Shown here: piece after piece, positions 1-64,000 of the stretch
Layout: the number at the start of each line of letters is the position of its first letter
Numbering within the stretch: position 1 is the first letter of the stretch
Virus record (IMG/VR): IMGVR_UViG_3300028048_000077
Coordinates: 1 to 64,000 of that record
Origin: a virus
Lineage: Duplodnaviria > Caudoviricetes
DNA length: 64,000 bases
Reading direction: 5' to 3' (one strand)
Notes under the pieces: generated by a model
Seen by the model: only the letters and a program-made list of their open reading frames with translations
What the model was told of the DNA's origin: nothing
Database searches by the model: none
Made by a program: the position numbers and the translations under genes

Positions 1-266
1 CTCTAAAAGCAAAATCTATTGTACATACATTTGAATTTATATATGATTTTAATGAAGTATTTGTGAATCCATATTTTCCATAATCATTACGATAAGAATG
101 TGCTGCATATACATCTCCCCCCCCCCCTATAACTACCTACTTTTGTATATATTCCTTTTACATCTTCTAAATTATAATTACCACAAGCATCATTTGCATT
201 TCCATCAAATGAATAATACGATACTGTATTTTCATCCACCATTTCGGAAACTGTTGGAAATCTCAT
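1..266 (-). pseudogene. ConA/LamG-like protein, class B paralog, frameshifted at a G11 tract (runs off the window start)
   Basis: ATG at 266 gives MRFPTVSEMVDENTVSYYSFDGNANDACG, homologous to 2754-3461. C11 at 117-127 leads to an early TAA; G10 restores ...GDVYAAHSYRNDYGKYGFTNTSLKSYINSNVCTIDFAFR, matching FINSNACTIDLAF in the paralog. Confidence 0.85.
117..127 (-). repeat. G11 homopolymer, intragenic, out of frame
   Basis: C11 on the + strand. Confidence 0.95.
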
Positions 267-272
267 TATATA

Positions 273-925
273 TCATTCCTTTTTATATCCATATAAATCA
301 TATTCATCTTCATATAAATTATTATATTCTGGATCAAATGATTGATTAACACTAAATTCTTTAGTAATTGGCTTAGAATATATACTTAATCTTTTTATTT
401 TACAATTAGTGTAAGACCCTCCAGATACCCAAGGATCATTACCACCTATATCGAAAAACAAATTATTTATCATAGAACCTGCTGAATTTGCTACAGCACA
501 TAATTTTCCATCAGTAAAAAATCTTACAATATTTTTATTTTCAACAGATACTGTATATCTTCTCCAAGTGTTTATAGGATAACTTATACGCTGGATAATT
601 TGATCAAAATTTCTACCATCATATCCACTACTTTCTTCTATTTTAAATCCAAGATTATTTGAAGTCCAATATGCATTTAATCTTGGATAGTTGCCTTTAT
701 ATTTTATTGGGTAAATAAAATAATCTAATGTATATTCTCGTAAAGTAAAAGATTTAGTCCAATTAAAATTAAAAGTTAAAGTAGAATTAGTTAGAGTACA
801 TTCCCCCCCCCAACTGAAGGGATAGAACCATAATAACTATAGTAAGATTCGTATGTATTGAATTTATCTTTTAATGCATTAGAATTATCATTAAATTCTA
901 ATCGTGAAATACAATTAAGATTCAT
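273..925 (-). pseudogene. ConA/LamG-like protein, class A paralog, frameshifted at a G9 tract
   Basis: GGGAG SD then ATG at 925: MNLNCISRLEFNDNSNALKDK...PSVGGG. C9 at 803-811 leads to TAA three codons later; G10 opens a 217-aa frame that joins ORF 273-473 and aligns with 2086-2742. Confidence 0.85.
803..811 (-). repeat. G9 homopolymer, intragenic, out of frame
   Basis: C9 on the + strand. Confidence 0.95.
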
Positions 926-969
926 AATTTTACACTCCCATATTTAGTTTTATTCAAAGGTCAAAACAT

Positions 970-998
970 ATCCCTCTACCTATTTAAGGTAGAGGGAT
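970..998. terminator. Hairpin of the CCCTCTACC/GGTAGAGGG family
   Basis: ATCCCTCTACC-N7-GGTAGAGGGAT just after the stop of 1004-1402. Confidence 0.75.
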
Positions 999-1003
999 GT
1001 ATT

Positions 1004-1402
1004 TTATTCTTCTGGTTTTTCCCAGCTAATAGAATTTACAAAATATACTTTGTCTACTCCATTACTCTGTTTGATAGTCATAGTATTAATAAAGACTCTA
1101 TATTTAAGATCTGTTATTTTTTTCATTACTTCTTCATTCATTAATCTTCCATCATTGAATACTATATTCAATTCATATTTACCTTCATCAGCATATATCT
1201 CTACACACTCAAGTATATACTTTATGAGCTCATCAATTTTATTTTCATCTCTTAATCTAGTACATTTTCTATTAATACTATATTCTCTTTTTTCATCCCA
1301 ATCATTCTTATTATCTGCTAATCCAGCAGCATCCATAGCAGTCAATACATTTTTTACCACAGTATTCATTTCTTCCATTATATTTTTCCTCCTGATCCCC
1401 AT
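1004..1402 (-). CDS. hypothetical protein
   Basis: ORF track; followed by a terminator hairpin; true start may be the downstream Met. Confidence 0.75.
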   Translation of the reverse strand: MGIRRKNIMEEMNTVVKNVLTAMDAAGLADNKNDWDEKREYSINRKCTRLRDENKIDELIKYILECVEIYADEGKYELNIVFNDGRLMNEEVMKKITDLKYRVFINTMTIKQSNGVDKVYFVNSISWEKPEE

Positions 1403-1464
1403 AAATATAACAATAGACCTATTGAAAATAGTAATAATAACACGTCATCCATTTATATTTCTCC

Positions 1465-1818
1465 TTAGATTTTCTCTATTATTTTCTTCATATCTTCTTT
1501 ATGTTTTTGTAATTTATCATCTACAATAGCTTCCATTTTATTTTTAATCATTAGATCAAATCTTTCAGCGTTAGTTTGAAATGCTATTTTCATAAAATCA
1601 TCTAGTTCAAGATGTTTTAATCTTGTTTCAAGATCATCTATTCTTTTCTCTACATGATCTAACTCATATCTTAAAAGACCAAATAAGATAAATAATATTC
1701 CTATAAAAAGTCCTGATACCACATATCCACCCATTAGTATATCCTCCTTAAATAGATTCCAATTTATTTTCCTATAGTTTTTCTTTTTTATACATTTCCA
1801 TCTTCCCAATGGCTCCAA
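1465..1818 (-). CDS. hypothetical membrane-anchored coiled-coil protein
   Basis: Hydrophobic segment GGYVVSGLFIGILFILFGLL then a coiled coil; AGGAGG SD suggests a start near 1734. Confidence 0.7.
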   Translation of the reverse strand: MEPLGRWKCIKKKNYRKINWNLFKEDILMGGYVVSGLFIGILFILFGLLRYELDHVEKRIDDLETRLKHLELDDFMKIAFQTNAERFDLMIKNKMEAIVDDKLQKHKEDMKKIIEKI

Positions 1819-1991
1819 TCTATTTTTATCATATCAGATGTTCTTTCTATTTTAAATCCTACATCTTCAAAATATTTAAAATCTACTAAAGTTTCAAAGA
1901 AATCTGGATCTTGTATTTCTATATATGTATATCCATTATTATTAACTTTATCTATTTGCTCTAAAAAGAAACTTGTCATATTTTCTTTCAT
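1788..1991 (-). CDS. hypothetical protein
   Basis: ORF track, operon context. Confidence 0.65.
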   Translation of the reverse strand: MKENMTSFFLEQIDKVNNNGYTYIEIQDPDFFETLVDFKYFEDVGFKIERTSDMIKIDWSHWEDGNV

Positions 1992-2055
1992 AGACTCAGC
2001 CCCTATTATATTCTGACTTTTATATAAGTGTAGAATTTAGTGTAATAAGTTACAA

Positions 2056-2085
2056 TTCCCCGAGTAATCGGGGGGGGGTAATTGA
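2056..2085 (+). promoter_or_regulatory. Poly-G ribosome-binding-site hairpin (C4-GA-GTAA-TC-G9-TAATTGA-ATG)
   Basis: G9 at 2070-2078, 7 nt before the ATG at 2086; near-identical copy at 3472-3504. Confidence 0.8.
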
Positions 2086-2742
2086 ATGTTTTTAGAAATG
2101 TTGCATTATTTAGCTTGTGATGATCCATCAAATCCATTAAAAGATAAAGTGGAGGATGGTAATTTATCATCTTTATATGAAGTTTGGGGTGACCCTCCTA
2201 TAGTTCAATCTGATAAATCGTTATATTTAAATCATACTAGCTTACAGTTTAATAGAAATTATTCAAGTATTACAAATAATATGAATTTTACATTTGATAT
2301 GTGGCATAAACGAATTGAAAATGCTCGTACTAATGTATTTTTAGGATTCGGAAATGGAACTTCTTATGTAATTTATATGGCTGGTGGTGGAGCACCAGGA
2401 ATGTATAGTAAAAATTATATAGCTATAAAATATTGGAATGGAGATACATTTGGGTTTGATCATAATTGGCATAGATGGACATTTTCTCATAATCTAAATG
2501 ATAGTACATATAAATATAGAATATTTTTAGATGGAAAATTACTTGGAGCTTTTAATAGTGGTACAAATTTATATTTTGTTATAAATGGTGATTCACCAGA
2601 ATATGGTACTTATAGAGGAGTTGCATACATTAAAAATCTTGGAATATATGGCACTCCAGTTACACAAGAATTTGATATCAATGAAAGATTTGATGAAGGG
2701 CGATATGCTCTTTATAAAAATAATTATTATATGTATGGATAA
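2086..2742 (+). CDS. ConA/LamG-like putative receptor-binding protein, class A (intact)
   Basis: NFTFDMW...WHRWTFS...RIFLDGKLL pattern of LamG beta-sandwiches; shared C-terminal YG motif. Confidence 0.7.
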   Translation: MFLEMLHYLACDDPSNPLKDKVEDGNLSSLYEVWGDPPIVQSDKSLYLNHTSLQFNRNYSSITNNMNFTFDMWHKRIENARTNVFLGFGNGTSYVIYMAGGGAPGMYSKNYIAIKYWNGDTFGFDHNWHRWTFSHNLNDSTYKYRIFLDGKLLGAFNSGTNLYFVINGDSPEYGTYRGVAYIKNLGIYGTPVTQEFDINERFDEGRYALYKNNYYMYG

Positions 2743-2753
2743 AGGTGATATAA

Positions 2754-3461
2754 ATGAGAATACCTACTATATCTCAAATGGTAGATGAAAATACAATAGC
2801 ATATTATCCATTAGATGGTAATTTAAATGACGCTTGTGGTAGTTATAATTTATCAATTAGATCAAGTGGAGATACGATTTGGTGGACTGATATTGGTCAT
2901 TATAGTGGTGGCGGAGAAGCTAAAGCAGTAGCAAGTAGTAGATACTTATATAACTCATCATTAGGATCATTTATAAATTCAAATGCTTGTACTATTGATT
3001 TAGCATTTAATTGGATAAGCCCACAAAATTATAATGTACCAAGTTTATTAAATGCTGGTAGTGGAAATAGTACGTATAATTTAGTAGTTACAAGTAGTGA
3101 AGGTAAATTTGGAGCAAGTTTTAATACACTTCATAATCTAAATAATTCTGGACCATCAGTACCATTTTCTCAAATATATAATAATGGTTATCATCATTTT
3201 GCACTTATTAGAAATAGTAATGTTAGTTTTTCATTTTTCTTAGATGGTAAAAATTTAGGTACTTATAGTTGGAGTTATGGAGTTACTATGAGTAACTTTA
3301 ATTTTAGTGATGGTATGTATTATCATCAATTTGATATAATGTATATAAGAGTATCTAAAGGTATTAGATGGACTGAAGATTTTATAGGTGGTACTCCTAT
3401 AGATGATTTATTTTATACAGTAAAAGAAAAAGATAATGATGCATATGGATTAATATCATAA
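2754..3461 (+). CDS. ConA/LamG-like putative receptor-binding protein, class B (intact)
   Basis: AYYPLDGN, TIDLAFNW, YHHFALIR, FFLDGK, IRVSKGIRWTEDF, typical of phage LamG domains. Confidence 0.75.
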   Translation: MRIPTISQMVDENTIAYYPLDGNLNDACGSYNLSIRSSGDTIWWTDIGHYSGGGEAKAVASSRYLYNSSLGSFINSNACTIDLAFNWISPQNYNVPSLLNAGSGNSTYNLVVTSSEGKFGASFNTLHNLNNSGPSVPFSQIYNNGYHHFALIRNSNVSFSFFLDGKNLGTYSWSYGVTMSNFNFSDGMYYHQFDIMYIRVSKGIRWTEDFIGGTPIDDLFYTVKEKDNDAYGLIS

Positions 3462-3471
3462 TAAAATTATT

Positions 3472-3504
3472 TTCCCCCGAGTAATCGGGGGGGGGGGTAA
3501 TTGA
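3472..3504 (+). promoter_or_regulatory. Poly-G ribosome-binding-site hairpin (C5-GA-GTAA-TC-G11-TAATTGA-ATG)
   Basis: G11 at 3487-3497; duplicate of 2056-2085. Confidence 0.8.
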
Positions 3505-4272
3505 ATGAATATACGAGGAACTGAATATTATGATGCTATAAGCTGGGAAAGTGGATATACTAATGCAACAGTTAAATCTTTTTTAAAATGGGGAGTATAT
3601 CCAGTAAATGCTAGTAGTTTATATGCATATAATGGGTTATATTTACATGAGTTATTTATAGACTATTCACAATTTAATGGAGATACTTTATGTTTAAATT
3701 TTAAATTATATATAATTAAAGATAGTATATCATACTCTACGTATACATCTGATAATAGAGTATATTTGGCTAATCATGTTTGTTTTGTACAATCTCAATT
3801 ATATAATGGATATTCAGTACAACATGAAAAAATTTATAGTTATAATGATGCATATAATTTATTCTTTAATGGCTATAATAATAGTTATGCTGGATATTCT
3901 AACTATACTTTTTCAGTAGAACAAACTGGCCATAACCAATATATGTTATATAGTCATGCAGGATCAAGAAGTAATTTAGTGAACTTTTTACAAAGTGGAT
4001 ATCATATATATTCAATATTATTTAAAAATGGAACAATATCATATATAATAGATGGTGTTATAAAGAAAACTATATCTTGTCCTTTATTAAAATATTTTAT
4101 ATTATTTGGAGCTGTAAGAAGCGGTCATACTTCTAAAATTCAGGAAAATGCTGGAGCATTACAATGGGTTACATTTACTGATAATATATGTTTAGATTTT
4201 CCTACACCACCATATACATTAGAAGAGAAAGATAATGAAGTATATGGATATAAAAAAGAAATAGATGAATAA
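3505..4272 (+). CDS. ConA-like putative receptor-binding protein, class C (intact)
   Basis: YHIYSILFKNGTISYIIDG; C-terminus PPYTLEEKDNEVYGYKKE; paralog of 35253-35992. Confidence 0.65.
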   Translation: MNIRGTEYYDAISWESGYTNATVKSFLKWGVYPVNASSLYAYNGLYLHELFIDYSQFNGDTLCLNFKLYIIKDSISYSTYTSDNRVYLANHVCFVQSQLYNGYSVQHEKIYSYNDAYNLFFNGYNNSYAGYSNYTFSVEQTGHNQYMLYSHAGSRSNLVNFLQSGYHIYSILFKNGTISYIIDGVIKKTISCPLLKYFILFGAVRSGHTSKIQENAGALQWVTFTDNICLDFPTPPYTLEEKDNEVYGYKKEIDE

Positions 4273-4280
4273 AAAAGAAA

Positions 4281-4305
4281 ATCCCTACCCAAATTGGGTA
4301 GGGAT
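4281..4305. terminator. Bidirectional terminator hairpin
   Basis: ATCCCTACCC-AAATT-GGGTAGGGAT between convergent genes. Confidence 0.8.
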
Positions 4306-4310
4306 ACTTT

Positions 4311-4784
4311 TTACAGAGCATATGGGAATAGAACACTACCAGGTTTATAGCTCATATTTTCTTTAAATAAATACCTTATTCCAGGACCTACACCATTATT
4401 ATCTATTCCACATGCAAATCTATCATACGCAATAATTGTAGTACTACCAATCTTTCTTCTACAAATATCTGCATTGAACATGATAGGACAGACTATACTG
4501 TCATAATCATCCATATCTGTATTAGTCAATCTCTGAGTCTTAATATTCTGACACAGAATTTTATCATTGATTTTTAATACAAATACTTCTTGTCGGTCAT
4601 TTAACTTGTTAAGAAGATGCTCCTTAACCTTGTTAATTAATTTGGCCCTGGTATCATACCTAATATCATCATAAAGAATATGTTTATATTTCCCATGAAA
4701 CTTAAACATATCGATATTTGTATATCGGTTGCTATCATGGTTAGGTTTAAATAACCTATTAAATGGGACTAACTGTATTTTCAT
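4311..4784 (-). CDS. hypothetical protein
   Basis: ORF track, AAAGGA SD. Confidence 0.75.
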   Translation of the reverse strand: MKIQLVPFNRLFKPNHDSNRYTNIDMFKFHGKYKHILYDDIRYDTRAKLINKVKEHLLNKLNDRQEVFVLKINDKILCQNIKTQRLTNTDMDDYDSIVCPIMFNADICRRKIGSTTIIAYDRFACGIDNNGVGPGIRYLFKENMSYKPGSVLFPYAL

Positions 4785-4798
4785 ATTATATTCCTTTC

Positions 4799-5284
4799 TT
4801 AATTTAATGTGTCTGAGCTATAGATAATCTGAGGCTCTTCATCCTCACCATAGAAATATTGATCCATTACATTTTCTCCAACAGTTTTATACTCTAAAGA
4901 ATAAGATATCTCTATCTTTTTCTTAAACAATTCTCCAATGAATTGTTCTAAAGCATAAATAGGAGGATAGTCTCCTTCTAATTTTATAATGAAACAATAT
5001 TTATTTTCTATAGGATTATAGATAGAAGAAATATCTTCTACATTAGCTTTGCATATAAAGTTATTAGGATTGAACTCTTCTTTTAAAACACAAGCGAAGA
5101 AGTTTCCTATCCATTTAGAATTGGGATTATTCTTATATATATTCATATTTATTGAATGCACGAATAATCTTTTTAATCCTAATAACATTTTATGATCGGA
5201 TGATATAAAAGCTACTGTAGATTTAATATTTTCCTCCATATGAATCGCCTCCATGCTCAAGCACTTTATATATTGCCATACCAA
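4799..5284 (-). CDS. hypothetical protein
   Basis: ORF track; GGAGG SD suggests a start at MEENIK, near 5239. Confidence 0.7.
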   Translation of the reverse strand: MVWQYIKCLSMEAIHMEENIKSTVAFISSDHKMLLGLKRLFVHSINMNIYKNNPNSKWIGNFFACVLKEEFNPNNFICKANVEDISSIYNPIENKYCFIIKLEGDYPPIYALEQFIGELFKKKIEISYSLEYKTVGENVMDQYFYGEDEEPQIIYSSDTLN

Positions 5285-5395
5285 TAGTTATTACCAGTAT
5301 AGGCCACTGGATGACCATATCATGTATTATACCTGTGTAGACATAGCAAAATAATACAAAGAGCAATACCAAATCATAACCAATGTAAATCATAA

Positions 5396-5785
5396 CTATT
5401 CCTCCTCTTTTAACTTCCTTAAAGCTTCTTCAACACGGCGTTCAACTTCTTCGGCATGTTCTATAGAAGCAATTTTAGAATCTCGTTTTATCTGCAGCAT
5501 TTTTATCTTAGCTATAGCTTTGCCAAGTATCATAGTAGATTCAAAATAATACTTAGTATTAACTGCATTTTTACTAGGATATCCTTCTAAGAACTCAGGT
5601 AATCCATTAATTGCTAAACCAAATGTTATTTGTTGTTCAAAATTGCTGTAGTATTTTCCTGCAATTTTTGAGTCTATATCTTTAGGAGATATATTGATAA
5701 TGGTTTTACATATCATTTCATTATCTAATATATTCTCCTTCACCCACTTTTCTATAATAGATGTTTCTTCTTTTGAGTATTTCAT
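5396..5785 (-). CDS. hypothetical protein
   Basis: ORF track, AGGAGG SD. Confidence 0.75.
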   Translation of the reverse strand: MKYSKEETSIIEKWVKENILDNEMICKTIINISPKDIDSKIAGKYYSNFEQQITFGLAINGLPEFLEGYPSKNAVNTKYYFESTMILGKAIAKIKMLQIKRDSKIASIEHAEEVERRVEEALRKLKEEE

Positions 5786-5798
5786 ATATACCTCCTAA

Positions 5799-6134
5799 TT
5801 ATTTAACAATATCATCGTCTCTATTATATATCTCTTCCCTACTTATAATAATACTATCAATAATATTCATAATTATTTCGTCAAACAATAATGATTTGTG
5901 TTCAATACTCTCAAATTTTGTAAATATTCTATATGTAAATCTATATATTTCTTCAGATGTAAAATCACAAATTATATCGGAATTATATTCAAGAATATAC
6001 TCTTCATCACTATTTTCAGAGTGTACTGCAACTCTAATTTCACCAGTTAGTGTATTACAAAATACATTCTTGATTTTTGGATTTTTGATACTGTTTACAG
6101 CACCTTTAGAAATAAAATAATTGAGAATAAACAT
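5799..6134 (-). CDS. hypothetical protein, first gene after a promoter motif
   Basis: ORF track, AAAGGA SD. Confidence 0.7.
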   Translation of the reverse strand: MFILNYFISKGAVNSIKNPKIKNVFCNTLTGEIRVAVHSENSDEEYILEYNSDIICDFTSEEIYRFTYRIFTKFESIEHKSLLFDEIIMNIIDSIIISREEIYNRDDDIVK

Positions 6135-6205
6135 AATGCATCTTCCTTTCTTTAAAACAAAATATAGTTAATTTTCATAGAGAGTAGCATCATGCTACTC
6201 TCTAC

Positions 6206-6221
6206 TCATATATATAGTATA
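6206..6221 (-). promoter_or_regulatory. Conserved phage promoter motif TATACTATATATATGA (copy 1 of 12)
   Basis: Recurs upstream of operon starts at 10647, 12302, 13727, 24690, 34853, 38227(+), 42642, 54963, 56514, 56768 and 63419. Confidence 0.8.
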
Positions 6222-6235
6222 TGCTTAAAATACTT

Positions 6236-6269
6236 TTTACCCCTTACCCAATTAAGGGTAAGGGGTAAA
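6236..6269. terminator. Terminator hairpin downstream of the tRNA cluster
   Basis: TTTACCCCTTACCC / GGGTAAGGGGTAAA inverted repeat. Confidence 0.7.
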
Positions 6270-6309
6270 GAAGTAAGGACGATTAAAAATTATGAAAAAC
6301 AAAAACAGC

Positions 6310-6363
6310 AAATTTAGTTTAAAGCACTATCACCACGTCAAGGTATTTGCTATTGATAGTGTG
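6310..6363 (-). repeat. 54-bp tRNA 3' trailer repeat, copy 1
   Basis: Identical to 6672-6725 except for one base. Confidence 0.9.
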
Positions 6364-6444
6364 CGAACACTGAGATTCGAACTCAGATGGAGTAAATCCG
6401 TGCGGGCTTAAACCGCATGCGTCTACCAATTCCGCCATGCTCGC
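6362..6444 (-). tRNA. tRNA-Leu(UAA)
   Basis: GCGAGCATGGCGGAATTGGTAGACGC...TTTAAGC...GAGTTCGAATCTC; long variable arm; no encoded CCA. Confidence 0.92.
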
Positions 6445-6580
6445 ATAATATAAAGGAAAACCGAGAAGCTCATTACATACCTTTCCCACATCCATTGTAA
6501 GGATAAAGGCTTTTTAAAAGGAATTACAGAACAAGCTGTTGCATCTCTTTCCCGATTTTTACTGCAACAAAACCTTTATG

Positions 6581-6654
6581 AAACTCCTCTTGGAATTGAA
6601 CCAATCCCCTAATCCAACATAGTTGTTTCAGTCGAAGACCACTCCTCAGGAGCC
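6581..6654 (-). ncRNA. tRNA-like RNA with an atypical anticodon arm
   Basis: Acceptor stem GGCTCCT/AGGAGTT, T-arm TTGG-TTCAATT-CCAA, short D-like hairpin GGAG-TGGT-CTTC. Confidence 0.5.
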
Positions 6655-6671
6655 AAATACTAGTTTTAGTA

Positions 6672-6725
6672 AAATTTAGTTTAAAGCACTATCACCACGT
6701 CAAGGTATTTACTATTGATAGTGTG
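6672..6725 (-). repeat. 54-bp tRNA 3' trailer repeat, copy 2
   Basis: See 6310-6363. Confidence 0.9.
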
Positions 6726-6796
6726 AAGATGATCAGGTTCGAACTGACGACAACTTGATTAAAAGTCAAGTGCTCTACCAACTGAGCTACATCTCC
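6724..6796 (-). tRNA. tRNA-Lys(UUU)
   Basis: GGAGATGTAGCTCAGTTGGTAGAGCACTTGACTTTTAATCAAG...GTTCGAAC; no encoded CCA. Confidence 0.95.
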
Positions 6797-6800
6797 AAAG

Positions 6801-6953
6801 TAGATAATAAAAGCATCCTAACCCATTACGCCACCTTATTCCAGTTTATTTCAGTGATACATTTATTAGTTGACTCGCAATCTAGAATAGCATTCAACTT
6901 AGTTGGTTAGGCGTCTGATGGCCTCACAGAACTTTTATGGCTTTTATTATCTA
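6801..6953 (-). ncRNA. Candidate structured ncRNA upstream of tRNA-Lys
   Basis: Perfect 14-bp closing inverted repeat (6801-6814/6940-6953) with nested CCTAACC/GGTTAGG and AGTTGA/TCAACT stems. Confidence 0.45.
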
Positions 6954-6980
6954 ATATTATGTATTAGTATTTATAAATTA

Positions 6981-7181
6981 TTATTTTTGACAGGCTATTT
7001 TCCAAACTCCTAATATAATAAATCCAATCAATGGCCATTCTAATGAATTATTCATTATACATGAATAAGTATATCCAAATATACTTATGAAGTATATCCA
7101 ATCAAAAATCTTATTATTAAAACCCATAATTATTTCTCCTAAAAAATAAAGGGCTCCGAGGAGCCCAATATTAGAATTCAA
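6981..7181 (-). CDS. small hydrophobic hypothetical protein
   Basis: ORF track; GGAG SD suggests a start at MGFNNK. Confidence 0.5.
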   Translation of the reverse strand: MNSNIGLLGALYFLGEIIMGFNNKIFDWIYFISIFGYTYSCIMNNSLEWPLIGFIILGVWKIACQK

Positions 7182-9492
7182 AGCTTGCCATATCTACATC
7201 TTCTAATAAACAAGACAGATTGGACTGAATATCTCTAATCTCCTGAATCTGCTTCTTAATATCCTGTACAGTAAGCTGTAATAAAGCTCTGTCATAGTTA
7301 GGATGTATAGTAGATATACGCAAATCCTGAGCTGGCATTTCACCAAGACCCTTATATCTCTGAATACTGCTAGGACGGAACTTCTCAAATGCCATCATAA
7401 CATCATACAGAGTAGCTGGTTTACCATTCAGATAATAAAGCTCTAAAGAAGTATCGATATACTGATATAATGGTGCACATACAGAATACAATGTAGGAGT
7501 ACATACTATATTATAGAACTGCTCTCCTACTAATCCATCAAGTACTAAGGTTCCATTCATGTTCTTTACATCCATGAATCTATATTTAGACTTAATGAAC
7601 TTCATCATCCAGCTAATAGGTTTCTTTCTATACCTGATAAGGAACTCTAAAAGCTGAGGATCAATTGCATATGTATTTGCAAGTACAGTAAGCTCATCAA
7701 TATATGAAGCATTATTATACAGCATTGAAGTGATATCACTATTCTTAATTACCTTCTTCTTGCTATCACGAAGCTCATAAGATTTAGTAAAGCTAGTCTG
7801 AAGGAACTTAGTATAATCACTCTTATCAGTGAAGAATACTTTCTTCTTATTCTTGATAATGCTATACAAAGGTGGCTGAGCCATATATACTCTACCATCT
7901 TCAATCAGTGGTCTGAAGTACATCAAGAACAGCTTCATCAATAACTGTCTGATATTTTTACCATCTGGATCTGCATCTCCAGCGAAGATAATCTTATCAA
8001 ACTTACACTTAGAGATATCAAAATTCTTACCAATTCCACACCCAATGATGGCTGCAATACCACAGACCTCTTCATTCTTCATAACAGCTTCTTTACTGTT
8101 AGTGAATGCATTAATGATCTTTCCTCTAATAGGGAATATACCCTGCTTATTAGGATCAATTGCATCTTTCAATGAGGATACTGCAGAATCACCCTCTGCT
8201 ATGATAAGCTCTAAATTCTTCTTACCAGCAGGAGGGAAATATTTCTTAGGTAAACCAAATGCTGATACTTTCACTCGTTTGATGAAGTTAGTCTTATTGC
8301 TTTCTTCACTCAACCGTAGATCGGCAGTATCTTTGTAGTACTTACACAACCGTTGCAAGTCATTTGCATTAAACTTGCACCATTCATCTAACTGGCTCTC
8401 AAGAGTAGTCTTTATGAAAGCTTCTACACCTTCACCTGAGAATATCTCTTTAGCCTGACCAGAGAAAATTGGTTCCAAATGTGATACCGTTACCACTGCT
8501 TTCATACCAGAAAGTATATCGTTACCAATACACTTAGTCTTTCCCTTAGTTAGATAAATTTTGTTCATGTAGTTTCGGAAGTAATTACTCAATGCATTAA
8601 TGAATCCCTTAACATGCTCGGACTGACCGTTCACTGTTGGACACATGTTAGCAAATGAGATAATATCTGCTTCCTCTCCAAGACACTTGCTGTCATATGT
8701 GAATGCTATCTCACATTTAATGGTACCATTATCATCCTTAATTATAATTGGAGATATTACTGGATTATCACACTTAGCAATTAAAAATGACAGAATACCA
8801 TCCTGATTTACCAGAGTCTCTTCAATAACAGACCCATCTTTCTTTACTCCTCTGAAGTACAGTGTATTACCAACTCCTGGAGTTGTAAGGTATAATATAG
8901 TAGAAGCCAGATGTAATACATCTTCACATGTAGTATTGAGATTCTTCATTACATCTAAAGATGGAACAAATGTTACTATACTACCCTGATACTTGTTAGG
9001 ATTAGGAATCTTAACCTCACCCTTCTTCCAAGGATGACCATCATGGAATTCTACTTTTCTTGCATCTCCTGTATACAAATAGGTTTCTGCAATAAATATC
9101 TTAGAACATGCATTGGTTACCTTACTACCAACACCATGTCTTCCTGAAGAATACTCTCCAAGTTTCTTTACATAGTTAGAAGATGTATGCTGTTTAGTGA
9201 ATACTCGTTCAATGTGACCAAACGGAATACCACGGCCATTATCTCTAACCTTACACATCATAGTGTTTTCATCATACTCAAGCCACAATGAATCACATGG
9301 AGAATCTTTCTTTTCCATTTCATCGAAGCTATTCTGAATTATCTCTCGGATCATATTAATATGACCACGAGTATCATTATATCCAAGATACTGTCCTACT
9401 GTCTTTCGTACAGCATCTACGAATGATGCAATCGTTTTAATTTGATTAGCGTAATCTAAAATCTGATCTGCAAACTCTTTAGCTTTAGCCAA
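7171..9492 (-). CDS. gyrB: DNA topoisomerase IIA subunit B (GyrB/ParE-like)
   Basis: GHKL motifs EIIQNSFDE, DNGRGIP, GRHGVG; TOPRIM EGDSA, PIRGK, DADPDG; QRYKGLGEM; TTG start. Confidence 0.95.
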   Translation of the reverse strand: MAKAKEFADQILDYANQIKTIASFVDAVRKTVGQYLGYNDTRGHINMIREIIQNSFDEMEKKDSPCDSLWLEYDENTMMCKVRDNGRGIPFGHIERVFTKQHTSSNYVKKLGEYSSGRHGVGSKVTNACSKIFIAETYLYTGDARKVEFHDGHPWKKGEVKIPNPNKYQGSIVTFVPSLDVMKNLNTTCEDVLHLASTILYLTTPGVGNTLYFRGVKKDGSVIEETLVNQDGILSFLIAKCDNPVISPIIIKDDNGTIKCEIAFTYDSKCLGEEADIISFANMCPTVNGQSEHVKGFINALSNYFRNYMNKIYLTKGKTKCIGNDILSGMKAVVTVSHLEPIFSGQAKEIFSGEGVEAFIKTTLESQLDEWCKFNANDLQRLCKYYKDTADLRLSEESNKTNFIKRVKVSAFGLPKKYFPPAGKKNLELIIAEGDSAVSSLKDAIDPNKQGIFPIRGKIINAFTNSKEAVMKNEEVCGIAAIIGCGIGKNFDISKCKFDKIIFAGDADPDGKNIRQLLMKLFLMYFRPLIEDGRVYMAQPPLYSIIKNKKKVFFTDKSDYTKFLQTSFTKSYELRDSKKKVIKNSDITSMLYNNASYIDELTVLANTYAIDPQLLEFLIRYRKKPISWMMKFIKSKYRFMDVKNMNGTLVLDGLVGEQFYNIVCTPTLYSVCAPLYQYIDTSLELYYLNGKPATLYDVMMAFEKFRPSSIQRYKGLGEMPAQDLRISTIHPNYDRALLQLTVQDIKKQIQEIRDIQSNLSCLLEDVDMASFEF

Positions 9493-9610
9493 TTATTTCA
9501 ACTCCCTTTCAAAGAAATAATAAATAATGATATCTCAAAAGAAATCTAGTAGAGGAGTTTTCCTCTACTAGATAAGTCTCTAAAATATCATTATTTAATG
9601 GCTAAGTTAA

Positions 9611-10597
9611 TTAAGCCTTGAAAGTCTTTGCAGGAGTTTCAGTTGCTGCTGATACTGGAGCTACAGGTGGAACATTTGCTGCAGTCTGCTGCATAGGAGC
9701 TGGACCAGTAGTAGCAACCTGATCAGAAACTACCATTCCTGGTGCAGGCATAGGAGCTGGACCATTAGGAACTACTACACCTACAGGACGATCTGCTGGG
9801 CTACCTGCCTGAGTTGCGAACTGAGGACCCCAAGTCTGCTGAGGCTGACCCATAGGAACACCAGGAGCTGGAGCACCCATAGGAGCTGCTGGAGCAGGAG
9901 CCCAAGCTGGCTGAGGCTGACCCATAGGAACACCAGGAGCTGGAGCACCCATAGGAGCTGTTGGAGCAGGACCCCAAGCTGGCTGAGTATAATAACCCTG
10001 GTTATACATAGGCATACCGCTCATAAGGCCATTCAATGCATTCCAAGTCTGAGAAGCAGCACCCATAGTTCCTGCTGGATTCATACCGTGTACATTGATC
10101 AACTTATTCTTGTTATTCATTGCATACTCATACATACCTGGGAGCAAGTCAATGAAACCAAGTGCCATATAGAAGTTTCTTGCTACATCTGGAGATGCAT
10201 CAAGAGTAAAGGTCTTAATAGTTTCAATCAGATTATTAACTCTGATAACAATATCATCAACCTCTTCACGAGACAGATTCTCTAACATCTCCCATACTTT
10301 ACCGCAGTAAGAGCACTCGAAGAGACCATCATCTCTCTGGAAGATAGTAAACTGACCATTGTGCTTATGAGTACACAGGTCACGAATTGCATCAAGCTTG
10401 TTACGAGTTACATTAAAACCATTACTTGCCTGAAGCATTTTGTGCTCTTCCTCAGTCATTGGATTAGTCATAACTGGAAGCTGAGCTACTGGCTGCTGCA
10501 TTTGATAGTTATAAGTACCTGGCCAATACTGAGGCTGACCATACATACCCATACCATTTACCTGCTGCTGACCCTGTTGTGGAAAAAAGTTATTCAT
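9611..10597 (-). CDS. Pro/Ala/Gln/Met-rich low-complexity protein with a central Zn-ribbon-like domain
   Basis: CTHKH...CSYC; AGGAGG SD; directly downstream of promoter motif 10647. Confidence 0.85.
   Translation of the reverse strand: MNNFFPQQGQQQVNGMGMYGQPQYWPGTYNYQMQQPVAQLPVMTNPMTEEEHKMLQASNGFNVTRNKLDAIRDLCTHKHNGQFTIFQRDDGLFECSYCGKVWEMLENLSREEVDDIVIRVNNLIETIKTFTLDASPDVARNFYMALGFIDLLPGMYEYAMNNKNKLINVHGMNPAGTMGAASQTWNALNGLMSGMPMYNQGYYTQPAWGPAPTAPMGAPAPGVPMGQPQPAWAPAPAAPMGAPAPGVPMGQPQQTWGPQFATQAGSPADRPVGVVVPNGPAPMPAPGMVVSDQVATTGPAPMQQTAANVPPVAPVSAATETPAKTFKA
9839..9984 (-). repeat. 72-bp tandem repeat (24 aa, PAWxPAPxAPMGAPAPGVPMGQPQ x2)
   Basis: CTGAGGCTGACCCATAGGAACACCAGGAGC at 9839 and 9911. 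Confidence 0.85.
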
Positions 10598-10646
10598 AAA
10601 GAAACCTCCTTAAAATTTGGCAGCAGAATTTACATTCTGCTACACT

Positions 10647-10662
10647 TCATATATATAGTATA
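10647..10662 (-). promoter_or_regulatory. Conserved promoter motif
   Basis: TATACTATATATATGA. Confidence 0.8.
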
Positions 10663-10703
10663 CATCTAAATTTAATTTTACTAGACTCATAATCATAGTA
10701 AAA

Positions 10704-11216
10704 TTATTTTACATAATATTCGCTAGTCTTCTTTGGAATCATATTCTCTGGCTGAATATCGTGACAGAGATTCTTGATTACTCTAGCAACAACATTGCCA
10801 TCCATAGATACTTCAGATTTATCCTTACAATACTTGAAGTTTCCATCAGATTGCATAGCTTCTAACAGTTTAGTTATACCATTCTCATCGAGAACAATAC
10901 GGAACTGTTGAATCTCACCATAATCCGCAATAATTACTTCACATGGATTTTGAATCTTGTCTGTACCCATGGCCCAATTTGCACCACGGACTACACCAGT
11001 ATTAATCTTTAGACTTACAATAATACCATCATTATCATTCCAGAATACATTATCAACTTCTTCTGAAATGGCCATGCTATTATCAAGTTCTAATGTGATA
11101 GGATAAGCTATTTCCTTCGGTCCAAGAGACTCTTGAGTATCCTTATCAAATACTTCAATGGTTCTTGTACAGTTACGAAGTAAGCTTTTAATCTTGACTA
11201 CATCGCTCTTTTCCAT
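10704..11216 (-). CDS. hypothetical protein
   Basis: ORF track. Confidence 0.8.
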   Translation of the reverse strand: MEKSDVVKIKSLLRNCTRTIEVFDKDTQESLGPKEIAYPITLELDNSMAISEEVDNVFWNDNDGIIVSLKINTGVVRGANWAMGTDKIQNPCEVIIADYGEIQQFRIVLDENGITKLLEAMQSDGNFKYCKDKSEVSMDGNVVARVIKNLCHDIQPENMIPKKTSEYYVK

Positions 11217-11309
11217 TTATTTTTTCACATCCTTTATTGAATGATAATTCAGAAGGAAACCATAAGGTCTCCCTCTAAATATATGTTACACCTTCTATAA
11301 AATTACAAA

Positions 11310-11765
11310 TTATATAGTATGGCGTAATGAACTTAAATGGTTGGCTATTAAATCAAGCCTTGCTAGTTTTTCACTTCCATAAGTTACCAGCATCTGCTGT
11401 AAGCATATATTGATATATCCATATGCTTCACAATTACTCTTATGGGTATTTAGCAAATAATAATATAAAGACTCTTGAGTTCTCATAGGGAATTGATTTC
11501 CATAAGTCTCAAATGCATGAGTCTCCATAAATTCAATTTCATACTTATGATATGATTCATTTATCATAGTTCTCATAAATGTATCATTATCAAAAGCATA
11601 ACCATATAGAGTTTTGTCTATTCCTCCATATGCCAGATCCCTAAAGAATAAGTCAGATCTTTTAACCATCTCTACTGGAGATAGCTTAGTAATCCAATCT
11701 TTTCCATATCGTTCTTCCATATTTTTAAAGAACATGGACATCTTCTTTTTTGGTTTGATTGCCAA
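11310..11765 (-). CDS. hypothetical protein
   Basis: ORF track. Confidence 0.75.
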   Translation of the reverse strand: MAIKPKKKMSMFFKNMEERYGKDWITKLSPVEMVKRSDLFFRDLAYGGIDKTLYGYAFDNDTFMRTMINESYHKYEIEFMETHAFETYGNQFPMRTQESLYYYLLNTHKSNCEAYGYINICLQQMLVTYGSEKLARLDLIANHLSSLRHTI

Positions 11766-11780
11766 TTTTATCTTCCTTTC

Positions 11781-12305
11781 TTACATAGATTCCTTTCTAT
11801 AGAGAGTTTCACGCTTTTCTTCATCATATCCATAAGATAACGCTACCTCATCTATATCATCCATAGTAATGCTAGTTTCAGCAGCTACTACAGAATCAGT
11901 TTCTAACACATGTCTCATAAAAGTATATAGTGAGATACATGTTTTCATAGTTGAGTTATTAGTAAATATATAACTCTCCATGATATTGTAATTCTCATAT
12001 ATATCTTCTATTTGTTTCCAGATTTCCGTATGTGTACTTTTTACTTGACCCATTTCATTCTGATAAACACCATTGATTGTATCCTGAATAGGCATAAACT
12101 CATCAAGAGTAAACCAATAACGCTCATCATCAGAACCCTGAAGCAACACTAAATATCTCTTCATTGGTTCTTTTCTAGGCTTTATAGGGTTTCCTTCCTT
12201 ATCGTATTTTATAAAGCCCTGTGGTAAAGTTTCAAGTAATGGCATAAAAAATCCTCCTTTTTGTTTTACAGTATATATGAAGAGATGCATTTCTGCTCTC
12301 TTCAT
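11781..12305 (-). CDS. hypothetical protein
   Basis: ORF track; AGGAGG SD indicates the start is MPLLET, near 12246. Confidence 0.8.
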   Translation of the reverse strand: MKRAEMHLFIYTVKQKGGFFMPLLETLPQGFIKYDKEGNPIKPRKEPMKRYLVLLQGSDDERYWFTLDEFMPIQDTINGVYQNEMGQVKSTHTEIWKQIEDIYENYNIMESYIFTNNSTMKTCISLYTFMRHVLETDSVVAAETSITMDDIDEVALSYGYDEEKRETLYRKESM

Positions 12306-12317
12306 ATATATAGTATA
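12302..12317 (-). promoter_or_regulatory. Conserved promoter motif
   Basis: TATACTATATATATGA. Confidence 0.8.
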
Positions 12318-12342
12318 TAAGAGAATTTTATTTTACTTTATA

Positions 12343-12414
12343 CTAATTCTCACTATTCATCATTAGTACTAATACTACTACAAATAATAATATGCAGATA
12401 TTGAAAAAGTTCAT
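12343..12414 (-). CDS. 23-aa hydrophobic peptide MNFFNICILLFVVVLVLMMNSEN
   Basis: AGAAGGAG SD upstream; below the ORF-track cutoff. Confidence 0.4.
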   Translation of the reverse strand: MNFFNICILLFVVVLVLMMNSEN

Positions 12415-12431
12415 AGATACATTTCTCCTTC

Positions 12432-13607
12432 TTAAAAGAATTGTCTCTTATCTATAAAGTATATACAATGATCAGAGAATCTAGTTATACCAGTATAATT
12501 AAGATTCTTATTAATCAATGGATTCAGATATTCCTGGAAGTATATTCCTTGATTATACTGAGCACCCTGAGATATATGAGTAGTAATACCATATGCAAAT
12601 TCAAACTTTTCTCCTATATAATATGGAGATTGTTTAATTTGTTTTCTTTCATTAGTATCAGCTACAAAGTATGCATATGAGCACATTAATCCTGAGAATG
12701 GAATATTACTAAGAGATGGCTTAAAGTCCATATAGAATACTTTTCCATCAAATGTAGATACATCTGGAGCAGATACTACATCTCCAATTAGTCCATTAGC
12801 AAGATTAATACCATTAGCATCTATAGCCCAGTTATTTTGTCTACATACTACTTTCTCTCCATATCCTGGAAGAGTAGATTCGTTATGCAATATCTGTTTT
12901 CTTATATATCTATTAAACTTCTCTCTAGTATCATTCTTACCACATATTACTACTTGTGCATTAGCAATAATATCTTTAGTAATCTCATCTTTGTACATTA
13001 CTTCTACATTTCCATATGTACCATGTTCTACTTGTTTACCAGCAAGTATCTCATGAGCAAGATGTACTATACCAGAGTTCTCATTCTGTCTCATTATTTG
13101 AGTAAGATAATGTACTTTCCCAGTGTACAAATATGCTGGATTGTCTCCTACTGGAGGAAGCTGATTAAGATCTCCACAACAGAGTATTTTTAATCCTCTA
13201 GACTCTATTTCATCTTTCAGATTCATAGGTACACAACCAGCCTCATCTATACATATGAGCTTCTTATTTGGTGGGAGAGGTTTAGGTACAAACTTCTTAA
13301 TCTTCTTAGGTTTATTAAGATATGTATCTATCTCTCCAGTATCTATCCATTCTAATCCATATAACCAAGAATGAATAGTTTTAGCATTTACAAGACCTTT
13401 AAGTCTCATAATAATAGCAGCAGCTCCAATATATGACATAGGAGCTACTTCATCTATAGTTAATCCCAGAGCCTGAATGATGGCATTCATAGTTACAGAC
13501 TTACCTGTACCAGCAGCTCCAGAATATTGAAATACTTGTTCTGAACTGTTATTATACCAATCAACAGCCATATCAACTATTCGCTGCTGATCTTCATTTA
13601 AATCCAT
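12432..13607 (-). CDS. SF1B helicase (RecD/Dda-like)
   Basis: Walker A GAAGTGKS, KTIHS, IDEAG, GDLNQLPPV, LTQIMRQ, AYGITTHISQG. Confidence 0.92.
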   Translation of the reverse strand: MDLNEDQQRIVDMAVDWYNNSSEQVFQYSGAAGTGKSVTMNAIIQALGLTIDEVAPMSYIGAAAIIMRLKGLVNAKTIHSWLYGLEWIDTGEIDTYLNKPKKIKKFVPKPLPPNKKLICIDEAGCVPMNLKDEIESRGLKILCCGDLNQLPPVGDNPAYLYTGKVHYLTQIMRQNENSGIVHLAHEILAGKQVEHGTYGNVEVMYKDEITKDIIANAQVVICGKNDTREKFNRYIRKQILHNESTLPGYGEKVVCRQNNWAIDANGINLANGLIGDVVSAPDVSTFDGKVFYMDFKPSLSNIPFSGLMCSYAYFVADTNERKQIKQSPYYIGEKFEFAYGITTHISQGAQYNQGIYFQEYLNPLINKNLNYTGITRFSDHCIYFIDKRQFF

Positions 13608-13629
13608 TATTCATGCCTCCTATAAAAAA

Positions 13630-13659
13630 AAAGAAGGTGAATTATATTTCACCTTCTTT
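13630..13659 (-). terminator. Intrinsic terminator after the 10-aa ORF
   Basis: AAGAAGGTGAA/TTCACCTTCTT stem followed by a T-run on the - strand. Confidence 0.75.
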
Positions 13660-13667
13660 CTTGGGTT

Positions 13668-13700
13668 TTATTCATAAATGGCTATTTCTACATCGCCCAT
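13668..13700 (-). CDS. 10-aa micropeptide MGDVEIAIYE
   Basis: Own promoter motif (13727), SD AGAAAGGGGTGA and terminator. Confidence 0.55.
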   Translation of the reverse strand: MGDVEIAIYE

Positions 13701-13726
13701 GAATATCACCCCTTTCTAAATTCATA

Positions 13727-13742
13727 TCATATATATAGTATA
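13727..13742 (-). promoter_or_regulatory. Conserved promoter motif
   Basis: TATACTATATATATGA. Confidence 0.8.
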
Positions 13743-13761
13743 TATCTGATTTTTTAAACTA

Positions 13762-14256
13762 TTACATTTTTATATCATATGCACGTAGACGCTCATATTC
13801 ATTAGGAAGAGCTTGTTCTAGTTTCATAAGAATATCTATATACTTAAGAGAATCCTTATAATAAGCATCAGATTTATATACTACTCCATTAGCAAATTCT
13901 ATCTCAATATGACCAATATTATCAGGTCTAGCATTTGTAATTTTTTGCATATTTACAAGATAACCATGTTCTGCAAAATACCATTCCATAATATTGAGCA
14001 TTAATTTTGTATTGAAATATGGATTAAATTCTATTTCACCTTTCTGAATAGGTTTAAGTTCTCCATTTTCTGTTCTTATAAATGGATATATACATTTCAT
14101 TCCATCTATATACATATCTACCATCATATCATCATCATTAAGAAAGAAAATACTTCCATCAGGATTTACTTCTAATCCAAGATGACACATAAGCATATCA
14201 AGTGCTCCTTTGGCTCTAAAAATCTCATCATTTATTTCAGCTTTAGTCTTACGCAT
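13762..14256 (-). CDS. hypothetical protein
   Basis: ORF track, AAGGAG SD. Confidence 0.8.
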   Translation of the reverse strand: MRKTKAEINDEIFRAKGALDMLMCHLGLEVNPDGSIFFLNDDDMMVDMYIDGMKCIYPFIRTENGELKPIQKGEIEFNPYFNTKLMLNIMEWYFAEHGYLVNMQKITNARPDNIGHIEIEFANGVVYKSDAYYKDSLKYIDILMKLEQALPNEYERLRAYDIKM

Positions 14257-14297
14257 ATTTAAACTCTCCTTTTTCTTATATCTATGACTTTCTTATA

Positions 14298-14660
14298 ATG
14301 GGGGTATGTTATATGGATAATAAAAATGAGCTTACAACTACACAAATTGCAATACTTCTTGATACTACTAATAAATATATTCCTGGTAAGAAAAAATTTA
14401 GACTACAATCTGTATCTGGGTTACAGGAAAACTCTACTAGTATTAGTACTGAAACAATATCCATGTCTAATATCTTGAATAAAGATACTAGTGGACTTAC
14501 ATTCAACTCAATCAAAACATCTGATGTAATAGAACTAGAGATTCCTAAAGAAGTTTCTAGAAACTATCCCACTAAATTTATTCCACCTGGAACTAGATTT
14601 ATTGTTTCATTTACATCAGGAGATATAACTAAACCAACTATTGTAGGGAGGGAATTTTAA
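14298..14660 (+). CDS. hypothetical protein, probably virion/baseplate-associated
   Basis: Coupled to the following baseplate-like gene; likely start 14313 after a GGGGG SD. Confidence 0.75.
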   Translation: MGVCYMDNKNELTTTQIAILLDTTNKYIPGKKKFRLQSVSGLQENSTSISTETISMSNILNKDTSGLTFNSIKTSDVIELEIPKEVSRNYPTKFIPPGTRFIVSFTSGDITKPTIVGREF

Positions 14661-15109
14661 TGGCATCAGATTCTGAATTGCTTACATTAGGTGAAACCGA
14701 TCCTGCTCGTACATATAAATTATCTCAATTTATTAAAGTAGGAAGACAGGCACCTACATTAAGTTATACTGATTTCTCATATAGAGAAACTCATAATGGC
14801 ATATCATATGTAATTAAGAATGTAATTAATGATTACTTATATGAACTTAAAAAACTAGCACGTAAAGTTCTCTTAACTGATAAAGAATATGAGAAGTATA
14901 AGTATAAGCCTAAACTTCTTTCATATGATTTATATGGAACTACTGAATATTATATATACCTACTCATGATAAATGATATGTGTAGTATATATGAATTCGA
15001 TACTAAGAAACTTCTTATAATATCTAAAAGTACTTTAGATTTGGCTTTAAATAGTATCTATAGAGCTGAGAAAGCTAATATAATTGAATTCAATAATTCT
15101 CATACATAA
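14660..15109 (+). CDS. putative baseplate wedge protein (T4 gp53-like)
   Basis: KYKPKLLSYDLYGTTEYY...LLMIND resembles the gp53/LysM-like motif. Confidence 0.6.
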   Translation: MASDSELLTLGETDPARTYKLSQFIKVGRQAPTLSYTDFSYRETHNGISYVIKNVINDYLYELKKLARKVLLTDKEYEKYKYKPKLLSYDLYGTTEYYIYLLMINDMCSIYEFDTKKLLIISKSTLDLALNSIYRAEKANIIEFNNSHT

Positions 15110-15143
15110 AATAGTGGAGGCAGGTATCTGCCTCCATATCTTT

Positions 15144-16946
15144 TTATGCCATAAATGCAATTCGTTGTATACCTATATTATTATTCCATACAACTCTATG
15201 GAATCCAACAGGAAGTGGTTTACATGCTACTTCTTCCTTAGGTTTATTACTATATACTTTTCCACCAAGAATCTTCTCCTCAATTTCTTCTGGTGTAAGA
15301 TCTCTAGATTCTTTCTCAAGAAGTTCTTGAATTGGCATAATATCTTTTCTAGCATTCATCTTGATAGTTTCACCAAATGCTTCTCTAATCTCCAATTCAG
15401 ATTTAACCAAAGTTTCTTTATACAATGGCTTAGATAATCCTACATCAGTTTGATACTTAATAGCATTATCTTCATGGAATGGTTGATAGAATGTAGTTAC
15501 ATTTGTGAATATTCTATCTCTATGCTTTGCTAGTTTGAATCCCATCCAAACATTATCGTCTATCCATTCTTTTGCTATGAATATTGAGAAGTCCAGATTT
15601 TCATCAATCAAACCAGATTCACCAATCATAGCTCTTCCGACTTTATTTACTATATCATGTCTTGAGCTATTTCTTGACTCATCTACCATTCTTACACCTT
15701 CTCTATTAAACTGAGAAGCTGTTAAAACAGGTACATCTTTTACTGCTGCAAAGTTCTTGAAGTCATTGATTACATTACCCAAATCAATACGCATATCTTT
15801 CATATAGTCTACTGGACGAATACGTTTAATATAGTCCATAATGAAACATATTGGCTCATATCCAGAATCTTCTAACTCATCATATAATTCATACATATAT
15901 GATGTATTTACTGAATTGATTGGTTTATATCTGAATAATATATTGATTGGATTATCTTCACTAACTCCAAGAAGATTCTTCAACATTTGTTGTACTTGAG
16001 ATTGTGGAAAATCAGTCATTGGTCTAGGTGTACATCCAATATTAAATATCATATTCATAATCTGTTTAATAGTATTCTCCATACTTAAGAATACTATACA
16101 AGGAATCTTAGTCTTATCTTTACATACATAATCCTTGTTAAACATCTTAATCTGATATGCTAAGTTCATCAATGTAACTGTTTTACCTTCACCTGGCAGA
16201 CCGAAGAAACAATATACACGACCATTTTCTACTCCACCACCAAGAATTCCATTTAAACCTTGCATACCAGTCTTTAATCTATATACTGGACGAGATTGAT
16301 CTTTATATATATCTGATATTACACCATCACAATTATTCATATCAAGTGTATTATCTAGATTATCTGTATAAGCATACGTTCTCATTGCTTGATGATAATT
16401 CTCAACTGCTGTAGATATAGTATTGATATTATCATTCGTTACTAATGGATTATTGATACTTGTAATATAATTACTTGTAGCATCATATATCTCAAAGATA
16501 TGATTATTTATATATGCTTTAGAACAACAATCTGCAATGAGTCTTTCTATCCATTCTACTTCCTCATTACTCAATTCTCCGAATTGATTCATATCCAATC
16601 CATCAAATCGATTGCCAATAATTCCTTGTACATCTCGTACAAGGAAAGCTCTATTATCTATACCTTTATCTAACTTTGAATCTAAAAGTTGTTGAGCTAA
16701 TCTATATCTTATTATACATTCTTGATCATTAGCAAAAATACTTTCATCGATATAATTAAATAACAAATCTCTTAATGATTTTAAAGAATTATGATGAATC
16801 GATGTATTCTCAGATAATATATAAGAACAAAATCCATTCATCTCTTCTAATCCAAAGTTAAATCTAGTTGGTTCTTGTTGTCTTCTTAGTGAACTTTTTC
16901 TTTTAGCACTATATTTATTCGCTCTATCTTTAAAAGTAGTCGCCAT
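15144..16946 (-). CDS. DnaB-like replicative helicase
   Basis: KTGMQGLN, Walker A GLPGEGKT, FLSME, MDYI, TASQFNR, KHR. Confidence 0.9.
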   Translation of the reverse strand: MATTFKDRANKYSAKRKSSLRRQQEPTRFNFGLEEMNGFCSYILSENTSIHHNSLKSLRDLLFNYIDESIFANDQECIIRYRLAQQLLDSKLDKGIDNRAFLVRDVQGIIGNRFDGLDMNQFGELSNEEVEWIERLIADCCSKAYINNHIFEIYDATSNYITSINNPLVTNDNINTISTAVENYHQAMRTYAYTDNLDNTLDMNNCDGVISDIYKDQSRPVYRLKTGMQGLNGILGGGVENGRVYCFFGLPGEGKTVTLMNLAYQIKMFNKDYVCKDKTKIPCIVFLSMENTIKQIMNMIFNIGCTPRPMTDFPQSQVQQMLKNLLGVSEDNPINILFRYKPINSVNTSYMYELYDELEDSGYEPICFIMDYIKRIRPVDYMKDMRIDLGNVINDFKNFAAVKDVPVLTASQFNREGVRMVDESRNSSRHDIVNKVGRAMIGESGLIDENLDFSIFIAKEWIDDNVWMGFKLAKHRDRIFTNVTTFYQPFHEDNAIKYQTDVGLSKPLYKETLVKSELEIREAFGETIKMNARKDIMPIQELLEKESRDLTPEEIEEKILGGKVYSNKPKEEVACKPLPVGFHRVVWNNNIGIQRIAFMA

Positions 16947-17026
16947 TGCACTAACTCCTTTTAATTTAATCTGCTATTCGTTATTTCAATATCATTAAAT
17001 TATTTTATGTTTCGGAGAGATGATAT

Positions 17027-18130
17027 TTATATTTCCTCTGATAGCAGTTCAATCAAACCATCAGCCGTGATAAAGGTTTGATTTTCTTTTTGATTGATAT
17101 ATTTGCTCAGTATATCATAAGGACTAGCTGATTTATCAAATATATAATCATACTCTTGATAAGACTGATTAAGCTTCTCTACTTCTTCTACAACTTTATC
17201 ATTCTTATATGAAGCATCTATTTTTACCCCTGGGACGTTTCTAAAGTATGATTTAATAATTGGTATATTAGTATCATCATATTCAGTAAACTTAATACGA
17301 ATATTATCTATACCTTCAGCTTTCTTCTTCTTAATATATTCTATAACTTTCTGAGGATCAGAATGAAGCATATTATCAAGATTAATAGTATCATACCTAT
17401 ATGACTTAATAGGTTCAAAGTGCACATAATAATCCCTCTTTATCAAATCATGAATAAGGATTATAAAACCCTTTTCTTCTTCTTGACCAAACATCCATCT
17501 ATATGGAGATCCACAATAATAAAAATGTTTATCGAATACCTGAGGTGTATGAACATGACCTGCAATTATTGGTCCTCTACAACAAGCAAAATGTTCCATA
17601 TGAAATACTGGTTCTCTATCTGAAGCCAAATCTGGTACATTTTTACCAAATATGGAATTTAAGTATGTTCCGTGGAGATAACAAGCATCATAAGTTCTAC
17701 TATAAAGAAAATGTTTATAGTAGTCTTCTCCCATATTATATAACTCTGGAATACAAAGAATAGTCTTACCTTTGACCTCTATGAACTTAACCTCTTCGAT
17801 AATACGGATATCTACTTCTGGTCCAATATAATGGTAAAACAGTTTTAATTGGTCTGCATCATGAGATGCAGTACCAGAGATTAAGATTAATGTAGCATTC
17901 TTTTCTTTAGCTATTTCTATGAGTTCTTGAATAAACATAGATGCATACATGATTGCATCTGAGCTTGCTAAAAATCTATGATCAAATAGATCTCCATTTA
18001 TAGAAATAATATCGAGCACTTGCAACTCGTGCAAGTGCTGCAAAAATTGTTCTTGTAATATCTTATATTGTAAATTCGGTTCTATTGCTCCGAAATGTAT
18101 ATCTGCTATATGTGCCTCAACTAAGGTCAT
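17027..18130 (-). CDS. SbcD/Mre11-like metallophosphoesterase nuclease
   Basis: ADIHFG, GDLFD, GTASHD, LHG, GHVH, YCGS. Confidence 0.9.
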   Translation of the reverse strand: MTLVEAHIADIHFGAIEPNLQYKILQEQFLQHLHELQVLDIISINGDLFDHRFLASSDAIMYASMFIQELIEIAKEKNATLILISGTASHDADQLKLFYHYIGPEVDIRIIEEVKFIEVKGKTILCIPELYNMGEDYYKHFLYSRTYDACYLHGTYLNSIFGKNVPDLASDREPVFHMEHFACCRGPIIAGHVHTPQVFDKHFYYCGSPYRWMFGQEEEKGFIILIHDLIKRDYYVHFEPIKSYRYDTINLDNMLHSDPQKVIEYIKKKKAEGIDNIRIKFTEYDDTNIPIIKSYFRNVPGVKIDASYKNDKVVEEVEKLNQSYQEYDYIFDKSASPYDILSKYINQKENQTFITADGLIELLSEEI

Positions 18131-18252
18131 TTTGTATCACCTCTCTACTATTATGTATGTGAAACTATAAAAAATAATTATTTGAGAATATATTTAATTC
18201 CATTATATTAGTACTCTTAAGACAGAGTAGTAATCAGGAAAAGGGGGAAATA

Positions 18253-20559
18253 TTGATGGCTGAAAACGATAAGAATCTTCCTCAGATGAATATGGGTAAG
18301 ATAAAAGAATTAGAGAATAATGTACAAGATTCATTAGATAAATTATATAGTGATATACATGCTAATACCCCAGAGGTATCTAGAACTAATGATTATCTTC
18401 GTGCTCGTATGCACAAAGCAATAGATAATCTGATTAACTATAATAATTCAAATGTAGGTATTTCTAATATATCTTCATTATATACTAGATTGAATCATCT
18501 TCAGAATGATTCATCTACTATTCGTAATATTATAAAGACATTTGAGAATGATTCTACAATGAATAATGTTATGGAATTATATTCTCAGAATGTATTTCTT
18601 AAAGAAGCAGATAAAGAGTATGAAGTAATTCTTAAGTATATGCCTAAGCTTCATGATGCTTTGGATACTAGAAAAGAAGCTGTATTATCTGCTGACCACT
18701 TTACAAAAGATGCTCTTAATATTACCTCTTCATCCTCTGACCTGTCCGAAGTAAACGTAGAGCATAATATCAAACAAATGAGAACTAAGTATGATCTAGA
18801 TAATATTATAGATCGAATTTATGAGGAAACAGATAGACTTGGTGAGTGCTATATCTATTGTGTACCTTATAAGAAGGCATTAGAACGTATTCTTGATAAA
18901 GATGGTAAGAATATTACTACTGCAGATCAGGATGATCTTAGTGAGTCTACATTCTATTGCTCTTTAACTGAACAAACAATTCAGACGATTAAAACTAAGA
19001 CTGGTAAGAATGTAGAAATTATAGATGAAGATGTACAGTTAGAGTATCATTCTTCTCCATCTGCTTCTTTTATGAAGAAGCATTCTGGTATTCAAGTTGA
19101 AATAAATCGTAGTGGTATTATTAATGAAGTAATTGAGACTCATGATAAAGTAAATAATATACTACATGAAGCTTCTGAACTTTCTATTACTGAAGCTTTC
19201 TTAGAAGATAAAAATATGAAAGCAGAATTTGAAGATAATCTTTCTGATGAGAAACTTAAGAAGTCTATGTATGAAGTAGATAAGATTGCTCAGGATGGAA
19301 TGCAGCTTACTAATAAAAAAGAAAGAGAATCTGCTAATATCAAAGTTCCAGGTGCAGTAGTTAAGATTCTTGATAGAACTATGATTAAACCATTGTATAT
19401 CGAGAATATCTGTCTTGGATATTACTATATTGAGACTGATAAACCTCTTGGAGTAGAACAGCTTACTTTCTCCTCTACATTGGGTGGTTTGAAACCTGGT
19501 AATACTGCTCGTAAGTTAGCAGAGCATAGAAGTGACCAGGATGGTGTAATCCTTAAGAAGATTGCTAAGGATCTTTCTGATAAGATTGATGCTAAGTTCA
19601 TCAATGCTAATCAGGATCTTACTCAGGAAATCTATATGATTCTTAAGTATAATATGGATCATAATGGAGCAGGAAGAATTTCTAAGATTCGTGTAACCTT
19701 TATCCCTCCTGAGGATATTATCCATTCTTTCTTCAATAAGGATCCTAAGACCCATAGAGGAATCTCTGCTCTGTATAGAGCTTTATTCCCTGCTAAATTG
19801 TATTCCTGTTTGTATATCTCTAATGTAATTGCCATTCTTACTCGTGGTAATGATAAGAGAGTATATTATGTAAAGCAAAATGTAGATACAAATATTGCAG
19901 GTGTATTGCTTAATACTATTAATCTCATTAAGAAATCTAACTTTGGGCTTCGCCAAATTGAGAATATGAATAATATAATGAATATTACTGGTCGATTCAA
20001 TGACTACGTAATACCTGAGTCTGCATCGGGCGAGGCCCCAGTTAGATTTGAAATCATGCAGGGTCAGGATGTTCAGCATCCTACTGAGTTGATGAATCAA
20101 TTAGAAGAAATGGCTGTAAACTCTACTGATGTTCCTATGGAAGTAATTCAGGCTAGACAACAGCTTGACTTCGCTACTCATTATACTATGAGTAATACTA
20201 GATTCCTGCGTAAGGTTTATAATATTCAGTCTAAGTTTACTAAGATTATGAATAAATTCCTTACCAGACTCTATGATGCAGAATTTGAATGTACAGATAG
20301 TGTATCTGTAGAATTACCTCCTCCAATGTATCTTGCACTTATGAACTCTTCTCAGATGTTCCAGAGTGCTAATGATCATGTAGAGAACATTACTCCTCTC
20401 TATATTGATCCTAATAGTGAAGATCAAGAGTTGGTTGCTAAGGTTAAGGCTAATATCAAGAAGTTCTATATTAAGAGCTTTATTCCTGATGATACTATTC
20501 AGCAGATTGTTGATACTACCATCATGGAACATAATAGAGATAAAAAACCACAGCAGTAA
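18253..20559 (+). CDS. portal protein (T4 gp20-like, jumbo-phage type)
   Basis: 768 aa; RGNDKRVYYV and DYVIP motifs and helical organisation resemble large myovirus portals. Confidence 0.65.
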   Translation: MMAENDKNLPQMNMGKIKELENNVQDSLDKLYSDIHANTPEVSRTNDYLRARMHKAIDNLINYNNSNVGISNISSLYTRLNHLQNDSSTIRNIIKTFENDSTMNNVMELYSQNVFLKEADKEYEVILKYMPKLHDALDTRKEAVLSADHFTKDALNITSSSSDLSEVNVEHNIKQMRTKYDLDNIIDRIYEETDRLGECYIYCVPYKKALERILDKDGKNITTADQDDLSESTFYCSLTEQTIQTIKTKTGKNVEIIDEDVQLEYHSSPSASFMKKHSGIQVEINRSGIINEVIETHDKVNNILHEASELSITEAFLEDKNMKAEFEDNLSDEKLKKSMYEVDKIAQDGMQLTNKKERESANIKVPGAVVKILDRTMIKPLYIENICLGYYYIETDKPLGVEQLTFSSTLGGLKPGNTARKLAEHRSDQDGVILKKIAKDLSDKIDAKFINANQDLTQEIYMILKYNMDHNGAGRISKIRVTFIPPEDIIHSFFNKDPKTHRGISALYRALFPAKLYSCLYISNVIAILTRGNDKRVYYVKQNVDTNIAGVLLNTINLIKKSNFGLRQIENMNNIMNITGRFNDYVIPESASGEAPVRFEIMQGQDVQHPTELMNQLEEMAVNSTDVPMEVIQARQQLDFATHYTMSNTRFLRKVYNIQSKFTKIMNKFLTRLYDAEFECTDSVSVELPPPMYLALMNSSQMFQSANDHVENITPLYIDPNSEDQELVAKVKANIKKFYIKSFIPDDTIQQIVDTTIMEHNRDKKPQQ

Positions 20560-20563
20560 AAAT

Positions 20564-20591
20564 AATACCCTGGGAGAAATCCCAGGGTATT
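20564..20591. terminator. Bidirectional terminator hairpin
   Basis: AATACCCTGGGA-GAAA-TCCCAGGGTATT. Confidence 0.8.
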
Positions 20592-20599
20592 TATTTTGA

Positions 20600-20935
20600 T
20601 TAGTTAGTAGCTACACTAATTCCACAGATTTTATTAGTAAATTCTTCATGTGTCATATTAACATAATCTTTGTATTTTTTCCATAATGCTTCTTCAACTT
20701 CTTTTGGATTAGATGGAGTTTCATTGTCTTTTTGATTCCATGGAAATATATTACTATAACCACAAATCCATTCATCATCAATTGTCATACATCTATCTAA
20801 AAGAATAGTTTTACCATTATCTAATTCAATGTAATCCTCACATTCTCCATTCCAGATATCACTTGGATTAATACCATTTTTAAAATCCAAATGATTTTCC
20901 CATATACCATACATATTTACTCCAAAAATTTCCAT
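20600..20935 (-). CDS. hypothetical protein
   Basis: ORF track, AGGAGG SD. Confidence 0.8.
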   Translation of the reverse strand: MEIFGVNMYGIWENHLDFKNGINPSDIWNGECEDYIELDNGKTILLDRCMTIDDEWICGYSNIFPWNQKDNETPSNPKEVEEALWKKYKDYVNMTHEEFTNKICGISVATN

Positions 20936-20995
20936 AATTATTTACTCCTCCTTTAAAATAAAATCCCTTTACCCATTTGGGTATAGGGAGTAATG

Positions 20996-21430
20996 TTAAA
21001 CTTCTTCAACTATATCTTTTACTGTTTCAGCATATTTATATTTACCTTGATTACATATAGGCTCATATTCTAAAGTTGCCCTACAGAAAAATATAATATC
21101 TTTTACTGTCATAGTTTTAATCCGATTAACATTGATAAAGTACCTAATAGTTTCAGTATAATCTTTTATGATATCAAAATGTTTACTATCATAATCTTCT
21201 TTTAAAGTAGCTATTTCAATACTATCTTCATTATTAAATTTATCTTTAAATGTAGCTGTTACAGTTATATTTTCTGTCAATACAGCTTCAGTATCTATAA
21301 GACCTTTTGGTCTTACTTCCATATCTTCTTTACATCTCAAACTAACTAATTCTACATCTAATAAAATATAAGATACATGATATAAATCATCTGTACGTGT
21401 ATAATATTCTTTTTCGAATATAATATCCAT
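20996..21430 (-). CDS. hypothetical protein
   Basis: ORF track, AGGAGG SD. Confidence 0.8.
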   Translation of the reverse strand: MDIIFEKEYYTRTDDLYHVSYILLDVELVSLRCKEDMEVRPKGLIDTEAVLTENITVTATFKDKFNNEDSIEIATLKEDYDSKHFDIIKDYTETIRYFINVNRIKTMTVKDIIFFCRATLEYEPICNQGKYKYAETVKDIVEEV

Positions 21431-21622
21431 ATTATTCCTCCTTACCCTTGTTTCAAAAATGGACTTATTATAATTATATATAATATATTACCTATTATAC
21501 CACCTATTATACTAGCAATAAATAATACTGCTAGTAAAGGCCAATCAAGCTTCTCAAACTTATCCATTCATATTTTTCCTCCATAACTATATCCCCTACC
21601 CAAAAGGGTAGGGGATAAATAA

Positions 21623-23980
21623 TTATACTCTTACTAATTCTGCTCTGTCCATATTAGGAAACATTCTCTTTCCACTTGCTGTACTAGCACCATATGGTAT
21701 ACTTCCTACTTGGACTTCCTGTACTGCTCTACCTGTATAGATTCTGATTACATCTTCATCTTTACAATCGAACATCTTATATACAGTATCACCTTTCTTA
21801 AGTTTAATCATTGTAGCACCAGCACGAGCTCGTTTGCTCAATGGAAGGGCAGATAATGATACATGGTTAACATATCCGTTATTTGTCAATACTACAACTC
21901 CTGTAGTGCCCTTATCCAAGGCATTGAAGCCAAGCATAGGGCTATTAGTTGACATGGATATATTTCCTTTTGTACTTCTCATAAGATGAGGAGTATCAGC
22001 TCCTCTAATACGTAATGCTTTATTTCCTGCATACAAGAATATATCTTGTCTGCAATCTGCAAAGATTACATCTTTAACAATATCCATCTCTTCAAGCTTG
22101 ATATAAATCAAACCAGAAGCAGGTACATTAAAGAACTCTTCACATGACATTCTCTTTATATATCCATTCTGAGTCAATGTATATACAAAGTTATACTTAC
22201 CATGAGAGAAGTCTTTTAATGAACTCTCTAATATGATACTATTAATATCAGAAGTAAGATTCTTTAATAACTTTCTAATATCCATAAGGGTAAATGGAAT
22301 AGAAGCTATTGGTAATCTAAATACCTTACCATGAGATCCAAATAACAGTATACTATCTGCATTATCTGCATCAAATACAGCTATTGGATAATCCCCTCCA
22401 AGACCTGTAGTATTTGCTCCAGTCTCAGTCTTTTTAATACAATTACCATTAGTAATAATAATCTGGAAAGTACCTTTAGGAATATTTAAAGCTTCCTCTT
22501 TAGAGATGATTTTACTCATTCTAGGTTTTCCATACTTCTTCTTGAACTCAAGAAGCTCAGATTCAATTTCTCCAAGAATGAGATTATCATCATTAATAAG
22601 CTTAAAGATTACATTATACTTGCTCAGATACTCGTCTCTCTTCTGTCTATAATAATCCAGATATCCTCTAGAGAGCTTTCTAATATCTGTATTCAAAAGG
22701 AACTTAGCCTGTACATCAGTAATACCTTTGATTTTCTTAATCATATACTCTATGTATGAACTATCATCTGTTCCCTTTTGCTTACGAATCATCTTAATGA
22801 TATTATCAATCTCACCAGATTCTAATGCCTTAATGTACAACTCCATCTGATGATACTTAGTTCTAATATCTCTAATCTGATTACAGTAAATTCGGAACTT
22901 AGTTAATTTCCTAAACTCAATCCAGTCTAAGAGATACTCTTTATAAGATACAAGTTTAGGTATAGGTATATTCCTACTCTCTGGAGTTGGAACAAGTACC
23001 TCAAAGTTTACACCAATACCTGCTTCAAGATTTGTAGATGTGTATAACATATCTCGTACAAAGTTAGGGTCAGATCCCTTCTTAAGTACAATATATATCT
23101 CCATCTTATTCTCTTCACACTTATCTACTACCTTATCAATCTGAGGCAGTTTATTAGCAAGCATCATCTTCTCAATAGCATCAGAGATACTATCAAAGAA
23201 AACTAAGTCTGGTACACTTCTAATACAAATAGCAGGCTTGTTTTCATATTCACATATCTCAGCAATTCCTCTAGCACGGAACTTACCACGACCTGTATGA
23301 GATATAGTAACCCAATCTGTATCAATAATCTCTGTAGGCATACAGTTATCTGGTACTAATACAATATCCATATTTGGATTATGTATCAATGCTATAGTAG
23401 CATCAATAACTTCATTGAAGTTATGTCTAGGTATAGATACTGAGGTACCCGAACCAATTGCTTTACAACCATTGATCAGTAGGTTAGGTACTGCTGATGG
23501 AAGGAATATTGGTTCTTGTGTTTCTCCAGAATAGTTATCCTCATAATCTACTGCATTAGATGATTGTTTCAAATCACCAATGATACAGTCATATCCATAT
23601 TCAGATAATTTTGTCTCTGTATAACGTGGAGCTGCTGCCTTCAATCCTAATGGATTACCCCATGCTCCATTACCATCTAAATATGGTACCTTGATTTCAA
23701 AATCATTTGTCATAGGTTTCATAGCATCATAGATACTGCTATCGCCATGTGGATGATACAGACCCATTACTGAACCTACAACTCTTGCAGATTTTACATA
23801 TGGTGTATTAGGATACTTATGTAAATCTGAATACATTGTATATAAAATACGTCTATGTACACTCTTTAATCCATCTCTTAAATCTGGGATGGCTCTTTTC
23901 AATGCAACATATGTACTGTACTCAATCATATCAGTATTGTGTTGTTCAACTAAATCTACTGGTATAATTTTTTCTGCCAA
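21623..23980 (-). CDS. gyrA: DNA topoisomerase IIA subunit A (GyrA/ParC-like) with beta-pinwheel C-terminal domain
   Basis: RAIPDLRDGLKSVHRR, KSARVVG, YHPHGDSS, catalytic AAAPRYTE; TTG start. Confidence 0.95.
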   Translation of the reverse strand: MAEKIIPVDLVEQHNTDMIEYSTYVALKRAIPDLRDGLKSVHRRILYTMYSDLHKYPNTPYVKSARVVGSVMGLYHPHGDSSIYDAMKPMTNDFEIKVPYLDGNGAWGNPLGLKAAAPRYTETKLSEYGYDCIIGDLKQSSNAVDYEDNYSGETQEPIFLPSAVPNLLINGCKAIGSGTSVSIPRHNFNEVIDATIALIHNPNMDIVLVPDNCMPTEIIDTDWVTISHTGRGKFRARGIAEICEYENKPAICIRSVPDLVFFDSISDAIEKMMLANKLPQIDKVVDKCEENKMEIYIVLKKGSDPNFVRDMLYTSTNLEAGIGVNFEVLVPTPESRNIPIPKLVSYKEYLLDWIEFRKLTKFRIYCNQIRDIRTKYHQMELYIKALESGEIDNIIKMIRKQKGTDDSSYIEYMIKKIKGITDVQAKFLLNTDIRKLSRGYLDYYRQKRDEYLSKYNVIFKLINDDNLILGEIESELLEFKKKYGKPRMSKIISKEEALNIPKGTFQIIITNGNCIKKTETGANTTGLGGDYPIAVFDADNADSILLFGSHGKVFRLPIASIPFTLMDIRKLLKNLTSDINSIILESSLKDFSHGKYNFVYTLTQNGYIKRMSCEEFFNVPASGLIYIKLEEMDIVKDVIFADCRQDIFLYAGNKALRIRGADTPHLMRSTKGNISMSTNSPMLGFNALDKGTTGVVVLTNNGYVNHVSLSALPLSKRARAGATMIKLKKGDTVYKMFDCKDEDVIRIYTGRAVQEVQVGSIPYGASTASGKRMFPNMDRAELVRV

Positions 23981-23997
23981 AACTATTACCTCCTATA

Positions 23998-24414
23998 CTA
24001 TTCAAAATCACACAGATATCCTAATCCCTTAACCTCTATAAGAAACTCATACTCAGCTATTCTAAAATTAATAAGGCACATAACATAGTTATCTGGTACA
24101 TCAAATCTACCTGGGTTATGTTTTAAATATTCATTTATATAGTTTCTTAAATATTCTACATCAGTAGCTCCTCTGTACCAAGGTAATTCATCTTCTAAAA
24201 AACTGCGTACAGTCATTGAAACATCATCTGAATCTAATTCATCAAATAACTCAATCTTAGATCTATATTTACCATTTTCAATTCTATCAAGTATAAAATC
24301 TTTAATATATTTTCTTAAATCTTTAATAGCTTCATTACCAATAAATACTTCACGTAATGCTTCATCAGTACTAGTATTATCAATAGATAATAATATAAAA
24401 CTATTTAATTTCAT
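23998..24414 (-). CDS. hypothetical protein
   Basis: ORF track. Confidence 0.75.
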   Translation of the reverse strand: MKLNSFILLSIDNTSTDEALREVFIGNEAIKDLRKYIKDFILDRIENGKYRSKIELFDELDSDDVSMTVRSFLEDELPWYRGATDVEYLRNYINEYLKHNPGRFDVPDNYVMCLINFRIAEYEFLIEVKGLGYLCDFE

Positions 24415-24416
24415 AT

Positions 24417-24617
24417 TTAAGCTCCTTTCAATTCGTCTAGTTCCTTCTCAAGAGCCTCTACTTTCTTTATAAACATCACTACTTCACCACGAATTTTACA
24501 TATCTCTGTAGCACTACCATTATGAAATCCTCTATCCCAAGTACTTGAACTTGAATTCTCTTTCTCTTGATGGTATGCTCTTTCATTATCAAGTAATTTA
24601 AGTAACTTTTCTCCCAT
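24417..24617 (-). CDS. hypothetical protein
   Basis: ORF track, GAGGAGG SD. Confidence 0.75.
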   Translation of the reverse strand: MGEKLLKLLDNERAYHQEKENSSSSTWDRGFHNGSATEICKIRGEVVMFIKKVEALEKELDELKGA

Positions 24618-24689
24618 TCTAGTTACCTCCTCTTTTTATTTCATACATCTAAGTGTTTATTATATTTTTAATTTTACACTTACATGCAC

Positions 24690-24705
24690 TCATATATATA
24701 GTATA
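24690..24705 (-). promoter_or_regulatory. Conserved promoter motif
   Basis: TATACTATATATATGA. Confidence 0.8.
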
Positions 24706-24754
24706 TTTCTAAAACAAAGATTACCCTCTACCTTTGGGTAGAGGGATTTTTATA

Positions 24755-25258
24755 TTAAATGTAACTTATAACAAGATCAAAGAATCTTTCCATAAGAATA
24801 TTAACAATGTTTTCAAATAAATATTCATCATACTTATGCTGTATTACACTAGAAACTGAACTAGAATTCCAAGAAGTAGAATACTGTGTTTCATTAGAGC
24901 TAGTTACTATAGTCATCTTTACAGTCATAGTATTACTAATATCTAATACACACTTCAAACCTTCTGGTTTCTTTTTATCAATAAGAAATACAATAATATT
25001 AGATTTATTCTTTTTGTATGATGAAATAGTTGCAGTATCTTTATTATTATCATAAAAGAGATACTTGCCAAATGATTGAATAGTTTCAGCCATATCTACC
25101 ATTGTTTCAATAGTAGGTGTAGTGGTTTTACTAACCTTTCTTAATTGCTTTCTTTTATTATATCTATTCCACCAACCCTTCTTCTGATATTCCATAATCA
25201 TATCTAACCAAGGATTAGTTGAGTCTGCTTTAGCTTCCAATATTTCGTCCAGAATCAT
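24755..25258 (-). CDS. hypothetical protein
   Basis: ORF track. Confidence 0.75.
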   Translation of the reverse strand: MILDEILEAKADSTNPWLDMIMEYQKKGWWNRYNKRKQLRKVSKTTTPTIETMVDMAETIQSFGKYLFYDNNKDTATISSYKKNKSNIIVFLIDKKKPEGLKCVLDISNTMTVKMTIVTSSNETQYSTSWNSSSVSSVIQHKYDEYLFENIVNILMERFFDLVISYI

Positions 25259-25907
25259 CGTCTTCGTCCCTCCATACTATTTTAGGAATAATGAAATGTA
25301 GATCATGCATTACAACAAAGAATATATATTCTTTTATTAATTTTTCTATATTTTTATATAACTCTTTATATTCAGATGAAACCATTCCATTATTATATAC
25401 AGTGAAATGAGTAGAATTATCTATTGTTTTAACTGCTCCAGCATTAGAATAAGTAAGAGTAATTTGCATTCCCTTATTATTTTCTTTTGCTATACTCTTT
25501 CTACTCTTCTGAATATTTAGAGAAAATTTATTTGGATATTCTAAATTAATTTCGAAGTATTCTACTTCTTTTTTATCTTCTGATTCTACTAATGAATATG
25601 AATAATTATTGTTATTCATCTTTGAATTATACAATCTGAATTTATCATATTCATCTCCTTGAGTATTCTTACAATAAGTAATCAATCCAAGCCAATCTAT
25701 AATTAAATCATAAAGATTTGATTTTGCAACTACTTCTCGAATCTCTTTTCTCATCTTTTTAAAGTAGTAAAATTTACTAATAGTTTTAAAATATCTCTTC
25801 CATCCAAAGTCGAATGGATAGAGTTTATTCGCATACTTAGTAAATATCAAATAAAGCATATTTATCTCCATCATCTCTTTAAGAAGTTTATCTTCATCTT
25901 TATCCAT
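25230..25907 (-). CDS. hypothetical protein
   Basis: ORF track. Confidence 0.75.
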   Translation of the reverse strand: MDKDEDKLLKEMMEINMLYLIFTKYANKLYPFDFGWKRYFKTISKFYYFKKMRKEIREVVAKSNLYDLIIDWLGLITYCKNTQGDEYDKFRLYNSKMNNNNYSYSLVESEDKKEVEYFEINLEYPNKFSLNIQKSRKSIAKENNKGMQITLTYSNAGAVKTIDNSTHFTVYNNGMVSSEYKELYKNIEKLIKEYIFFVVMHDLHFIIPKIVWRDEDDDSGRNIGS

Positions 25908-26628
25908 TTAGATGATTTCTCCCTTCTTTGTATATTCTTTGATATTCCTTTTCTAAAGCATGTCTCCACCAATATTGGTATACCATAGAATGAAACATCT
26001 TAGAGCAATTATCTAAGAATATCTTATGATCAGGATTATTCATATCTAATATAAACTCTTCGAATAATGGCTTATCTTTAAAAAGTCTAAGTACTAGTAC
26101 ACCAGATACATCTGCAATATTATTATATCGTAACATCTCTCTATATGCAGCTAATTGTAAACAATATCTAAAACTAATATGAGTACTAATCTTAAAATCA
26201 ATTAACCATGGTTTTCCATTTATAGAGAGAAGCATATCATAAGTGCCACCATAATATGGACAAGAGAGTTTAAACTCTTGACCAAGTACTTTAACTTCAT
26301 TATTAGAAGATATTTGAGCCCACCATTTTTCAAATGCGTTTATTGGATTCATTGGAACATCTGGTGGAAGTTCTTCTCCCTTAATATGTTTCTCTAATGC
26401 TTCATGTACTACTGTACCATAATCAGCATATATATTAAGAGTTTCTTTATAAGACTTATGTTTGAATCCTAAAGAGTTAGCCCATTGTACTATATAATCT
26501 TCATGCATACATGCAGATATAATTTGAGTTACTCTAGGAACTACATTATCATCACATGTATAAGAACTCTCAAAACTACTTCTATCAAGTTCTAATATAT
26601 CTTTTAGTTTAAATTTATCATTATTCAT
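25900..26628 (-). CDS. PD-(D/E)XK exonuclease
   Basis: VPRVTQII, GTVVH, E..L...YGGTYD, LIDFK, QLAAY. Confidence 0.85.
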   Translation of the reverse strand: MNNDKFKLKDILELDRSSFESSYTCDDNVVPRVTQIISACMHEDYIVQWANSLGFKHKSYKETLNIYADYGTVVHEALEKHIKGEELPPDVPMNPINAFEKWWAQISSNNEVKVLGQEFKLSCPYYGGTYDMLLSINGKPWLIDFKISTHISFRYCLQLAAYREMLRYNNIADVSGVLVLRLFKDKPLFEEFILDMNNPDHKIFLDNCSKMFHSMVYQYWWRHALEKEYQRIYKEGRNHLNG

Positions 26629-26744
26629 TCTCTAACCCTCTATCTAGTTCGAATTATCTTACAGTCTTGGAATTAATAAAATCTTAACAATATTAATCGG
26701 TGAACATCGTAGTAACATAGTAGTTTAGAAAGGATGATTCCAAA

Positions 26745-27683
26745 ATGTTAAAGAATCCTGGGAAAGTTAAAACTTACGCTGATTGTTATTTGTACACTAA
26801 ATATCCAAAGTATAATACTATGATTTTTGATGCTCTTATGAGTGATGATTTTATTGATAAAGTATCCCCTCAGTTTAATGAAGATGTATTGGTAGATATT
26901 AAAAGAGCAAGAGTAAGCTCTCATATCGTTCAGGTACTTACATCACCTAAAACAGTTCTTTATTATCCTGCTAAGCCACTTCCTACTTTCTTTAAAGTAT
27001 TAGTAGCTGCTGACCCTAGAACTTCTAGGAAGGATAAGAAGGACAGAAAATTATTCATTGATTGCACTTCTGTAATTCATAGAGGAGAAAAAGGTTGGAA
27101 AACTAATCCAGAAGCATTGCTTAGTTATTTGATTTCTGGATATTGTCATATGGCATATACTAATGGGCTTGCATTTGGTGGAGATTCTACAGTTTTAGAG
27201 TCTCTTAACTTTGCTAAGCTCTTTACATATGTAATTGATTTTATAGCAAAGATTTCTGTATCTGAAGCTAATAGAGATAAATGCATGTATCTTGCTTCTA
27301 GATATTATCTCGAAGGTATTGCTTGTAGAGATGAAGAAACTTCTAGAAAGATTGCTCAGAAGAATGCAGGTATTACTGATATTAAGGAAAATACATATCA
27401 GTTTACTATCAAGGATCCAGAAGCATTCAAAGAATTGAAGAGCTTTATTAAATTGATTAGAAATATATTCAAGATTGATAAACTTACTGTAGATATTGTA
27501 GTAGAGAAATGGATGTATCTGTTTAATCCAAGTACAGTATTTGCTCTTGAATATATGCCAGCATTTCAGAGTATGCTTACAAATGCATATGTAGGTGCAT
27601 ATCTGAATAACCAGAAGACTATTGAAAAGATTTGTGGTAAGTCTATGGTTCAATATGCAAAATATATAATCGATAATATTTAA
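26745..27683 (+). CDS. hypothetical protein, probable virion protein
   Basis: 312-aa ORF heading an operon with a large structural gene. Confidence 0.75.
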   Translation: MLKNPGKVKTYADCYLYTKYPKYNTMIFDALMSDDFIDKVSPQFNEDVLVDIKRARVSSHIVQVLTSPKTVLYYPAKPLPTFFKVLVAADPRTSRKDKKDRKLFIDCTSVIHRGEKGWKTNPEALLSYLISGYCHMAYTNGLAFGGDSTVLESLNFAKLFTYVIDFIAKISVSEANRDKCMYLASRYYLEGIACRDEETSRKIAQKNAGITDIKENTYQFTIKDPEAFKELKSFIKLIRNIFKIDKLTVDIVVEKWMYLFNPSTVFALEYMPAFQSMLTNAYVGAYLNNQKTIEKICGKSMVQYAKYIIDNI

Positions 27684-27700
27684 TTATTGGGGGTATAGCC

Positions 27701-30700
27701 ATGTCAGCTTATTCAGAAGTAGAAATAGTACATTCCATGCAAACTGAAATGGATGCTATTACTGAATGGAAAAGATTCTGTACCAATACTTCCGAAAGTA
27801 AGTTGCAGAAAGGTCTTATTCCTGTATGGTTAGATTTTGCTTGGAAAATACCATCTGATAATACATATTTTAAGAATGAAGAATATGCAGTATCAAGAAA
27901 TCCATATGAAGTTGTAATCAAATTTCAAAAAGAAGGATTTTCTAATAAGATCTTTACTAATGAAAGAGATTATCGTTTTATTGATGGTAGTATGCAAGAA
28001 TTATATGATGAAGGAAAAACATTTCCATTTCTTCTATTTTTAGATAATGTATTCATTCCTTGGGATAAAATTACTCTTATTAAGAGTGATGTGTATATAA
28101 CTTTCTTGATTAATAGGGATAGAGATATCCCTATTAATTCAGTGAAAATTTTATCTATTCCATTTAATGTATATTATAATACTATTAGTCGAGATCCAGC
28201 ATATGGAATGAAACTATTCTCTTTTAATCAAGATGGATTATATGATGAAAATGGAGATATTTTATTCTATTCTGCTGATGAGCGTATTGGAGGTATTGAA
28301 TTCCATGATATAAATACTTTTAATAAGTATGATATTGGAATAGACTTAGAAAGATATCTTAATCAAGATAATGTATTTATATTCAATAATGATGGAACTT
28401 TGTATGATAGTAATAGTATCCATTTTAATAATGGTAATCTTCTTACTATTAATCATAATAATATTAAACATTTGATAGTATTATATAGCATCAGAGTTCC
28501 AAAAAGAGAATCTATCTCTACACTTCCAAGAAATAAATCATTTACAAAGAAACTTCTTGCTGGTACAAAGAATGTAGAAGATAGTATTGATCTTAATATT
28601 CTAGATAGAGATTTTGATTTTATTCATGATAAAAATATTGAATATGATATAAATCATGCTACTGGTGAAGATTATGTTTGGGATACAGCTCATACTAAGT
28701 ATTCAGGATTAGTTCATCACATGAAGAATATGAATTCTCATGAGTTTACTTTAGATGAGTTTGAGCAAGATGAAGAAGGATTTGTACATATTCGTAGAGA
28801 TATGTATTTTGATTATCCACATACATCATATCCAATAATTTTCTTTGATGGTATAGCAGATAGTTATATTAATAATCATATTGATTATGATGCTCATTGC
28901 TTTAAGTTCTATATTGGAGATAAAGTATTTGAAAAGTGTAATATACTTTTCTTTAAGAGTGTAATTAATGGTAAATATGATGTACATTCTGATCCAGATG
29001 GTATTATAGATATATCTGCCACTTGGATTCCTCCAGAAGAGATTACAATTCTTACAGATAATAATACTGATAAATTCTTATATCCAATTAGTCATACTCT
29101 TTTAGATACTAATACAATTCAATTGAAAAACCCTGAAAAATTCGCAAATACTAAATTATATATGTGCTCTAAGTATCAGTTTATTCATGAAAGATATGTT
29201 ATCAAAAGTAATGTACTAGAGCTATCAGATAAATTTGAAACTGCATATAATAAAAAGAATTACATGTGTTTCTATAACGGGTTGTATATAAATCAAGCAG
29301 ATTATGAAGTAGTACTTCCAAAATTATCAAATAATAAAATAAAGAAAAGAGCTATATACTTTAACTTTAATATCAATGATGGAGAAGAAAATACAATAGA
29401 AGTATCTGAAAACTTATACTATTATTCTGATACTTCTAATTCTAAGAAAATTATTGATGTATATTATGTATCATCAATTCCTGGGAATAGAATAGAAGTA
29501 TTGGGTGATCTGGTTATAGAATGTATGAAAGTATATGCAAAAGAAGATCATCAAATTACATTCAGTGTTCCTAAACCATATAAGAATTTTCTTCTTACTT
29601 ATGATACTTTCTTCTGTATTCAAGGATCTATGTATATTAAGAAAGAAAGATATACAATAGATTCAGATGCAGGAACTATTACATTCGTAAATCCAGATGA
29701 TGATTATCTATTAAAAGGGCAATCTATAACCTTTGTATATCCAAAATTTAAGGTTGAAGAAGAATTAGATACTGCTATCCCATCTGATAATATAGTATAT
29801 TATGACTACTATACTGCAGTTGCAAGTGCTGATACTACTACAATTACATTTAGTGATTATATACCATCAGCAACTAATGAAGGAATATTGGTATTCATTA
29901 ATTCTACTTATATAGATCCAGAGAGATATATTATATCTGGTAACACAATAACTTTCTTAGATGAAGAGATAGAAGAAGATTATAAGGTTACTTTAGCTGT
30001 ACCAAAAGATATTATTCCATATGAAATATCTGAGAATAATATAGTTGTAGAGACTGCTAAAGTTCCAATAGTAGAAGATGGTCAGTTTGAATTTGATATT
30101 CCTTCTAATATATCTCATGATAATCTCTTTATCTTCTTAGGTAGTTTATTGCTTTCTGAAACTAGATATACTTTAAATGGTGATAGAACTAAGATTAACA
30201 TTTACAATCTAGAAGATAATATCAATGTTGGTCAGAATCTATTGTTTGTAAATGTAAAGAATAAGAATGATAATGGTAGGTTTACTAAAAAATTAAATGA
30301 TATGCATGTAAAATGTATTCATTATGGAGTAAGATTAGAAGAAGATTCTAATACCTTTACAATTCCAGTAGAAGAATTTATGCATGCTAAATTTAAAGCA
30401 TATAACTTCTTATTATTCATAAATGGAACTTGGTTGGAGTTTGATAGATATACATTTAAAGATAATATAGTTACTCTAAAATATGGATTTGATGAATTCT
30501 TAAAGGATAGATGGATTGAAATAGTCTTATTCTATAAAGATAATGATTACTATAACAACTTCCCAGGTGATCCACTTAATCCTGGGGAACTTATCTATTG
30601 GGAAGAAAAATGTATAGAAATCACCAATCCAAATGAATTTACATATGAAATCCCATATCCTAATTTAGATTTTATGGATATGGAAGATTCTCCATTCTTA

Positions 30701-31408
30701 GTTTCTATTGGTTCTGCTTTTATTCCATCATATCAATATAATATAAGTGCTGATAAACGTACTATTACATTCACTGGGTACGTTGAAGATAAGCTTTATA
30801 ATGGTAAACATGTAATATTTGAGTTCCTTCATAATAAGAACTACTCTCATATTTCTAAACATGAAATGCATTATGAGTTAGAAGATGGACAAATGGAAGT
30901 AGATATTGAATCTCCATTCAATAGATCTGTAAATCTTCATAGAAGAGTTATGGTATTCATGGGTAATACTTATATAGATAGAGAACGCTATACAATAGAT
31001 AATGTAAATAATAAACTTATCTTTAATGATTCTATGTATGGTATTACTGATAGGCATCTGACTGTAGTAATCTTCTATATGGGTACATTAGCTACTAGAT
31101 CTGTAGCTTGGTTACCTGTATCTGGATATATTCCTATTCAGAGTAGATATATGGATAGAATGTATACAAATGAAACTCTGTTGATATTTGTAAATGGTAA
31201 ACTTATACCACAGAGTTGGGTACTAAATATTACAGACAGTCTATTTAAGATTACTAAGTCTCTTACTAGTAGATATGATCTATGTGTGCTTAATGGAGCT
31301 CCTAAGATTAAAGAACTTGCTGAGAAGTATGAACACTTTACTACTGATAAGGATTATATCAGTACAATGATTCGTACAATTAAAATAGGAAGTAAATTAT
31401 ATCACTAA
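27701..31408 (+). CDS. large virion structural protein with repeated beta modules
   Basis: Repeated F-x-N/G-x2-YI-x3-RY-x-I-x3-TITF units, also seen in 47986-52689. Confidence 0.7.
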   Translation: MSAYSEVEIVHSMQTEMDAITEWKRFCTNTSESKLQKGLIPVWLDFAWKIPSDNTYFKNEEYAVSRNPYEVVIKFQKEGFSNKIFTNERDYRFIDGSMQELYDEGKTFPFLLFLDNVFIPWDKITLIKSDVYITFLINRDRDIPINSVKILSIPFNVYYNTISRDPAYGMKLFSFNQDGLYDENGDILFYSADERIGGIEFHDINTFNKYDIGIDLERYLNQDNVFIFNNDGTLYDSNSIHFNNGNLLTINHNNIKHLIVLYSIRVPKRESISTLPRNKSFTKKLLAGTKNVEDSIDLNILDRDFDFIHDKNIEYDINHATGEDYVWDTAHTKYSGLVHHMKNMNSHEFTLDEFEQDEEGFVHIRRDMYFDYPHTSYPIIFFDGIADSYINNHIDYDAHCFKFYIGDKVFEKCNILFFKSVINGKYDVHSDPDGIIDISATWIPPEEITILTDNNTDKFLYPISHTLLDTNTIQLKNPEKFANTKLYMCSKYQFIHERYVIKSNVLELSDKFETAYNKKNYMCFYNGLYINQADYEVVLPKLSNNKIKKRAIYFNFNINDGEENTIEVSENLYYYSDTSNSKKIIDVYYVSSIPGNRIEVLGDLVIECMKVYAKEDHQITFSVPKPYKNFLLTYDTFFCIQGSMYIKKERYTIDSDAGTITFVNPDDDYLLKGQSITFVYPKFKVEEELDTAIPSDNIVYYDYYTAVASADTTTITFSDYIPSATNEGILVFINSTYIDPERYIISGNTITFLDEEIEEDYKVTLAVPKDIIPYEISENNIVVETAKVPIVEDGQFEFDIPSNISHDNLFIFLGSLLLSETRYTLNGDRTKINIYNLEDNINVGQNLLFVNVKNKNDNGRFTKKLNDMHVKCIHYGVRLEEDSNTFTIPVEEFMHAKFKAYNFLLFINGTWLEFDRYTFKDNIVTLKYGFDEFLKDRWIEIVLFYKDNDYYNNFPGDPLNPGELIYWEEKCIEITNPNEFTYEIPYPNLDFMDMEDSPFLVSIGSAFIPSYQYNISADKRTITFTGYVEDKLYNGKHVIFEFLHNKNYSHISKHEMHYELEDGQMEVDIESPFNRSVNLHRRVMVFMGNTYIDRERYTIDNVNNKLIFNDSMYGITDRHLTVVIFYMGTLATRSVAWLPVSGYIPIQSRYMDRMYTNETLLIFVNGKLIPQSWVLNITDSLFKITKSLTSRYDLCVLNGAPKIKELAEKYEHFTTDKDYISTMIRTIKIGSKLYH

Positions 31409-31417
31409 AAAATAAAT

Positions 31418-31442
31418 CCCCTCTACCAAAATGGTAGAGGGG
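31418..31442. terminator. Hairpin family member
   Basis: CCCCTCTACCA-AAA-TGGTAGAGGGG between convergent genes. Confidence 0.8.
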
Positions 31443-31466
31443 GAAACTTTAATTATATTCCATGTA

Positions 31467-32447
31467 TTAACACCTATCATGTGTTTTAAGCATTTGAGCA
31501 TTATGAAATATTATTTTCTTTTTAGCTTTTTCTATGAGACTATAAAACATATTAAATTTTGACGCTATAGAGTCTTTTAAATTTACATCATATACATTCT
31601 CTATATGTAAATTCCCATATGTATCAATATGCTCAATAGACATGCTTTTACGATATTTTAATTTAGGCTGTATAGGAAAAAATCCTGCATAAAATGTTGC
31701 ATTAATCTCACTAGAATAATATTTCTCAAACCCATCGTGATATGTGTTAGTTAGGTAAGCTTTTACCCTAGGAATAATATTCTTTACATCTTCTAATGTA
31801 ATCTTTTCAGTTGTTGATTTTATAAAGTCAACAGTATGTTTATTGGATTTTATATCTATTTCAGATACTTCATACCATTCCTCCTTTTTCCTTTTATTTG
31901 CATATAATTTATAAAGATCATTTTCGATATTCAATAATTTATTAACGGCATTAATATCCTCAGTATAGTAAGGAAGAGTTACCTTTTTATCTCCATCACA
32001 ATCAATTCTATAAGAATAGATAGCATAGATATATTCTGGCTCTACCACTCCTACTGGCTTATCTTCTTCAGGATATAACTTAGATAAAAAATCTGAAGCC
32101 ACATTTATTATTCCATCTAAAGAAACAGATATTGGTAAAGTGAAATTAATTCCGTCTTTACCATCATATGACTGTTTAGTTATTTCCTTACTAATTGGGA
32201 AATTTGGCTTATTGAGTACTATCAAATCATAATCAAGATGGAATGATCTTCCATCTTTTATTTCATATTCTCCATCAGAATCGAAATAAGCTTTGCAATT
32301 ATAATACAATGTGACCTCATTAATATCTTTTGCATCACATATCTGATAATCATGATGTTTTTCTAGCAAATTTATATACATTTGATAATTCACATCATTA
32401 GTATCCAAAATGAATTGATCTCCATCTTTCATTGCAATCTTTTTCAT
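31467..32447 (-). CDS. hypothetical protein
   Basis: ORF track. Confidence 0.8.
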   Translation of the reverse strand: MKKIAMKDGDQFILDTNDVNYQMYINLLEKHHDYQICDAKDINEVTLYYNCKAYFDSDGEYEIKDGRSFHLDYDLIVLNKPNFPISKEITKQSYDGKDGINFTLPISVSLDGIINVASDFLSKLYPEEDKPVGVVEPEYIYAIYSYRIDCDGDKKVTLPYYTEDINAVNKLLNIENDLYKLYANKRKKEEWYEVSEIDIKSNKHTVDFIKSTTEKITLEDVKNIIPRVKAYLTNTYHDGFEKYYSSEINATFYAGFFPIQPKLKYRKSMSIEHIDTYGNLHIENVYDVNLKDSIASKFNMFYSLIEKAKKKIIFHNAQMLKTHDRC

Positions 32448-32465
32448 ATTACTTATCCTCCTAAT

Positions 32466-33101
32466 TTAAACCATTTCGTTTAAAATTAGTTGAGCTTCAT
32501 CTAATGTTAAATCTTCAGAAGCCCACCATGATTTATTTTTAGTATTTATATGTAATACTATAGGATTATTACCACAGGCGGTTAAATGAAAATCGCCATA
32601 GTAATCCTTCTTTTTAATACTATTATTATCAGTAGTATCTCTTATAAAAGTAAGAATATGCTTGAAATACTCCTTAGCTTTTTCTTGAGTTTCAACCGAT
32701 GGAATACTAAATCCATTTTCGAACCACTCTTTTTCAGAGATAACCGATTTATTAAATTCTTCTATAGATTTGAACCTTCTAGCTCCAGTGAATTCATGAT
32801 CCCAGAATAATTTCTTTATCGGATCTTTTGGTGGTTTGGCTTCACCAAGAAATTTGAACCGATCTTTATGATCAATACGAAACACACATTTCTTCCCAAT
32901 GTAGTTTCCTTTGAATTCAAACTTCAATTCAGGAGCATCAACTATATCATCTTTATATATCTTGATAGATTTCTCATCTGCAGTATACATATATACAGTT
33001 TTAGCAATTCTACTAAAGTATAATTCTCCTTGGAAATCGACTGTTTTATCTATATTTACAGCATATATATACATATTATCCTCCTTATACTTTACAATCA
33101 T
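32466..33101 (-). CDS. hypothetical protein, tandem paralog of 33085-33612
   Basis: Shared KPPKxPxKKLFW..FTGARR and WWASEDLTLxEA. Confidence 0.8.
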   Translation of the reverse strand: MIVKYKEDNMYIYAVNIDKTVDFQGELYFSRIAKTVYMYTADEKSIKIYKDDIVDAPELKFEFKGNYIGKKCVFRIDHKDRFKFLGEAKPPKDPIKKLFWDHEFTGARRFKSIEEFNKSVISEKEWFENGFSIPSVETQEKAKEYFKHILTFIRDTTDNNSIKKKDYYGDFHLTACGNNPIVLHINTKNKSWWASEDLTLDEAQLILNEMV

Positions 33102-33612
33102 TAAATTTACTTAGAATTGATTTAGCTTCTTCTAAAGTCAAATCTTCAGAAGCCCACCAAGTTTTTGTGTCTGGTTCTAATGACAATACTATTTTAGTAG
33201 TATCTACATCAGATAAATCGGAAAAATGTCTTATATCATTATTATCATCTCTTATATAAAAAGAAGATCTTAATGAGTTATTTATATCTGAGTATGAATC
33301 TACTCTTCTAGCTCCAGTAAATCCTTTCTCCCAAAAGAGTTTCTTTAATGGATTCTTTGGAGGTTTAACTATACCTTCAATGGTAATTAATCCTTTTTCG
33401 TGATCAATCTTAAACATTACTCGTTTACCACAAAATTTACCATTAAAAGTGGTAACCTGCTTAGTGATTTCATTTATAATTTTAAGCTTAGCAGGATAAG
33501 CTTCATACGTATAACAAGTTGTACATATAAATGGTCTTATATCTGGATCAAGTGTCTTCAAATCCTCAAAAGCTATAATATCCTGTTTAACCAGGTCATA
33601 TTTTCTTTCCAT
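33085..33612 (-). CDS. hypothetical protein, tandem paralog of 32466-33101
   Basis: As above. Confidence 0.8.
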   Translation of the reverse strand: MERKYDLVKQDIIAFEDLKTLDPDIRPFICTTCYTYEAYPAKLKIINEITKQVTTFNGKFCGKRVMFKIDHEKGLITIEGIVKPPKNPLKKLFWEKGFTGARRVDSYSDINNSLRSSFYIRDDNNDIRHFSDLSDVDTTKIVLSLEPDTKTWWASEDLTLEEAKSILSKFNDCKV

Positions 33613-33614
33613 GA

Positions 33615-34130
33615 TTATTTCCTCCTATTATTGTTTGTAAAATGTAATCCCTTGAAACCATTAAGAATTACTTCATCAGAAAGTAAAATTTCAAGAGGTT
33701 TAAATTCGGCTGGTTTTCCAGATGTAATCTGGAGCATCGCATTTACTGCGGATGCTCCAGCATCTGAAGTCAAATAACTTCTGAACTTTGGATTCATGCA
33801 AAGGACTTTCGTTCCATCCTTTCCAATTTTATTCCAAAGATAATAATATTGATCAGCTTGTCTAACTTCCTGACCAATAGCAATGATCAATTGATGATCA
33901 TTAATATCGCTGAATCTTTCATTGATTATTTTGGCATTTGTTTCAATACATCCTGTATGAATATTGAAACGTATACCAATTTCAATATATTTAGGAGCTG
34001 GGTCTTTCTTATTTTCTACAATTGAAACCATAATACTTGGTTTCATTATTTTGCAGATTTTTGGGACAATCCGAATGATATCATTATTAGTTATCATATT
34101 ATTGCACCACCTTTTCAAAAACACTGTCAT
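33615..34130 (-). CDS. hypothetical protein, possibly an inactive zincin-like fold
   Basis: IAIGQEVRQADQY resembles HExxH with both His replaced by Gln. Confidence 0.6.
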   Translation of the reverse strand: MTVFLKRWCNNMITNNDIIRIVPKICKIMKPSIMVSIVENKKDPAPKYIEIGIRFNIHTGCIETNAKIINERFSDINDHQLIIAIGQEVRQADQYYYLWNKIGKDGTKVLCMNPKFRSYLTSDAGASAVNAMLQITSGKPAEFKPLEILLSDEVILNGFKGLHFTNNNRRK

Positions 34131-34374
34131 TTAATCTTTCTCTCATTACACGGATGACAGTATCTACTGATGCTCTGCCTCTTGTATAAAGCTTATGAGT
34201 TTTCTTATTATACAAGAATAAAATAAGAGATTCTGGAATTTCAAGTTCAAATACTTCATATTCATCTAAATCTCTTCTCTTTATAAACTCTTCATATGAT
34301 AACTGCCCAGCCCAGACAGCTTTATACTCATAATACATTAGCTTTAAAAATGGCCTAATAACATCTATATCCAT
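34099..34374 (-). CDS. hypothetical protein
   Basis: ORF track. Confidence 0.7.
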   Translation of the reverse strand: MDIDVIRPFLKLMYYEYKAVWAGQLSYEEFIKRRDLDEYEVFELEIPESLILFLYNKKTHKLYTRGRASVDTVIRVMRERLNDSVFEKVVQ

Positions 34375-34376
34375 TA

Positions 34377-34628
34377 TTATTCCCTCCCAAAAGCCTGATC
34401 AGCAAGTGCAGTATTTAGAGTAGCTGGAATTTTTACATTTCCGCCAGCAATCTTTTGAATAGTTTGCAACCTATTCTTTAGAATTTGGTTTTCTTCGAGA
34501 ACTCTTTGATAATCCTCGAATTTTTCATCCTCTTTCTTATTTCGTTCATCAATAATTTTCTCAATGAACTCAATGATTTGCTTTTTGGTCATACTCTCTA
34601 AAAATTCTTTTGTTACTTTTTGAAACAT
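34377..34628 (-). CDS. hypothetical coiled-coil protein
   Basis: ORF track, AAGGAGGAG SD. Confidence 0.75.
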   Translation of the reverse strand: MFQKVTKEFLESMTKKQIIEFIEKIIDERNKKEDEKFEDYQRVLEENQILKNRLQTIQKIAGGNVKIPATLNTALADQAFGRE

Positions 34629-34674
34629 AAAAGTCAGTCTCCTCCTTACAAAAATGTGTAAATTTTAAATAGTT

Positions 34675-34856
34675 AGGCAGAATAGAAATATTCTACTCTG
34701 CCTGTACATAAAAGAAAGGAATAGCAATGAATAAGAGAGATATATTAATAATCTAAGTGTAGCTGACAGTGAAACTGAATTTGTAACAACCCAGTACATA
34801 TGAAGGAAGTCACAAAAACAAGACTTAAAATATATTATCACATCTCTCTTATTCAT
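34675..34856 (-). ncRNA. Candidate small RNA with its own promoter and terminator
   Basis: Promoter motif 34853-34868; 15-bp closing inverted repeat 34727-34741/34842-34856; terminator-like hairpin 34675-34703. Confidence 0.55.
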
Positions 34857-34930
34857 ATATATAGTATACATTTAATTTATTTTTTACCAATCAAAATTTA
34901 TCCCTCTACCAATTTGGTAGAGGGATTAGA

Positions 34931-35251
34931 TTATTTAACCATACGTTTCTTAAAGAAGAAAAAGAGAATCCTAGTAAATATATTAGACTTTATATCTCTA
35001 ATTTCAGTAACTAGTTCTCCTACATATTTATATACAATAAGACCAATAGTTTTATTATAGTTAGAACCAGGATGTTCTTTTCTGTATTTAATTATCTTTT
35101 TCAATACTAATTCTGAAATGAATTTGGTTTCAGATGTAATTTCTTTACCATAATTAGATATATGCTTTTTATTAATATAATCTAATATTTCTTTTTTAGA
35201 TGATCCCTTTTCTTTGATCTCATTATCAATAAGCTCATATAATTTACTCAT
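34931..35251 (-). CDS. hypothetical protein
   Basis: Start MSKLY after an AGGAGG SD that overlaps the end of the class C gene. Confidence 0.7.
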   Translation of the reverse strand: MSKLYELIDNEIKEKGSSKKEILDYINKKHISNYGKEITSETKFISELVLKKIIKYRKEHPGSNYNKTIGLIVYKYVGELVTEIRDIKSNIFTRILFFFFKKRMVK

Positions 35252-35252
35252 T

Positions 35253-35992
35253 TTATACCTCCTTTTTATAACCATACACTTCATTATCTTTCTCATCTAA
35301 TATATATGGTGGTCTTGGAACATCTGTACTCATTTGATCAGTAAGAGTAATATATTCTATAGAAGAATAAAGATTTCTAGCATTTACAGAATTACCACCA
35401 TAACAATGACCAATAACAAATGATTTATAATTATCTCCACTTCTAGTACCTAAGTGATTACCATTCATATAGAAATCAAATGTATTATCTACTATATGTA
35501 CACTAAAGTTATTATATTCTCCAGAAGCAGTTCTACCTATATTAATACCATTACTATTAGATTCACATAATGCATTAGAACTATTTACTGATAAAGTATT
35601 AGGATTAGATCCTAAACTAGCAAACACAGGTGCGGGTGTTCTACCATTGCTATAAGGCATAGCTGTAGAATCAGTATATATGTATTCATCTGTAATAGCA
35701 TTAGTTCCTGTAGAATTTATATGTGGCATAAAATAACCAATTTTTTCTCCATCACCACGACCATTATATCTAATTATCTGTATAAAACTATATCTAAAAT
35801 TTACCCATATATCATTACCATTAAACAAAGTATATTTAAATGCTAAAGCATGTATATATAAACCACCATATTGATACATATTAGCTGTATCTACTACCCA
35901 AGGAGAATATTCCAAATATGTTTTAGCAGAGCGGTTAGTTGTCCCCCCCCCCAATCAATTATATCATAATATTCGATTCCTCGTACATTCAT
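35253..35992 (-). pseudogene. ConA-like class C paralog, frameshifted at a G10 tract
   Basis: ATG at 35992: MNVRGIEYYDIIDW then G10 (35943-35952). G11 gives WGGGTTN, aligning with WESGYTN of 3505-4272 and joining ORF 35253-35954. Confidence 0.85.
35943..35952 (-). repeat. G10 homopolymer, intragenic, out of frame
   Basis: C10 on the + strand. Confidence 0.95.
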
Positions 35993-35993
35993 T

Positions 35994-36725
35994 CTATCCC
36001 TTCTTTACACCATACATATTATCATTATTTTCTTTTATCGTCCAACGAATATCATCCATAGGAGTTTGACCTTCAAAATCTTTAGTCCATCTAAGACCTT
36101 TAGAAACTCTATAGTTAAGTATACATACAGATGGCACTGTACCATTCCAATTTGCTTGAATATAAATAGCAAATATTGAATCGCTTCCAATACTACGTGT
36201 ATACTCCAATATCTTTTTACCATCTAGATATACTTTAAACAATGAATTATTTTCAATTGTACAAGCATAATGGTGATAATTTCCATCTTTTAGATTTGTA
36301 TAATATTTTACAAATACTCGATCTCCATTTGCTTGACTCAAATCTATAAAATTATGATAAATATTTAAATTTGAAGTTATATAAGGATCTCTAACATTAT
36401 AATCTTGAGAAGTATCATATGGTGTTTTACCAAATCCAAGTATAAAATTATATGTGGCATTATTACTTCCAAAAGACGGATCTGATCTAAATATACAATC
36501 TATAGTAGAATTTATATTATTATAAATCGTTGATCCTAATGAGAAATTATTCGAATCTAAAACACATGCAGCGTATCTTTGAATATCACTTAAGTAATAA
36601 TAATTAAATCCAATAGAACGTCTCCATGACCCACCCCCACCAACATAATCTGTGTTATTACCATCAAATGGTCAATAAGCCACTGTATTTTCATCTACCA
36701 TCTGAGATATAGTAGGTATCTTCAT
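35994..36725 (-). pseudogene. LamG-like class B paralog with one in-frame TGA at codon 18
   Basis: MKIPTISQMVDENTVAY*PFDGN; TGA at 36672-36674; the frame then stays open to 35994 (YHHYA, VYLDGK, YRVSKGLRWT). Confidence 0.85.
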
Positions 36726-36805
36726 TTATATCAACTCCTGTATTTTAGCCTATTAATCTTAAGTCTTCTCGACCTCTGAATAAGAAGAATGCAGGAGGGT
36801 ATATT

Positions 36806-38164
36806 ATGAATATAAAACAAAAGAAAGCTACAATTCATGATTTTCCATTCTTAAATGTAAAAGTAAAAACAGATCCATTTAAAGTAGTTAGAGAACATCG
36901 TTCTCAGATGAAGTCTTCTCTTGTTACTCCATCTAGAAATCATTCATATTCTCTCTGTATAGAATATGTAAAGGAATGGTTTGCATCTGCATTTGTAGAT
37001 GGATTCTTTAAATCTGCATATATAAATGGATCACATGTAATTGATCAATTTAGAAGACTCACTAGAGAACAGCTTCTAAAAAGAAATACTCCTTGCTATA
37101 CTATTACTCCTACCATAGATTATGACTATAATTCTGAAATGGTAGACTTGTATCCATATGGGGGTAATATATTTAATAATAGATATGAATTAGAGTCTTC
37201 CTTCTATAGAAACTTTGAGACTAATGATTTTATAGCATTAGACTTCAAACAGCTATTGATGAAGTTTAATATAAGAATCAAAATGCCTACTCTTGCATCT
37301 GCACAAGATTTATATGACTTCATGCAAATAAAATTTAGAGCAGGTGCTACTATGGGAAGAGAAGTAGATTTAGACTTTCATCTTCCTATGAAATTAATGG
37401 CTCAAGTTGCTAAGGATAATGGATTTGAATTGGATTCTAATTATAATATTAAAGACTCAACAGAATTTCTTAGTCATATGAATAAGAATTCTATACTTCC
37501 TATTATGTATAAGAGAAGAAATGGAACTGGAAATAAAGAGTACTTTGTAAAGCTTCCTAAGATGTATGTACATTTCCGTATCTCAGATATACAAATAGAT
37601 GAAGGAGAAAGACAAGGTCATCTTATGAATAACTTCAATCTACAGTTTGATGTAGATGTACATTTCCCTTGTCCTAAGTTCTTTGTATACTTCTACTTTG
37701 AGACCAAAGAATTTCTTAAGACTTCTCCTGAAGAGAGCGATATTATTAGACTGGAAGACTTCCCTGTACTTAGTATTCCAAAAACTAATGATAAGGGTTG
37801 GAACCAGTTTATTACTACCGAATATATAGATGATGAAGAAAACTTTAATGAAAAAGTTCCATTAACTATTTCATTCATAGAACTCCTAGGGGATCTTAGA
37901 AAAGCGATTGATTATACTAAGAGTATATACTTATCTCCTGGATTATTTATAGATATGAAGCTTTTTAATAATGGTAAAGAGATTCCATTAGAAATAGATT
38001 GGGAGAATTATGAAATAAAGACTAATACAGTTATGACTAATATAAAATCTCATCTAGTTCTATATGTGGATAATAAATATCTGAATGAAACTATAATGAA
38101 ATTACGGGAAGATAAAGAACACCGTATTACTCCATATATGCAAAGTAAAGTTGTAAGAAACTAA
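36806..38164 (+). CDS. hypothetical protein, probable virion structural protein
   Basis: 452-aa ORF, AGGAGG SD, GAC-N7-TA motif upstream. Confidence 0.75.
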   Translation: MNIKQKKATIHDFPFLNVKVKTDPFKVVREHRSQMKSSLVTPSRNHSYSLCIEYVKEWFASAFVDGFFKSAYINGSHVIDQFRRLTREQLLKRNTPCYTITPTIDYDYNSEMVDLYPYGGNIFNNRYELESSFYRNFETNDFIALDFKQLLMKFNIRIKMPTLASAQDLYDFMQIKFRAGATMGREVDLDFHLPMKLMAQVAKDNGFELDSNYNIKDSTEFLSHMNKNSILPIMYKRRNGTGNKEYFVKLPKMYVHFRISDIQIDEGERQGHLMNNFNLQFDVDVHFPCPKFFVYFYFETKEFLKTSPEESDIIRLEDFPVLSIPKTNDKGWNQFITTEYIDDEENFNEKVPLTISFIELLGDLRKAIDYTKSIYLSPGLFIDMKLFNNGKEIPLEIDWENYEIKTNTVMTNIKSHLVLYVDNKYLNETIMKLREDKEHRITPYMQSKVVRN

Positions 38165-38170
38165 AACTAT

Positions 38171-38197
38171 TCCCTCTGCCCTAATTGGGCAGAGGGA
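38171..38197. terminator. Hairpin family member
   Basis: TCCCTCTGCCC-TAATT-GGGCAGAGGGA. Confidence 0.75.
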
Positions 38198-38226
38198 GTT
38201 ATTGTGTTAAACTAAATAATTTTAGA

Positions 38227-38242
38227 GATACTATAAATATGA
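38227..38242 (+). promoter_or_regulatory. Promoter motif, AAAT variant
   Basis: GATACTATAAATATGA. Confidence 0.7.
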
Positions 38243-38299
38243 ATAGGGTATAGGTACCAACTATACCCTATTCAATCTCCTAGAAAGGAGGTGTCAAGA

Positions 38300-38419
38300 A
38301 TGGCTAATTTAATAAAGTCATTCATACGTATTAAATCAATTTGGGATTTAATATCCATAGGCGATATGATAATTCAGATAATTGATTTAATACAATATTT
38401 AATAACCCATTCTTTATAG
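38300..38419 (+). CDS. 39-aa amphipathic peptide MANLIKSFIRIKSIWDLISIGDMIIQIIDLIQYLITHSL
   Basis: Promoter motif, 13-bp leader hairpin, SD AGAAAGGAGG. Confidence 0.7.
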   Translation: MANLIKSFIRIKSIWDLISIGDMIIQIIDLIQYLITHSL

Positions 38420-38560
38420 AAAGGTTATTAAGAATATACTTTATAATTAGTCACTAAAAATTTGATTCTAAAAACCAGAAGTATAACTTCATTATTACAT
38501 AGATGATAATCAAACTGGTAAAAAATAAGTGAAATAACTTTCACTTATTTTTTTTTATAA

Positions 38561-38863
38561 TTATAATACATTTTTAAGATAATCAACTATTCTTAATTCT
38601 TCTTCTTCATTATCAGGAGCTATTATATAACCATTAGCATGCCCACAATTAATAAATGGAATAGTCATATATGGTTCTTTTTCATTTATAGGAACAAAAG
38701 TAACATTGAATGTATACTTTTTACTTGTTCTACTATAAATAAGATCAGTAGTATAATGCAAATACTTACTATCTAATAAATTCTCAAGAACCTTATGTTT
38801 CTTTACCAATTCTATAAATTCATTTTCATATCTTAATTTAATAGCATCAAGATTATAAATCAT
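38561..38863 (-). CDS. hypothetical protein
   Basis: ORF track. Confidence 0.7.
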   Translation of the reverse strand: MIYNLDAIKLRYENEFIELVKKHKVLENLLDSKYLHYTTDLIYSRTSKKYTFNVTFVPINEKEPYMTIPFINCGHANGYIIAPDNEEEELRIVDYLKNVL

Positions 38864-38941
38864 CTTTTAAACTCCTTAATTACTTCCAGATTGAATTATA
38901 TCCATAATTCTTTTTACAAATTCAACTATATTATTTATCTC

Positions 38942-39166
38942 CTAATAATTTGAATATCCTTTCATACAATAGAACTTTATTCCATCCTCTTCTTTATCAT
39001 TTAAAGAAGGTGAATCCAAATTTGTAAAGAAAGCAAATATAATATTTGGATCTTCTTCATCTGGTTTTATAAGAACACATTGTAGCTTCTCAAATTCGCT
39101 CATAGGATTCTCAGCAGATATTATCTGATCTCCTACTGATGGTAATTCATCTAAAGCGTGAATCAT
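38942..39166 (-). CDS. hypothetical protein
   Basis: ORF track. Confidence 0.7.
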   Translation of the reverse strand: MIHALDELPSVGDQIISAENPMSEFEKLQCVLIKPDEEDPNIIFAFFTNLDSPSLNDKEEDGIKFYCMKGYSNY

Positions 39167-39199
39167 AGTTTTACCTCTTTCTCAGACTGTTGTTTCAGG

Positions 39200-39583
39200 C
39201 TAAATATGAGTAGGCATTTCCTGCCAATTCTTCTCTGCCCATTTTCCAACAGTATCTAAAATTCTCTTTTTAGCACTTTCAGTTAATACTACAGTTTCTT
39301 CAGATCCTCGTTTTTCTATAAAATATATATTTTCACAAGAATCCATTACAACTTCTTCATACATCAATATAGGACGAATTACTCCTCTTAAAGATCCATG
39401 AGTAATTTTATATCTTGGTGTATCTATTGGTTTATTACCATGGATAACCGAGGATAATGGATACTCAACTATTTGTGGTTTATACTTTTCAATATTTAGC
39501 ATTATAACTGTATAGCTTAATCCTAATTGAAAATAAACTCTCAAATACTTAACTTTGTTAAAATCCATTATCCTCGCCTCCAA
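39200..39583 (-). CDS. hypothetical protein
   Basis: ORF track. Confidence 0.7.
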   Translation of the reverse strand: MEARIMDFNKVKYLRVYFQLGLSYTVIMLNIEKYKPQIVEYPLSSVIHGNKPIDTPRYKITHGSLRGVIRPILMYEEVVMDSCENIYFIEKRGSEETVVLTESAKKRILDTVGKWAEKNWQEMPTHI

Positions 39584-39586
39584 TTA

Positions 39587-42585
39587 TTAAGCTTGAGATA
39601 AGATAGCCTCTATCTCAGCTTTGTCCTCATCGGTATAAGCATCTCTGCTTAATCCCAATAAATCATTACTAGTAATCAGAATATCCTTATACAGGTTTAC
39701 CTGACTATTTAAAAGTCCGTCATTAGCAGAAATAATCATGCTATTATGAGGATTAAATGTTTCCATTGCCCTTTCAGCAAATTCCTGGTTAGTGATATAC
39801 ATTACATTTAAGCAATCCTGAAATCTTCACATATGATACCTTATACATATGCAGTTCTCTTATGAACTTCTCTAGGAGTTCCCTAGAAGCAGAGACTATA
39901 TCTTCATCTCAGAGAGATGCTCCTCCACAGAACTATCGGTTGATAGCTGCTTAGTCGTTGAACGTTCCTTCCATTACCCCATTATCTTTATGAGAAATAT
40001 CTAAGGAAGGCTTCGCTGCTGATTCCCCATTGTAATAGACCTTAGCACCTATATAATATATAGGCTTTTATTTCAGCATAGTCCATCTCTTCACTTGTTT
40101 CTATCTTTCGATTCCTATTTCTAGGCAGAAGAGCTTTAGTAAGTCCCAGCAATTCAAAGGAGTGCATCCACTATGTCACCATAGTAGAGGGCATGATTAC
40201 ATACCATCAAAATCTGCGTTCAAACCTGGTAAGACTTGTAGTGGCATAGACATTGTAAATGTGTCATTTATTCCTATACATCTCATACAAAGTATAGAAC
40301 CATACTGTATACTTGGCTTATTTCTTCACATAGTTTAGTTTATCACTATGCAGTTCTCTTATGAACTTCTCTGAGTATTACTCAGAAGGTGAGAGTACAT
40401 CATTATCCTAGAAGATGAGGATATCCAGTGCTGTCCTTCACTTGAAGGCGCATACTCGTTGAATTATTAAAACTTATCCCAAATAACATCTATTTAAATA
40501 ATAAATAGAAATGGGGTATTCAATTATGGCTCTTAGTAAAGTTAAATGTGAACATCCAACTCAAGAACATATGCAAACTGCTAATTATAGATATAGGAAA
40601 AATCTTATCAATAATTTTGGAATGTATCATATTGATGAACAATGGCTTCCTATTATATTAGCTGATATTCAACCTTGGTATTACGTAAGTAATTATGGAA
40701 GAATATATTCTAAATTATATGATTGTATTATTAGAGATAGATTAGTAGGTCATGGTTATAAAATTGTGACCTTACGTACTATATATAATACACCAATAGA
40801 TTGTTTAATTCATCGTATTGAAATGATAACTTTTAATCCTATTCCTAATTATAAGGATATGCAAGTTAATCATATAGATGGAAATAAACTAAATAATCGT
40901 TTATATAATTTAGAATGGTGTACATGTCTTGAAAACATACATCATGCTATCATTAATAATATTTATAATAATATTGGTGAGAATAATGTATGTGCAGTAT
41001 TTACAAATGAACAAGTTCATATAATTTGTAAATGCTTAGAAATGAATTATTCATTTAAAGCCATATGTGATACTTTAAATATTGAATACAATGATAAAAC
41101 TATTTCCAGAATTAATCAAATAAAACGTCATAAAAACTGGAAACAAATTTCATCTCAATATAAGTTTTAACAACTGCTGATTTTCGATTGTTTATAGACC
41201 TTAGCACCTATATATCTCTATATAGGCTTTTATTTCAGCATAGTCCATCTCTTCACTTGTTTCTGACTTTCGTCTCCATTAAGGCAGAAGAGCTTTACGA
41301 GGTCCCAGCAATTCTCTGGATAGTTTTAAGCACAGCATTATTTTATATCTTCTTCTGCTATACCGAACCCAAGTTAATTCCTGTTTACTAACATTTTTAT
41401 ACCACCAGTATAATCTATCAAATTTTGTATGATTTGTCTTACCATATCATTTGGGAACAATTGAGCTTTATACCATATACTATATGCCTTAGAATACGTA
41501 CAGTTATATGTATGCTTAAGTATATTTACAATAGTCTGTTGTAATAACTCTACTAAAGCATGATATGGTAATTTAATCTCATCAATTCTCAGATTTAAAT
41601 CTGGAACGATAATACTTCTATTGGTAAATGAGCATTTACCTCCGATAAGAAGTCTAATGTTTCCTTTCTTTTGTGCAAGAGTCTTTTCTATCTCTGTATA
41701 AAGAGCATTATATCTATCTTGTAAATCCCACAGCAATGTAGAACGATACTTGAATATATTATACATTGAAAGCTCGTCCTGATTTATTTTTCCTGCTAAC
41801 TTTGCCATGATATTAAAGATAGCATTTGTTCCTTCAAATGTGAATACTCCATTCTCTACTTTGAATGGTCTCATTCCTGTAGAGAATACTGGAATAGCAC
41901 CAGTAAAGATATTCTCTTTATTTTCAATAATCATTTCATATTGATCAATCTTCTTAGTACCATTCTTCTTATGGAAGTACTCTAATATTTCATCGAAATT
42001 CTCTTTAAACTGCAGCATTCCAATTCCAGCATATGTCTTATCTGAATTAGAATGTTTAGTGAACTTCTTTTTATTAGCCATTTTCTTCTTAAATGCTTTT
42101 TTCTCCCAAGAAGTCATCTTAGTACCATTAGTATTCAATTCTACATCTGGTTCTATGATTGCTTGGAGATTATCATTCCCGAAGTATGACTGTATAACTT
42201 TAAATAGATTTGGATGAATAATCTTATATGGCTCTTTTAATTTAATCCATCCAAATATCTCAAAATTATCTCCAATAAACTTGACCTCAGTATGGCAATA
42301 TGGACATATCAATCCTTTCTTATTAATACCTTGCCAAGTTTTACATTCACAAGAAAACTTATCTGCAAATGCATTATCATCTTGCAATGTTTTCATAAAT
42401 CTTTCGGAATAGATAGAGTCTGGAGACTTAAGAGATTTCTTTAATGCTTGTGGCTCTTTAATCAGGAATCCCATTCCTGTAATCAAGTCATTTTGCATCT
42501 CTTTCTCAAGATTCATTCTTACAAGACGAGTTCTGTATTCATATTCATCAGAATACGGATATTGTACTCGTGTATTTACTTGCAT
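39587..42585 (-). CDS. RNA polymerase beta' N-terminal (catalytic) subunit in three exons: 42585-41377, 40316-40203, 39817-39587 (517 aa spliced)
   Basis: Zn ribbon CEC...CPYC and KKGNIR. Splicing reconstitutes LVNRN|PSI and the catalytic NADFDG|DCLN. AGGAGG SD before ATG 42585. Confidence 0.9.
39818..40202 (-). mobile_element. Group I intron 2 (385 nt, no ORF) inside NADFDG^D
   Basis: Exon ends in U and intron ends in G; P1 GGUAUG/CAUGCC with U.G at the splice site; P10 GUAAUC/GAUUGC; R UUCAACGACUA; S AAGAUAUAGUCU. Confidence 0.9.
40317..41376 (-). mobile_element. Group I intron 1 (1060 nt) at NRN^P carrying an HNH gene
   Basis: P1 GAAU/GUUC, P10 ACUUGG/CCAAGU, R UUCAACGAGUA with compensating S GAUGUACUC, terminal G. 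Confidence 0.9.
40511..41170 (+). CDS. NUMOD4-HNH homing endonuclease, antisense within intron 1
   Basis: YYVSNYGRIYS; IHRI...VNHIDGNKLNNRLYNLEWCT..EN. Confidence 0.9.
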   Translation: MGYSIMALSKVKCEHPTQEHMQTANYRYRKNLINNFGMYHIDEQWLPIILADIQPWYYVSNYGRIYSKLYDCIIRDRLVGHGYKIVTLRTIYNTPIDCLIHRIEMITFNPIPNYKDMQVNHIDGNKLNNRLYNLEWCTCLENIHHAIINNIYNNIGENNVCAVFTNEQVHIICKCLEMNYSFKAICDTLNIEYNDKTISRINQIKRHKNWKQISSQYKF

Positions 42586-42641
42586 AAAAAATATCCTCCT
42601 TTTATTTAATTTTGACTCATTCGAGTGGCCTCCTAATCCAC

Positions 42642-42659
42642 TCATATATATATAGTATA
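42642..42659 (-). promoter_or_regulatory. Conserved promoter motif (one extra TA)
   Basis: TATACTATATATATATGA upstream of the beta' gene. Confidence 0.75.
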
Positions 42660-42790
42660 TATTTAATTGATATTTTGATCCCGTACCTATATGGTACGGG
42701 ACCATTATCTTATCAAATAATTGTTAAGAAAAAAATATTATTTAAAAAAAGACCCACCATCATATGATGGTGGGGTATGCAGGGGTATAA

Positions 42791-43036
42791 TTAAGATAGA
42801 TCTACAATATAGGCAGTAATATTGTAGGGTTTATCATTTAGTTGAGAAAATATATTTACGGCTCGTACATTTTTAAAATGAGACCACATAGTTCTAGGAA
42901 TCTCTTTTCCATCTATCAAAATAGCTTCTATACGAACTCCTTTATGATTATATTCATCTGGAAGCACATATATAGTTTTCTGTCTCTGTTGAGTTTTTAT
43001 CATTTTTACTTCAATTTCATTTGTCATATAAATCAC
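42791..43036 (-). CDS. hypothetical protein
   Basis: ORF track. Confidence 0.65.
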   Translation of the reverse strand: MIYMTNEIEVKMIKTQQRQKTIYVLPDEYNHKGVRIEAILIDGKEIPRTMWSHFKNVRAVNIFSQLNDKPYNITAYIVDLS

Positions 43037-43038
43037 CT

Positions 43039-44808
43039 TTATTCATCTATAAAGTTTACAGTCAAAACAGAGTCTGGAATACGATCTGCGTAATTATAAC
43101 TACCAGTTAGAACACTTTTAAACGTATTATAATCAGTAAATACTGATCTTCTTACATTATTAAATACTAATGAAGATTCCTCACCTAATACAACATCTCC
43201 AAATAAAGTTCTAATTGAAGAATCCTGATATATACTAAATAAATCAAAATTTAATTTTACTTTAGTTAATGATCTACAACCAGAAAACATTACATACATT
43301 CTATTTACATTTCTTGTATTCCAATTAGAAAGATCTATTTCAGTTAAAGATGTGCATTTATAAAACATATAATCCATAGTTCTTACTTTACTAGTATCCC
43401 AGTTAGATACATCCACAGTAGTTAATGATGAACAGGAGGCAAATACACCATACATAGTTTTTACTTTACTAGTATCCCAATTAGATACATCTACAGTAGT
43501 TAATGATGAACAGTAATTAAATATCTGTTTCATATTTGTGACATTACTTACATCCCAGTTAGATACATCTATATCAGTTAATGATAAACAGTGATCAAAT
43601 GCGAATTCAAAACTAGTAATTGGAGAAGTATCCCAGTTAGAACTATCTATAGAAATTAGATTGCTACAATATGAAAGCATCATATCTGCATTAATAAAAG
43701 TAGTTGTATTATTTAATATTCTTTGAATATCATCATTATATGATTGATCTAATTCAGTTATATTCTTATAATTCGGAATATTTTCATATGCATAATCCTT
43801 TAGATTATTTGAAATTCTATCTTCTAATGGCCTAATATATCCATTTATATATACTTTAATCAGATCAACTATATTCATATTACCATTTATATCTTTATTT
43901 GTTTTTACCGCTTTATCAAGTGTACCATTTAAATCTAAAATTAATTTTGATTTAGTACTTATACTTCCAGTAATATCAGATATACATTTTGCAAAATGCA
44001 CAAAATTTTCCCCATTAATATCTTTTGTTATTTTACGTCCTATATTAACAGTTCCATTTAAATAACTATCAGGAGCTTTTAATACTACTAATAATTTATT
44101 ATTACATATAATATCAATATTATGCTTAGTTGGATAAAATAATCTTAAAGATACTATACAGTTATGTTTAGTAAGGAACCCATCTGGATATAAAGTATTT
44201 ATACATTCTTCTTTAGAAGTTTTTATACATGCAGAATCTATAATCATTCCATTAATATCATTTCCAATAGCATTTTTAATCTTGATAATTTCCTCAGGAA
44301 GATAGTTAAGATAGTTTAATGGAGCATCAGATGGATGTAATCCATGATCACTATTTAGCAATGTAGATAAATTATTAAAATTATATGGTCTACCATTTAA
44401 ATCTGAATAATATACAGCATTTCTATCAGTGTAATTTGAATACAAATCTGTTTTGCTTGAAGTATATACTCTAACAGCGGATCCTATAAGTTTAAATCCT
44501 TTATAATTATTATAGCTATCATTATGAATCATATAATAAAATACTTTGTCCATAGCGTCAAAGTATGAATATTCATTAGTACCAGGATTATAATTTTTCA
44601 CATGTGAATATACACAAAGTATATATTTTAATGGTTTATTTAAAGAGTATGGGTATACATTATTATCTACTTTTTCAAGTGTATATTGAACAAATATTTT
44701 TGGATTGAAAGAACTATTAGAATTTAGTGGTACGCTTAAAGGCGTACCACTCCCTTCATTTATAGTTCCAGAGCCCTGAAGAATAATTTCTCTACCATTA
44801 ATTTGCAT
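43039..44808 (-). CDS. putative fibre/adhesin: shared N-terminal domain, DING repeats and BspA/DUF285-type leucine-rich repeats
   Basis: N-terminus homologous to 46909-47892; 26-aa repeats such as F..CSSLTTVDVSNWDTSKVKTM. Confidence 0.75.
   Translation of the reverse strand: MQINGREIILQGSGTINEGSGTPLSVPLNSNSSFNPKIFVQYTLEKVDNNVYPYSLNKPLKYILCVYSHVKNYNPGTNEYSYFDAMDKVFYYMIHNDSYNNYKGFKLIGSAVRVYTSSKTDLYSNYTDRNAVYYSDLNGRPYNFNNLSTLLNSDHGLHPSDAPLNYLNYLPEEIIKIKNAIGNDINGMIIDSACIKTSKEECINTLYPDGFLTKHNCIVSLRLFYPTKHNIDIICNNKLLVVLKAPDSYLNGTVNIGRKITKDINGENFVHFAKCISDITGSISTKSKLILDLNGTLDKAVKTNKDINGNMNIVDLIKVYINGYIRPLEDRISNNLKDYAYENIPNYKNITELDQSYNDDIQRILNNTTTFINADMMLSYCSNLISIDSSNWDTSPITSFEFAFDHCLSLTDIDVSNWDVSNVTNMKQIFNYCSSLTTVDVSNWDTSKVKTMYGVFASCSSLTTVDVSNWDTSKVRTMDYMFYKCTSLTEIDLSNWNTRNVNRMYVMFSGCRSLTKVKLNFDLFSIYQDSSIRTLFGDVVLGEESSLVFNNVRRSVFTDYNTFKSVLTGSYNYADRIPDSVLTVNFIDE
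43310..43680 (-). repeat. 78-bp-period repeats encoding BspA-type LRRs (approximate limits)
   Basis: Recurrent ACTAGTATCCCA(G/A)TTAGATACATC blocks. Confidence 0.75.
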
Positions 44809-44831
44809 ATTACTGGACTCCTTCCTTTATT

Positions 44832-46061
44832 TTAAGCTTTAATTCCAAATGCCATTCCCACATCTATATCAGATAGATTTACCTGAGCATCATGGAATGC
44901 TTTCATTGATATATTTTTAAGCTTAGATGCTACCTGAGGAGTAGATACTCCTACATTGGTAATACCAATTCTATTGAATAGATTACCAGCACAAGCATGA
45001 CAAATACCATGTTTAGATTCACATAATGAAGAGAATCTAAACTTAACTTTCTTACCAATATACTTATCCACATTCTGTGAAGTAAGTTCTACAAGTTTAC
45101 CATTTTCCACAATATAAGAATACATAAGCAAACTTGCAAGTTTCTCAGTAAGATCTATTTCAATGGTTTTCTTAGTTCCACAATCTTTATTATTAGGATC
45201 AAGAGTAAGATGTTGGAATGCTTTTAAGAATAACTTCTCCCAATAACCACCGATACCTGTCTTAATACCACGAGAATATGGACCAGCAGCCAATGCTCTT
45301 GCAGTATTAGCATAGTCTTTCTTACTAATACCAGTCATATAAGAAGAAGTTACAATATTAAATCCCTTAGTAGGGTCAGGATCCTTAACTGCACCCTTCA
45401 TAACAAAGATATTCTTGAAGTTATTATCAAAAGATCCTTTAGCTCCAGAATAATACATATCCATAGCTTTATCATCTTTAAGAAGATCCTGAGCATATTT
45501 AAGAACCTCATTCTCAAAATCAATTGATGCTTTAGGATCATTTTTCTCTATTCCATCTTTATATTTACTATATAGCTCTTTCTTCTTCTTTTCAATAAAA
45601 GTAGCAGACATGAGCATTTCTTTAGAGAAAGATGGGCAATATATATTACAATATGGCATAAATTTTTGGGCCATCATATGAAATTTCTTAATAGCTTCTA
45701 AAGGAATTCTATCCTCTAAAACAGCATAAGATAATCTCTTATTAATTTCTTCTGCTACTTTCTTAGACACTGGTCTATTTACATATCCAATTACATCCAT
45801 TAAATCTTCTTCAATGAATGTTCGATTGAATATGAATAATCCAATTGTAGTAACAAAAGGTTTCTTATTCTTATGGCCTTCTTTACCAAATACTCCAGCA
45901 GGAATCTCTATGAGATCATATGTATTAAACTTTTTCTTATTACCAAATTCTCCAAAATTCTCCATAATGAAAGATGTTTTCTGCATATCATATGGAGTAA
46001 GACTAGTAAAATAGTTTACTATTTCTGGGTCTTTGATAACTTTACTTGTTCTTTTTGCCAT
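44832..46061 (-). CDS. RNA polymerase beta' C-terminal subunit, probably of the virion RNAP
   Basis: SGAKGS, bridge-helix-like KTGIGGYWEK, DCGT, C-x5-ICHAC Zn site, trigger-loop-like SMKAFH; lies in a structural operon. Confidence 0.85.
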   Translation of the reverse strand: MAKRTSKVIKDPEIVNYFTSLTPYDMQKTSFIMENFGEFGNKKKFNTYDLIEIPAGVFGKEGHKNKKPFVTTIGLFIFNRTFIEEDLMDVIGYVNRPVSKKVAEEINKRLSYAVLEDRIPLEAIKKFHMMAQKFMPYCNIYCPSFSKEMLMSATFIEKKKKELYSKYKDGIEKNDPKASIDFENEVLKYAQDLLKDDKAMDMYYSGAKGSFDNNFKNIFVMKGAVKDPDPTKGFNIVTSSYMTGISKKDYANTARALAAGPYSRGIKTGIGGYWEKLFLKAFQHLTLDPNNKDCGTKKTIEIDLTEKLASLLMYSYIVENGKLVELTSQNVDKYIGKKVKFRFSSLCESKHGICHACAGNLFNRIGITNVGVSTPQVASKLKNISMKAFHDAQVNLSDIDVGMAFGIKA

Positions 46062-46074
46062 ACAATCTCACCTC

Positions 46075-46893
46075 TTAGAAGTAGATTTGATATGTAATAT
46101 CAATACCCTTTCTTAAGTCAATTAATGGCTCATTAGGGAAGTTTAATCTTGTTATTGGACGGATGTCTTGATAATAAGTAAATCCATCAATAACTTTAGG
46201 CCAAGCAGTACAAATAGAAAGACAGTTAATTCTAGCATCATTGATACCAGTAGTAGCAATAAAGAAATCTCTACAATCATCTTTTGTAATAGAGAATTCT
46301 AAAGTTACAAATGTTTCAATTGTAGTTGGATTAGCCTTTGCCATTGTATATACAGTAGCATCAATTGGATTACCATTTGACCACTGTCTACTCAATACTG
46401 GAGGAGCATTAAAGGTTTTGAAATAATAAGCATAATATCTACTATCTATTTCTTTTCTACCAAAATAAAGTGCTCTATCAGTTGCACTCAAATCTTTATC
46501 AAGTAAAAGATACTGGAATGGAACAATAGAATCTTCATCAATCCATCTACGATAATCTACATCAAATACCTGAGAATTCTCAGTACCACATCCATCAGTT
46601 CCTACACAGAATAAAAATACCTTATTAATATCAGTAGGAACAGAATATACAGTATGCTCAAGATTTAATGCTGTATTATATGATGGAGTTATTAATGGAT
46701 CTGATAAATCAAATAAGGAAAGAGCAATAAATTCTGCACCAGGAAGAATTACTTTGTTATGGCCTTTCCAAATAACTTCTCCAGTTTCATGATTGCGAAA
46801 TGTTACTACACCTCTCATACCATCATGCTTAATAGTACTTTTATCATAAACTTGATCTTGTATATTATCAATTAATTTAAGATGTTTGTTCAT
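46075..46893 (-). CDS. putative baseplate/tail structural protein
   Basis: HNKVI...GTDG...DITYQIYF; between structural genes. Confidence 0.6.
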   Translation of the reverse strand: MNKHLKLIDNIQDQVYDKSTIKHDGMRGVVTFRNHETGEVIWKGHNKVILPGAEFIALSLFDLSDPLITPSYNTALNLEHTVYSVPTDINKVFLFCVGTDGCGTENSQVFDVDYRRWIDEDSIVPFQYLLLDKDLSATDRALYFGRKEIDSRYYAYYFKTFNAPPVLSRQWSNGNPIDATVYTMAKANPTTIETFVTLEFSITKDDCRDFFIATTGINDARINCLSICTAWPKVIDGFTYYQDIRPITRLNFPNEPLIDLRKGIDITYQIYF

Positions 46894-46908
46894 TTCTTAA
46901 TTCTCCCC

Positions 46909-47892
46909 TCAATTATTTGATTTTTCATTTAAATCTATTTCAAATTCTCCATCTAGGTCAACTTCAACCTCTACGTCAACTGTTCCCTCAATATCATTTG
47001 AAACTGATCCGAAAATATTAGCTGTTCCAGTTATTTCATCACTAACTAAGTTAATATCAAATGTTCCAGCTATAGTATACATTATCTTTCTATGAATAGT
47101 AGTTGTACCATCTATATCAACTGGTGTAGTTTCTACAGCAACATGATTTACACCATTTATATCATTATCTGGAGTCTTTACAGAAACATCAAATAATCCA
47201 CTAAAGTCAAATGGTAAAGCTACATCAGCAACATTGATTGTACCTTCCATTTCTGTATAAGTTTCTGTAGGATCAGGAATATCTGTACTTGTAGTATAAG
47301 TCAATTTACAAGTAATCTGATTAATATCATCGTATAAATAGCATGTATTTGATAATGGAGTATCATCACCAATAGTAGATTGAATTAGAGCAGTATCAAT
47401 ACATATAGAATTACATCTTTCTATTCCAAGTATATCTTTTATTTCTTGATATTTCTTTTCAGGAATTCCATTAAACTTTTCATATATAGATATATTGAGT
47501 TTAGAAATATCATTAAAAGTATGATTTCCTGGATATCTTGTACTATTATTTGCAGTAGTTTGATATATAATATCATTTGTATATATATTCTTAAGAGTTA
47601 CTGTAGTTTTAATATTTTCAGGATCTAAATAATATCTATATTTAGGATTATGTATCATATAAAAATATATTTTATCCATTGGATATGATGAATTAGTCTG
47701 GTAATCTCTTATATGAGAATATACAGAAAGAATGTAATCAACTGGATGGTTTTCATCAAATGGATATACATTTTCATCTACTTTTTCTAAATACCAAAAT
47801 ACATCAATTTTATTATATTCACCATTTATCGTGGCAGAAATGACATAATGATCATTTAGAACTATTTCTCTGCCTTTTACAATCATTGACAT
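46909..47892 (-). CDS. putative fibre-associated protein with DING repeats
   Basis: N-terminal paralogy to 43039-44808 (GREI.L, LEKVD.NVYP, YIL.VYSH, MDK..FYMIHN). Confidence 0.7.
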   Translation of the reverse strand: MSMIVKGREIVLNDHYVISATINGEYNKIDVFWYLEKVDENVYPFDENHPVDYILSVYSHIRDYQTNSSYPMDKIYFYMIHNPKYRYYLDPENIKTTVTLKNIYTNDIIYQTTANNSTRYPGNHTFNDISKLNISIYEKFNGIPEKKYQEIKDILGIERCNSICIDTALIQSTIGDDTPLSNTCYLYDDINQITCKLTYTTSTDIPDPTETYTEMEGTINVADVALPFDFSGLFDVSVKTPDNDINGVNHVAVETTPVDIDGTTTIHRKIMYTIAGTFDINLVSDEITGTANIFGSVSNDIEGTVDVEVEVDLDGEFEIDLNEKSNN

Positions 47893-47985
47893 GATTTGTT
47901 TCCCTCCTATAACTAGATAGATGGAGCAGCAAGAGCTGCTCCATATTCTAGTATTTAGCGATTATATCCATAAATGATTTTTAGA

Positions 47986-50900
47986 TTACACTATATCTAT
48001 ATTACCATTTATATTAGGTACATAACAAGTATCTGGAATATCGATATACCCGTTTATATTCATACTTACTGGAGCAAGTACGGTTATAGAACCATCTATA
48101 TCGTTACCCATATCATTTGAGCCAATACCATTAATGAAATATGTATTGGTATCTATTATTACTAGATCATTTCCATATATAGTATCAACTGATACAATGA
48201 CATCACCAGTCATATCTGCATTTACTTTAGTAGGTATTGAGATATTACCAGTTATATCAGCATTAACATCCATTAGTATATTAAATGCACCATTTATATC
48301 TATAGATGGAGCCTCTTCCTTAATTGAAATAACACCAGTCATATCATACATAACTGGTCTATCTTCCTTAATACCAATAGTACCAATGATTTCATTAGCC
48401 ATGTTCTTAGAAATAGGATTGTTATTCCAATAATAGATATTTGCTTCTGCTATTTCTACTCTACCATTAATATCAGTAGTAAATTTACCATTATATACAA
48501 CTGTATGACCAGTAATAGTATCGTAAATTGGACCTGGTTCATATACATATTTCAAAGTAAATATATCTCTAGGAGCTATAGAATCTGTATAACTAGTTGT
48601 AACTTGCATAGTTTGAACTTCTCTAGGAGATACATAATCAAGTTTATCTAAACTGATAAGCATAGTATGTACATCATTAGGACGAATATAAAGCTCTGGA
48701 TCATTTGGATTATTAAATTTCATGTTTATAGTCATTTGATATAGATATACTTTATATGATTTAAAGAAGTTAATCATAGTAAATAAGTACTCTAATAAGT
48801 ATCTTTGACTTGCACCAGGAAATTGATCATAAATATATGCAAATTCATCAGAGTCTATCCATTCGTCTAAGATATAAATAATATCCTGAATATTTTGAAT
48901 TATTGTATCTCTTTTAGAATTATCATCTTCTATAGAAGCTATACTTACAATTAAATCATGAAGAATAGGATCTTTTTCATCTAAGAACTCAGTAAATGTA
49001 GTAGCTTGAGTTCCATCTGATAATTTGAAATATTCTAAATTGAATTCCCAAATCATAAGAGAATCATGAAGCTTCTTCCAGATACACCAAATATCATATG
49101 TATTTGCATTGATTAAACCATCACAAATAGTATTATAGATATTTTTATTAGTATTGAAAGTTTCTACAAACTGATCTATATCTACAAATTCAGGATCAGG
49201 ATTCATAAATCCAAATACATCATAATCTTCTGGTCTACGTCTCTGATCAAGAATCCACTGTTTTAAAGCTCCTAAATCTGCATGGAAATTAAATCCTCTA
49301 GCATATAGAATCTCACTTGGTTTTACAAATATCTTATCTTCCATATTCTGGAATACATACATAAGTGATGTCATATAACAGAATAAATGGCCTATATTAA
49401 ACTCATGATAGTTTGATAAGGTAGATACTCTTACATTCAGTTTATTCTCTTTGAATACATCATCCCAAAGCATACTATAAAAATATGCTAATTGGAAGGA
49501 TGCTTCTGATACATCCATAAGATAATCTACAGTAAGATATTTAGTTCTAGCATAGTTAAACTTCTTTTTTAGAATAGCTCTTTTTACATCATAATATCTA
49601 CTATTGCTGGTTTTATTTGAACCATCAGGACCAAGCCAGAATTTATCACCAATGGCGAATGTATCATAGCTCTTAACATGTTCTTGTTTCTTTACTATAG
49701 TAGAAAGATTTGTAAATGTAGAAAATGGTATTCTTAAGAAGTATAAATTAAAATCATTTTCAAGATCTTCATTACCTTCTGTACCACCAGTTGCATCTAT
49801 AAATATCCATGGAGCACAATTTTTATATAAGAATGTAAATGTAAATGATTGTAATTCTTGAGCTGTATTATCATCAATAAAAGCAATAGAATCATTTACC
49901 AAATCATATGATTCTTCATTCATCCATACTTTATTATTATCAATAAACCAAGGCCAATCATTAATAATAAAATTATTGAATGGCTGTGGCACTTCAAGAA
50001 TATTATTTTGAACATCATCTATTGTTTTAGTAACTTCTTTTACAGTAATTAAATTTTCCTTTTCAAACCAATATCTTTTATTACAGAAATACAAGAAAGT
50101 TATATTTTCTCCAATAGCAGCAATATTATCAGATATTTCCATATATGGAGAATAATCTGTAATACTTCTATATATTTCTGGTACGTATAAAGTATGAGTA
50201 AATGCTAATACATCATGCCCAGTTTCTTGATATGGATAGAATGGAACATCCATCCATACTCTAATTGGATTATCATGTTTTACTATTTCAGTAGATTGGA
50301 ATATCTTAATACTATTTTCAACTTCTTCAATATAGATATATTCTACACAAAGTTTTTGTTTCAGATATGGCCTATAATCTGGATCTAAAATAGTAACCTT
50401 GTTTCCATTAAGTGTATAATCTACACCAAGTTCAAGTGGGATACCTGCAGAATCTACAATAATTTTATTTCCCTTTTCAAAATAATATGTATCAGGAAAA
50501 TCTATTATAAATTCTGATTGGAATTTAGTAGTAGCATTGTAGTATTTGTATATAGTATTAACATTGTTTTCTGTATCAGTATAATAGTAGTGGAAAGTTA
50601 TTGTATCTCCAATTTCTAATCCCATATTAAGATTAGTTAATACAAGTTTATTTCCATATACTTGATAATATGAATCATCTAAGTACCAATCCAATAATTC
50701 TACATATACTTTGAATCCTCTAGCATCATAATTACTAATAGGAGGATGTATAGTAAATTCAACTTGGTATTGAGTTGTAGCTGTAATAGTTTCACTTGTA
50801 TGATGCAAATCAATTTCTTCATATATTGAATTTTTACTATATACAAAATGGAATATAATACTTCTACCTTCTACTATCATACTAGGATTCTTAAATGTAA

Positions 50901-52689
50901 TAGTTGCATTTACATAATCTATTATATATCTTTTAGGATCTATAAATACCTCGCCCATTGTAATAAAGAAACTATTTCCATGAATAGTATAATATTTAAA
51001 TGGCTCTGGTATTTTAAATGTAGCTTGTCCATCACTAGATGCAACCACATAATCTTGATAGAATTTAGTTTGTTGATTATCACTATATACATATATTATA
51101 TTAACTTTTCTATCAGTCAAATCTATATTAGAGCTTATAGTAAGTTTATTAGTAGTACTATCCACACTATACATAGATGGATGTAAAATTAGTGTATTTA
51201 CAGATACTATAATATCATTTCCATCATTAAGATAATCTTCATATGGAAGATCTAAATCATATTCATATACAACTGGAGAAGAGTCTTCAAAGTATTGATT
51301 ATGAATTTTAATTGGATCACTAGTATCTGGATTATATTCATTATCTACGGTATTTTTATCATAATAGAATTCAAATCTAATAGTATGAGTAGATTTAGTA
51401 TTGTCTAAATCAACTTGTGCAAATTCTAATTTATCGTAATCATATATAAAATAGTTTTCTGGTAACTGTTTAATATCATCTATCCATATATACATTTTAT
51501 TTCCTTTATTAAGGAAATATAAAAATGGCCATGGTATTTCTATATTATCAAAATCAGTTATATCAGTTAAAGTTCTAGTTGTTCTCTTTAAGATAGTATT
51601 CTCTATTGAATCGATTAAATCTGTTGTTGTATATATTGGATTTCCAAAAGCATCATATTTTCTATTTCTCATTAAAAGATATTTATTAATCTCTACATCA
51701 GTAGCTTGGAAATACATAATAAGATTAAGCATATCTCTAGGAGAAGATTTATACTGAACTAAAGCATTTATATTCTTTACAAGTATAATCTGATACTTTA
51801 GTGGAATTGAATCATAGTATGGTACTCCATACATATCAAATATAAATTTACAGCATCTATTATCAAGTATATCTTTCTTAACTATTCTATCCTGTAATTC
51901 TACTACACAATCATTAATAGTAAGGAAAAGAATATACATACAAAGAAAAGCATTGTAGTGCTCAGAATTAAATTCCATAGCATCTGAATCTACAGCTCTA
52001 TCTACAAACATACGAGAAACTTCAAACTTATCATGAAATAAATCATCTATTTCTACTACTCCACAAGATTTAGAATAAAGAATCTGTTTATCTACTGCTC
52101 GTCTTGCTTTATATATATCTATACCAGCAGTAATGAAGTTTAAGTATTTTGCTTCTGGGTAATCTTGTCTGATTGCATCAAGAGCACCATACTTTTCAAA
52201 CATTCTTGCTCCATCACAACCAAGTTCATGAACATATACTGCATCCACAGTTTCATTTTCAGGAATTAAATACATATATGGAGCAACTGGTATTCCGATA
52301 TCTCCATAAGGAGGAAGACCAGTAATCATTCGATAATAGTTATTCTTTTCTTCATAATTATCTATGATATTTTTTCTTGCAACTTCTACAAGAGCTTCTT
52401 GATACTCTTCTGGTACATCTCTTATATTTGCTAGATAAATATCTATATATGCACTTGGTACACCCGCTTCTACCATCATTTCTTCGGTGTAATCATACAT
52501 AGTAAATGTACCACTACCATCCTTCGAATAAATAAACTTTTCAGCAGCAGCAGATGACTCATCGGTTTCATTAGCCAAAGCAACTGATTCGTCTTTTAGT
52601 ATACAACTATAGGCTATCTGTTGTACATAGTATATCAAGTTATCCAGAAATGGATTGTCAGTATACTTTTTCGTAATATCAAGAGCCAT
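47986..52689 (-). CDS. large virion protein (baseplate/tail-associated)
   Basis: 1567 aa; beta modules like those in 27701-31408; C-terminal DINGxxxI repeats. Confidence 0.7.
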   Translation of the reverse strand: MALDITKKYTDNPFLDNLIYYVQQIAYSCILKDESVALANETDESSAAAEKFIYSKDGSGTFTMYDYTEEMMVEAGVPSAYIDIYLANIRDVPEEYQEALVEVARKNIIDNYEEKNNYYRMITGLPPYGDIGIPVAPYMYLIPENETVDAVYVHELGCDGARMFEKYGALDAIRQDYPEAKYLNFITAGIDIYKARRAVDKQILYSKSCGVVEIDDLFHDKFEVSRMFVDRAVDSDAMEFNSEHYNAFLCMYILFLTINDCVVELQDRIVKKDILDNRCCKFIFDMYGVPYYDSIPLKYQIILVKNINALVQYKSSPRDMLNLIMYFQATDVEINKYLLMRNRKYDAFGNPIYTTTDLIDSIENTILKRTTRTLTDITDFDNIEIPWPFLYFLNKGNKMYIWIDDIKQLPENYFIYDYDKLEFAQVDLDNTKSTHTIRFEFYYDKNTVDNEYNPDTSDPIKIHNQYFEDSSPVVYEYDLDLPYEDYLNDGNDIIVSVNTLILHPSMYSVDSTTNKLTISSNIDLTDRKVNIIYVYSDNQQTKFYQDYVVASSDGQATFKIPEPFKYYTIHGNSFFITMGEVFIDPKRYIIDYVNATITFKNPSMIVEGRSIIFHFVYSKNSIYEEIDLHHTSETITATTQYQVEFTIHPPISNYDARGFKVYVELLDWYLDDSYYQVYGNKLVLTNLNMGLEIGDTITFHYYYTDTENNVNTIYKYYNATTKFQSEFIIDFPDTYYFEKGNKIIVDSAGIPLELGVDYTLNGNKVTILDPDYRPYLKQKLCVEYIYIEEVENSIKIFQSTEIVKHDNPIRVWMDVPFYPYQETGHDVLAFTHTLYVPEIYRSITDYSPYMEISDNIAAIGENITFLYFCNKRYWFEKENLITVKEVTKTIDDVQNNILEVPQPFNNFIINDWPWFIDNNKVWMNEESYDLVNDSIAFIDDNTAQELQSFTFTFLYKNCAPWIFIDATGGTEGNEDLENDFNLYFLRIPFSTFTNLSTIVKKQEHVKSYDTFAIGDKFWLGPDGSNKTSNSRYYDVKRAILKKKFNYARTKYLTVDYLMDVSEASFQLAYFYSMLWDDVFKENKLNVRVSTLSNYHEFNIGHLFCYMTSLMYVFQNMEDKIFVKPSEILYARGFNFHADLGALKQWILDQRRRPEDYDVFGFMNPDPEFVDIDQFVETFNTNKNIYNTICDGLINANTYDIWCIWKKLHDSLMIWEFNLEYFKLSDGTQATTFTEFLDEKDPILHDLIVSIASIEDDNSKRDTIIQNIQDIIYILDEWIDSDEFAYIYDQFPGASQRYLLEYLFTMINFFKSYKVYLYQMTINMKFNNPNDPELYIRPNDVHTMLISLDKLDYVSPREVQTMQVTTSYTDSIAPRDIFTLKYVYEPGPIYDTITGHTVVYNGKFTTDINGRVEIAEANIYYWNNNPISKNMANEIIGTIGIKEDRPVMYDMTGVISIKEEAPSIDINGAFNILMDVNADITGNISIPTKVNADMTGDVIVSVDTIYGNDLVIIDTNTYFINGIGSNDMGNDIDGSITVLAPVSMNINGYIDIPDTCYVPNINGNIDIV

Positions 52690-52770
52690 TTACTTCTCCT
52701 CCTTATTTGCATTACTTTAATTGTCGACCCATCTAATAATGACAAACTTTTATATAAAGGGGTGATTAAC

Positions 52771-53475
52771 GTGGATACAAATGTTAATGTACCAGATATA
52801 TATCAATACGATGATTATAATCCTACATTACATTCTCCTTCTTCTGAATTTGATATTCCTTTTGCTCAAACAAAGGAAAGTTTTATTGATGTAGAAGTAT
52901 ATAGAAAATTCTTAGAAAATGCTATTTCTAGATTTAGACACTCTAGAACATATAAAAATTATAAGTCTCATTTAATGAGTCTTGGATTGGATACTTGCCA
53001 AATACATGGAAATATTCATAGTAATGAAGATGATGAAATGGCTACTATAGAAATGCATCATAATATACTTACTATATTTGATGTGGCTCTTATATTATCT
53101 GAACATATTTTGAATACTGAAGGAAGAATTACTACATTTACTTTAGTAGATGCTCTTAAAAGAGAGCATATCAATCATAGAGTAGCTACTGTTATGCTTA
53201 CAAAAACTGTACATCAATTAGTACATGCTGACAGAGATTTTATTATTCCTCCTAGTATGTGCTTTGGAGATTGGATAAGTTTCTTACAATTATATAGAGA
53301 TGGTATTACTAGAGATATTGCATACAAACTTATGTACTATCTTCAGAATTGTATAAAAAATAATAATAAGTTGAATTCTCATACTTGTGATGCAGTAGGA
53401 CTCAGAGATTGGATACATGAATGGTCTGAGTATAATGCAAATGATGTAGTTGTATTAAGTAAAGTTACAGATTAA
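52771..53475 (+). CDS. hypothetical protein, possible HNH-like fold
   Basis: GTG start after AAGGGGTGA SD (track starts it at 52621); CQIHG...IEMHH...VMLTKTVHQLVH. Confidence 0.65.
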   Translation: MDTNVNVPDIYQYDDYNPTLHSPSSEFDIPFAQTKESFIDVEVYRKFLENAISRFRHSRTYKNYKSHLMSLGLDTCQIHGNIHSNEDDEMATIEMHHNILTIFDVALILSEHILNTEGRITTFTLVDALKREHINHRVATVMLTKTVHQLVHADRDFIIPPSMCFGDWISFLQLYRDGITRDIAYKLMYYLQNCIKNNNKLNSHTCDAVGLRDWIHEWSEYNANDVVVLSKVTD

Positions 53476-53653
53476 AAAAGAAATCACTTTTCTCTTTATA
53501 TATTACATATTCTAATAGTACTAAATCTCAAATATGTAAAAAGTTAAATTTCAAGTAACTTACGTAGTAAGAATATGAATGAAGAGGGGTCTGGGGGAAA
53601 GACTCCACAAAAAATAATCCCATACCCTAATTGGGTATGGGATATATAGTGTT

Positions 53654-53977
53654 TTATTTTGTTAATGGAATTCGTAATATAGGGGATTTTATTCCATCAG
53701 AAATAATTTTAGTTCCTTTATATCCATATTCATCTTTTAGAATATTTATAATAAATTCTACATCAATTCCTCCCCAGTCATAATTTTTTATTACGATATC
53801 TACATAATCAATTGTAGGATTAGCATCAATAGCATCCCTGATATTATCCTGTATTATATTATTTAATATATACAGTAATTCTTTACTGTTACGAATTTCT
53901 TTAAGTTTCATCTTTTTATACTTCAATGCTTCTTCTAGAGTTATTAGGATTGAGTCTTTTATCATACTATTATTCAT
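53654..53977 (-). CDS. hypothetical protein
   Basis: ORF track. Confidence 0.7.
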   Translation of the reverse strand: MNNSMIKDSILITLEEALKYKKMKLKEIRNSKELLYILNNIIQDNIRDAIDANPTIDYVDIVIKNYDWGGIDVEFIINILKDEYGYKGTKIISDGIKSPILRIPLTK

Positions 53978-54248
53978 CCTTCTTTTCTAAATATATTTTA
54001 AGAATATTTTTATCACATTCTGCTGGATATCCATATTCATCTAGCATATCTAATATTACTGATGGTAGGATATCATTTGGTAAATTAAATGTAAACATAT
54101 CTTTACCAGGATTCTTATCTATTGAATTAATCATTCTTTGTTCAATAGATTCTAATAAGCTTATATACTTATTATCCTTATACAAATTTTTAATTTTTTC
54201 ATCCCTATAGGCTCTCATTTCTTTTACAGTCATCATAATTAATATCAT
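53970..54248 (-). CDS. hypothetical protein
   Basis: ORF track. Confidence 0.7.
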   Translation of the reverse strand: MILIMMTVKEMRAYRDEKIKNLYKDNKYISLLESIEQRMINSIDKNPGKDMFTFNLPNDILPSVILDMLDEYGYPAECDKNILKIYLEKKDE

Positions 54249-54256
54249 CCTTTCTT

Positions 54257-54892
54257 TTATTCTTTAAATCTGTCTTCAATATGAATCATTTCTTCATAAT
54301 CCCATCTACTATAAAAGATTCCTCCTTCATGTTCTTCTTTATCATACTCAAGAAAATCTTTATATGTATAAATTTTTCCATCAGAAGCAAATTCATAGGT
54401 TTTAATAAATTCTATACATTTATCTAAGCCACGATTTAATAAATCTTTTGGAGATTCATTCTCTTCAGGAATTATAAATAACGCAGGATCATGACTATAT
54501 ACATTGCGATTTCTAATAAATTCATCCAATAAATCTTTTGATATTTTATCTGGATGATGTATATAAAATCTTATTTGAATTTCATTATTCTTGTACCAAG
54601 TTATATATTCAATTCTCATTTCAATAATAGTATGTACTAACGCCTGATCTTCATAATATTTACAATAAGAATAATAGTTTAATTGTTCTGCCTCATAAAA
54701 ATCACCTAGTTCATTATATTGATTTCTAACTTCACAAAACTTTTTTGCCTCTTCTTCTGTATTCATGAATGCTACAAAGAAACATGATTTAGTCACGTCA
54801 TCAATGTTAATATTATACTTAATATTATCATTTTCATCAAAGAAATCTTTATTATCCCTATCTAAATAATCTACTTCAAAAACAACAAACAT
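54257..54892 (-). CDS. hypothetical protein
   Basis: ORF track, GGAGG SD, promoter motif upstream. Confidence 0.8.
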   Translation of the reverse strand: MFVVFEVDYLDRDNKDFFDENDNIKYNINIDDVTKSCFFVAFMNTEEEAKKFCEVRNQYNELGDFYEAEQLNYYSYCKYYEDQALVHTIIEMRIEYITWYKNNEIQIRFYIHHPDKISKDLLDEFIRNRNVYSHDPALFIIPEENESPKDLLNRGLDKCIEFIKTYEFASDGKIYTYKDFLEYDKEEHEGGIFYSRWDYEEMIHIEDRFKE

Positions 54893-54962
54893 AACTATTC
54901 CTCCCTAAAAATAACTAAGTAATTTTTATAGGGAATAGCATTAAGCTACTCCCTATTCCTAT

Positions 54963-54978
54963 TCATATATATAGTATA
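54963..54978 (-). promoter_or_regulatory. Conserved promoter motif
   Basis: TATACTATATATATGA. Confidence 0.8.
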
Positions 54979-55037
54979 TAATTGATTTGAGTTTTAGTAA
55001 TATACAAAATTGACTTCTTAGTATAGGAGGAGATAAT

Positions 55038-55658
55038 ATGAAATACTTAATTAATTTTTATAATAACGTGATTAAAGGAACTAAAGCAGATGAATTATTT
55101 CATCTTCCTGGATTTTGGATTACTCTTTTATTTACCATATTAGCAATTGTTCTATATACAGATAAGTGGTTCTTCTTAGCTGCTTATGTAGCTGTATATT
55201 TATTGTATAAACTTAATGTACAACTTGATGAAAAGAATAGATTAGATAAGGTAAAAATCTATGATCCTGAAGTTATAAATGTATTAGATAATATAATCAA
55301 TGATGCATTCAATGAATATTTCATGTTTAATGAAGGATTTAGAGAAGATAAACATGCTATATCTGCTGTACAAGAAAAAGAGATTATGGATAGAATGGTA
55401 GATCTTGTATCTGCTAGACTATCTGAATCCACTATAACTAAATTAGAAGCATATTATAATAAAGATGCTATTCCAGATATTATTTCTAGTAAGATATTTA
55501 TGGCAATAACTTCATATGTAGTTGCTAATGCTACATCTGATGAACCAAATAAACCTACTAAAGAACAGAAGATTTTGATGAATGAACTTTCTACTATTGG
55601 AGAGGGATTACATCCTGTTGATAATAGTGCTCCTGAGACAGAAATAAAATACCTATAA
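55038..55658 (+). CDS. membrane protein with two N-terminal transmembrane segments
   Basis: FWITLLFTILAIVLY and WFFLAAYVAVYLLY; AGGAGG SD. Confidence 0.75.
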   Translation: MKYLINFYNNVIKGTKADELFHLPGFWITLLFTILAIVLYTDKWFFLAAYVAVYLLYKLNVQLDEKNRLDKVKIYDPEVINVLDNIINDAFNEYFMFNEGFREDKHAISAVQEKEIMDRMVDLVSARLSESTITKLEAYYNKDAIPDIISSKIFMAITSYVVANATSDEPNKPTKEQKILMNELSTIGEGLHPVDNSAPETEIKYL

Positions 55659-55824
55659 CATATAGGTAGTGTAGAATACCCATACACCCAAACATACAAG
55701 TCAAGATAGTTGTAGCTATCACTATTTGTCCCTCTGTGTCCCCAAACACAGAGGGATAGATAGTGTAAAATCTTACAAAATAAAACTATTATATAATGTA
55801 ATAAAAAATATTTTGTAAGAGGAG

Positions 55825-56271
55825 TTGTTTGTTATGTCAAAAATCGAGGAGCATGTAAAGAAGTATTATGAACTTCATGTGGAAAGTAAGGTTAAATCCT
55901 TAGAGAAAAAATTAGATGAATATATTAAATCTAATTTTCCAGATGAATATGAGAAATCTATAAGTGATTTTGAATTATTTGAAGATTCATATGATATCGT
56001 AAAATATTTCGATTTATATTCTCACCTTACTTTTATTCCTAAGCCTTTGAAATGTTCTTTCATGGGTTTTATACCTACTAAAGAAACTAGTAAGAAAGCT
56101 CATGATTATTTATTAAGTATAGTAAAAATGGCTAATTATAAATTTCCTGATTATGATTTTAAGTATCAGATTTCTGATTGTAGGTATAGACCTGTAAATT
56201 GTTCTGAATTCCATGTTGCTATGTTTATTGTAGTAGTACCAAAGGATTATAGAGATCCTAATAGATACTAA
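55825..56271 (+). CDS. hypothetical protein
   Basis: ORF track, GAGGAG SD. Confidence 0.75.
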   Translation: MFVMSKIEEHVKKYYELHVESKVKSLEKKLDEYIKSNFPDEYEKSISDFELFEDSYDIVKYFDLYSHLTFIPKPLKCSFMGFIPTKETSKKAHDYLLSIVKMANYKFPDYDFKYQISDCRYRPVNCSEFHVAMFIVVVPKDYRDPNRY

Positions 56272-56350
56272 AAAAATAAGGGTAGAGATATCTCTACCCT
56301 TAACTTTAAATTAGATACAATTTCATTTTATTTTCCCCTCAAACTAATCC

Positions 56351-56455
56351 CTAAAGGTGTAGAAAGAATTCTACAATAATTTTAATTATAGTTTCTAATA
56401 AGATATCGGCCAATACTTTTATATACTTATTAGAACCTTTAGGTATTGAGGTCAT
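56351..56455 (-). CDS. 34-aa amphipathic peptide MTSIPKGSNKYIKVLADILLETIIKIIVEFFLHL
   Basis: Promoter motif 56514-56529, leader hairpin, SD AGAAAGGAG. Confidence 0.7.
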   Translation of the reverse strand: MTSIPKGSNKYIKVLADILLETIIKIIVEFFLHL

Positions 56456-56606
56456 TTAGATCATCTCCTTTCTGAGGGGATTGGGTAGGATATAGTTCCC
56501 AGCTATATTCTACTCATATTTATAGTATATAACTAAAAATAAATAAATTAACAAAAAAGAAAGGGATGCATTGTATTGCATTCCCAGAGGAATTTGGCAG
56601 CACCCA

Positions 56607-56696
56607 TTAGATCATTTGAATTAAAATTTTTATCAATTCTATTATTAAACTTTGCAGCAAGCCTAATATGAATTGTATGAAAAATTTCATGATCAT
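56607..56696 (-). CDS. 29-aa amphipathic peptide MIMKFFIQFILGLLQSLIIELIKILIQMI
   Basis: Promoter motif 56768-56783, leader hairpin, SD AGAAAGGAGG. Confidence 0.7.
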   Translation of the reverse strand: MIMKFFIQFILGLLQSLIIELIKILIQMI

Positions 56697-56814
56697 AAGA
56701 GTATACCTCCTTTCTATATGGGTGCATGAGTAGGATATAGACGCACCTAATAATATCTATATCCTACTCATATTTATAGTATATAACTAAAAATAATTAA
56801 TATTACAAAACATA

Positions 56815-56840
56815 TCCCTCTACCCAATTGGGTAGAGGGA
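56815..56840. terminator. Hairpin family member
   Basis: TCCCTCTACCC-AATT-GGGTAGAGGGA. Confidence 0.8.
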
Positions 56841-56845
56841 ATAGT

Positions 56846-57625
56846 TTATCTCTTATCAATAAGCATTACAAGTATTCGATGTAATTCCATTAGGATATTA
56901 TTATTAAATGATATATCTAAATCTTTTAGTTGATGATAATAAGCAATTCCTGGTATGTAAGAATTCAGTCCATCATACTTATACTTTGTACAATATAAAG
57001 ATCTATTATCAAACTCCCTATAATATCCTGGAGGTAATTTCAAATTAAGATAATCATTTCTGAAGTTATTCAAATCAGATATAGCTGATACATAATCTCT
57101 TTTCTCAATAAGAGAAAACATATACATCAGAAAATCTTTCATATAATTCTCATGATAACGCAATATGTTATCAGAGATACCTTTTACATCCAATATCTCG
57201 TATTTTGAATTATAGTACAACTCCAGCCCACCTATATAGTAGAATGAGGTGTACAAATTCTTACATAAAAACTCTACATTTTTAAATTTAGTATACTGTG
57301 GAACCTTATCTATTATATATAATGCATCCTTTTTAATAGCTAGAATTTCATTCTCAGCTATATTATTCTGAGTGCAGAATAAGGTTCTCATTTCTTTAAA
57401 TCCATTAGATATTGCAGATGCAATCTTAAAATCTTTCTGCATTATACCTACTCTAACTTGTCTCTCCATTTTAGGAAGATTATATAAGAAATTATAGGTT
57501 TCTTGATCAATAATACCAAAATATAAGAGAATATTGATATTACCTTTCGATATATCATATTCTCTTATATTTCTTCCTACTAGAAATGTGATTGGTGCTC
57601 TGTATGTATCGTTCTCCCATATCAT
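56846..57625 (-). CDS. putative divergent DNA polymerase B palm-like protein
   Basis: IREYDISKGN (motif A-like) and ILAIKKDALY (motif C-like). Confidence 0.45.
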   Translation of the reverse strand: MIWENDTYRAPITFLVGRNIREYDISKGNINILLYFGIIDQETYNFLYNLPKMERQVRVGIMQKDFKIASAISNGFKEMRTLFCTQNNIAENEILAIKKDALYIIDKVPQYTKFKNVEFLCKNLYTSFYYIGGLELYYNSKYEILDVKGISDNILRYHENYMKDFLMYMFSLIEKRDYVSAISDLNNFRNDYLNLKLPPGYYREFDNRSLYCTKYKYDGLNSYIPGIAYYHQLKDLDISFNNNILMELHRILVMLIDKR

Positions 57626-58116
57626 ACAGGCATCATTCCTTTCAGTCTCAAATAACGCATTCTATCCATATCGAACATATGATTTCCATAATCATCCATC
57701 ATGGAATCCTCTAACCAATTGAGATCACTAACTTCATTCACTATTGAACACAGTTTATGGTATCTCTCTCGTATTATTCCAATGAGAATCTCAATATATT
57801 CACATACTATTGGATTTGAATCATCGTAATGGACAAATACATCTACATCATAGTATTCTCCCATAAGGATTTCCATGAATGATATGAATGCAATATCATT
57901 TTCAAATATAAATCTTGCATATTCTTGACTGAATATTTCTCTAGAGATCATTCCCCTATGATAAGCCCATACAGACTCACGGGTTGGAGATGCATTAGAG
58001 ATGTTAAGCCCAATATCCATAATATTATAGAAATTGAGCTTATACCATAATGGAGATTCAAGCATAGCATCTTGATAAACAAACTCGTTAAAGTTGTTTC
58101 CTCCAAATATAATCAT
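57622..58116 (-). CDS. hypothetical protein
   Basis: ORF track, overlapping stop/start coupling. Confidence 0.8.
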   Translation of the reverse strand: MIIFGGNNFNEFVYQDAMLESPLWYKLNFYNIMDIGLNISNASPTRESVWAYHRGMISREIFSQEYARFIFENDIAFISFMEILMGEYYDVDVFVHYDDSNPIVCEYIEILIGIIRERYHKLCSIVNEVSDLNWLEDSMMDDYGNHMFDMDRMRYLRLKGMMPV

Positions 58117-58853
58117 TGTTGCTTCACCTCAGTCATATCTTGTTTCTGAAGCTTAATCAATGGATTGAATAAGCCATTATGTTTTGCATTTTCCTTGATC
58201 TGATTCGCAAGTCCATTAGTAAATTCTACTATCTGACTCTGATCAGGAATGTTATACATAATCATTACATCACGATATAACTTCTGGCATGCATATATTC
58301 CAGATGGATAACATAACAGATACTGATTTATATCTATTACATCATAATTGTACATCTGGTTTAATCTTATAGCTTCAAAGTTTGGATTCATATCAACTAA
58401 TGGAGTTTCAGGGAATCCATTTTGTAAACATAATCCGTCAGCTATAGTAATACCAAATATGTTTCGTATATAGTTCATAAGAACATATGCAAATCTAAAT
58501 GACTGTGATTCATTAGGAGGTATAAAGAAACATATATCTTTACCAGAATGCATCGCAGCCATAATAATTGCAAACAATCTCTGTGGAGTAGGAGTATTTA
58601 GATATGATGTATATAATATTTCTGCATCTTGATATCTACCTTCTACTTCAGCAGATAATGCCTCATAGTTAGGAAGCAAAGCTCCTACTGTAAGGAACCC
58701 TGTGTACTTGAATTGTTCTCTGTCATCAGTTAATACGAGAACTGCACTTGATTCATTATTACAAATCAAAGGAATATCAGATTCCTGATTCGTAATATAT
58801 GCACTTCCATACATATTCTTTCCTCCTTTTAGATTAAAAAAGAGAGTGACCAA
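58113..58853 (-). CDS. hypothetical protein
   Basis: ORF track; AGGAGG SD indicates the start is MYGSAY. Confidence 0.8.
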   Translation of the reverse strand: MVTLFFNLKGGKNMYGSAYITNQESDIPLICNNESSAVLVLTDDREQFKYTGFLTVGALLPNYEALSAEVEGRYQDAEILYTSYLNTPTPQRLFAIIMAAMHSGKDICFFIPPNESQSFRFAYVLMNYIRNIFGITIADGLCLQNGFPETPLVDMNPNFEAIRLNQMYNYDVIDINQYLLCYPSGIYACQKLYRDVMIMYNIPDQSQIVEFTNGLANQIKENAKHNGLFNPLIKLQKQDMTEVKQQ

Positions 58854-58877
58854 ATTGGGTCACTCTCCATTTATTAC

Positions 58878-60434
58878 TTAGAAATTGTCGATATTCTTAG
58901 GCTCAGAAGAAGTATCATTGATTATTCTGTAACGGATATACTCTTTGATATCTTTCTTATTGATACCCTTGCAGCTACGAACAATATGTGCACAGCAAAC
59001 ACGTACACATTTATTCACGTCTTTATTAGTAAGCATATCAGGATCGTTTACTTGCTTTAATGCTTCATCAATGATTTCTTCATAAGCTCTATCAACCTGC
59101 TGTTTCTGATCTTCACTGATATTGAGTTCATAATCTTCATCATCATCATTTTCTTCTTCGTATTCTTCCTCAATATCTTCTTCTTTATCTTGACAATGCC
59201 AAGAGTGTTCTTCCTCAATACCTTCTTCATCTTGACCAGAGCATTCTGCAGTGTCATTTGTTACATAAGTAGTTAGAGGAGTCTGAGCTTCTACATCACT
59301 AATCTCTTCAGTAATGATATCAGTCTGCTCTTCTTCCACTTCTATTTCTCCATTAAGATCAATATCATCAACACTCATATTAGTTGATTCTTCTGGAGTA
59401 ATAGTAGACTCTACCTTTTCTTCTTCAACCTGCTGTTTTGCTTCTTCAAAAGCATCAGCAATAGGAGTATTTGGTCTTACTACTTTAGACACAAATTTTC
59501 CAGACTCCATTGGTCTTGGTGGAGTTGGATAAGTTTTTCTACCATTGCTGGTTTTAAAACCCTTGTTGTTTGTGAATGGATTTCCATACTCTTTGTACTC
59601 TCCAGTCTCCTTATTAAGTATTTTTACTTTTACATTGAAAGGCATTCTAATCTCTCCTTTTCTATTATTTTGACTCTTAATTTCTTGTGTTTGATGCCTA
59701 CTAGAATAGTACTTTCGGAGTTCTCTTGCAGTATATCTAGTGCCACATTTCACACATATAATATTGTTCAGTCCGTCATCATAATCTATAAGCCCATCAC
59801 ACTGTACTCCTAGCTTATCTTTCTGAATACAATGTAACTTTCTTATATCAGCTTCATAAGCATATGGGAAATCTAAGACTACAGGACCAAATCCTTCTCT
59901 TATTCCCCAATTCATAAAGAAGTTAGTTCCAATATCTTCTAATACTATACCAGCAAATTGTATGATAATAATATTAAACACTATCGGAGCTATATCTTCA
60001 AACTGATATCTATTCTTGATTGGATTAACTCTTTCTACCATTGCCACTGTACCACAAGGAGTCACTTCAAACACCTTAGTACAGAATGGCTTAAGTAATT
60101 CTTGTGTATGATATTCACCTACATTGGCCTCTCTACCAACTATATCTATGCCTACTTTTAGGCATATGGTATCATCATACTCTGATTTATATACCAATCG
60201 ATTAGTACCAGCATGGAGACGAGTAAACCCTCTACGTCGAAGTATCTCGTCTACCATACTGTACTTTTTCATTGGCAATGCATTTAGCTTAGCCGATCTA
60301 GATATATTATATATCTCTAGCACATCTTGTTGAGATATATAATATGACATCTGAGGATGCCATAACTTATCGAACTGAAATCCTGCTATCCTTGGTTTAT
60401 CATATAGCATTTGAATTACGTCCCTTCTATCCAT
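58878..60434 (-). CDS. protein-kinase-like domain, Zn ribbon and acidic tail
   Basis: AGTNRLVY, CLKV, N..E, VERV, EDIG....NWG, VVLDF; C-x8-C...CVKC. Confidence 0.65.
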   Translation of the reverse strand: MDRRDVIQMLYDKPRIAGFQFDKLWHPQMSYYISQQDVLEIYNISRSAKLNALPMKKYSMVDEILRRRGFTRLHAGTNRLVYKSEYDDTICLKVGIDIVGREANVGEYHTQELLKPFCTKVFEVTPCGTVAMVERVNPIKNRYQFEDIAPIVFNIIIIQFAGIVLEDIGTNFFMNWGIREGFGPVVLDFPYAYEADIRKLHCIQKDKLGVQCDGLIDYDDGLNNIICVKCGTRYTARELRKYYSSRHQTQEIKSQNNRKGEIRMPFNVKVKILNKETGEYKEYGNPFTNNKGFKTSNGRKTYPTPPRPMESGKFVSKVVRPNTPIADAFEEAKQQVEEEKVESTITPEESTNMSVDDIDLNGEIEVEEEQTDIITEEISDVEAQTPLTTYVTNDTAECSGQDEEGIEEEHSWHCQDKEEDIEEEYEEENDDDEDYELNISEDQKQQVDRAYEEIIDEALKQVNDPDMLTNKDVNKCVRVCCAHIVRSCKGINKKDIKEYIRYRIINDTSSEPKNIDNF

Positions 60435-60443
60435 AGCATCACC

Positions 60444-63377
60444 TTATTCATAGAAATATCGTTTTGCTGTTGGACGCATCTCTTCTTTACTGAAGATTTT
60501 ATTAATGAATCTCTGACGTCTATCATTATACTTATCAGAGTTCATCAATGTACTATACTGCTGTGGAGTAGCATTAAATGATGGAGTTGCATAAACTCCA
60601 TTCATCATATTATACTGTAATAATGGTACATTGAATAGACGTCTTACATTATTCTGCTGAGCTTTAAAGCGATCCTGTAAGTTATCATAACATACCGTAC
60701 TAAATCCTTTTCCATATACAAAGTCATACAAATTATCTCCCTTGATAGACCGAGACTGAACTAATTGGCCTATCTTTTGTTTGAAAGCATTTGATTCTGC
60801 CTCTTGAATATTTGGAGAATATGCTAAAGACATCTTAAGATTATTGGATCTTCTTTGTGATTCCATACTTCTTAATTCTTTTCTAGACTTTGCCTTTGTA
60901 TACATATATGGATTATAAACTCCACCATTAGTTATATTAGATGGAGCATTCCACCATTTATCAAACCAAGACTCATATTCCTGATCTGACATATCTTTGG
61001 TTTCATCAGAGGATCTCATTAACCTCTTCCATAATAAGTACACATTCTTTCTATTATTCTGATAAGGACTAAGCTGATAAGTTCTGGATTCCCATTCTTT
61101 TACCATATTATATTCCTCTTCAGAATGTACAACTCGAAGATTATTTAAAGATTGTAACTGATAAATCAATTGCTTATTCTTATCCAAATCTTCAACTTTC
61201 ATTTCACCATTTTGTGGAATATTCATCTGCCCTACAATATTATTCTGAATCTGCATTCCTTGATATTCCTGAGCTTTTATCTTTCCACTCATCAATTCTG
61301 ATGGATCAACTGGTCTATACTTCATAACAGTCTGAATTTCTGCTGCAGACATACCAGTTTCCTTTATTGCTTCCTGAATTGAAGAATACTTATTATCTCT
61401 AATTGCCTGAATATTGACTACACGCTGCATAGCGTCCTGTACATTTTTCTGGGTCTTATCAATAATGAGCTTCTTATTCTCTACACGAACACCAGGAGCC
61501 TTTACAGATGCCAATGGATCTTGCTTCTGATATCCTTCAAGAAGTTGCAGAGAATAATCTAACATATCAGCAAACTCTGCTGGTGAAACAGATTGATCAT
61601 CCTTCATAAATGATAGCTGATCTGCAGCAAATGCATTATACTTCTTTAAAGTATTTATCAGAAGGAATATCTCTGTTTCTTTATCCATACCTTGAATCTT
61701 AGTTGCAGCATCCTTATAATCTAATGCTGCTTCTTTTTTCTTTATCGCTTCGGCTTCCATCTTTTCTTGCTTACGTATGTTTTCTATAACTTCTGGATCT
61801 CCATAAGTTTCAGAACCTATACTAACACATACTCTAAAAGGTTTATTCTTTCTATTAGAAATCTTTTTCCTCTTAGGTAATTTCAGAGTTGGATCTTTGA
61901 ATGATTCACCATTTTTAATTACGTATGTATAGAAGCATTCTCCAGATTCAATCTCTTCTCTGGTGGGGATAAGATATTGATCTCCAGGTTTTGCTCCTTG
62001 TGGCTCATCTTCATATCTATAACTTCCATCAGGATTTCTATTTGCAGTAGTAGGTGTATTATACATATTCTGTAACGTAGAATTCTGATAGAATAATGGA
62101 TTAAAACCCATCATAGGCATTTGTGGTTGCTGCTGAGATGCTTGTTGCTGTTGCCTATCTATATCTTCAATGATTTTATCCCCATTCTTAAGAGTGGATG
62201 CCATCAATTTAGATGCTTCAACAAGATCATCAGATAACTTTTCTCTTGGCTGTGTTGGTTGAGCACCAAACATCTTAGCCAAATCTAATGTCTCAGTACC
62301 ATCATCATCCTTCTTATATCCAGGATTATTATCCAACAACTTATTTACTGCTTCCTCTTTGCTACTTACATTAGCAAACTTAGGTTGCTGTTGTTGTGCC
62401 TGTGGAGGCGGTGTAGTTGGATAAAATGGATTAGGAGTTGATACTACTCCAAATCCTGGTGCTGGAGGTGGTGGTTGCTGTGGAACATATACTCTACTCT
62501 GATATGGATTCATGAACTGACTATATGCTCTGGCATTCTGCTCAGCATATAATCTCTGTTGATTCTGCCAATCACTCATAGTATTTGTATAGTTATATGC
62601 ACCATACTGATTTGGATGAGAGTCAATACATCTAACCCACCCATCCATCTCTGGATTTATTTGAGGAGTAGATTGATTCTCAAACAAATTATCGAAATTC
62701 ATTTCTGCAGATTCTGGTTTTTCATTTGGAACCTGCTGAAAATACCTATCATTATTGAATAATAATGTAGGATTTACCATATCTGGTTCTGTAAATGCTG
62801 CTACTGTATGATTCACAGGAACTTCAGCTATGATATTATTATTATTCTTCATATACATATTACGGAATCCAATCTTACTAAATTTTGCTTCTACTTCTTG
62901 AACTCTATAATTAGTAGTAGCCCAAGCTCTAGCAGCCTGATAAGTTATAACTCCATAATTCTGAAGCTCATCATTGATTATATTAGCTCTAGCTTCATTC
63001 CAGAGTTGTTCTTCTGGCATATTTGGATATATGGACTTAAACTGCTCTACTACTTTTCTCCACTTATCTTCATGGAGTGCCCAATAGTAATATGCAATAT
63101 CCGAGAGAATGAGAGTATCTTCTGGATCATTATTCTCATGGAATATTATATCTCTTTCATCTCTAGCATAGTAAGTACCAAATAGATTGTCTTGCCATAA
63201 TCGTACATACGGAATAGTACGAGATGCTGCAAACCAATCTAATCTACCGTCATATGTGCATGCACGAGCTGTTGCTCTGCATTTCTCAAGCCAACGCTTA
63301 AGATCTTGTTTGTCTTTCGGAAAGACACCAACGATATTACCACAAACTACTTTGTGGCAGTACTTTGCATTTTGCAT
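60444..63377 (-). CDS. large hypothetical protein with Q/P/N-rich disordered regions
   Basis: 977 aa, AGGAGG SD, promoter motif upstream. Confidence 0.85.
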   Translation of the reverse strand: MQNAKYCHKVVCGNIVGVFPKDKQDLKRWLEKCRATARACTYDGRLDWFAASRTIPYVRLWQDNLFGTYYARDERDIIFHENNDPEDTLILSDIAYYYWALHEDKWRKVVEQFKSIYPNMPEEQLWNEARANIINDELQNYGVITYQAARAWATTNYRVQEVEAKFSKIGFRNMYMKNNNNIIAEVPVNHTVAAFTEPDMVNPTLLFNNDRYFQQVPNEKPESAEMNFDNLFENQSTPQINPEMDGWVRCIDSHPNQYGAYNYTNTMSDWQNQQRLYAEQNARAYSQFMNPYQSRVYVPQQPPPPAPGFGVVSTPNPFYPTTPPPQAQQQQPKFANVSSKEEAVNKLLDNNPGYKKDDDGTETLDLAKMFGAQPTQPREKLSDDLVEASKLMASTLKNGDKIIEDIDRQQQQASQQQPQMPMMGFNPLFYQNSTLQNMYNTPTTANRNPDGSYRYEDEPQGAKPGDQYLIPTREEIESGECFYTYVIKNGESFKDPTLKLPKRKKISNRKNKPFRVCVSIGSETYGDPEVIENIRKQEKMEAEAIKKKEAALDYKDAATKIQGMDKETEIFLLINTLKKYNAFAADQLSFMKDDQSVSPAEFADMLDYSLQLLEGYQKQDPLASVKAPGVRVENKKLIIDKTQKNVQDAMQRVVNIQAIRDNKYSSIQEAIKETGMSAAEIQTVMKYRPVDPSELMSGKIKAQEYQGMQIQNNIVGQMNIPQNGEMKVEDLDKNKQLIYQLQSLNNLRVVHSEEEYNMVKEWESRTYQLSPYQNNRKNVYLLWKRLMRSSDETKDMSDQEYESWFDKWWNAPSNITNGGVYNPYMYTKAKSRKELRSMESQRRSNNLKMSLAYSPNIQEAESNAFKQKIGQLVQSRSIKGDNLYDFVYGKGFSTVCYDNLQDRFKAQQNNVRRLFNVPLLQYNMMNGVYATPSFNATPQQYSTLMNSDKYNDRRQRFINKIFSKEEMRPTAKRYFYE

Positions 63378-63418
63378 TGTATTTCCTCCTTCTTAAAATA
63401 TTTTAGCTCTATTGCTAC

Positions 63419-63434
63419 TCATATATATAGTATA
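63419..63434 (-). promoter_or_regulatory. Conserved promoter motif
   Basis: TATACTATATATATGA. Confidence 0.8.
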
Positions 63435-63442
63435 TAAGTAGT

Positions 63443-63847
63443 TTATACTTTGATTAACGCTTCCATACCTTTGAATATAGTATCAACTAAATCATATCTT
63501 TTATTATGATGATAATTGCTTATAAGATCCTGAATTACTCCTCTTAGAATTACAAGCGCTCTATCTTTAGATTCATTCTCAGTAAAGTAATAGAGCTTTG
63601 CATATCTAATACATGCATTCTCAAGATCTATACAGATCGTTCTAAGATAATCAAATCCATGACTATTAGCTGTATTTAGAACTAAACTGCGTGTAGCATC
63701 ACGCAACAGTTCAAAATAATAATCACCTAATAAAGAATAGTTTGGTTTTTGCTTCAAGAACTCTTCATATGCAGTTCCTGAAGTCATATTTCCAGTACTC
63801 ATCGATGTGGAAATTCCATTTCTAACTACTACAGTATTAAACCCCAT
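63443..63847 (-). CDS. hypothetical protein
   Basis: ORF track, GGAGG SD. Confidence 0.75.
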   Translation of the reverse strand: MGFNTVVVRNGISTSMSTGNMTSGTAYEEFLKQKPNYSLLGDYYFELLRDATRSLVLNTANSHGFDYLRTICIDLENACIRYAKLYYFTENESKDRALVILRGVIQDLISNYHHNKRYDLVDTIFKGMEALIKV

Positions 63848-64000
63848 TATTATAACCTCCCATTTATATCCATTAATAATGGAATATAACCATCAATCAT
63901 TTTATCCGTCAATTTATAATTGATTGGAATGAATATATTACCATATTCAGATAGTTTACCATGATTCTTCTTAATAGCATGAGCCAACATATTTCTAGTG

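Follow-up and report, generated by a model that had tools for sequence, protein, structure and literature searches.

What are long runs of G or C doing in an AT-rich phage genome, and why do they stand in or directly before members of a single family of small genes? The window analysed here, 64,000 nt in length (positions 1 to 64,000 of IMG/VR record IMGVR_UViG_3300028048_000077), belongs to an uncultured bovine-rumen phage, whose record is a 128.8-kb contig estimated by CheckV to be 52% complete. A preliminary description proposed that the runs are contingency loci switching LamG-like paralogs. That proposal is upheld by polymorphic tract lengths, by lesions confined to the tracts and by a tract kept at the same codon in most class C genes, and we now consider it likely that hypermutable tracts toggle a LamG/ConA-like family ON and OFF by slippage; a role as glycan-binding adhesins would be a probable one.

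Results

A homopolymer scan of the window found exactly five G or C runs of at least six bases, none of them of six to eight bases (letters as on the strand presented):

117-127: C11
803-811: C9
2070-2078: G9
3487-3497: G11
35943-35952: C10

Two more lie in the rest of the contig:

74762-74770: C9
74939-74948: G10

As first described, all five runs in the window are of nine bases or more and sit at family loci; likewise, all seven in the contig measure 9–11 bases and lie in or directly 5' of family genes; from base composition, only 0.013 runs of nine or more would be expected in the contig. The family covers 4.7% of the contig, and thus the probability that random placement would put all seven tracts inside it is about 5e-10.

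Two further contigs, L034 and G001, contributed five more family members and five more tracts, and both are probably part of the same ~226-kb genome as the 128.8-kb contig. G001 (95.6 kb, 38% complete) comes from the same metagenome, has a gene content complementary to that of the 128.8-kb contig, and has an exact 64-nt repeat in common with G000. All three of its tracts of nine or more bases are found at family loci; because G001 probably belongs to the same genome, this conservation is between paralogs rather than between independent phages. The phage had been called a jumbo phage (>200 kb). The contig itself falls below that size, but a larger genome is plausible from contig joining and the CheckV estimates, which would probably place it at about 226–250 kb. 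The phage encodes an RNAP beta gene of a multisubunit RNAP. Searches by tblastn and megablast among 50,697 phage records returned no matches, and gave no sequence homology to the RBPs or the lineage of the Campylobacter Fletchervirus phages.

The features at the three family loci of the window are as follows:

1-266, minus strand: B1, 5' part of a class B LamG-like gene, with its start codon at 266 and running off the contig start
117-127, minus strand: B1 poly-G tract, G11 on the coding strand, nt 140 of the gene
273-925, minus strand: A1, class A LamG-like gene (Laminin_G_3 match), frameshifted at its tract (frame table)
803-811, minus strand: A1 poly-G tract, G9, nt 115 of the gene
968-1000, no strand assigned: bidirectional terminator-like hairpin 5' of A1
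2056-2085, plus strand: A2 5'-UTR element, hairpin C4GA / GNRA loop / TCG4 including the G9 tract at 2070-2078
2086-2742, plus strand: A2, class A gene, intact, 218 aa
2754-3461, plus strand: B2, class B gene, intact, 235 aa
3472-3504, plus strand: C2 5'-UTR element, A2-type hairpin with C5 and the G11 tract at 3487-3497, then a 7-nt spacer
3505-4272, plus strand: C2, class C gene, intact, 255 aa
4281-4305, no strand assigned: bidirectional terminator closing the A2-B2-C2 unit
35253-35992, minus strand: C3, class C gene, frameshifted at its tract
35943-35952, minus strand: C3 poly-G tract, G10, nt 41 of the gene
35994-36725, minus strand: B3, class B gene with a nonsense codon, TGA at codon 18 (36672-36674), where its paralogs have Tyr

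The family is larger than the seven genes originally counted, with nine small genes (216–255 aa) in the contig and at least 14 when L034 and G001 are included. The only feature that all classes share is a C-terminal DNxxYG tail, and a PHROG search with the family proteins gave no match. A LamG/ConA fold had been proposed for the family as a whole. A1 passes the Pfam cut-off for Laminin_G_3 (PF13385; 33.9 bits against 27.6), E (24.1 bits) falls just short of it, B3 (18.7 bits) is lower still, and a Pfam search of A2, B2, C2 and C3 gave no match. The ESM Atlas model of B2 (pTM 0.75) matched LamG_3 clusters with a score of 0.98 and TM 0.65–0.72; B2 was also modelled with AF2, giving a weak model (pLDDT 40). 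A LamG/ConA-like fold therefore has its best support in classes A and B, with class E also supported. For class C, which resembles LamG/ConA by fold alone, the case is weaker: the C2 models are themselves weak (pLDDT 55, AF2 pTM 0.63) and their sole matches are ConA-like jelly-rolls at TM 0.35–0.58.

Nine tracts are intragenic (nt 41–140 of their genes) and three lie upstream, about 12 in all across the family, with lengths of 7–13. Six of the seven class C genes have the tract at the identical codon, even though protein identity among them is 27–35%, and of all Gly codons in the genome only 4.2% are GGG; together these observations suggest that the poly-G tract has been kept by selection. The first 45 nt of the class C genes are conserved at the DNA level, so that recombination could move the tract between paralogs.

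Five intragenic tracts, those of A1, B1, C3, D and C1, are out of frame. In each of these genes the tract is the sole lesion, and adding or removing one or two G's reopens the full ORF. In the frame tables, B1 is OFF at G11 (59 aa) and ON at G10 or G13; A1 is OFF at G9 (44 aa), yields 216–217 aa at G7 or G10 and is OFF again at G11; and C3 is OFF at G10 (32 aa), yielding 245–246 aa at G8 or G11. The one-base repairs already suggested for these genes (G9 to G10 in A1, G11 to G10 in B1, G10 to G11 in C3) are therefore correct, and length alone toggles the frame in D, C1, E, Ca, Cb and the L026 copy as well as in A1, B1 and C3.

The A2-B2-C2 unit provides the in-frame A+B+C set that was initially noted, with all three genes found intact. 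Codon reading verified that B2 encodes Gly-Gly-Gly at residues 52–54 as the non-slippery GGT GGC GGA (2907-2915), and the in-gene tract position of C2 reads TGG GAA AGT GGA, likewise non-slippery. The tracts upstream of A2 and C2 are 5'-UTR elements and cannot work by frameshift: at either hairpin tract, a leader ORF would lack a canonical start codon. In both hairpins the G run is the sole Shine-Dalgarno-like element; that of A2 is separated from the ATG by a 7-nt spacer and has a predicted RNA fold of -16.3 kcal/mol (z -3.3). Switching by slippage, which had been proposed for all of these tracts, thus stands for the intragenic ones, whose length toggles the frame, but not in that form for these two.

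Related assemblies contain the tracts at different lengths, and both ON and OFF states are present among them, in keeping with expectations from the preliminary description. All four tracts at positions 1-4400 of the window vary in length across independent assemblies, in a comparison drawn from contigs rather than raw reads, which leaves within-sample frequency and sequencing error at G9–11 combined. L034 overlaps positions 1-126 at 100% identity and carries the B1 ORF on to its ...KDNEVYG... end; across this 126-nt identical flank the tract at 117-127 is C11 (OFF) in the window and C10 (ON) in L034. The tract at 803-811 is C9 in the window and, two bases longer, C11 in a Logan contig of run X1; the alternative length found for A1, G11, is likewise OFF. 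At 2070-2078, G9, G10 and G11 coexist in X1, where the variant contigs have a depth of 6.4–6.6 of about 40, and G11 occurs in X3 and X4. At 3487-3497, X1 has both G11 and G10, the latter in three contigs and at 19.5 of 46.6 depth, and X2 has G10 only. The Logan contigs break precisely at the tracts. Outside the tracts, indels in these 4.4 kb are limited to the A/T-rich terminator zone and, in the divergent strain X4, to two sites. Near-identical orthologues in other samples were found both ON and OFF. Among orthologues at 84–92% identity, two (P0006 and P0016) span the full length, and for two others (P0014 and P0015) the gene call begins at an internal Met; the L026 orthologue has G7 and is OFF. 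As tract lengths differ between assemblies of one population, random ON/OFF switching of these genes by the phage is the most likely interpretation.

B3 departs from this pattern. Its tract is interrupted (GGT GGG GGT GGG, 36630-36641), and it is otherwise open over 225 codons. The TGA codon was absent from the preliminary description; there is no genome-wide sign of TGA recoding, and B3 is probably a recent pseudogene. No class B gene was found at the syntenic locus of L026. Together with the nonsense codon of B3, this indicates that some copies are decaying or turning over.

Discussion

We propose that slipped-strand mispairing during replication of the phage DNA would gain or lose G's in the nine tracts that lie 14–47 codons from the start of genes encoding small LamG/ConA-like proteins of a single domain, and that a change in length would flip the product between a protein of 216–246 aa (ON) and a stub of 18–59 aa (OFF). 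Each burst would then hold genomes with differing ON/OFF combinations of the at least 14 members; the slippage rate and the expression of the family genes are inferred. Upstream of A2 and C2, the Shine-Dalgarno-like G run in its 5'-UTR hairpin would probably tune translation rather than frame.

Three other explanations of the frameshifts bear on this proposal. Long G runs are error-prone, the lengths come from contigs and the X1 variants at 2070-2078 are of modest depth, so each tract could have one true, mostly in-frame length with the rest being assembly or sequencing errors. We regard this as highly improbable, given that the same tracts recur in independent JGI, ENA and Logan assemblies, that two-base differences exist, that the G10 form at 3487 makes up a substantial share of the depth in X1 and is the sole form in X2, and that OFF calls are repeated in separate samples; error would also leave the restriction of tracts to the family and the use of rare GGG codons unexplained. 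That poly-G is a mere mutational hotspot in dead paralogs, with no adaptive role for switching, gains some credit from the nonsense codon in B3, from class B having been lost from, or never present at, the syntenic locus of L026, and from the OFF state of five of the nine intragenic tracts and of the second A1 length. Yet every OFF copy is lesioned at the tract only, with more than 200 open codons beyond it in DNA in which about 7% of random codons would be stops; a pure tract is retained at the same codon among divergent paralogs; ON and OFF forms of B1 coexist; and orthologues are ON in other samples. We therefore think decay an improbable account of the family. Long homopolymers also favour transcriptional slippage, and this phage has its own multisubunit RNAP. 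RNAP stutter or ribosomal frameshifting on G9–11 could deliver a fixed in-frame fraction, acting as a non-heritable attenuator, and would account for intact OFF alleles; such an explanation is decidedly improbable, as length variants are seen directly in the DNA, and heritable switching therefore occurs whatever happens in RNA. Slippage at the DNA level and at the level of expression could coexist.

What the switched proteins do is a separate matter. Judged by their fold and by comparison with the LamG domains that other jumbo phages have, they probably serve as adhesins or decorations of the virion that bind glycans, and switching would then diversify adsorption specificity; we infer their virion location and receptor binding. 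It is a real possibility, if somewhat short of an even one, that they are instead capsid decorations, packaged internal proteins (in either case directed there by the C-terminal peptide they have in common) or intracellular non-virion proteins. The family loci adjoin topoisomerase, RNAP beta and sigma-like genes, with no tail genes or recognisable tail module beside them, and this setting amid replication and transcription genes fits such roles, as do the DNxxYG tail as the only feature common to the classes and the lack of a PHROG match. Pointing the other way are structural matches to viral clusters of small LamG proteins, including a Phage_min_tail cluster (TM 0.72), and BFVD matches, among them a minor tail protein and, from jumbo phage CBB, a 'structural protein'. 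In jumbo phages, LamG3 domains have been linked to tail fibres and to further parts of the virion, and genes are scattered, which makes synteny weak evidence for or against a virion role (PMC7824862).

A more elaborate version of the virion reading, which we offer tentatively and consider unlikely, is a combinatorial virion decoration in which at least 14 paralogs would vie for one docking site via DNxxYG, every one behind a separate poly-G switch, for up to about 500 genotypes, and in which the G runs of A2 and C2 would act as Shine-Dalgarno rheostats. If true, A2 and C2 would represent an undescribed type of switch, the slippery G run itself being the Shine-Dalgarno sequence, partly hidden in a GNRA hairpin, with tract length setting the level of translation as a rheostat rather than ON or OFF.

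Comparison with known systems

Small LamG-domain paralogs of the cultured jumbo phages CBB, Ea35-70, RSL2, PhiEaH1 and Psa21 resemble the family in size (210–256 aa), in a ConA-like jelly-roll and in having several copies per genome, a likeness by fold alone that comes from a low-confidence model (TM 0.35–0.45). Bacterial contingency loci with poly-G/C tracts are familiar from Campylobacter jejuni, Neisseria and Haemophilus influenzae, where they occur in surface-interaction genes, some of them in promoter or 5' regions. The rumen phage shares with them a 5'-proximal homopolymer, mispairing of slipped strands and phasotypes that arise in combination; its loci are carried by a virus, whose phenotype would run one infection cycle behind its genotype because virions draw on the protein pool of the parental cell. 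Host recognition is diversified by the invertible G/C segments of Mu and P1 (Gin/Cin) and by the DGRs of Bordetella phage BPP-1, which likewise produce stochastic progeny with alternative host-recognition proteins. Those systems require a recombinase or a reverse transcriptase, whereas the family loci suggest neither, only replication slippage.

Reversible frameshifts at simple repeats serve as bet-hedging in coliphages, T2/T4 included (Gomez, Barrick & Waters, 10.1101/2025.10.21.683753), but those repeats are mostly short (≥6), affect genes for evading defences (agt, rIIA) and are under-represented among tail fibre genes, whereas in the rumen phage the G runs are long and restricted to a single paralog family. 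Closest is Campylobacter Fletchervirus, in which hypermutable poly-G tracts switch RBP genes (Sørensen et al. 2021, Cell Rep 35:109214; summarised in PMC8713573, PMC10877375 and 10.1101/2025.10.21.683753). Both are AT-rich lytic phages with G tracts in host-interaction-type genes (7–11 there, 7–13 here), ON/OFF switching by frameshift, mixed populations and more than one alternative protein. The lineages are unrelated (<30% identity in a topoisomerase subunit), the host of the rumen phage is a rumen organism, the rumen phage proteins are single-domain, LamG-like and 216–255 aa long with no match in deposited phages, and two of the rumen phage tracts lie in a 5'-UTR hairpin/Shine-Dalgarno context. 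Fletchervirus has experimental proof and two phase-variable RBPs, and the rumen phage, known from sequence alone, has about 12 tracts and at least 14 paralogs. Poly-G phase variation is thus a known mechanism in phages, of which the rumen phage is an unusually large case.

Poly-G tracts are confined to one gene family

Translation in all frames identified three gene classes, A, B and C, at three loci in the window, and two further tracts on contig G000 (the linear viral contig of 128,771 bp and 30.3% G+C of which the window is the first half) lie in genes D and E:

Locus 1 (window 1-925), minus strand: A1 and B1
Locus 2 (2086-4272), plus strand: A2, B2 and C2
Locus 3 (35253-36725), minus strand: B3 and C3
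Start at 74815, minus strand: gene D, tract about 15 codons in, divergent partner of E
Start at 74895, plus strand: gene E, tract about 15 codons in, divergent partner of D

D and E end in the same DNxxYG tail as the other members. The family proposed in the preliminary description is real, with its count of seven raised to nine in this contig, where a family HMM and profile found no further members. A homopolymer scan located five G/C runs of at least 6 nt in the window, exactly where they had been reported (lengths 11, 9, 9, 11 and 10, and none of 6-8). The rest of contig G000 contributed two more:

74762-74770: poly-C run, C9
74939-74948: poly-G run, G10

Base composition predicts 0.013 runs of at least 9 nt in the contig; the family, which makes up 4.7% of it, contains all seven tracts (P about 5e-10). 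Across the long ORFs of the genome, only 4.2% of Gly codons are GGG.

The contig also has A/T runs of 9-10 nt, and none of 8, all lying between the listed ORFs of at least 100 aa (window 13624-13632 and 38548-38556; G000 66535-66543, 74855-74863, 82492-82501, 87217-87226, 89532-89541 and 113236-113244). One, an A9 run, falls inside the 79-bp divergent region separating D and E. These runs could be promoter or terminator elements, or additional slippage sites. A general sigma-70 promoter scan stayed at background level.

Reading frames of the tract-bearing genes

Tract length and reading frame (ON, tract length that keeps the gene in frame; OFF, out of frame)
A1: G9, 44 aa; ON at G7 or G10, 216-217 aa
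B1: G11, 59 aa; ON at G10 or G13, open to the contig end
C3: G10, 32 aa; ON at G8 or G11, 245-246 aa
D: G9, 23 aa; ON at G8 or G11, 222-223 aa
E: G10, 230 aa, already in frame

According to these frame tables, the OFF genes A1, B1, C3 and D have no lesion besides the tract. As had been described, the intact class B copy, B2, encodes Gly-Gly-Gly without a slippery run (GGT GGC GGA); at the homologous position B3 reads GGT GGG GGT GGG. Codon 18 of B3 (window 36672-36674, minus strand) is TGA, where B1 and B2 have TAT (Tyr), and the remaining 225 codons are open. Recoding of TGA was ruled out as the cause, since reading TGA as sense alters almost no other ORF; the stop is thus a true nonsense mutation, the gene being open elsewhere, and reflects either recent inactivation or a population SNP.

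By eye, an (L/I/V)-x-E motif directly precedes the KDNxxYG tail in seven of the nine contig family genes (examples of family C-termini lie at window 4225-4269, 3420-3458 and 35256-35300). We take this motif to resemble T4-type prohead protease sites; that the tail is a cleavable targeting peptide is pure speculation.

Tract lengths differ between assemblies and samples

Window 1-4400 is present in bovine-gut metagenome runs, and tract lengths were compared on Logan contigs rather than read counts. The comparison covers runs X1-X4; X5-X11 contain small shares of the stretch, and the habitat is given here as bovine gut only.

Tract lengths in independent assemblies (X1-X4, metagenome runs; L034, a 1,322-bp JGI contig)
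117-127: C11 in the window; C10 in L034
803-811: C9 in the window; C11 in X1, probably the source sample
2070-2078: G9 in the window; G9, G10 and G11 across X1 contigs; G11 in X3 and X4
3487-3497: G11 in the window; G10 in three X1 contigs (19.5 of 46.6 summed depth); only G10 in X2

All four tracts of this region are length-polymorphic across independent assemblies, as judged from contigs and not read counts. Elsewhere in the 4.4 kb, indels are limited to an A/T-rich terminator zone and, in the divergent strain X4, to two sites. Ends and starts of X1 contigs coincide exactly with tracts. Contig L034 is 100% identical to window 1-126 and then has C10 in place of C11, which puts B1 in frame; its overlap of about 129 nt with the window would fit a branching of the assembly graph at the tract, which would explain why the contig ends there. 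Tract heterogeneity appears to fragment metagenome assembly and to make gene callers report 5'-truncated proteins. The contig itself starts (window 1) about 116 nt away from a poly-G tract of variable length.

Terminator hairpins of one family, with the stem ATCCCTACCC...GGGTAGGGAT, were noted at window 4262-4305 and 968-1000. Logan depth at 4262-4268 is several-fold above that of the flanks and several indel variants occur, so the element apparently recurs within the genome or is common to other sampled phages.

Beyond its overlap, L034 extends locus 1: it completes B1 and adds a class C gene, C1 (G10, OFF; ON at G9 or G12), as well as the start of another class C gene, C1b, with a G13 tract. 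Orthologues of C1 at 84-92% identity in a protein collection take two forms: P0006 and P0016 are full length and differ in Gly-tract length, and P0014 and P0015 are 5'-truncated calls that start at an internal Met, the pattern that an out-of-frame tract would be expected to produce. An unbiased search with a DNA pattern of the class C N-terminus, in which no G run was required, recovered contigs carrying known members and, from a related phage in another metagenome, contig L026 (1,577 bp). The latter is syntenic with locus 3 (window 34859-37168), with flanks 88% identical, and carries a single class C gene different from C3 (G7, OFF; ON at G6 or G9) and no class B gene. Similar flanks around different gene content indicate that family loci behave as cassette-exchange hotspots. 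When seven class C 5' ends were aligned as DNA, the tract lay at the same place in six; in the seventh, C2, it is interrupted, and a G11 run is found in the 5' UTR instead. B2 and A2 matched only themselves among 5.8 billion proteins, and B2 and the protein P0004 had no match among viral and metagenome contigs.

A second contig and the size of the genome

The 95.6-kb IMG/VR contig G001 carries one class B gene and two of class C; both class C genes have G10, in frame, at the same codon, and a C9 run is located 28 nt upstream of one of these two. We withdraw the reading of this contig as a separate phage showing tract conservation: it most likely represents a further fragment of the one phage genome, whose length would be about 226 kb or more. 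G001 and L034 come from the same metagenome, the G+C content of G001 equals that of G000, only four of its 95 ORFs have a homolog in G000 (three of the four being family members), and CheckV completeness is 38% for G001 and 52% for G000. An exact 64-nt repeat common to both contigs (window 12275-12338, G001 8409-8346), further evidence for a single genome, probably belongs to a set of regulatory cassettes that recur in the phage. G001 also has a DNA polymerase B-like gene; DNA polymerase B and TGT (deazaguanine) genes were not found on G000, an absence that says little in a partial contig. If the two contigs are one genome, the family comprises at least 14 genes with 12 tracts, and a jumbo phage is plausible. 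The preliminary description had called this a jumbo phage outright; the contig itself is 128,771 bp, and that designation is plausible through the joining of G001, the CheckV estimates and an encoded multisubunit RNAP beta subunit.

The remaining G/C runs of at least 7 nt in G001 are two C7-N7-G7 hairpins (17966-17994 and 18325-18353, loci L002 and L004), whose 7-nt loops are mutually reverse-complementary. They bound about 330 bp adjoining the DNA polymerase B-like gene, the second lying inside an ORF, and could mark an invertible or mobile segment or be paired structural hairpins.

Intergenic tracts form part of a candidate ribosome-binding element

Both intergenic tracts lie inside a duplicated element of 30-33 nt, which runs from C4-C5 and GA through a GUAA tetraloop to UC and the G run, which 7 nt of conserved spacer separate from the ATG. 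Predicted folding energies of the hairpin are -16.3 kcal/mol before A2 (z -3.3) and -16.7 kcal/mol before C2 (z -1.8); its motif was not found in IMG/VR. Between each tract and the ATG there are stops in all three frames, and a tiny poly-G leader ORF with translational coupling was ruled out, as no ATG, GTG or TTG occurs from the last stop to either tract. A normal SD precedes 71 of the 92 long ORFs of the phage; for A2 and C2 the only SD candidate is the G run, which stops 7 nt short of the ATG. It is possible, at somewhat less than even chances, that the G run acts as the SD of these two genes and that initiation is tuned by how many G's remain outside the stem. The intergenic tracts vary in length where frame is irrelevant, which argues for intrinsic hypermutability of the tracts.

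Fold and possible role of the proteins

A2, B2 and C2 had no Pfam or PHROGs match at default thresholds. A1 matches Laminin_G_3 at 33.9 bits, above the gathering score of 27.6; E (24.1 bits) is under the cut-off, and B3 scores 18.7 bits. In the ESM Atlas, viral LamG_3 clusters match B2 both by features (0.98, 177 shared) and by structure (TM 0.65-0.72), a Phage_min_tail cluster among them. The LamG fold that had been proposed is supported by the A1 and B2 matches. Only 10 relatives of C2 were found among 1.84 billion representative proteins, one match falling within a large LamG-domain protein in a region with a weak Laminin_G_2 match. Its AF2 model (pLDDT 55, pTM 0.63) matches ConA-like jelly-rolls only, namely lectin-like subdomains, GH16 glucanases and sialidase modules, together with small LamG proteins from jumbo phages in culture, of which one carries a structural annotation. 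A comparative study links the Laminin G3 lectin domains of jumbo phages to tail fibres and further parts of the virion (PMC7824862). A receptor-binding role may be suggested on this basis; the gene neighbours at the family loci, namely topoisomerase II, helicases, RNAP beta and a sigma-like gene, count against a tail role.

Phase variation and comparison with known systems

Phase variation, as first put forward from the sequence, is well supported: tracts are the sole lesion in OFF genes, their lengths are polymorphic between assemblies, and orthologue forms differ across samples. Replication slippage is the best explanation. Slippage at G9-13 would yield heritable ON/OFF variants of individual family members, and since virions draw on the proteins made in the infected cell, the phenotype of a new phasotype would probably appear one infection cycle late.

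The support is drawn from natural populations: tract lengths vary within one sample, and orthologues are ON or OFF in different samples. The implication is that stochastic hedging of host range or adhesion, without a recombinase or DGR, may be a general phage strategy in gut ecosystems, for which the LamG-like family offers a concrete test case. There is also a practical warning: poly-G tracts break metagenome assemblies, as at the contig end that falls at one, and gene callers truncate real genes.

To our knowledge, experimental proof of phase variation by poly-G slippage in phages is limited to Campylobacter Fletchervirus. Identity of the present phage with a Campylobacter phage was ruled out, there being no nucleotide or protein match among deposited phages. 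Two papers describe up to four RBPs in Fletchervirus, two of them phase-variable via poly-G tracts (PMC8713573, PMC10877375), and tract lengths there are summarised as 7-11 G's in a 2025 preprint (10.1101/2025.10.21.683753). That preprint makes the case for contingency loci being widespread among phages; it reports them in T2 and T4 and cites poly-G tracts in BPP-1 and PB1-like phages (10.1101/2025.10.21.683753). Particular to this phage are how many switches it has, their restriction to a single family of LamG-like paralogs that have a C-terminal peptide in common, the embedding of tracts in what appears from sequence to be a candidate SD, and polymorphism traced directly in natural samples. 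The mechanism, poly-G slippage, is the one demonstrated in Fletchervirus and proposed here; the rumen phage differs in being unrelated and uncultured, and in placing about 12 switches on one lectin-fold family, a much larger scale.

Follow-up and report, generated by a model that had tools for sequence, protein, structure and literature searches.

A leader hairpin whose poly-G arm may double as the ribosome-binding site of two lectin-like genes in a cattle-gut jumbo-like phage

In bacterial pathogens, phase variation driven by repeats is a familiar phenomenon. Among phages, we know of one group for which it has been described, where it operates via frameshifts in coding tracts. Sorensen and colleagues reportedly found the polyG tracts of Campylobacter phages to lie inside reading frames. 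The locus described here is similar in that phage-encoded G homopolymers would make phenotypic diversity, with five coding tracts residing in paralogues for putative surface proteins. It differs in that two of its seven tracts are located in 5′ untranslated regions (5′UTRs), at the position of the Shine-Dalgarno (SD) sequence and within a hairpin, and in that host and phage lineage are different, the present locus belonging to a cattle-gut jumbo-like phage. The polyG tracts of Campylobacter phages are cited as hypermutable (Sorensen et al. 2021, Cell Rep 35:109214) in PMC10877375 and PMC12823448.

Length-variable 5′UTR repeats that alter expression after transcription have been described for espR (PMC11898584), tlpB/RepG (PMC8295292), and hmw (PMC12721329). 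In the 5′UTR G tract of M. tuberculosis espR, one added G extends a G/C hairpin and changes the fold of the leader, and reporter data revealed higher translation as a result (PMC11898584). The leaders examined here likewise carry a G tract in a G/C hairpin, but in them the tract and the presumed SD are one set of nucleotides. The tlpB/RepG system of H. pylori resembles our proposal in that a variable leader G run pairs with a C/U-rich strand to give graded post-transcriptional control (PMC8295292). However, its C/U strand is the loop of a trans-acting sRNA and its G-repeat lies far upstream of the ribosome-binding site, whereas in our leaders a C/U strand only 8 nt away would pair in cis, and no SD-like sequence other than the G run is present. 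For H. influenzae hmw1A, heptamer repeats in the 5′UTR form a long hairpin with a G-rich arm that is cut by RNase III (PMC12721329). As proposed for our leaders, a transcribed repeat supplies one arm of a hairpin with a regulatory role, and hmw1A expression varies with repeat number. That hairpin involves 10 heptamer units and RNase III control, whereas a mononucleotide run and a 16-pair hairpin that is not known to be processed are involved here. In FourU-type RNA thermometers and other SD-sequestering hairpins, a run of U residues base-pairs with the SD and thereby keeps the 30S subunit from binding. Pyrimidines, both U and C, are also predicted to pair with the SD in the present leaders, but thermometers open with temperature, whereas the variable here would be a heritable tract length, in a cattle gut whose temperature stays constant.

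The window, meaning the whole 64-kb stretch of DNA that was analyzed, is the first half of a 128,771-bp viral contig that has a G+C content of 30% and occurs in bovine-gut metagenome runs. On its plus strand, genes A (2086..2742, 218 aa), B (2754..3461, 235 aa), and C (3505..4272, 255 aa) form an operon that is closed by a bidirectional intrinsic terminator (4281..4305). The first of these probably encodes a LamG/ConA-like jelly roll, scoring 0.98 by Atlas features against viral Laminin_G_3 clusters, and genes B and C are paralogues of classes B and C, respectively. The gene C product is probably a ConA-like or GH16-like jelly roll, as judged from an Atlas structure with a weak likeness to GH16 models (TM 0.58); a single-sequence AlphaFold model (pLDDT 31) is unusable. 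No match to genes A, B, or C was found in Pfam or PHROGs, and neither megablast of window positions 1-8000 nor tblastn with gene A yielded a match among 50,697 phage records. A search of IMG/VR for loci related to genes B and C found no relatives, and the database relatives of genes A and B are only themselves. Likewise, Rfam 15 covariance models gave zero matches on positions 1900-3700 at E values up to 1.

Genes A and C are each preceded by a module that had been described in an earlier note on this DNA and that can be read directly from the letters. It runs TTCCCC-GA-GTAA-TC-G9-TAATTGA-ATG at 2056-2088, and a C5/G11 version spans 3473-3507, both on the plus strand. The leader of gene A (2048..2085) begins with an outer helix arm, AGTTAC (2048-2053), and continues with TT and C4 (2056-2061, C4 at 2058-2061), GA (2062-2063), the GNRA loop GTAA (2064-2067), TC (2068-2069), the G9 tract (2070-2078), and the spacer TAATTGA (2079-2085) that abuts the ATG at 2086. 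The leader of gene C (3465..3504), which fills the gap between genes B and C, is organized in the same order: outer arm AATTA (3465-3469), T4 and C5 (3470-3478, C5 at 3474-3478), GA (3479-3480), GTAA (3481-3484), TC (3485-3486), G11 (3487-3497), and TAATTGA (3498-3504), with the ATG at 3505. The copies are identical only from TTCCCC to the ATG, and the flanks on both sides are unrelated. Two exact copies of the 16-mer CCCCGAGTAATCGGGG are present in the window versus 0.01 expected, and the count for the full 128,771-bp record is also two. When the genome was searched for further, diverged versions of the spacer or of GAGTRATC, only copies A and C came up, both of which precede lectin-like paralogues. 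Because the element is found before the first gene of the operon and also before an internal gene, its role appears to be tied to the downstream gene and not to an upstream 3′ end.

The G tract is presumed, from its position and sequence, to serve as the only ribosome-binding site of genes A and C. Inspection of both copies bears out the earlier statement that no other SD, specifically none of the AGGAGG type, lies between the tract and the ATG. Both tracts end 7 nt before the ATG, and 7 nt is the commonest distance to the start for the canonical SDs of at least 5 nt found at 76 of the 115 long open reading frames. For genes of 768, 1235, 774, and 736 aa, G5 is the sole SD-like sequence, located 7-8 nt before the start, and the computed duplex with the anti-SD is −7.8 kcal/mol for GGGGG versus −8.7 kcal/mol for GGAGG. 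The start codons of genes A and C are backed by paralogues with N-termini of equal length (926-276 and 35992-35256, respectively, both on the minus strand). Downstream of the tract, stop codons (TAA, TGA, and finally TAG or TGA) shut all three frames within 6 codons, and there is no ATG, GTG, or TTG farther upstream from which a frame could run across it. The absence of any frame running through the tract means that it is truly 5′UTR, and read-through or an upstream reading frame across it is ruled out.

The 128.8-kb record holds seven G/C runs of 9-11 nt and zero of 6-8 nt. Words of seven G residues were found 20 times versus 0.48 expected. All seven long runs are in or just before LamG/ConA-like paralogues, with five in 5′ coding parts and two in the leaders of genes A and C, where they far exceed the length expected from a G+C content of 30%. 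The class A paralogue (276..926, minus strand) has a G9 tract (811-803) in codons ~39-41 that is out of frame as assembled, and C11 replaces C9 in a contig of run X1, one of four public runs (X1-X4, from different studies) whose Logan contigs provided the length-variant data. On its sequence, this tract reads as a frameshift type of switch. Part of this paralogue (812-276) matches PF13385 at 34 bits (cut-off 27.6), and it is 37% identical to the C-terminal ~95 residues of the gene A product. The class B paralogue (1..266, minus strand) runs off the contig end and carries G11 (127-117) in a Gly run, again out of frame as assembled, and the class C paralogue (35256..35992, minus strand) has G10 (35952-35943) at codons ~17-20 and an SD, AAGGGA, 8 nt before its ATG. 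Gene B lacks a long tract and has a conventional SD (AGGTGAT), and GGT, GGC, and GGA codons together spell its Gly run. The element is followed only by members of one LamG-like family, and not by unrelated genes at random, an outcome that the earlier note had considered.

Four related metagenome contigs bear the module before homologues of gene C (P0001, 75% identical; P0002, 94%; P0006 and P0008, ~32%). The contig at 94% protein identity (L005) has CTCCC and G9, that at 75% (L004) has CTCCCC, a GTGA loop, and G10, and one of the two at 32% (L013) has CCCT and G10; the other (L009) begins inside the tract, with at least 9 G residues. Retention down to about 30% protein identity indicates, as far as these sequences tell, that the module is old. 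The loop is always GNRA (GTAA or GTGA), and every stem change is from C to U with G·U pairing kept, which points to RNA structure rather than DNA. Contigs L006 and L008 were rejected as relatives of the module because they are unrelated, GC-rich DNA. In L014, a further relative, a G9 tract lies 57 nt upstream of a gene with an SD of its own.

The five full leaders fold alike, with minimum free energies of −16 to −19 kcal/mol and z scores of −1.8 to −3.8 (−18.8 kcal/mol and −3.5 for gene A). These predicted folds place the SD within the base-paired part of a stem-loop that is stable, conserved, and adjacent to the start codon, and the RNAalifold consensus has 16 pairs, tract included. The stem CCCCGA/TCGGGG on a GNRA loop, as originally described, was confirmed, but its extent was understated: in the predicted folds, upstream U residues pair with further G residues as G·U, and an outer helix of AGUUAC or AAUUA with (G)UAAUU encloses the entire tract. 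Double-sided changes are seen at 0 of the 16 consensus pairs, the only changes being one-sided, from C-G to U·G; these pairs were counted by RNAalifold only, and the register within a homopolymer is ambiguous in any alignment. The hairpin is therefore plausible and compatible with the data, and covariation gives no proof of it.

Tract length differs both between relatives and between contigs of the public runs, which speaks against the invariance that the earlier note had considered. The gene A tract is G9 in the record and G11 in contigs of runs X1, X3, and X4, and the gene C tract is G11 in the record and G10, together with a C>T change at 3475 (CTCCC), in contigs of runs X1 and X2. The Logan contigs break at the tracts, and the variants are contig-level differences from samples of several strains, with SNPs alongside, rather than reads of one clone.

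These lengths matter in computed folds. The energy needed to open positions −13 to +13 of gene A is 11.6 kcal/mol for G9 and 7.5 kcal/mol for G11, and for gene C it is 15.2, ~10, and 5.8 kcal/mol for G9, G10, and G11, with a plateau beyond. The observed lengths cover the steep part of this curve, at ~4 kcal/mol for each observed step. Among 76 genes of the genome, the median opening energy is 6.6 kcal/mol and the 90th percentile is 10.3 kcal/mol, and the most closed native allele (gene A with G9) is still inside the range of the phage's other genes. The suggestion that the number of unpaired G residues sets SD accessibility is partly supported, in that computed opening energy falls across the observed lengths, but a large effect does not follow if the core stem alone forms. 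With that stem, each observed allele keeps 4-7 unpaired G residues, which would suffice as an SD, so that differences among the observed lengths could have little effect. The predicted switch depends on weak U·G pairs, and its effect is predicted to be graded, like a rheostat, rather than on/off.

It seems reasonable to speculate that a single hypermutable G tract serves at once as the 3′ arm of a two-tier hairpin and as the only SD of the downstream gene. The hairpin would follow a plan of pyrimidine run plus GA, GNRA loop, and UC plus G run, set inside an outer helix of the AAUUA/UAAUU type. Replication slippage would alter the number of G residues, and those beyond the reach of the C/U run would form an internal loop, weakening the outer helix and freeing G residues 7 nt before the AUG. 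A longer tract would expose the ribosome site and a shorter tract would bury it. On these models, slippage in the G run probably raises or lowers protein output; in-cell folding and the relationship between length and protein output are inferred. We judge the chances to be about even that the leader copies are a conserved translational element in which the G tract is both stem arm and SD and its length tunes translation of genes A and C. The fuller proposal, that one repeat combines mutational hotspot, SD, and anti-accessibility stem arm to dial two lectin-like proteins in this phage, is more tentative, and we place it just short of an even chance.

Perhaps the hairpin instead has another job in the mRNA, such as stabilizing the 5′ end, marking an intercistronic site for processing or for RNase III, or insulating one cistron from the next, and its G arm merely abuts a G5-type SD, so that length changes are tolerated and non-regulatory. 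The hmw 5′UTR hairpin of H. influenzae is indeed processed by RNase III (PMC12721329), and G5 is by itself an apparent SD elsewhere in this genome. Tract length minus the C/U residues paired in the core stem is 4-7 in all alleles seen, and 9-11 G residues can be explained as a stem arm of 4-5 nt plus an SD of 5-6 nt without selection for mutability; the lack of covarying pairs also fits. However, the element is found only before one gene family, whose other members carry switches in coding tracts, and the gene on L013 has both a leader tract and a coding tract. Moreover, relatives as distant as 32% protein identity retain an unbroken run of 9-11 G residues against a background of 30% G+C, and computed accessibility moves appreciably with each observed step. 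We consider this adjacency of hairpin and SD an unlikely explanation, albeit the strongest of the alternatives to a length-tuned element.

Promoters are the usual point of action of known homopolymer switches between genes, as with Neisseria porA and opc, Bordetella fim, and Treponema tpr. By analogy, the tract might act on transcription or at the DNA level, through promoter spacing, the start region, or an attenuator, such that its length alters mRNA level rather than translation. Copy A does fall in a divergent promoter region of 94 bp, where a TAGAAT box is present (2031-2036), and the distant tract on L014 would also suit such a role. In contrast, copy C is intercistronic, 41 nt past the gene B stop, and only 7 nt separate the tract from the ATG, so that transcripts from a promoter spanning the tract would lack the start codon; a promoter-spacer switch was rejected on these grounds. 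The recurrent phage promoter-like motif TATACTATAtATATGA is absent at the leaders, the spacer motif is not recurrent upstream in the genome, and the C-to-U changes that keep G·U pairing favor RNA over DNA. An intrinsic terminator is ruled out as well, since the stem is followed by G residues and TAATTGA with no T run on either strand, and the terminator scan calls only 968-1000 and 4281-4305. The stem word CCCCCCGAGTAATCGGGGGG followed by a T run is a plain terminator in the unrelated contigs L003 and L007 (on the opposite strand in L007), whereas here a start codon lies past the G run; the phage's own terminators use another stem, ATCCCTACCC...GGGTAGGGAT. Control of transcription by the tract is accordingly improbable.

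We regard it as very improbable that a C/U-rich RNA acting in trans targets the tract, with tract length deciding how that pairing turns out; such an RNA might also combine with the cis hairpin. RepG offers a precedent (PMC8295292), and two ORF-free promoter-plus-terminator units at ~86.95-87.25 kb, candidate small-RNA-like units by their sequence, carry 16S-like CACCTCCTTTC and CATCTCCTTTC, but these words would pair with any phage SD rather than specifically with a G tract, and every full copy has retained a C/U partner in cis.

If the length-tuned leader is confirmed, it would represent a second, compact mode of repeat-driven variation, with the repeat itself serving as ribosome-binding site and a pyrimidine strand in cis turning repeat number into protein dose. 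The element is simple, with ~40 nt and one variable number, and for annotation it cautions against discarding poly-G runs just upstream of start codons as sequencing noise when the phage genome is AT-rich. Confirmation would also extend contingency loci to uncultured gut jumbo phages. The outcome would be a heritable, reversible, and graded translation setting for the lectin-like products of genes A and C, which are probably host-binding, and this leader dial would work beside the on/off frameshift tracts of five paralogues. If true, one phage population could show many combinations and doses of surface lectins, and the phage would thereby hedge both on which putative receptor-binding lectins it makes and on how much of them.

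The three LamG/ConA-like genes lie in an operon that reads, in order, a 94-bp divergent region, leader A, gene A (2086-2742), gene B (2754-3461), leader C, gene C (3505-4272), and a terminator. Gene B has an ordinary Shine-Dalgarno (SD) sequence, AGGTGAT, and the 43-bp gap between B and C is occupied by leader C. Direct reading of the sequence confirms the module that the earlier note described before genes A and C, and both copies are exact: TT-CCCC-GA-GTAA-TC-G9-TAATTGA-ATG at 2056-2088 and TT-CCCCC-GA-GTAA-TC-G11-TAATTGA-ATG at 3473-3507. Their likeness is bounded, beginning at TTCCCC and ending at the ATG. The window has the 16-mer core twice, where 0.01 occurrences are expected, and the genome-wide search that had been proposed finds it nowhere else in the record. 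The leader G tract is non-coding. Downstream of it, TAA and TGA shut two frames together and the third is shut within six codons, and no ATG, GTG, or TTG farther 5′ starts a frame that crosses the tract. The annotated starts of genes A and C are correct. Gene A aligns from residue 1 with the paralogue at 926-276 (minus strand; …SN-LKDK, equal offset), and the N-terminus M-N/K-I/V/L-R/K/N-G-x-E-Y is common to gene C, the paralogue at 35992-35256 (minus), and four database homologues.

The proposal that the tract serves as the ribosome-binding site is well founded, though solely by analogy. The phage's reliance on canonical SD sequences is heavy (76 of 115 long ORFs match AAGGAGGTGAT over at least 5 nt, most commonly 7 nt before the ATG), and a bare G5, at 7-8 nt, is the only SD-like sequence for genes of 768, 1235, 774, and 736 aa. 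GGGGG is computed to pair with a 16S 3′ end at -7.8 kcal/mol, versus -8.7 kcal/mol for GGAGG, and AAGGGA occupies the position of the G11 of gene C in a class C paralogue (a family member resembling gene C). In that class C paralogue, TAATTGATTG (35961-35952, minus) lies immediately 5′ of the coding G10; in the leaders, TAATTGAATG lies immediately 3′ of the tract. This placement may be due to chance, or may be a vestige of the origin of the leader.

Folding yields a structure larger than the core stem. U residues ahead of the C run are paired in it with additional G residues, and an outer helix (AGUUAC/GUAAUU in A, AAUUA/UAAUU in C) is predicted over the tract, ending 2-3 nt before the AUG. 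The minimum free energies of hairpin leaders A and C are about -18.5 to -19 kcal/mol. In four related metagenome contigs, a gene-C homologue likewise follows the module: L005 (94% protein identity to C; arm CTCCC, loop GTAA, G9, TAATTAA-ATG), L004 (75%; CTCCCC, GTGA, G10, TAATTAAA-TTG), L013 (32%; CCCT, GTAA, G10, TAATTGAA-TTG), and L009 (32%; contig starting within the tract, at least G9, TAATTGA-ATG). The five leaders that are complete are all predicted to take the same two-tier fold. Every stem difference among the leaders is C to U with a G.U pair kept, and the loop change stays GNRA, a pattern that fits selection on RNA structure. It is not proof of such structure, because no pair is changed on both sides among the aligned leaders. 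The stem word is found elsewhere only in ordinary terminators or unrelated DNA, and the leader element has no Rfam match.

The ensemble energy cost of opening positions -13 to +13 was computed for n = 4-16, with 76 genes with confident starts as the genome reference (median 6.6, 90th percentile 10.3, 95th percentile 12.0 kcal/mol). Opening leader A costs 14.4 kcal/mol at G8, 11.6 at G9, 8.3 at G10, and 7.5 at G11, and leader C costs 15.2 at G9, about 10 at G10, and 5.8 at G11; both are flat beyond. The observed alleles therefore span the steep part of the curves, from "typical" to "top-decile closed". This agrees with the prediction of the earlier note that G count sets SD accessibility, except that the computed behaviour is that of a dial and not of a switch. 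The predicted effect depends on weak U.G pairs; the core stem alone would leave 4-7 free G residues in all alleles, and the effect would be modest.

On sequence and thermodynamic grounds, the best reading is a cis-acting, length-tunable, SD-sequestering leader, to which we assign about an even chance. The main rival, a structural hairpin adjoining a G5-type SD with slippage being incidental, is plausible but distinctly less probable. Action at the level of transcription is improbable, being hard to reconcile with the intercistronic location of copy C and with a tract that stops 7 nt short of the start codon. A trans-acting partner like RepG is very unlikely, and is possible as an addition because the phage carries small-RNA-like units with a 16S-like CACCTCCTTTC.

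Those two tandem units (genome 86,947-87,250, beyond the window) have the promoter-like motif TATACTATAtATATGA and strong terminators, and no ORF. In the second unit are both CACCTCCTTTC, which matches a 16S rRNA 3′ end exactly, and CATCTCCTTTC. The units are candidate anti-SD-mimic small RNAs, for which pairing with G-rich leaders is conceivable. About 25 strongly conserved copies of TATACTATAtATATGA occur genome-wide, with A/T-rich DNA 5′ and often a hairpin immediately after (in the window, for example, at 6221, 10662, 12317, 13742, 24705, 34868, 42659, 54978, 56529, 56783, and 63434, all minus). The motif is probably a promoter for a phage-encoded or phage-redirected RNA polymerase, and is absent upstream of gene A. 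The bidirectional terminator after gene C (4281-4305) shares one stem family (ATCCCTACCC/GGGTAGGGAT and variants) with those at 968-1000 and at genome ~74110-74150 and ~75590-75625, and this family borders lectin-gene clusters.

PolyG switches have been described in Campylobacter phages (Sorensen 2021, as cited in PMC10877375 and PMC12823448). Post-transcriptional effects are known for the 5′UTR G tract of M. tuberculosis espR (PMC11898584), the 5′UTR G-repeat of H. pylori tlpB, which is targeted by RepG (PMC8295292), and the H. influenzae hmw leader, in which heptamer repeats pair with a G-rich arm and RNase III cuts (PMC12721329). Searches of open-access text turned up no published instance of a repeat that both serves as the SD and is paired in cis, and none in a phage leader.

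The virus has DNA of 30% G+C, and the 128,771-bp IMG/VR record, of which the window is bases 1-64,000, is 52% complete by CheckV. Among its genes are those for phage-type topoisomerase II subunits, a DnaB-like helicase, and virion structural proteins. Its closest named relatives, jumbo phages, are very distant (GyrB ~26% identical to that of AR9, PBS1, and vB_BpuM-BpSp). More than half of the sampled words of the locus occur in three public runs, all bovine-gut metagenomes, from two studies; one of these runs may represent the source sample. Contigs of four public runs (X1-X4) were compared over 1-4400. The A tract is G11 rather than G9 in X1, X3, and X4; X1 and X2 have G10 in place of G11 at the C tract, and also carry a CTCCC variant (3475 C>T); and C11 replaces C9 at 803-811 in X1. 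Contig breaks occur at tracts. These contigs show that tract length is evolutionarily labile, as distinct from within-clone switching, because they were assembled from multi-strain samples. For the probable source run, the Logan assembly has C11 at 803-811 versus C9 in the window; by our frame count, G10 would restore the frame, and neither of these lengths does.

Of the G/C homopolymers in the whole record, seven measure 9-11 nt and none measures 6-8 nt. All seven belong to one LamG/ConA-like paralogue set, read here as a family of contingency loci. Five fall among the first ~15-45 codons of a gene, where frameshift tracts classically lie (127-117, 811-803, and 35952-35943, all minus; outside the window, 74770-74762, minus, and 74939-74948, plus). 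Only the A and C pair are located in leaders. In the gene at 74817-74149 (minus), AGTAATC lies directly 5′ of the coding tract (the two together at genome 74762-74777, minus) and AGATTAC, inverted relative to GTAATC, directly 3′. The same AGTAATC precedes both leader tracts (2063-2078 and 3480-3497), and there are hints that tract and 5′ flank were transferred together between paralogues. The class B paralogue at 36725-36006 has an in-frame TGA at codon 18 (36674-36672, minus), where gene B has TAT, and an interrupted GGTGGGGGTGGG at the site of the G11 tract in paralogue 266-1. Its remaining frame is open, with 36% identity to B, and it is either a pseudogene or dependent on read-through.

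A third tract position is seen in a relative, contig L014 (2964-2972; also L015). There, a G9 between divergent genes lies 57 nt upstream of a gene with its own GGAGG SD and, as poly-C, 29 nt upstream of a class C gene, which carries a coding G10 as well. This tract may be a promoter-type switch. In L013 (617-686), a class C gene combines a G10 leader tract, within the hairpin, with a G7 coding tract at codon ~16, and the gene that follows has a G10 coding tract. Therefore, both types of switch can coexist on one gene.

Follow-up and report, generated by a model that had tools for sequence, protein, structure and literature searches.

Within a 64,000-nucleotide window of a 129-kb contig from an uncultured cattle-gut giant phage, we identified two tandem monocistronic cassettes (U2 and U1) that encode short hydrophobic peptides. 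The micro-genes are new, while their general kind is known; their mRNA design resembles that of type I toxins, with no demonstrated toxin-antitoxin system. We give about an even chance to the full reading that U1 and U2 are independent and probably early micro-genes whose membrane peptides serve in host takeover or exclusion. In this mechanism a strong SD would ensure that a hydrophobic peptide of 29 or 34 residues, forming a single helix, is made; early in infection the peptide may enter the cytoplasmic membrane of the host and disturb it or one of its proteins – a perturbation that would serve host takeover or the exclusion of competing phages. If the peptides do act on the membrane, the cassettes would constitute a compact early device for either purpose.

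Organization of the cassettes

Both cassettes follow the same order: core TATACTATAAAT, a 5'-terminal hairpin, the ribosome-binding site AGAAAGGAG(GT), an ATG 9-10 nt further on, an ORF of 29 aa (U2) or 34 aa (U1), an 8-nt box that can pair with the leader, and lastly a terminator. The features of the locus and of two sister cassettes are:

56270-56815, minus strand: U2 and U1 cassettes, monocistronic, in tandem
56815-56840, both strands: two-way terminator of the upstream 259-aa gene, 11-bp stem with 7 GC
56772-56793, minus strand: U2 promoter, TTTTTAGTTA then core TATACTATAAAT (core 56783-56772)
56726-56771, minus strand: U2 5'-terminal hairpin, 17 perfect pairs and a 12-nt loop, beginning at the ATGA that abuts the core
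56718-56725, minus strand: U2 leader box GCACCCAT, 5' half of the long-distance helix, which after a one-base bulge extends to UAGA
56705-56715, minus strand: U2 ribosome-binding site AGAAAGGAGGT, its core predicted to be paired locally with CUCUU
56607-56696, minus strand: U2 ORF, 29 aa
56600-56607, minus strand: U2 3' box ATGGGTGC, 3' half of the long-distance helix, overlapping the stop codon
56552-56585, minus strand: U2 intrinsic terminator, GGGAATGCA / TGCATCCC then a T-tract
56518-56539, minus strand: U1 promoter, TTTTTAGTTA then core TATACTATAAAT (core 56529-56518)
56482-56516, minus strand: U1 5' hairpin, 12 pairs with two uncompensated mismatches and a 7-nt loop
56473-56480, minus strand: U1 leader box TCCCCTCA, immediately 5' of the SD
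56465-56473, minus strand: U1 ribosome-binding site AGAAAGGAG, followed by a two-codon ATGATCTAA remnant and then the real ATG
56351-56455, minus strand: U1 ORF, 34 aa
56334-56341, minus strand: U1 3' box TGAGGGGA, 10 nt past the stop codon
56277-56302, both strands: two-way terminator of U1 (spanning 56302-56277 for U1) and of a convergent plus-strand 148-aa gene
38227-38566, plus strand: sister cassette U3, with promoter GATACTATAAAT, a 14-bp hairpin and a 39-aa ORF at 38300-38419
about 79190, minus strand: sister cassette U4, on the same 129-kb contig

The initial annotation had correctly placed the promoter motif, leader hairpin, SD and 29- and 34-aa ORFs; the genes read on the minus strand. 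The 8-nt complementarities that it described are exact, pairing (as read on the plus strand) TGAGGGGA at 56473-56480 with TCCCCTCA at 56334-56341 in U1 and ATGGGTGC at 56718-56725 with GCACCCAT at 56600-56607 in U2. Its hairpins are present in both units, but their size is not the ~13 bp proposed: the U1 stem is ~12 bp and imperfect, and that of U2 is 17 bp.

We observed the cassette architecture four times in the contig (U1-U4). The annotation had suggested a genome-wide search for the promoter-hairpin-SD pattern; the contig contains the two further cassettes U3 and U4. The hairpin is common to the promoter class rather than cassette-specific. A blind scan for small hydrophobic ORFs that lie between genes and behind an SD recovered all four cassettes and only two other candidates, and a profile search of the contig returned the four cassettes only, the nearest further candidate being a 23-aa ORF at 12343-12414. 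In all four the ATG lies 7-10 nt past an SD of 9-12 nt and the ORF ends just before the 3' box. Gene callers skip ORFs of 29-34 aa, and the early genes that go unannotated in giant phages number in the hundreds; in this phage an entire family of stand-alone micro-genes can be seen.

The cassettes share a terminator-promoter-hairpin-SD module, which includes a ~95-nt terminator-plus-promoter repeat found at four dispersed sites flanking small orphan ORFs. The terminator at 56815-56840 is one of a repeated CCCTCTACCC...GGGTAGAGGG type and bounds the U2 module on its upstream side; its ...AGAGGGA edge is common to U2, U3 and U4. U4 is a mosaic: its hairpin is of the U3 type, its coding region and terminator of the U2 type. 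The cassettes may have spread in the genome by duplication or recombination of the module.

Promoter class, transcription and mRNA folding

The promoters of U1 and U2 are identical across about 36 nt and belong to a larger class: the 18-nt promoter pattern has 9 matches against 1.4 expected. The same motif lies upstream of Dda-like helicase, topoisomerase II/GyrA and RNAP beta'-like genes. By comparison, the 42,700-54,900 block, which includes a virion structural protein, holds zero full-consensus copies (core plus RTGA) and only three one-mismatch cores, all inside genes. Because the class drives helicase, topoisomerase and RNA polymerase genes, it is probably early, judging from the genes it precedes. 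The phage carries its own RNA polymerase genes. Addiction, one of the roles initially proposed for the peptides, fits poorly with a giant phage so equipped and with a seemingly early promoter.

Like the early (virion RNA polymerase) promoters of AR9 and phiKZ-like phages, the motif is extended, highly conserved and AT-rich, and is present in a few dozen copies per genome before replication and transcription genes (PMC5312081). The consensus here is TATACTATAWAT-ATGA, as against AAATATATATTAT-N6-G in those phages (PMC5312081). Hairpin complementarity reaches the ATGA, which suggests that transcription starts nearer the motif than in AR9/phiKZ-like promoters, probably at the ATGA after the core or within 1-2 bases of it. 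With a start at or near the ATGA, the RNA would open with a terminal hairpin, most likely protecting the 5' end against 5'-end-dependent RNases. The leader hairpin goes with the promoter class in general and not with the peptide genes: the first 55 nt fold with an MFE of -10 or lower at 11/24 promoters of the class versus 15% of background. Known 5'-terminal stem-loop mRNA stabilisers include the ompA leader of Escherichia coli and the ermC and aprE leaders of Bacillus subtilis. The hairpins described here resemble them in occupying the very 5' terminus, with at most a slight single-stranded overhang; they differ in that each arises from a complement added to the conserved sequence that is transcribed first (ATGARTAGG...), and in recurring throughout one promoter class.

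The locus is likely transcribed, as cattle-gut RNA-library contigs cover it. In bovine-gut RNA run X2, a 422-nt contig matches 56316-56726 exactly and is joined to an Illumina adapter at 56726, where the U2 hairpin has its 3' foot; in run X1, a 167-nt contig matches 56574-56740 (the U2 body). These are assembled contigs from libraries that may contain DNA, and they do not show strand or true ends; where contig cover is lacking (U1 in X1, and the plus-strand genes), no conclusion on expression follows. Other contigs with 19-25-nt matches to the AT-rich promoter flanks were set aside as deriving from other loci.

The predicted transcripts are exceptionally structured relative to dinucleotide shuffles (z=-5.4 for U1, -7.5 for U2). 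The leader/3'UTR duplex exceeds that of random genomic segments at P=0.038 (U1), 0.015 (U2) and 0.010 (U4), and for U1 and U2 combined the 5'-3' helix is better than chance at P about 0.005; in both it is predicted in the MFE as well as the centroid structure. The ORFs, too, each form a long hairpin of their own (z of -2.6 to -4.6 with composition matched). Comparison of U2 with U4 identified compensatory changes at two pairs of the 5' hairpin, one pair of the terminator (35/39 identical) and 3/5 contiguous pairs of the long-distance helix, which has the same register in U4. Compensatory change in these three helices indicates that the RNA structure is under selection.

Once the stop region has been transcribed, an 8-12-bp helix would join the leader, just 5' of the SD, to sequence at or after the stop codon, closing the whole ORF into a loop that the ORF hairpin would turn into a compact rod-like mRNA. 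We infer that this fold does not lock the message fully but moderates translation, or sets its timing, and makes the mRNA more stable. In neither U1 nor U2 is the 5'-3' helix predicted to cover the SD or AUG: the predicted probability that the SD is unpaired is 0.45 in full-length versus 0.28 in truncated U1, and 0.05 versus 0.09-0.20 in U2, where a weak local hairpin is responsible. In U3 a local anti-SD, ATCTCCT, pairs with AGGAGGT. The type I toxin-like layout put forward in the initial annotation holds as far as the descriptors go, but its 5'-3' helix is not predicted to hide the SD in U1 or U2.

The ribosome sites of U1 and U2 are complementary over 9-11 nt to the presumed 16S rRNA 3' tail, which places them among the longest matches of this type on the contig. 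With a promoter and SD of such strength, an abundant product is to be expected, unlike that of tightly silenced type I toxins.

Peptides, coding evidence and homologs

The U2 peptide is 72% I/L/F/V/M, with a GRAVY of 1.88. That of U1 has a polar N-terminus followed by a helix bearing a K/D/E/K/E/H stripe at i, i+4 spacing, and AlphaFold2 predicts a single helix over residues 6-33 (pLDDT 89.5). We rejected hydrophobicity as support for U1, since its GRAVY of 0.86 is equalled by one third of random 25-40-codon ORFs and is ordinary for this AT-rich genome. The helices had been called amphipathic. Their moment is moderate (muH 0.41-0.55 in 18-residue windows), but over the whole peptide it does not exceed that of shuffles (P 0.07-0.11), and U2 is better termed very hydrophobic.

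U2 is strongly supported as a real coding gene by its paralog U4. Among 24 common codons, the 12 differences fall 5/0/7 across codon positions, giving a dN/dS of 0.13; four codon changes are synonymous, TTA to CTG among them, and these also keep the ORF hairpin. Identity is 59/72 in the CDS as compared with 13/35 in the leader and 17/43 in the 3'UTR, and the polar residues K, Q, G, S, E and K are kept under purifying selection. The opposite pattern, a frame lost while the flanking RNA structure persists, had been named as grounds for abandoning the peptides; the U2 frame is conserved. The pair combines purifying selection on a peptide with covariation in three RNA helices. The coding case for U1 is weaker, with no paralog or homolog and ordinary hydrophobicity; similarity of its peptide to U2, U3 and U4 is not above shuffles. 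The description of both units as genuine stand-alone genes was sound, and it is for U2 that coding is strongly supported.

Homologs of U1 and U2 outside the contig were absent from 50,697 phage records searched by tblastn, and U1 had none among 1.84 billion protein representatives. A search of the ESM Atlas gave no peptide homolog, and a four-peptide profile had no match in five related giant-phage genomes. With no homolog outside the contig, the conservation case is that of one paralog pair. We found no Pfam family at E<=10 and no NCBIfam family for U1, U2 or U3, including the known small toxin families of these collections (Hok, Fst/Ldr, TisB, Ibs, ShoB, TxpA, BsrG and others), and no PHROGs match for the cassette peptides. 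Eight Rfam 15 matches all fell far below threshold, the best at 30.8 bits against a gathering score of 60. The proposed likeness to PSMs (phenol-soluble modulin/delta-toxin) did not hold up: only U4 matched the NCBIfam PSM-alpha model, sub-threshold at 12.3 bits against a cutoff of 33, and the whole-peptide hydrophobic moment is not above shuffles (P 0.07-0.14).

Loci of the 259-aa neighbour in 80 viral and 12 MAG sequences (identity at most 47%) have no comparable cassette downstream; the neighbour gene also occurs in strains that are 72-97% identical. A scan for the promoter-plus-hairpin word returned only two distant relatives, L017 and L018, which carry unrelated small membrane ORFs (48 aa and 23 aa, respectively) in similar cassettes. 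A 20-nt word from the U2/U4 coding region had as its sole match a small-membrane-ORF family (L009-L014) in phages of 40-45% GC, which we judged to be chance.

Candidate functions and known systems

Several other readings share part of this evidence. The peptides could be non-toxic small membrane or adaptor peptides that modulate a specific host or phage membrane protein without general damage, a proposal we consider improbable. Hydrophobic single helices are equally expected under it, strong constitutive-looking expression signals suit a stoichiometric binder, and both the selected polar residues of U2/U4 and the unrelated membrane ORFs in the L017 and L018 cassettes agree with it; against this, no partner is identifiable and elaborate mRNA folding is more typical of products that are dangerous if mistimed. 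The structure itself raises the question of whether the functional product is a structured regulatory or decoy RNA, possibly dual-function, with the U1 ORF incidental or a decaying copy. The extreme folding scores, the ORF hairpins kept by synonymous changes, the lack of coding-specific support for U1, its weakened 5' hairpin and its ATGATCTAA remnant, which resembles the U2 start, all point this way. Yet zero second-position changes and the low U2/U4 dN/dS are more than RNA structure alone can produce, all four cassettes keep the SD-spaced ATG and the ORF end before the 3' box, and Rfam gave no match, leaving an RNA product decidedly unlikely. Lysis-timing (holin-, antiholin- or pinholin-like) or secreted PSM/bacteriocin-like peptides would also be small hydrophobic helices, and the sub-threshold PSM-alpha score of U4 could be read in their favor, but we regard such roles as highly improbable: the peptides do not reach the length of known holins and have no charged tail at the C-terminus, no family matched at threshold, the promoter class accompanies replication and transcription genes rather than late genes, and for the neighbouring genes scanned Pfam and PHROGs gave neither a lysis family nor any other known function.

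The initial annotation had identified no antitoxin RNA, and we likewise found no cis antisense promoter at the locus: no plus-strand phage-type promoter with <=3 mismatches was present, and plus-strand sigma-70-like sites were at chance level (3 vs 5.1 expected). This counts against a type I-like circuit acting in trans, in which the mRNAs of toxic peptides would be checked by phage anti-SD sRNAs (G000 87126-87226, ~30 kb away), the putative sRNAs pairing with AGAAAGGAG-type ribosome sites and timing peptide synthesis. Among 122 start regions that of U1 is the best predicted sRNA partner (-32.4 kcal/mol), with U3, U2 and U4 ranking 4th, 7th and 8th; contiguous complementarity reaches 12 nt (U1, U3, U4) or 11 nt (U2) where the median start region has 7; the sRNA box pairing with U1 lies in a predicted single-stranded part; and the cassette mRNA layout fits type I toxin descriptors (PMC8594479). 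However, the match mostly reflects the cassettes' having the longest SD sequences. Two ordinary genes, with starts at 85290 and 24414, do better with matches of 14 and 13 nt, and a gene of 233 aa does as well as U2. Nor are the four cassettes independent evidence, because one 5' module is common to all. We consider the trans circuit unlikely, and slightly less likely still the proposition that a lytic giant phage runs a toxin-antitoxin-style circuit wholly in trans, gated by anti-SD sRNAs and self-closing mRNA folds. If a trans circuit did operate, infection would have a fixed point at which membrane perturbation starts or stops, and the possible cassette/anti-SD-sRNA link is a concrete hypothesis for the targets of phage sRNAs.

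Early membrane peptides remain our preferred reading, and their mRNAs can be set beside those of characterized systems. The type I toxin mRNAs of hok/Sok (plasmid R1) and aapA1/IsoA1 (Helicobacter pylori) have long-distance 5'-3' pairing (PMC5416894), and the T1TAdb descriptors of such mRNAs are a 5' stem-loop, SD/anti-SD pairing, 5'-3' long-distance pairing and a terminator (PMC8594479). The cassettes likewise specify a ~30-aa hydrophobic peptide on a monocistronic mRNA that opens with a stem-loop, closes with a terminator and has a leader-to-3'-end helix and SD/anti-SD pairing (local in U2 and U3, via the 3'UTR in U4). Unlike hok/Sok and aapA1/IsoA1, they have no antisense RNA gene on the opposite strand, the U1/U2 helix lies beside the SD instead of covering it, both promoter and SD are very strong, sequence comparison showed no relationship and any toxicity is putative; the carrier, moreover, is a giant phage and not a chromosome, plasmid or prophage. 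If the peptides are membrane-active, these mRNAs would be a natural type I toxin-like fold-back design outside bacteria and plasmids.

TisB and DinQ are small E. coli inner-membrane helix toxins under SOS control, each with a divergent sRNA antitoxin. The resemblance lies in a Leu/Ile-rich helix (26-29 aa) with charged or polar residues about one turn apart, and the difference in the phage promoter upstream here and the lack of detectable homology.

The organization of the module has a close counterpart in the PeSL cassettes of T4-like phages, in which terminator/early-promoter motifs flank and shuffle small ORFs annotated without function (PMC2839356, PMC4122927). Here too a ~95-nt terminator and early-promoter module is dispersed beside small orphan ORFs, and the mosaic structure of U4 is what modular exchange would give, although recombination is itself our inference. 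The phage lineage and promoter type differ from those of PeSL, and the module described here adds a transcribed 5' hairpin and an SD. The cassettes also offer a testable set of parts that comprises a giant-phage promoter, a putative 5' stabiliser hairpin and a maximal SD.

Tandem cassettes and their transcripts

The window covers the initial 64 kb of a 128,771-bp record (30% G+C; 52% complete by CheckV). This record encodes RNA-polymerase beta/beta′-like subunits, topoisomerase II, and a Dda-like helicase, and a 259-aa gene adjoining the locus studied here has relatives in many 230–260-kb phage contigs. On the basis of this gene content, these relatives, and the estimated completeness, the record is part of the genome of an uncultured giant phage.

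The initial annotation described tandem amphipathic micropeptide genes with a type I toxin-like mRNA architecture. On re-reading, all of its coordinates for the two units (U2 and, directly after it, U1, both read on the minus strand) were correct. The leader hairpins are also present, though with sizes other than the ~13 bp assigned to each. The elements of both units, and of two sister cassettes elsewhere in the contig (U3 and U4), are as follows.

56783–56772, minus: U2 promoter core TATACTATAAAT
56771–56726, minus: U2 hairpin, perfect 17 bp
56725–56718, minus: U2 leader box GCACCCAT
56715–56705, minus: U2 ribosome site (SD) AGAAAGGAGGT
56696–56607, minus: U2 ORF, 29 codons
56607–56600, minus: U2 3′ box ATGGGTGC, overlapping the stop codon
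about 56585–56552, minus: U2's own terminator
56529–56518, minus: U1 promoter core
56516–56482, minus: U1 hairpin, 12 bp with two mismatches
56480–56473, minus: U1 leader box TCCCCTCA
56473–56465, minus: U1 ribosome site AGAAAGGAG
56456–56464, minus: two-codon ATGATCTAA, abutting the U1 SD
56455–56351, minus: U1 ORF, 34 codons
56341–56334, minus: U1 3′ box TGAGGGGA
56302–56277: two-way terminator downstream of U1
38227, plus: U3, 39 aa, laid out as U1 and U2
about 79190 of the contig, minus: U4, 26 aa, laid out as U1 and U2

The U2 ATG lies 10 nt past AGAAAGGAG and 8 nt past the full AGAAAGGAGGT. The two-codon ATGATCTAA in U1 resembles the U2 start, ATGATCATG..., which suggests that U1 was derived from a U2-like copy by a ~10-nt deletion, with the next ATG now used.

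Parts of the stretch are present in four RNA libraries of bovine gut origin. In run X2, a 422-nt contig – like that from X1 an assembly product, which does not establish strand, ends, or levels – matches 56316–56726 with zero mismatches and joins Illumina adapter at 56726, the exact 3′ foot of the U2 hairpin. DNA carry-over would yield no fixed fragment end; the end at 56726 fits minus-sense RNA on which reverse transcriptase halted or whose 5′ end had been processed. Because this contig spans the U2 terminator into U1, some read-through from U2 into U1 is likely. A 167-nt contig from X1 (same sample) spans 56574–56740, the body of U2.

A four-cassette family and its coding regions

The layout of U1 and U2 recurs at U3 and U4, giving four cassettes in total. 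When the contig was scanned blind for ORFs of 18–55 codons that are intergenic, hydrophobic, and preceded by an SD, exactly U1–U4 and two other small membrane ORFs came back; in the flanks of 80 relatives, the scan gave no ORF at equal SD stringency and only two when the SD was relaxed. The ORFs picked up by the scan of the contig include a 41-codon intergenic ORF (21442–21567, minus) with an SD and one clear membrane helix. A very hydrophobic 23-codon ORF (12343–12414, minus; GRAVY 1.71) is preceded by AAGAAGGAG and by TATACTTTATAG, which resembles a degenerate promoter; the ORF lies a short way upstream of the full promoter at 12317 and may be a fifth sister.

U1–U4 have ~95 nt in common, consisting, in order, of an upstream terminator tail, TTTTTAGTTA, the promoter core, ATGARTAGGRTATAG, a loop, CTATAYCCTAYYCA, and AGAAAGGAGG. 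U4 joins a U3-type hairpin to a U2-type coding region and terminator, which argues that the cassettes are mosaics of one shared module; the ‘AAAT variant’ of the promoter motif accompanies them because all carry this duplicated module. Several intergenic sites (window 56815–56840; contig about 87235–87265 and about 100735–100765), among them positions directly after candidate anti-SD small RNA units, carry almost the same terminator hairpin, CCCTCTACCC-loop-GGGTAGAGGG, which looks like part of a repeated terminator–promoter module. Two distant relatives have the same promoter word: L017 (about 8780–9026, minus) has a stand-alone unit with an unrelated 48-aa membrane ORF, and L018 (714–1003, plus) an unrelated 23-aa ORF with a 9-bp anti-SD/SD hairpin (transcript folding z −6.4). 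Since both place unrelated tiny ORFs in similarly built, strongly folded units, this stand-alone design may be a habit of the phage group.

Across the 24 codons that U2 and U4 have in common, 12 nt differ, with 5, 0, and 7 differences at first, second, and third codon positions. The changed codons comprise four synonymous ones (TTA to CTG among them) and five replacements, all conservative (F/I, F/L, L/I, Q/E, I/F); by the Nei–Gojobori method dS is 0.77, dN 0.10, and dN/dS 0.13. Identity is 59/72 in the coding block, whereas the leader (13/35) and 3′UTR (17/43) have diverged. The codon-position split, the low dN/dS, and the retained coding block are what purifying selection on a peptide leaves behind; for U2 they answer the initial annotation's own condition of unconserved frames beside conserved RNA structure, which it named as contrary to its claim. 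Translation of U2 is very probable. An exact 20-nt word of its coding region also occurs in six phage contigs of 40–45% GC (L009–L014), within a conserved small membrane ORF of ~34 codons (...EIQFILGF...); we judge this match a coincidence, distant homology being the other possibility.

Searches of phage records, protein representatives, and the ESM Atlas found no homologs or paralogs of U1, and its peptide is no more like U2, U3, or U4 than shuffles are. A third of random 25–40-codon ORFs in this AT-rich genome match or exceed its hydrophobicity. The case for U1 rests on its cassette context, a 9-nt SD with an ideally spaced ATG, and an ORF whose end falls shortly ahead of the 3′ box, and we somewhat favor its translation. 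AlphaFold2 predicts a single helix over residues 6–33 (pLDDT 89.5).

Promoter class and RNA structure

The 5′ hairpin is general to the promoter class: the first 55 nt reach a minimum free energy (MFE) of ≤ −10 kcal/mol at 11/24 full-consensus promoters of the contig versus 15% of random segments. Stems often take in the ATGA immediately 3′ of the core, so that the 5′ arm is conserved initially transcribed sequence and the 3′ arm evolved to pair with it. This arrangement implies that transcription would start at or beside the ATGA and yield transcripts with a terminal hairpin. Such 5′-terminal hairpins are known stabilizers against 5′-end-dependent decay, and by analogy those of the cassettes would shield their messages.

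Allowing ≤3 mismatches, the 18-nt promoter word has 9 matches in the window against 1.4 expected, 9/9 on the minus strand. The motif lies upstream of helicase, topoisomerase, and RNAP beta′ genes, and the 42.7–54.9 kb block, which includes a virion structural protein gene, contains zero full-consensus copies and only three one-mismatch cores, all intragenic. Like the early promoters of AR9, which are read by an injected virion polymerase (PMC5312081), it is an extended, conserved AT-rich element. From these three features we reason that U1 and U2 would be expressed early. Within the block without an early-type promoter, a gene adjoining RNA-polymerase beta-like genes encodes a 589-aa protein (43039–44808, minus) with DUF285/BspA-type leucine-rich repeats.

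The full transcripts of U1 and U2 fold more strongly than dinucleotide shuffles (z −5.4 and −7.5), and a helix between leader box and 3′ box is present in the MFE and centroid folds of both. This 8-nt complementarity had been placed correctly in the initial annotation. When each start region was paired with 5,000 segments drawn at random from the genome, each as long as its own 3′UTR, the probability of reaching the observed duplex was 0.038 for U1, 0.015 for U2, 0.010 for U4, and 0.84 for U3 (Fisher's method: ~0.005 for U1 and U2, ~0.002 for all four). The signal is real, yet not overwhelming on statistics alone.

Between U2 and U4, pairing is kept through two double changes in the 5′ hairpin and one in the terminator. 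The long-distance helix, which shows A-U to C-G, C-G to A-U, and C-G to G-C changes, is equally far from the hairpin in both (leader nt 47–54 versus 48–52), and its 3′ box starts at nearly the same transcript position (nt 165 versus 171), which falls on the U2 stop codon but ~19 nt past that of U4. These paired changes show that RNA structure is also under selection. U4 has an extra 10-bp helix across its start codon. Each ORF forms a long hairpin (composition-matched z −2.6 to −4.6), with which the synonymous U2/U4 changes are wobble-compatible.

Partition-function folding of truncated and full-length transcripts predicted concealment of the SD and AUG by the 3′ region in U4 alone (SD unpaired probability 0.61 truncated, 0.11 full-length). 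The U1 SD is about half open (0.28 and 0.45), that of U2 sits in a weak local AGGAG/CUCUU hairpin independent of the 3′ end (0.05–0.20), and U3 has a 7-bp local anti-SD in place of long-distance occlusion. Given these probabilities, neither U1 nor U2 is predicted to have an inert full-length mRNA in the hok/aapA1 style (PMC5416894). In the predicted folds the helix clamps the ORF into a loop directly beside the SD, which would temper translation and stabilize the message.

Antitoxin candidates and relation to known systems

A scan for cis antisense promoters opposite U1 and U2 found no candidate, in agreement with the lack of an antitoxin RNA in the initial annotation. Tandem candidate anti-SD small RNAs at 86.9–87.2 kb were compared with all 122 SD-bearing start regions; one unit, at contig 87126–87226 (plus), outside the window, contains CACCTCCTTTCT and TCATCTCCTTTCAATTC, both anti-SD boxes. 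For the second RNA, U1 is the best predicted partner (−32.4 kcal/mol), with U3 4th, U2 7th, and U4 8th, and the cassette start regions offer 11–12 nt of contiguous complementarity (12 nt in U1). This ranking largely restates the cassettes' SDs, the longest in the contig, and TCATCTCCTTTCAATTC has a 13–14-nt complement to the start regions of two ordinary genes (starts 85290 and 24414). We regard this RNA as a lead and an unlikely antitoxin.

The peptides match no family in Pfam, NCBIfam, or PHROGs, a sub-threshold PSM-alpha match for U4 being the only hint among family profiles, and the locus matches no Rfam model. Membership in type I toxin–antitoxin systems is not established, since an antitoxin, a predicted translational lock for U1 and U2, and a family match are all absent. 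The original observation was confirmed and its interpretation in part: U2 is a genuine micro-gene, and the same is probably true of U1. The two are stand-alone, highly structured, and probably early messages for single-helix hydrophobic peptides, for which membrane action would be the most likely role.

Functionally, the nearest analogs are type I toxin genes whose mRNAs fold back, together with the short membrane helices of the TisB/DinQ class. In genome dynamics the cassettes come closest to the PeSL cassettes, which in T4-like phages are terminator/early-promoter units shuffling small ORFs (PMC2839356, PMC4122927) and of which the U1–U4 mosaicism is reminiscent; for transcription signals, AR9-type early promoters are the nearest counterpart.
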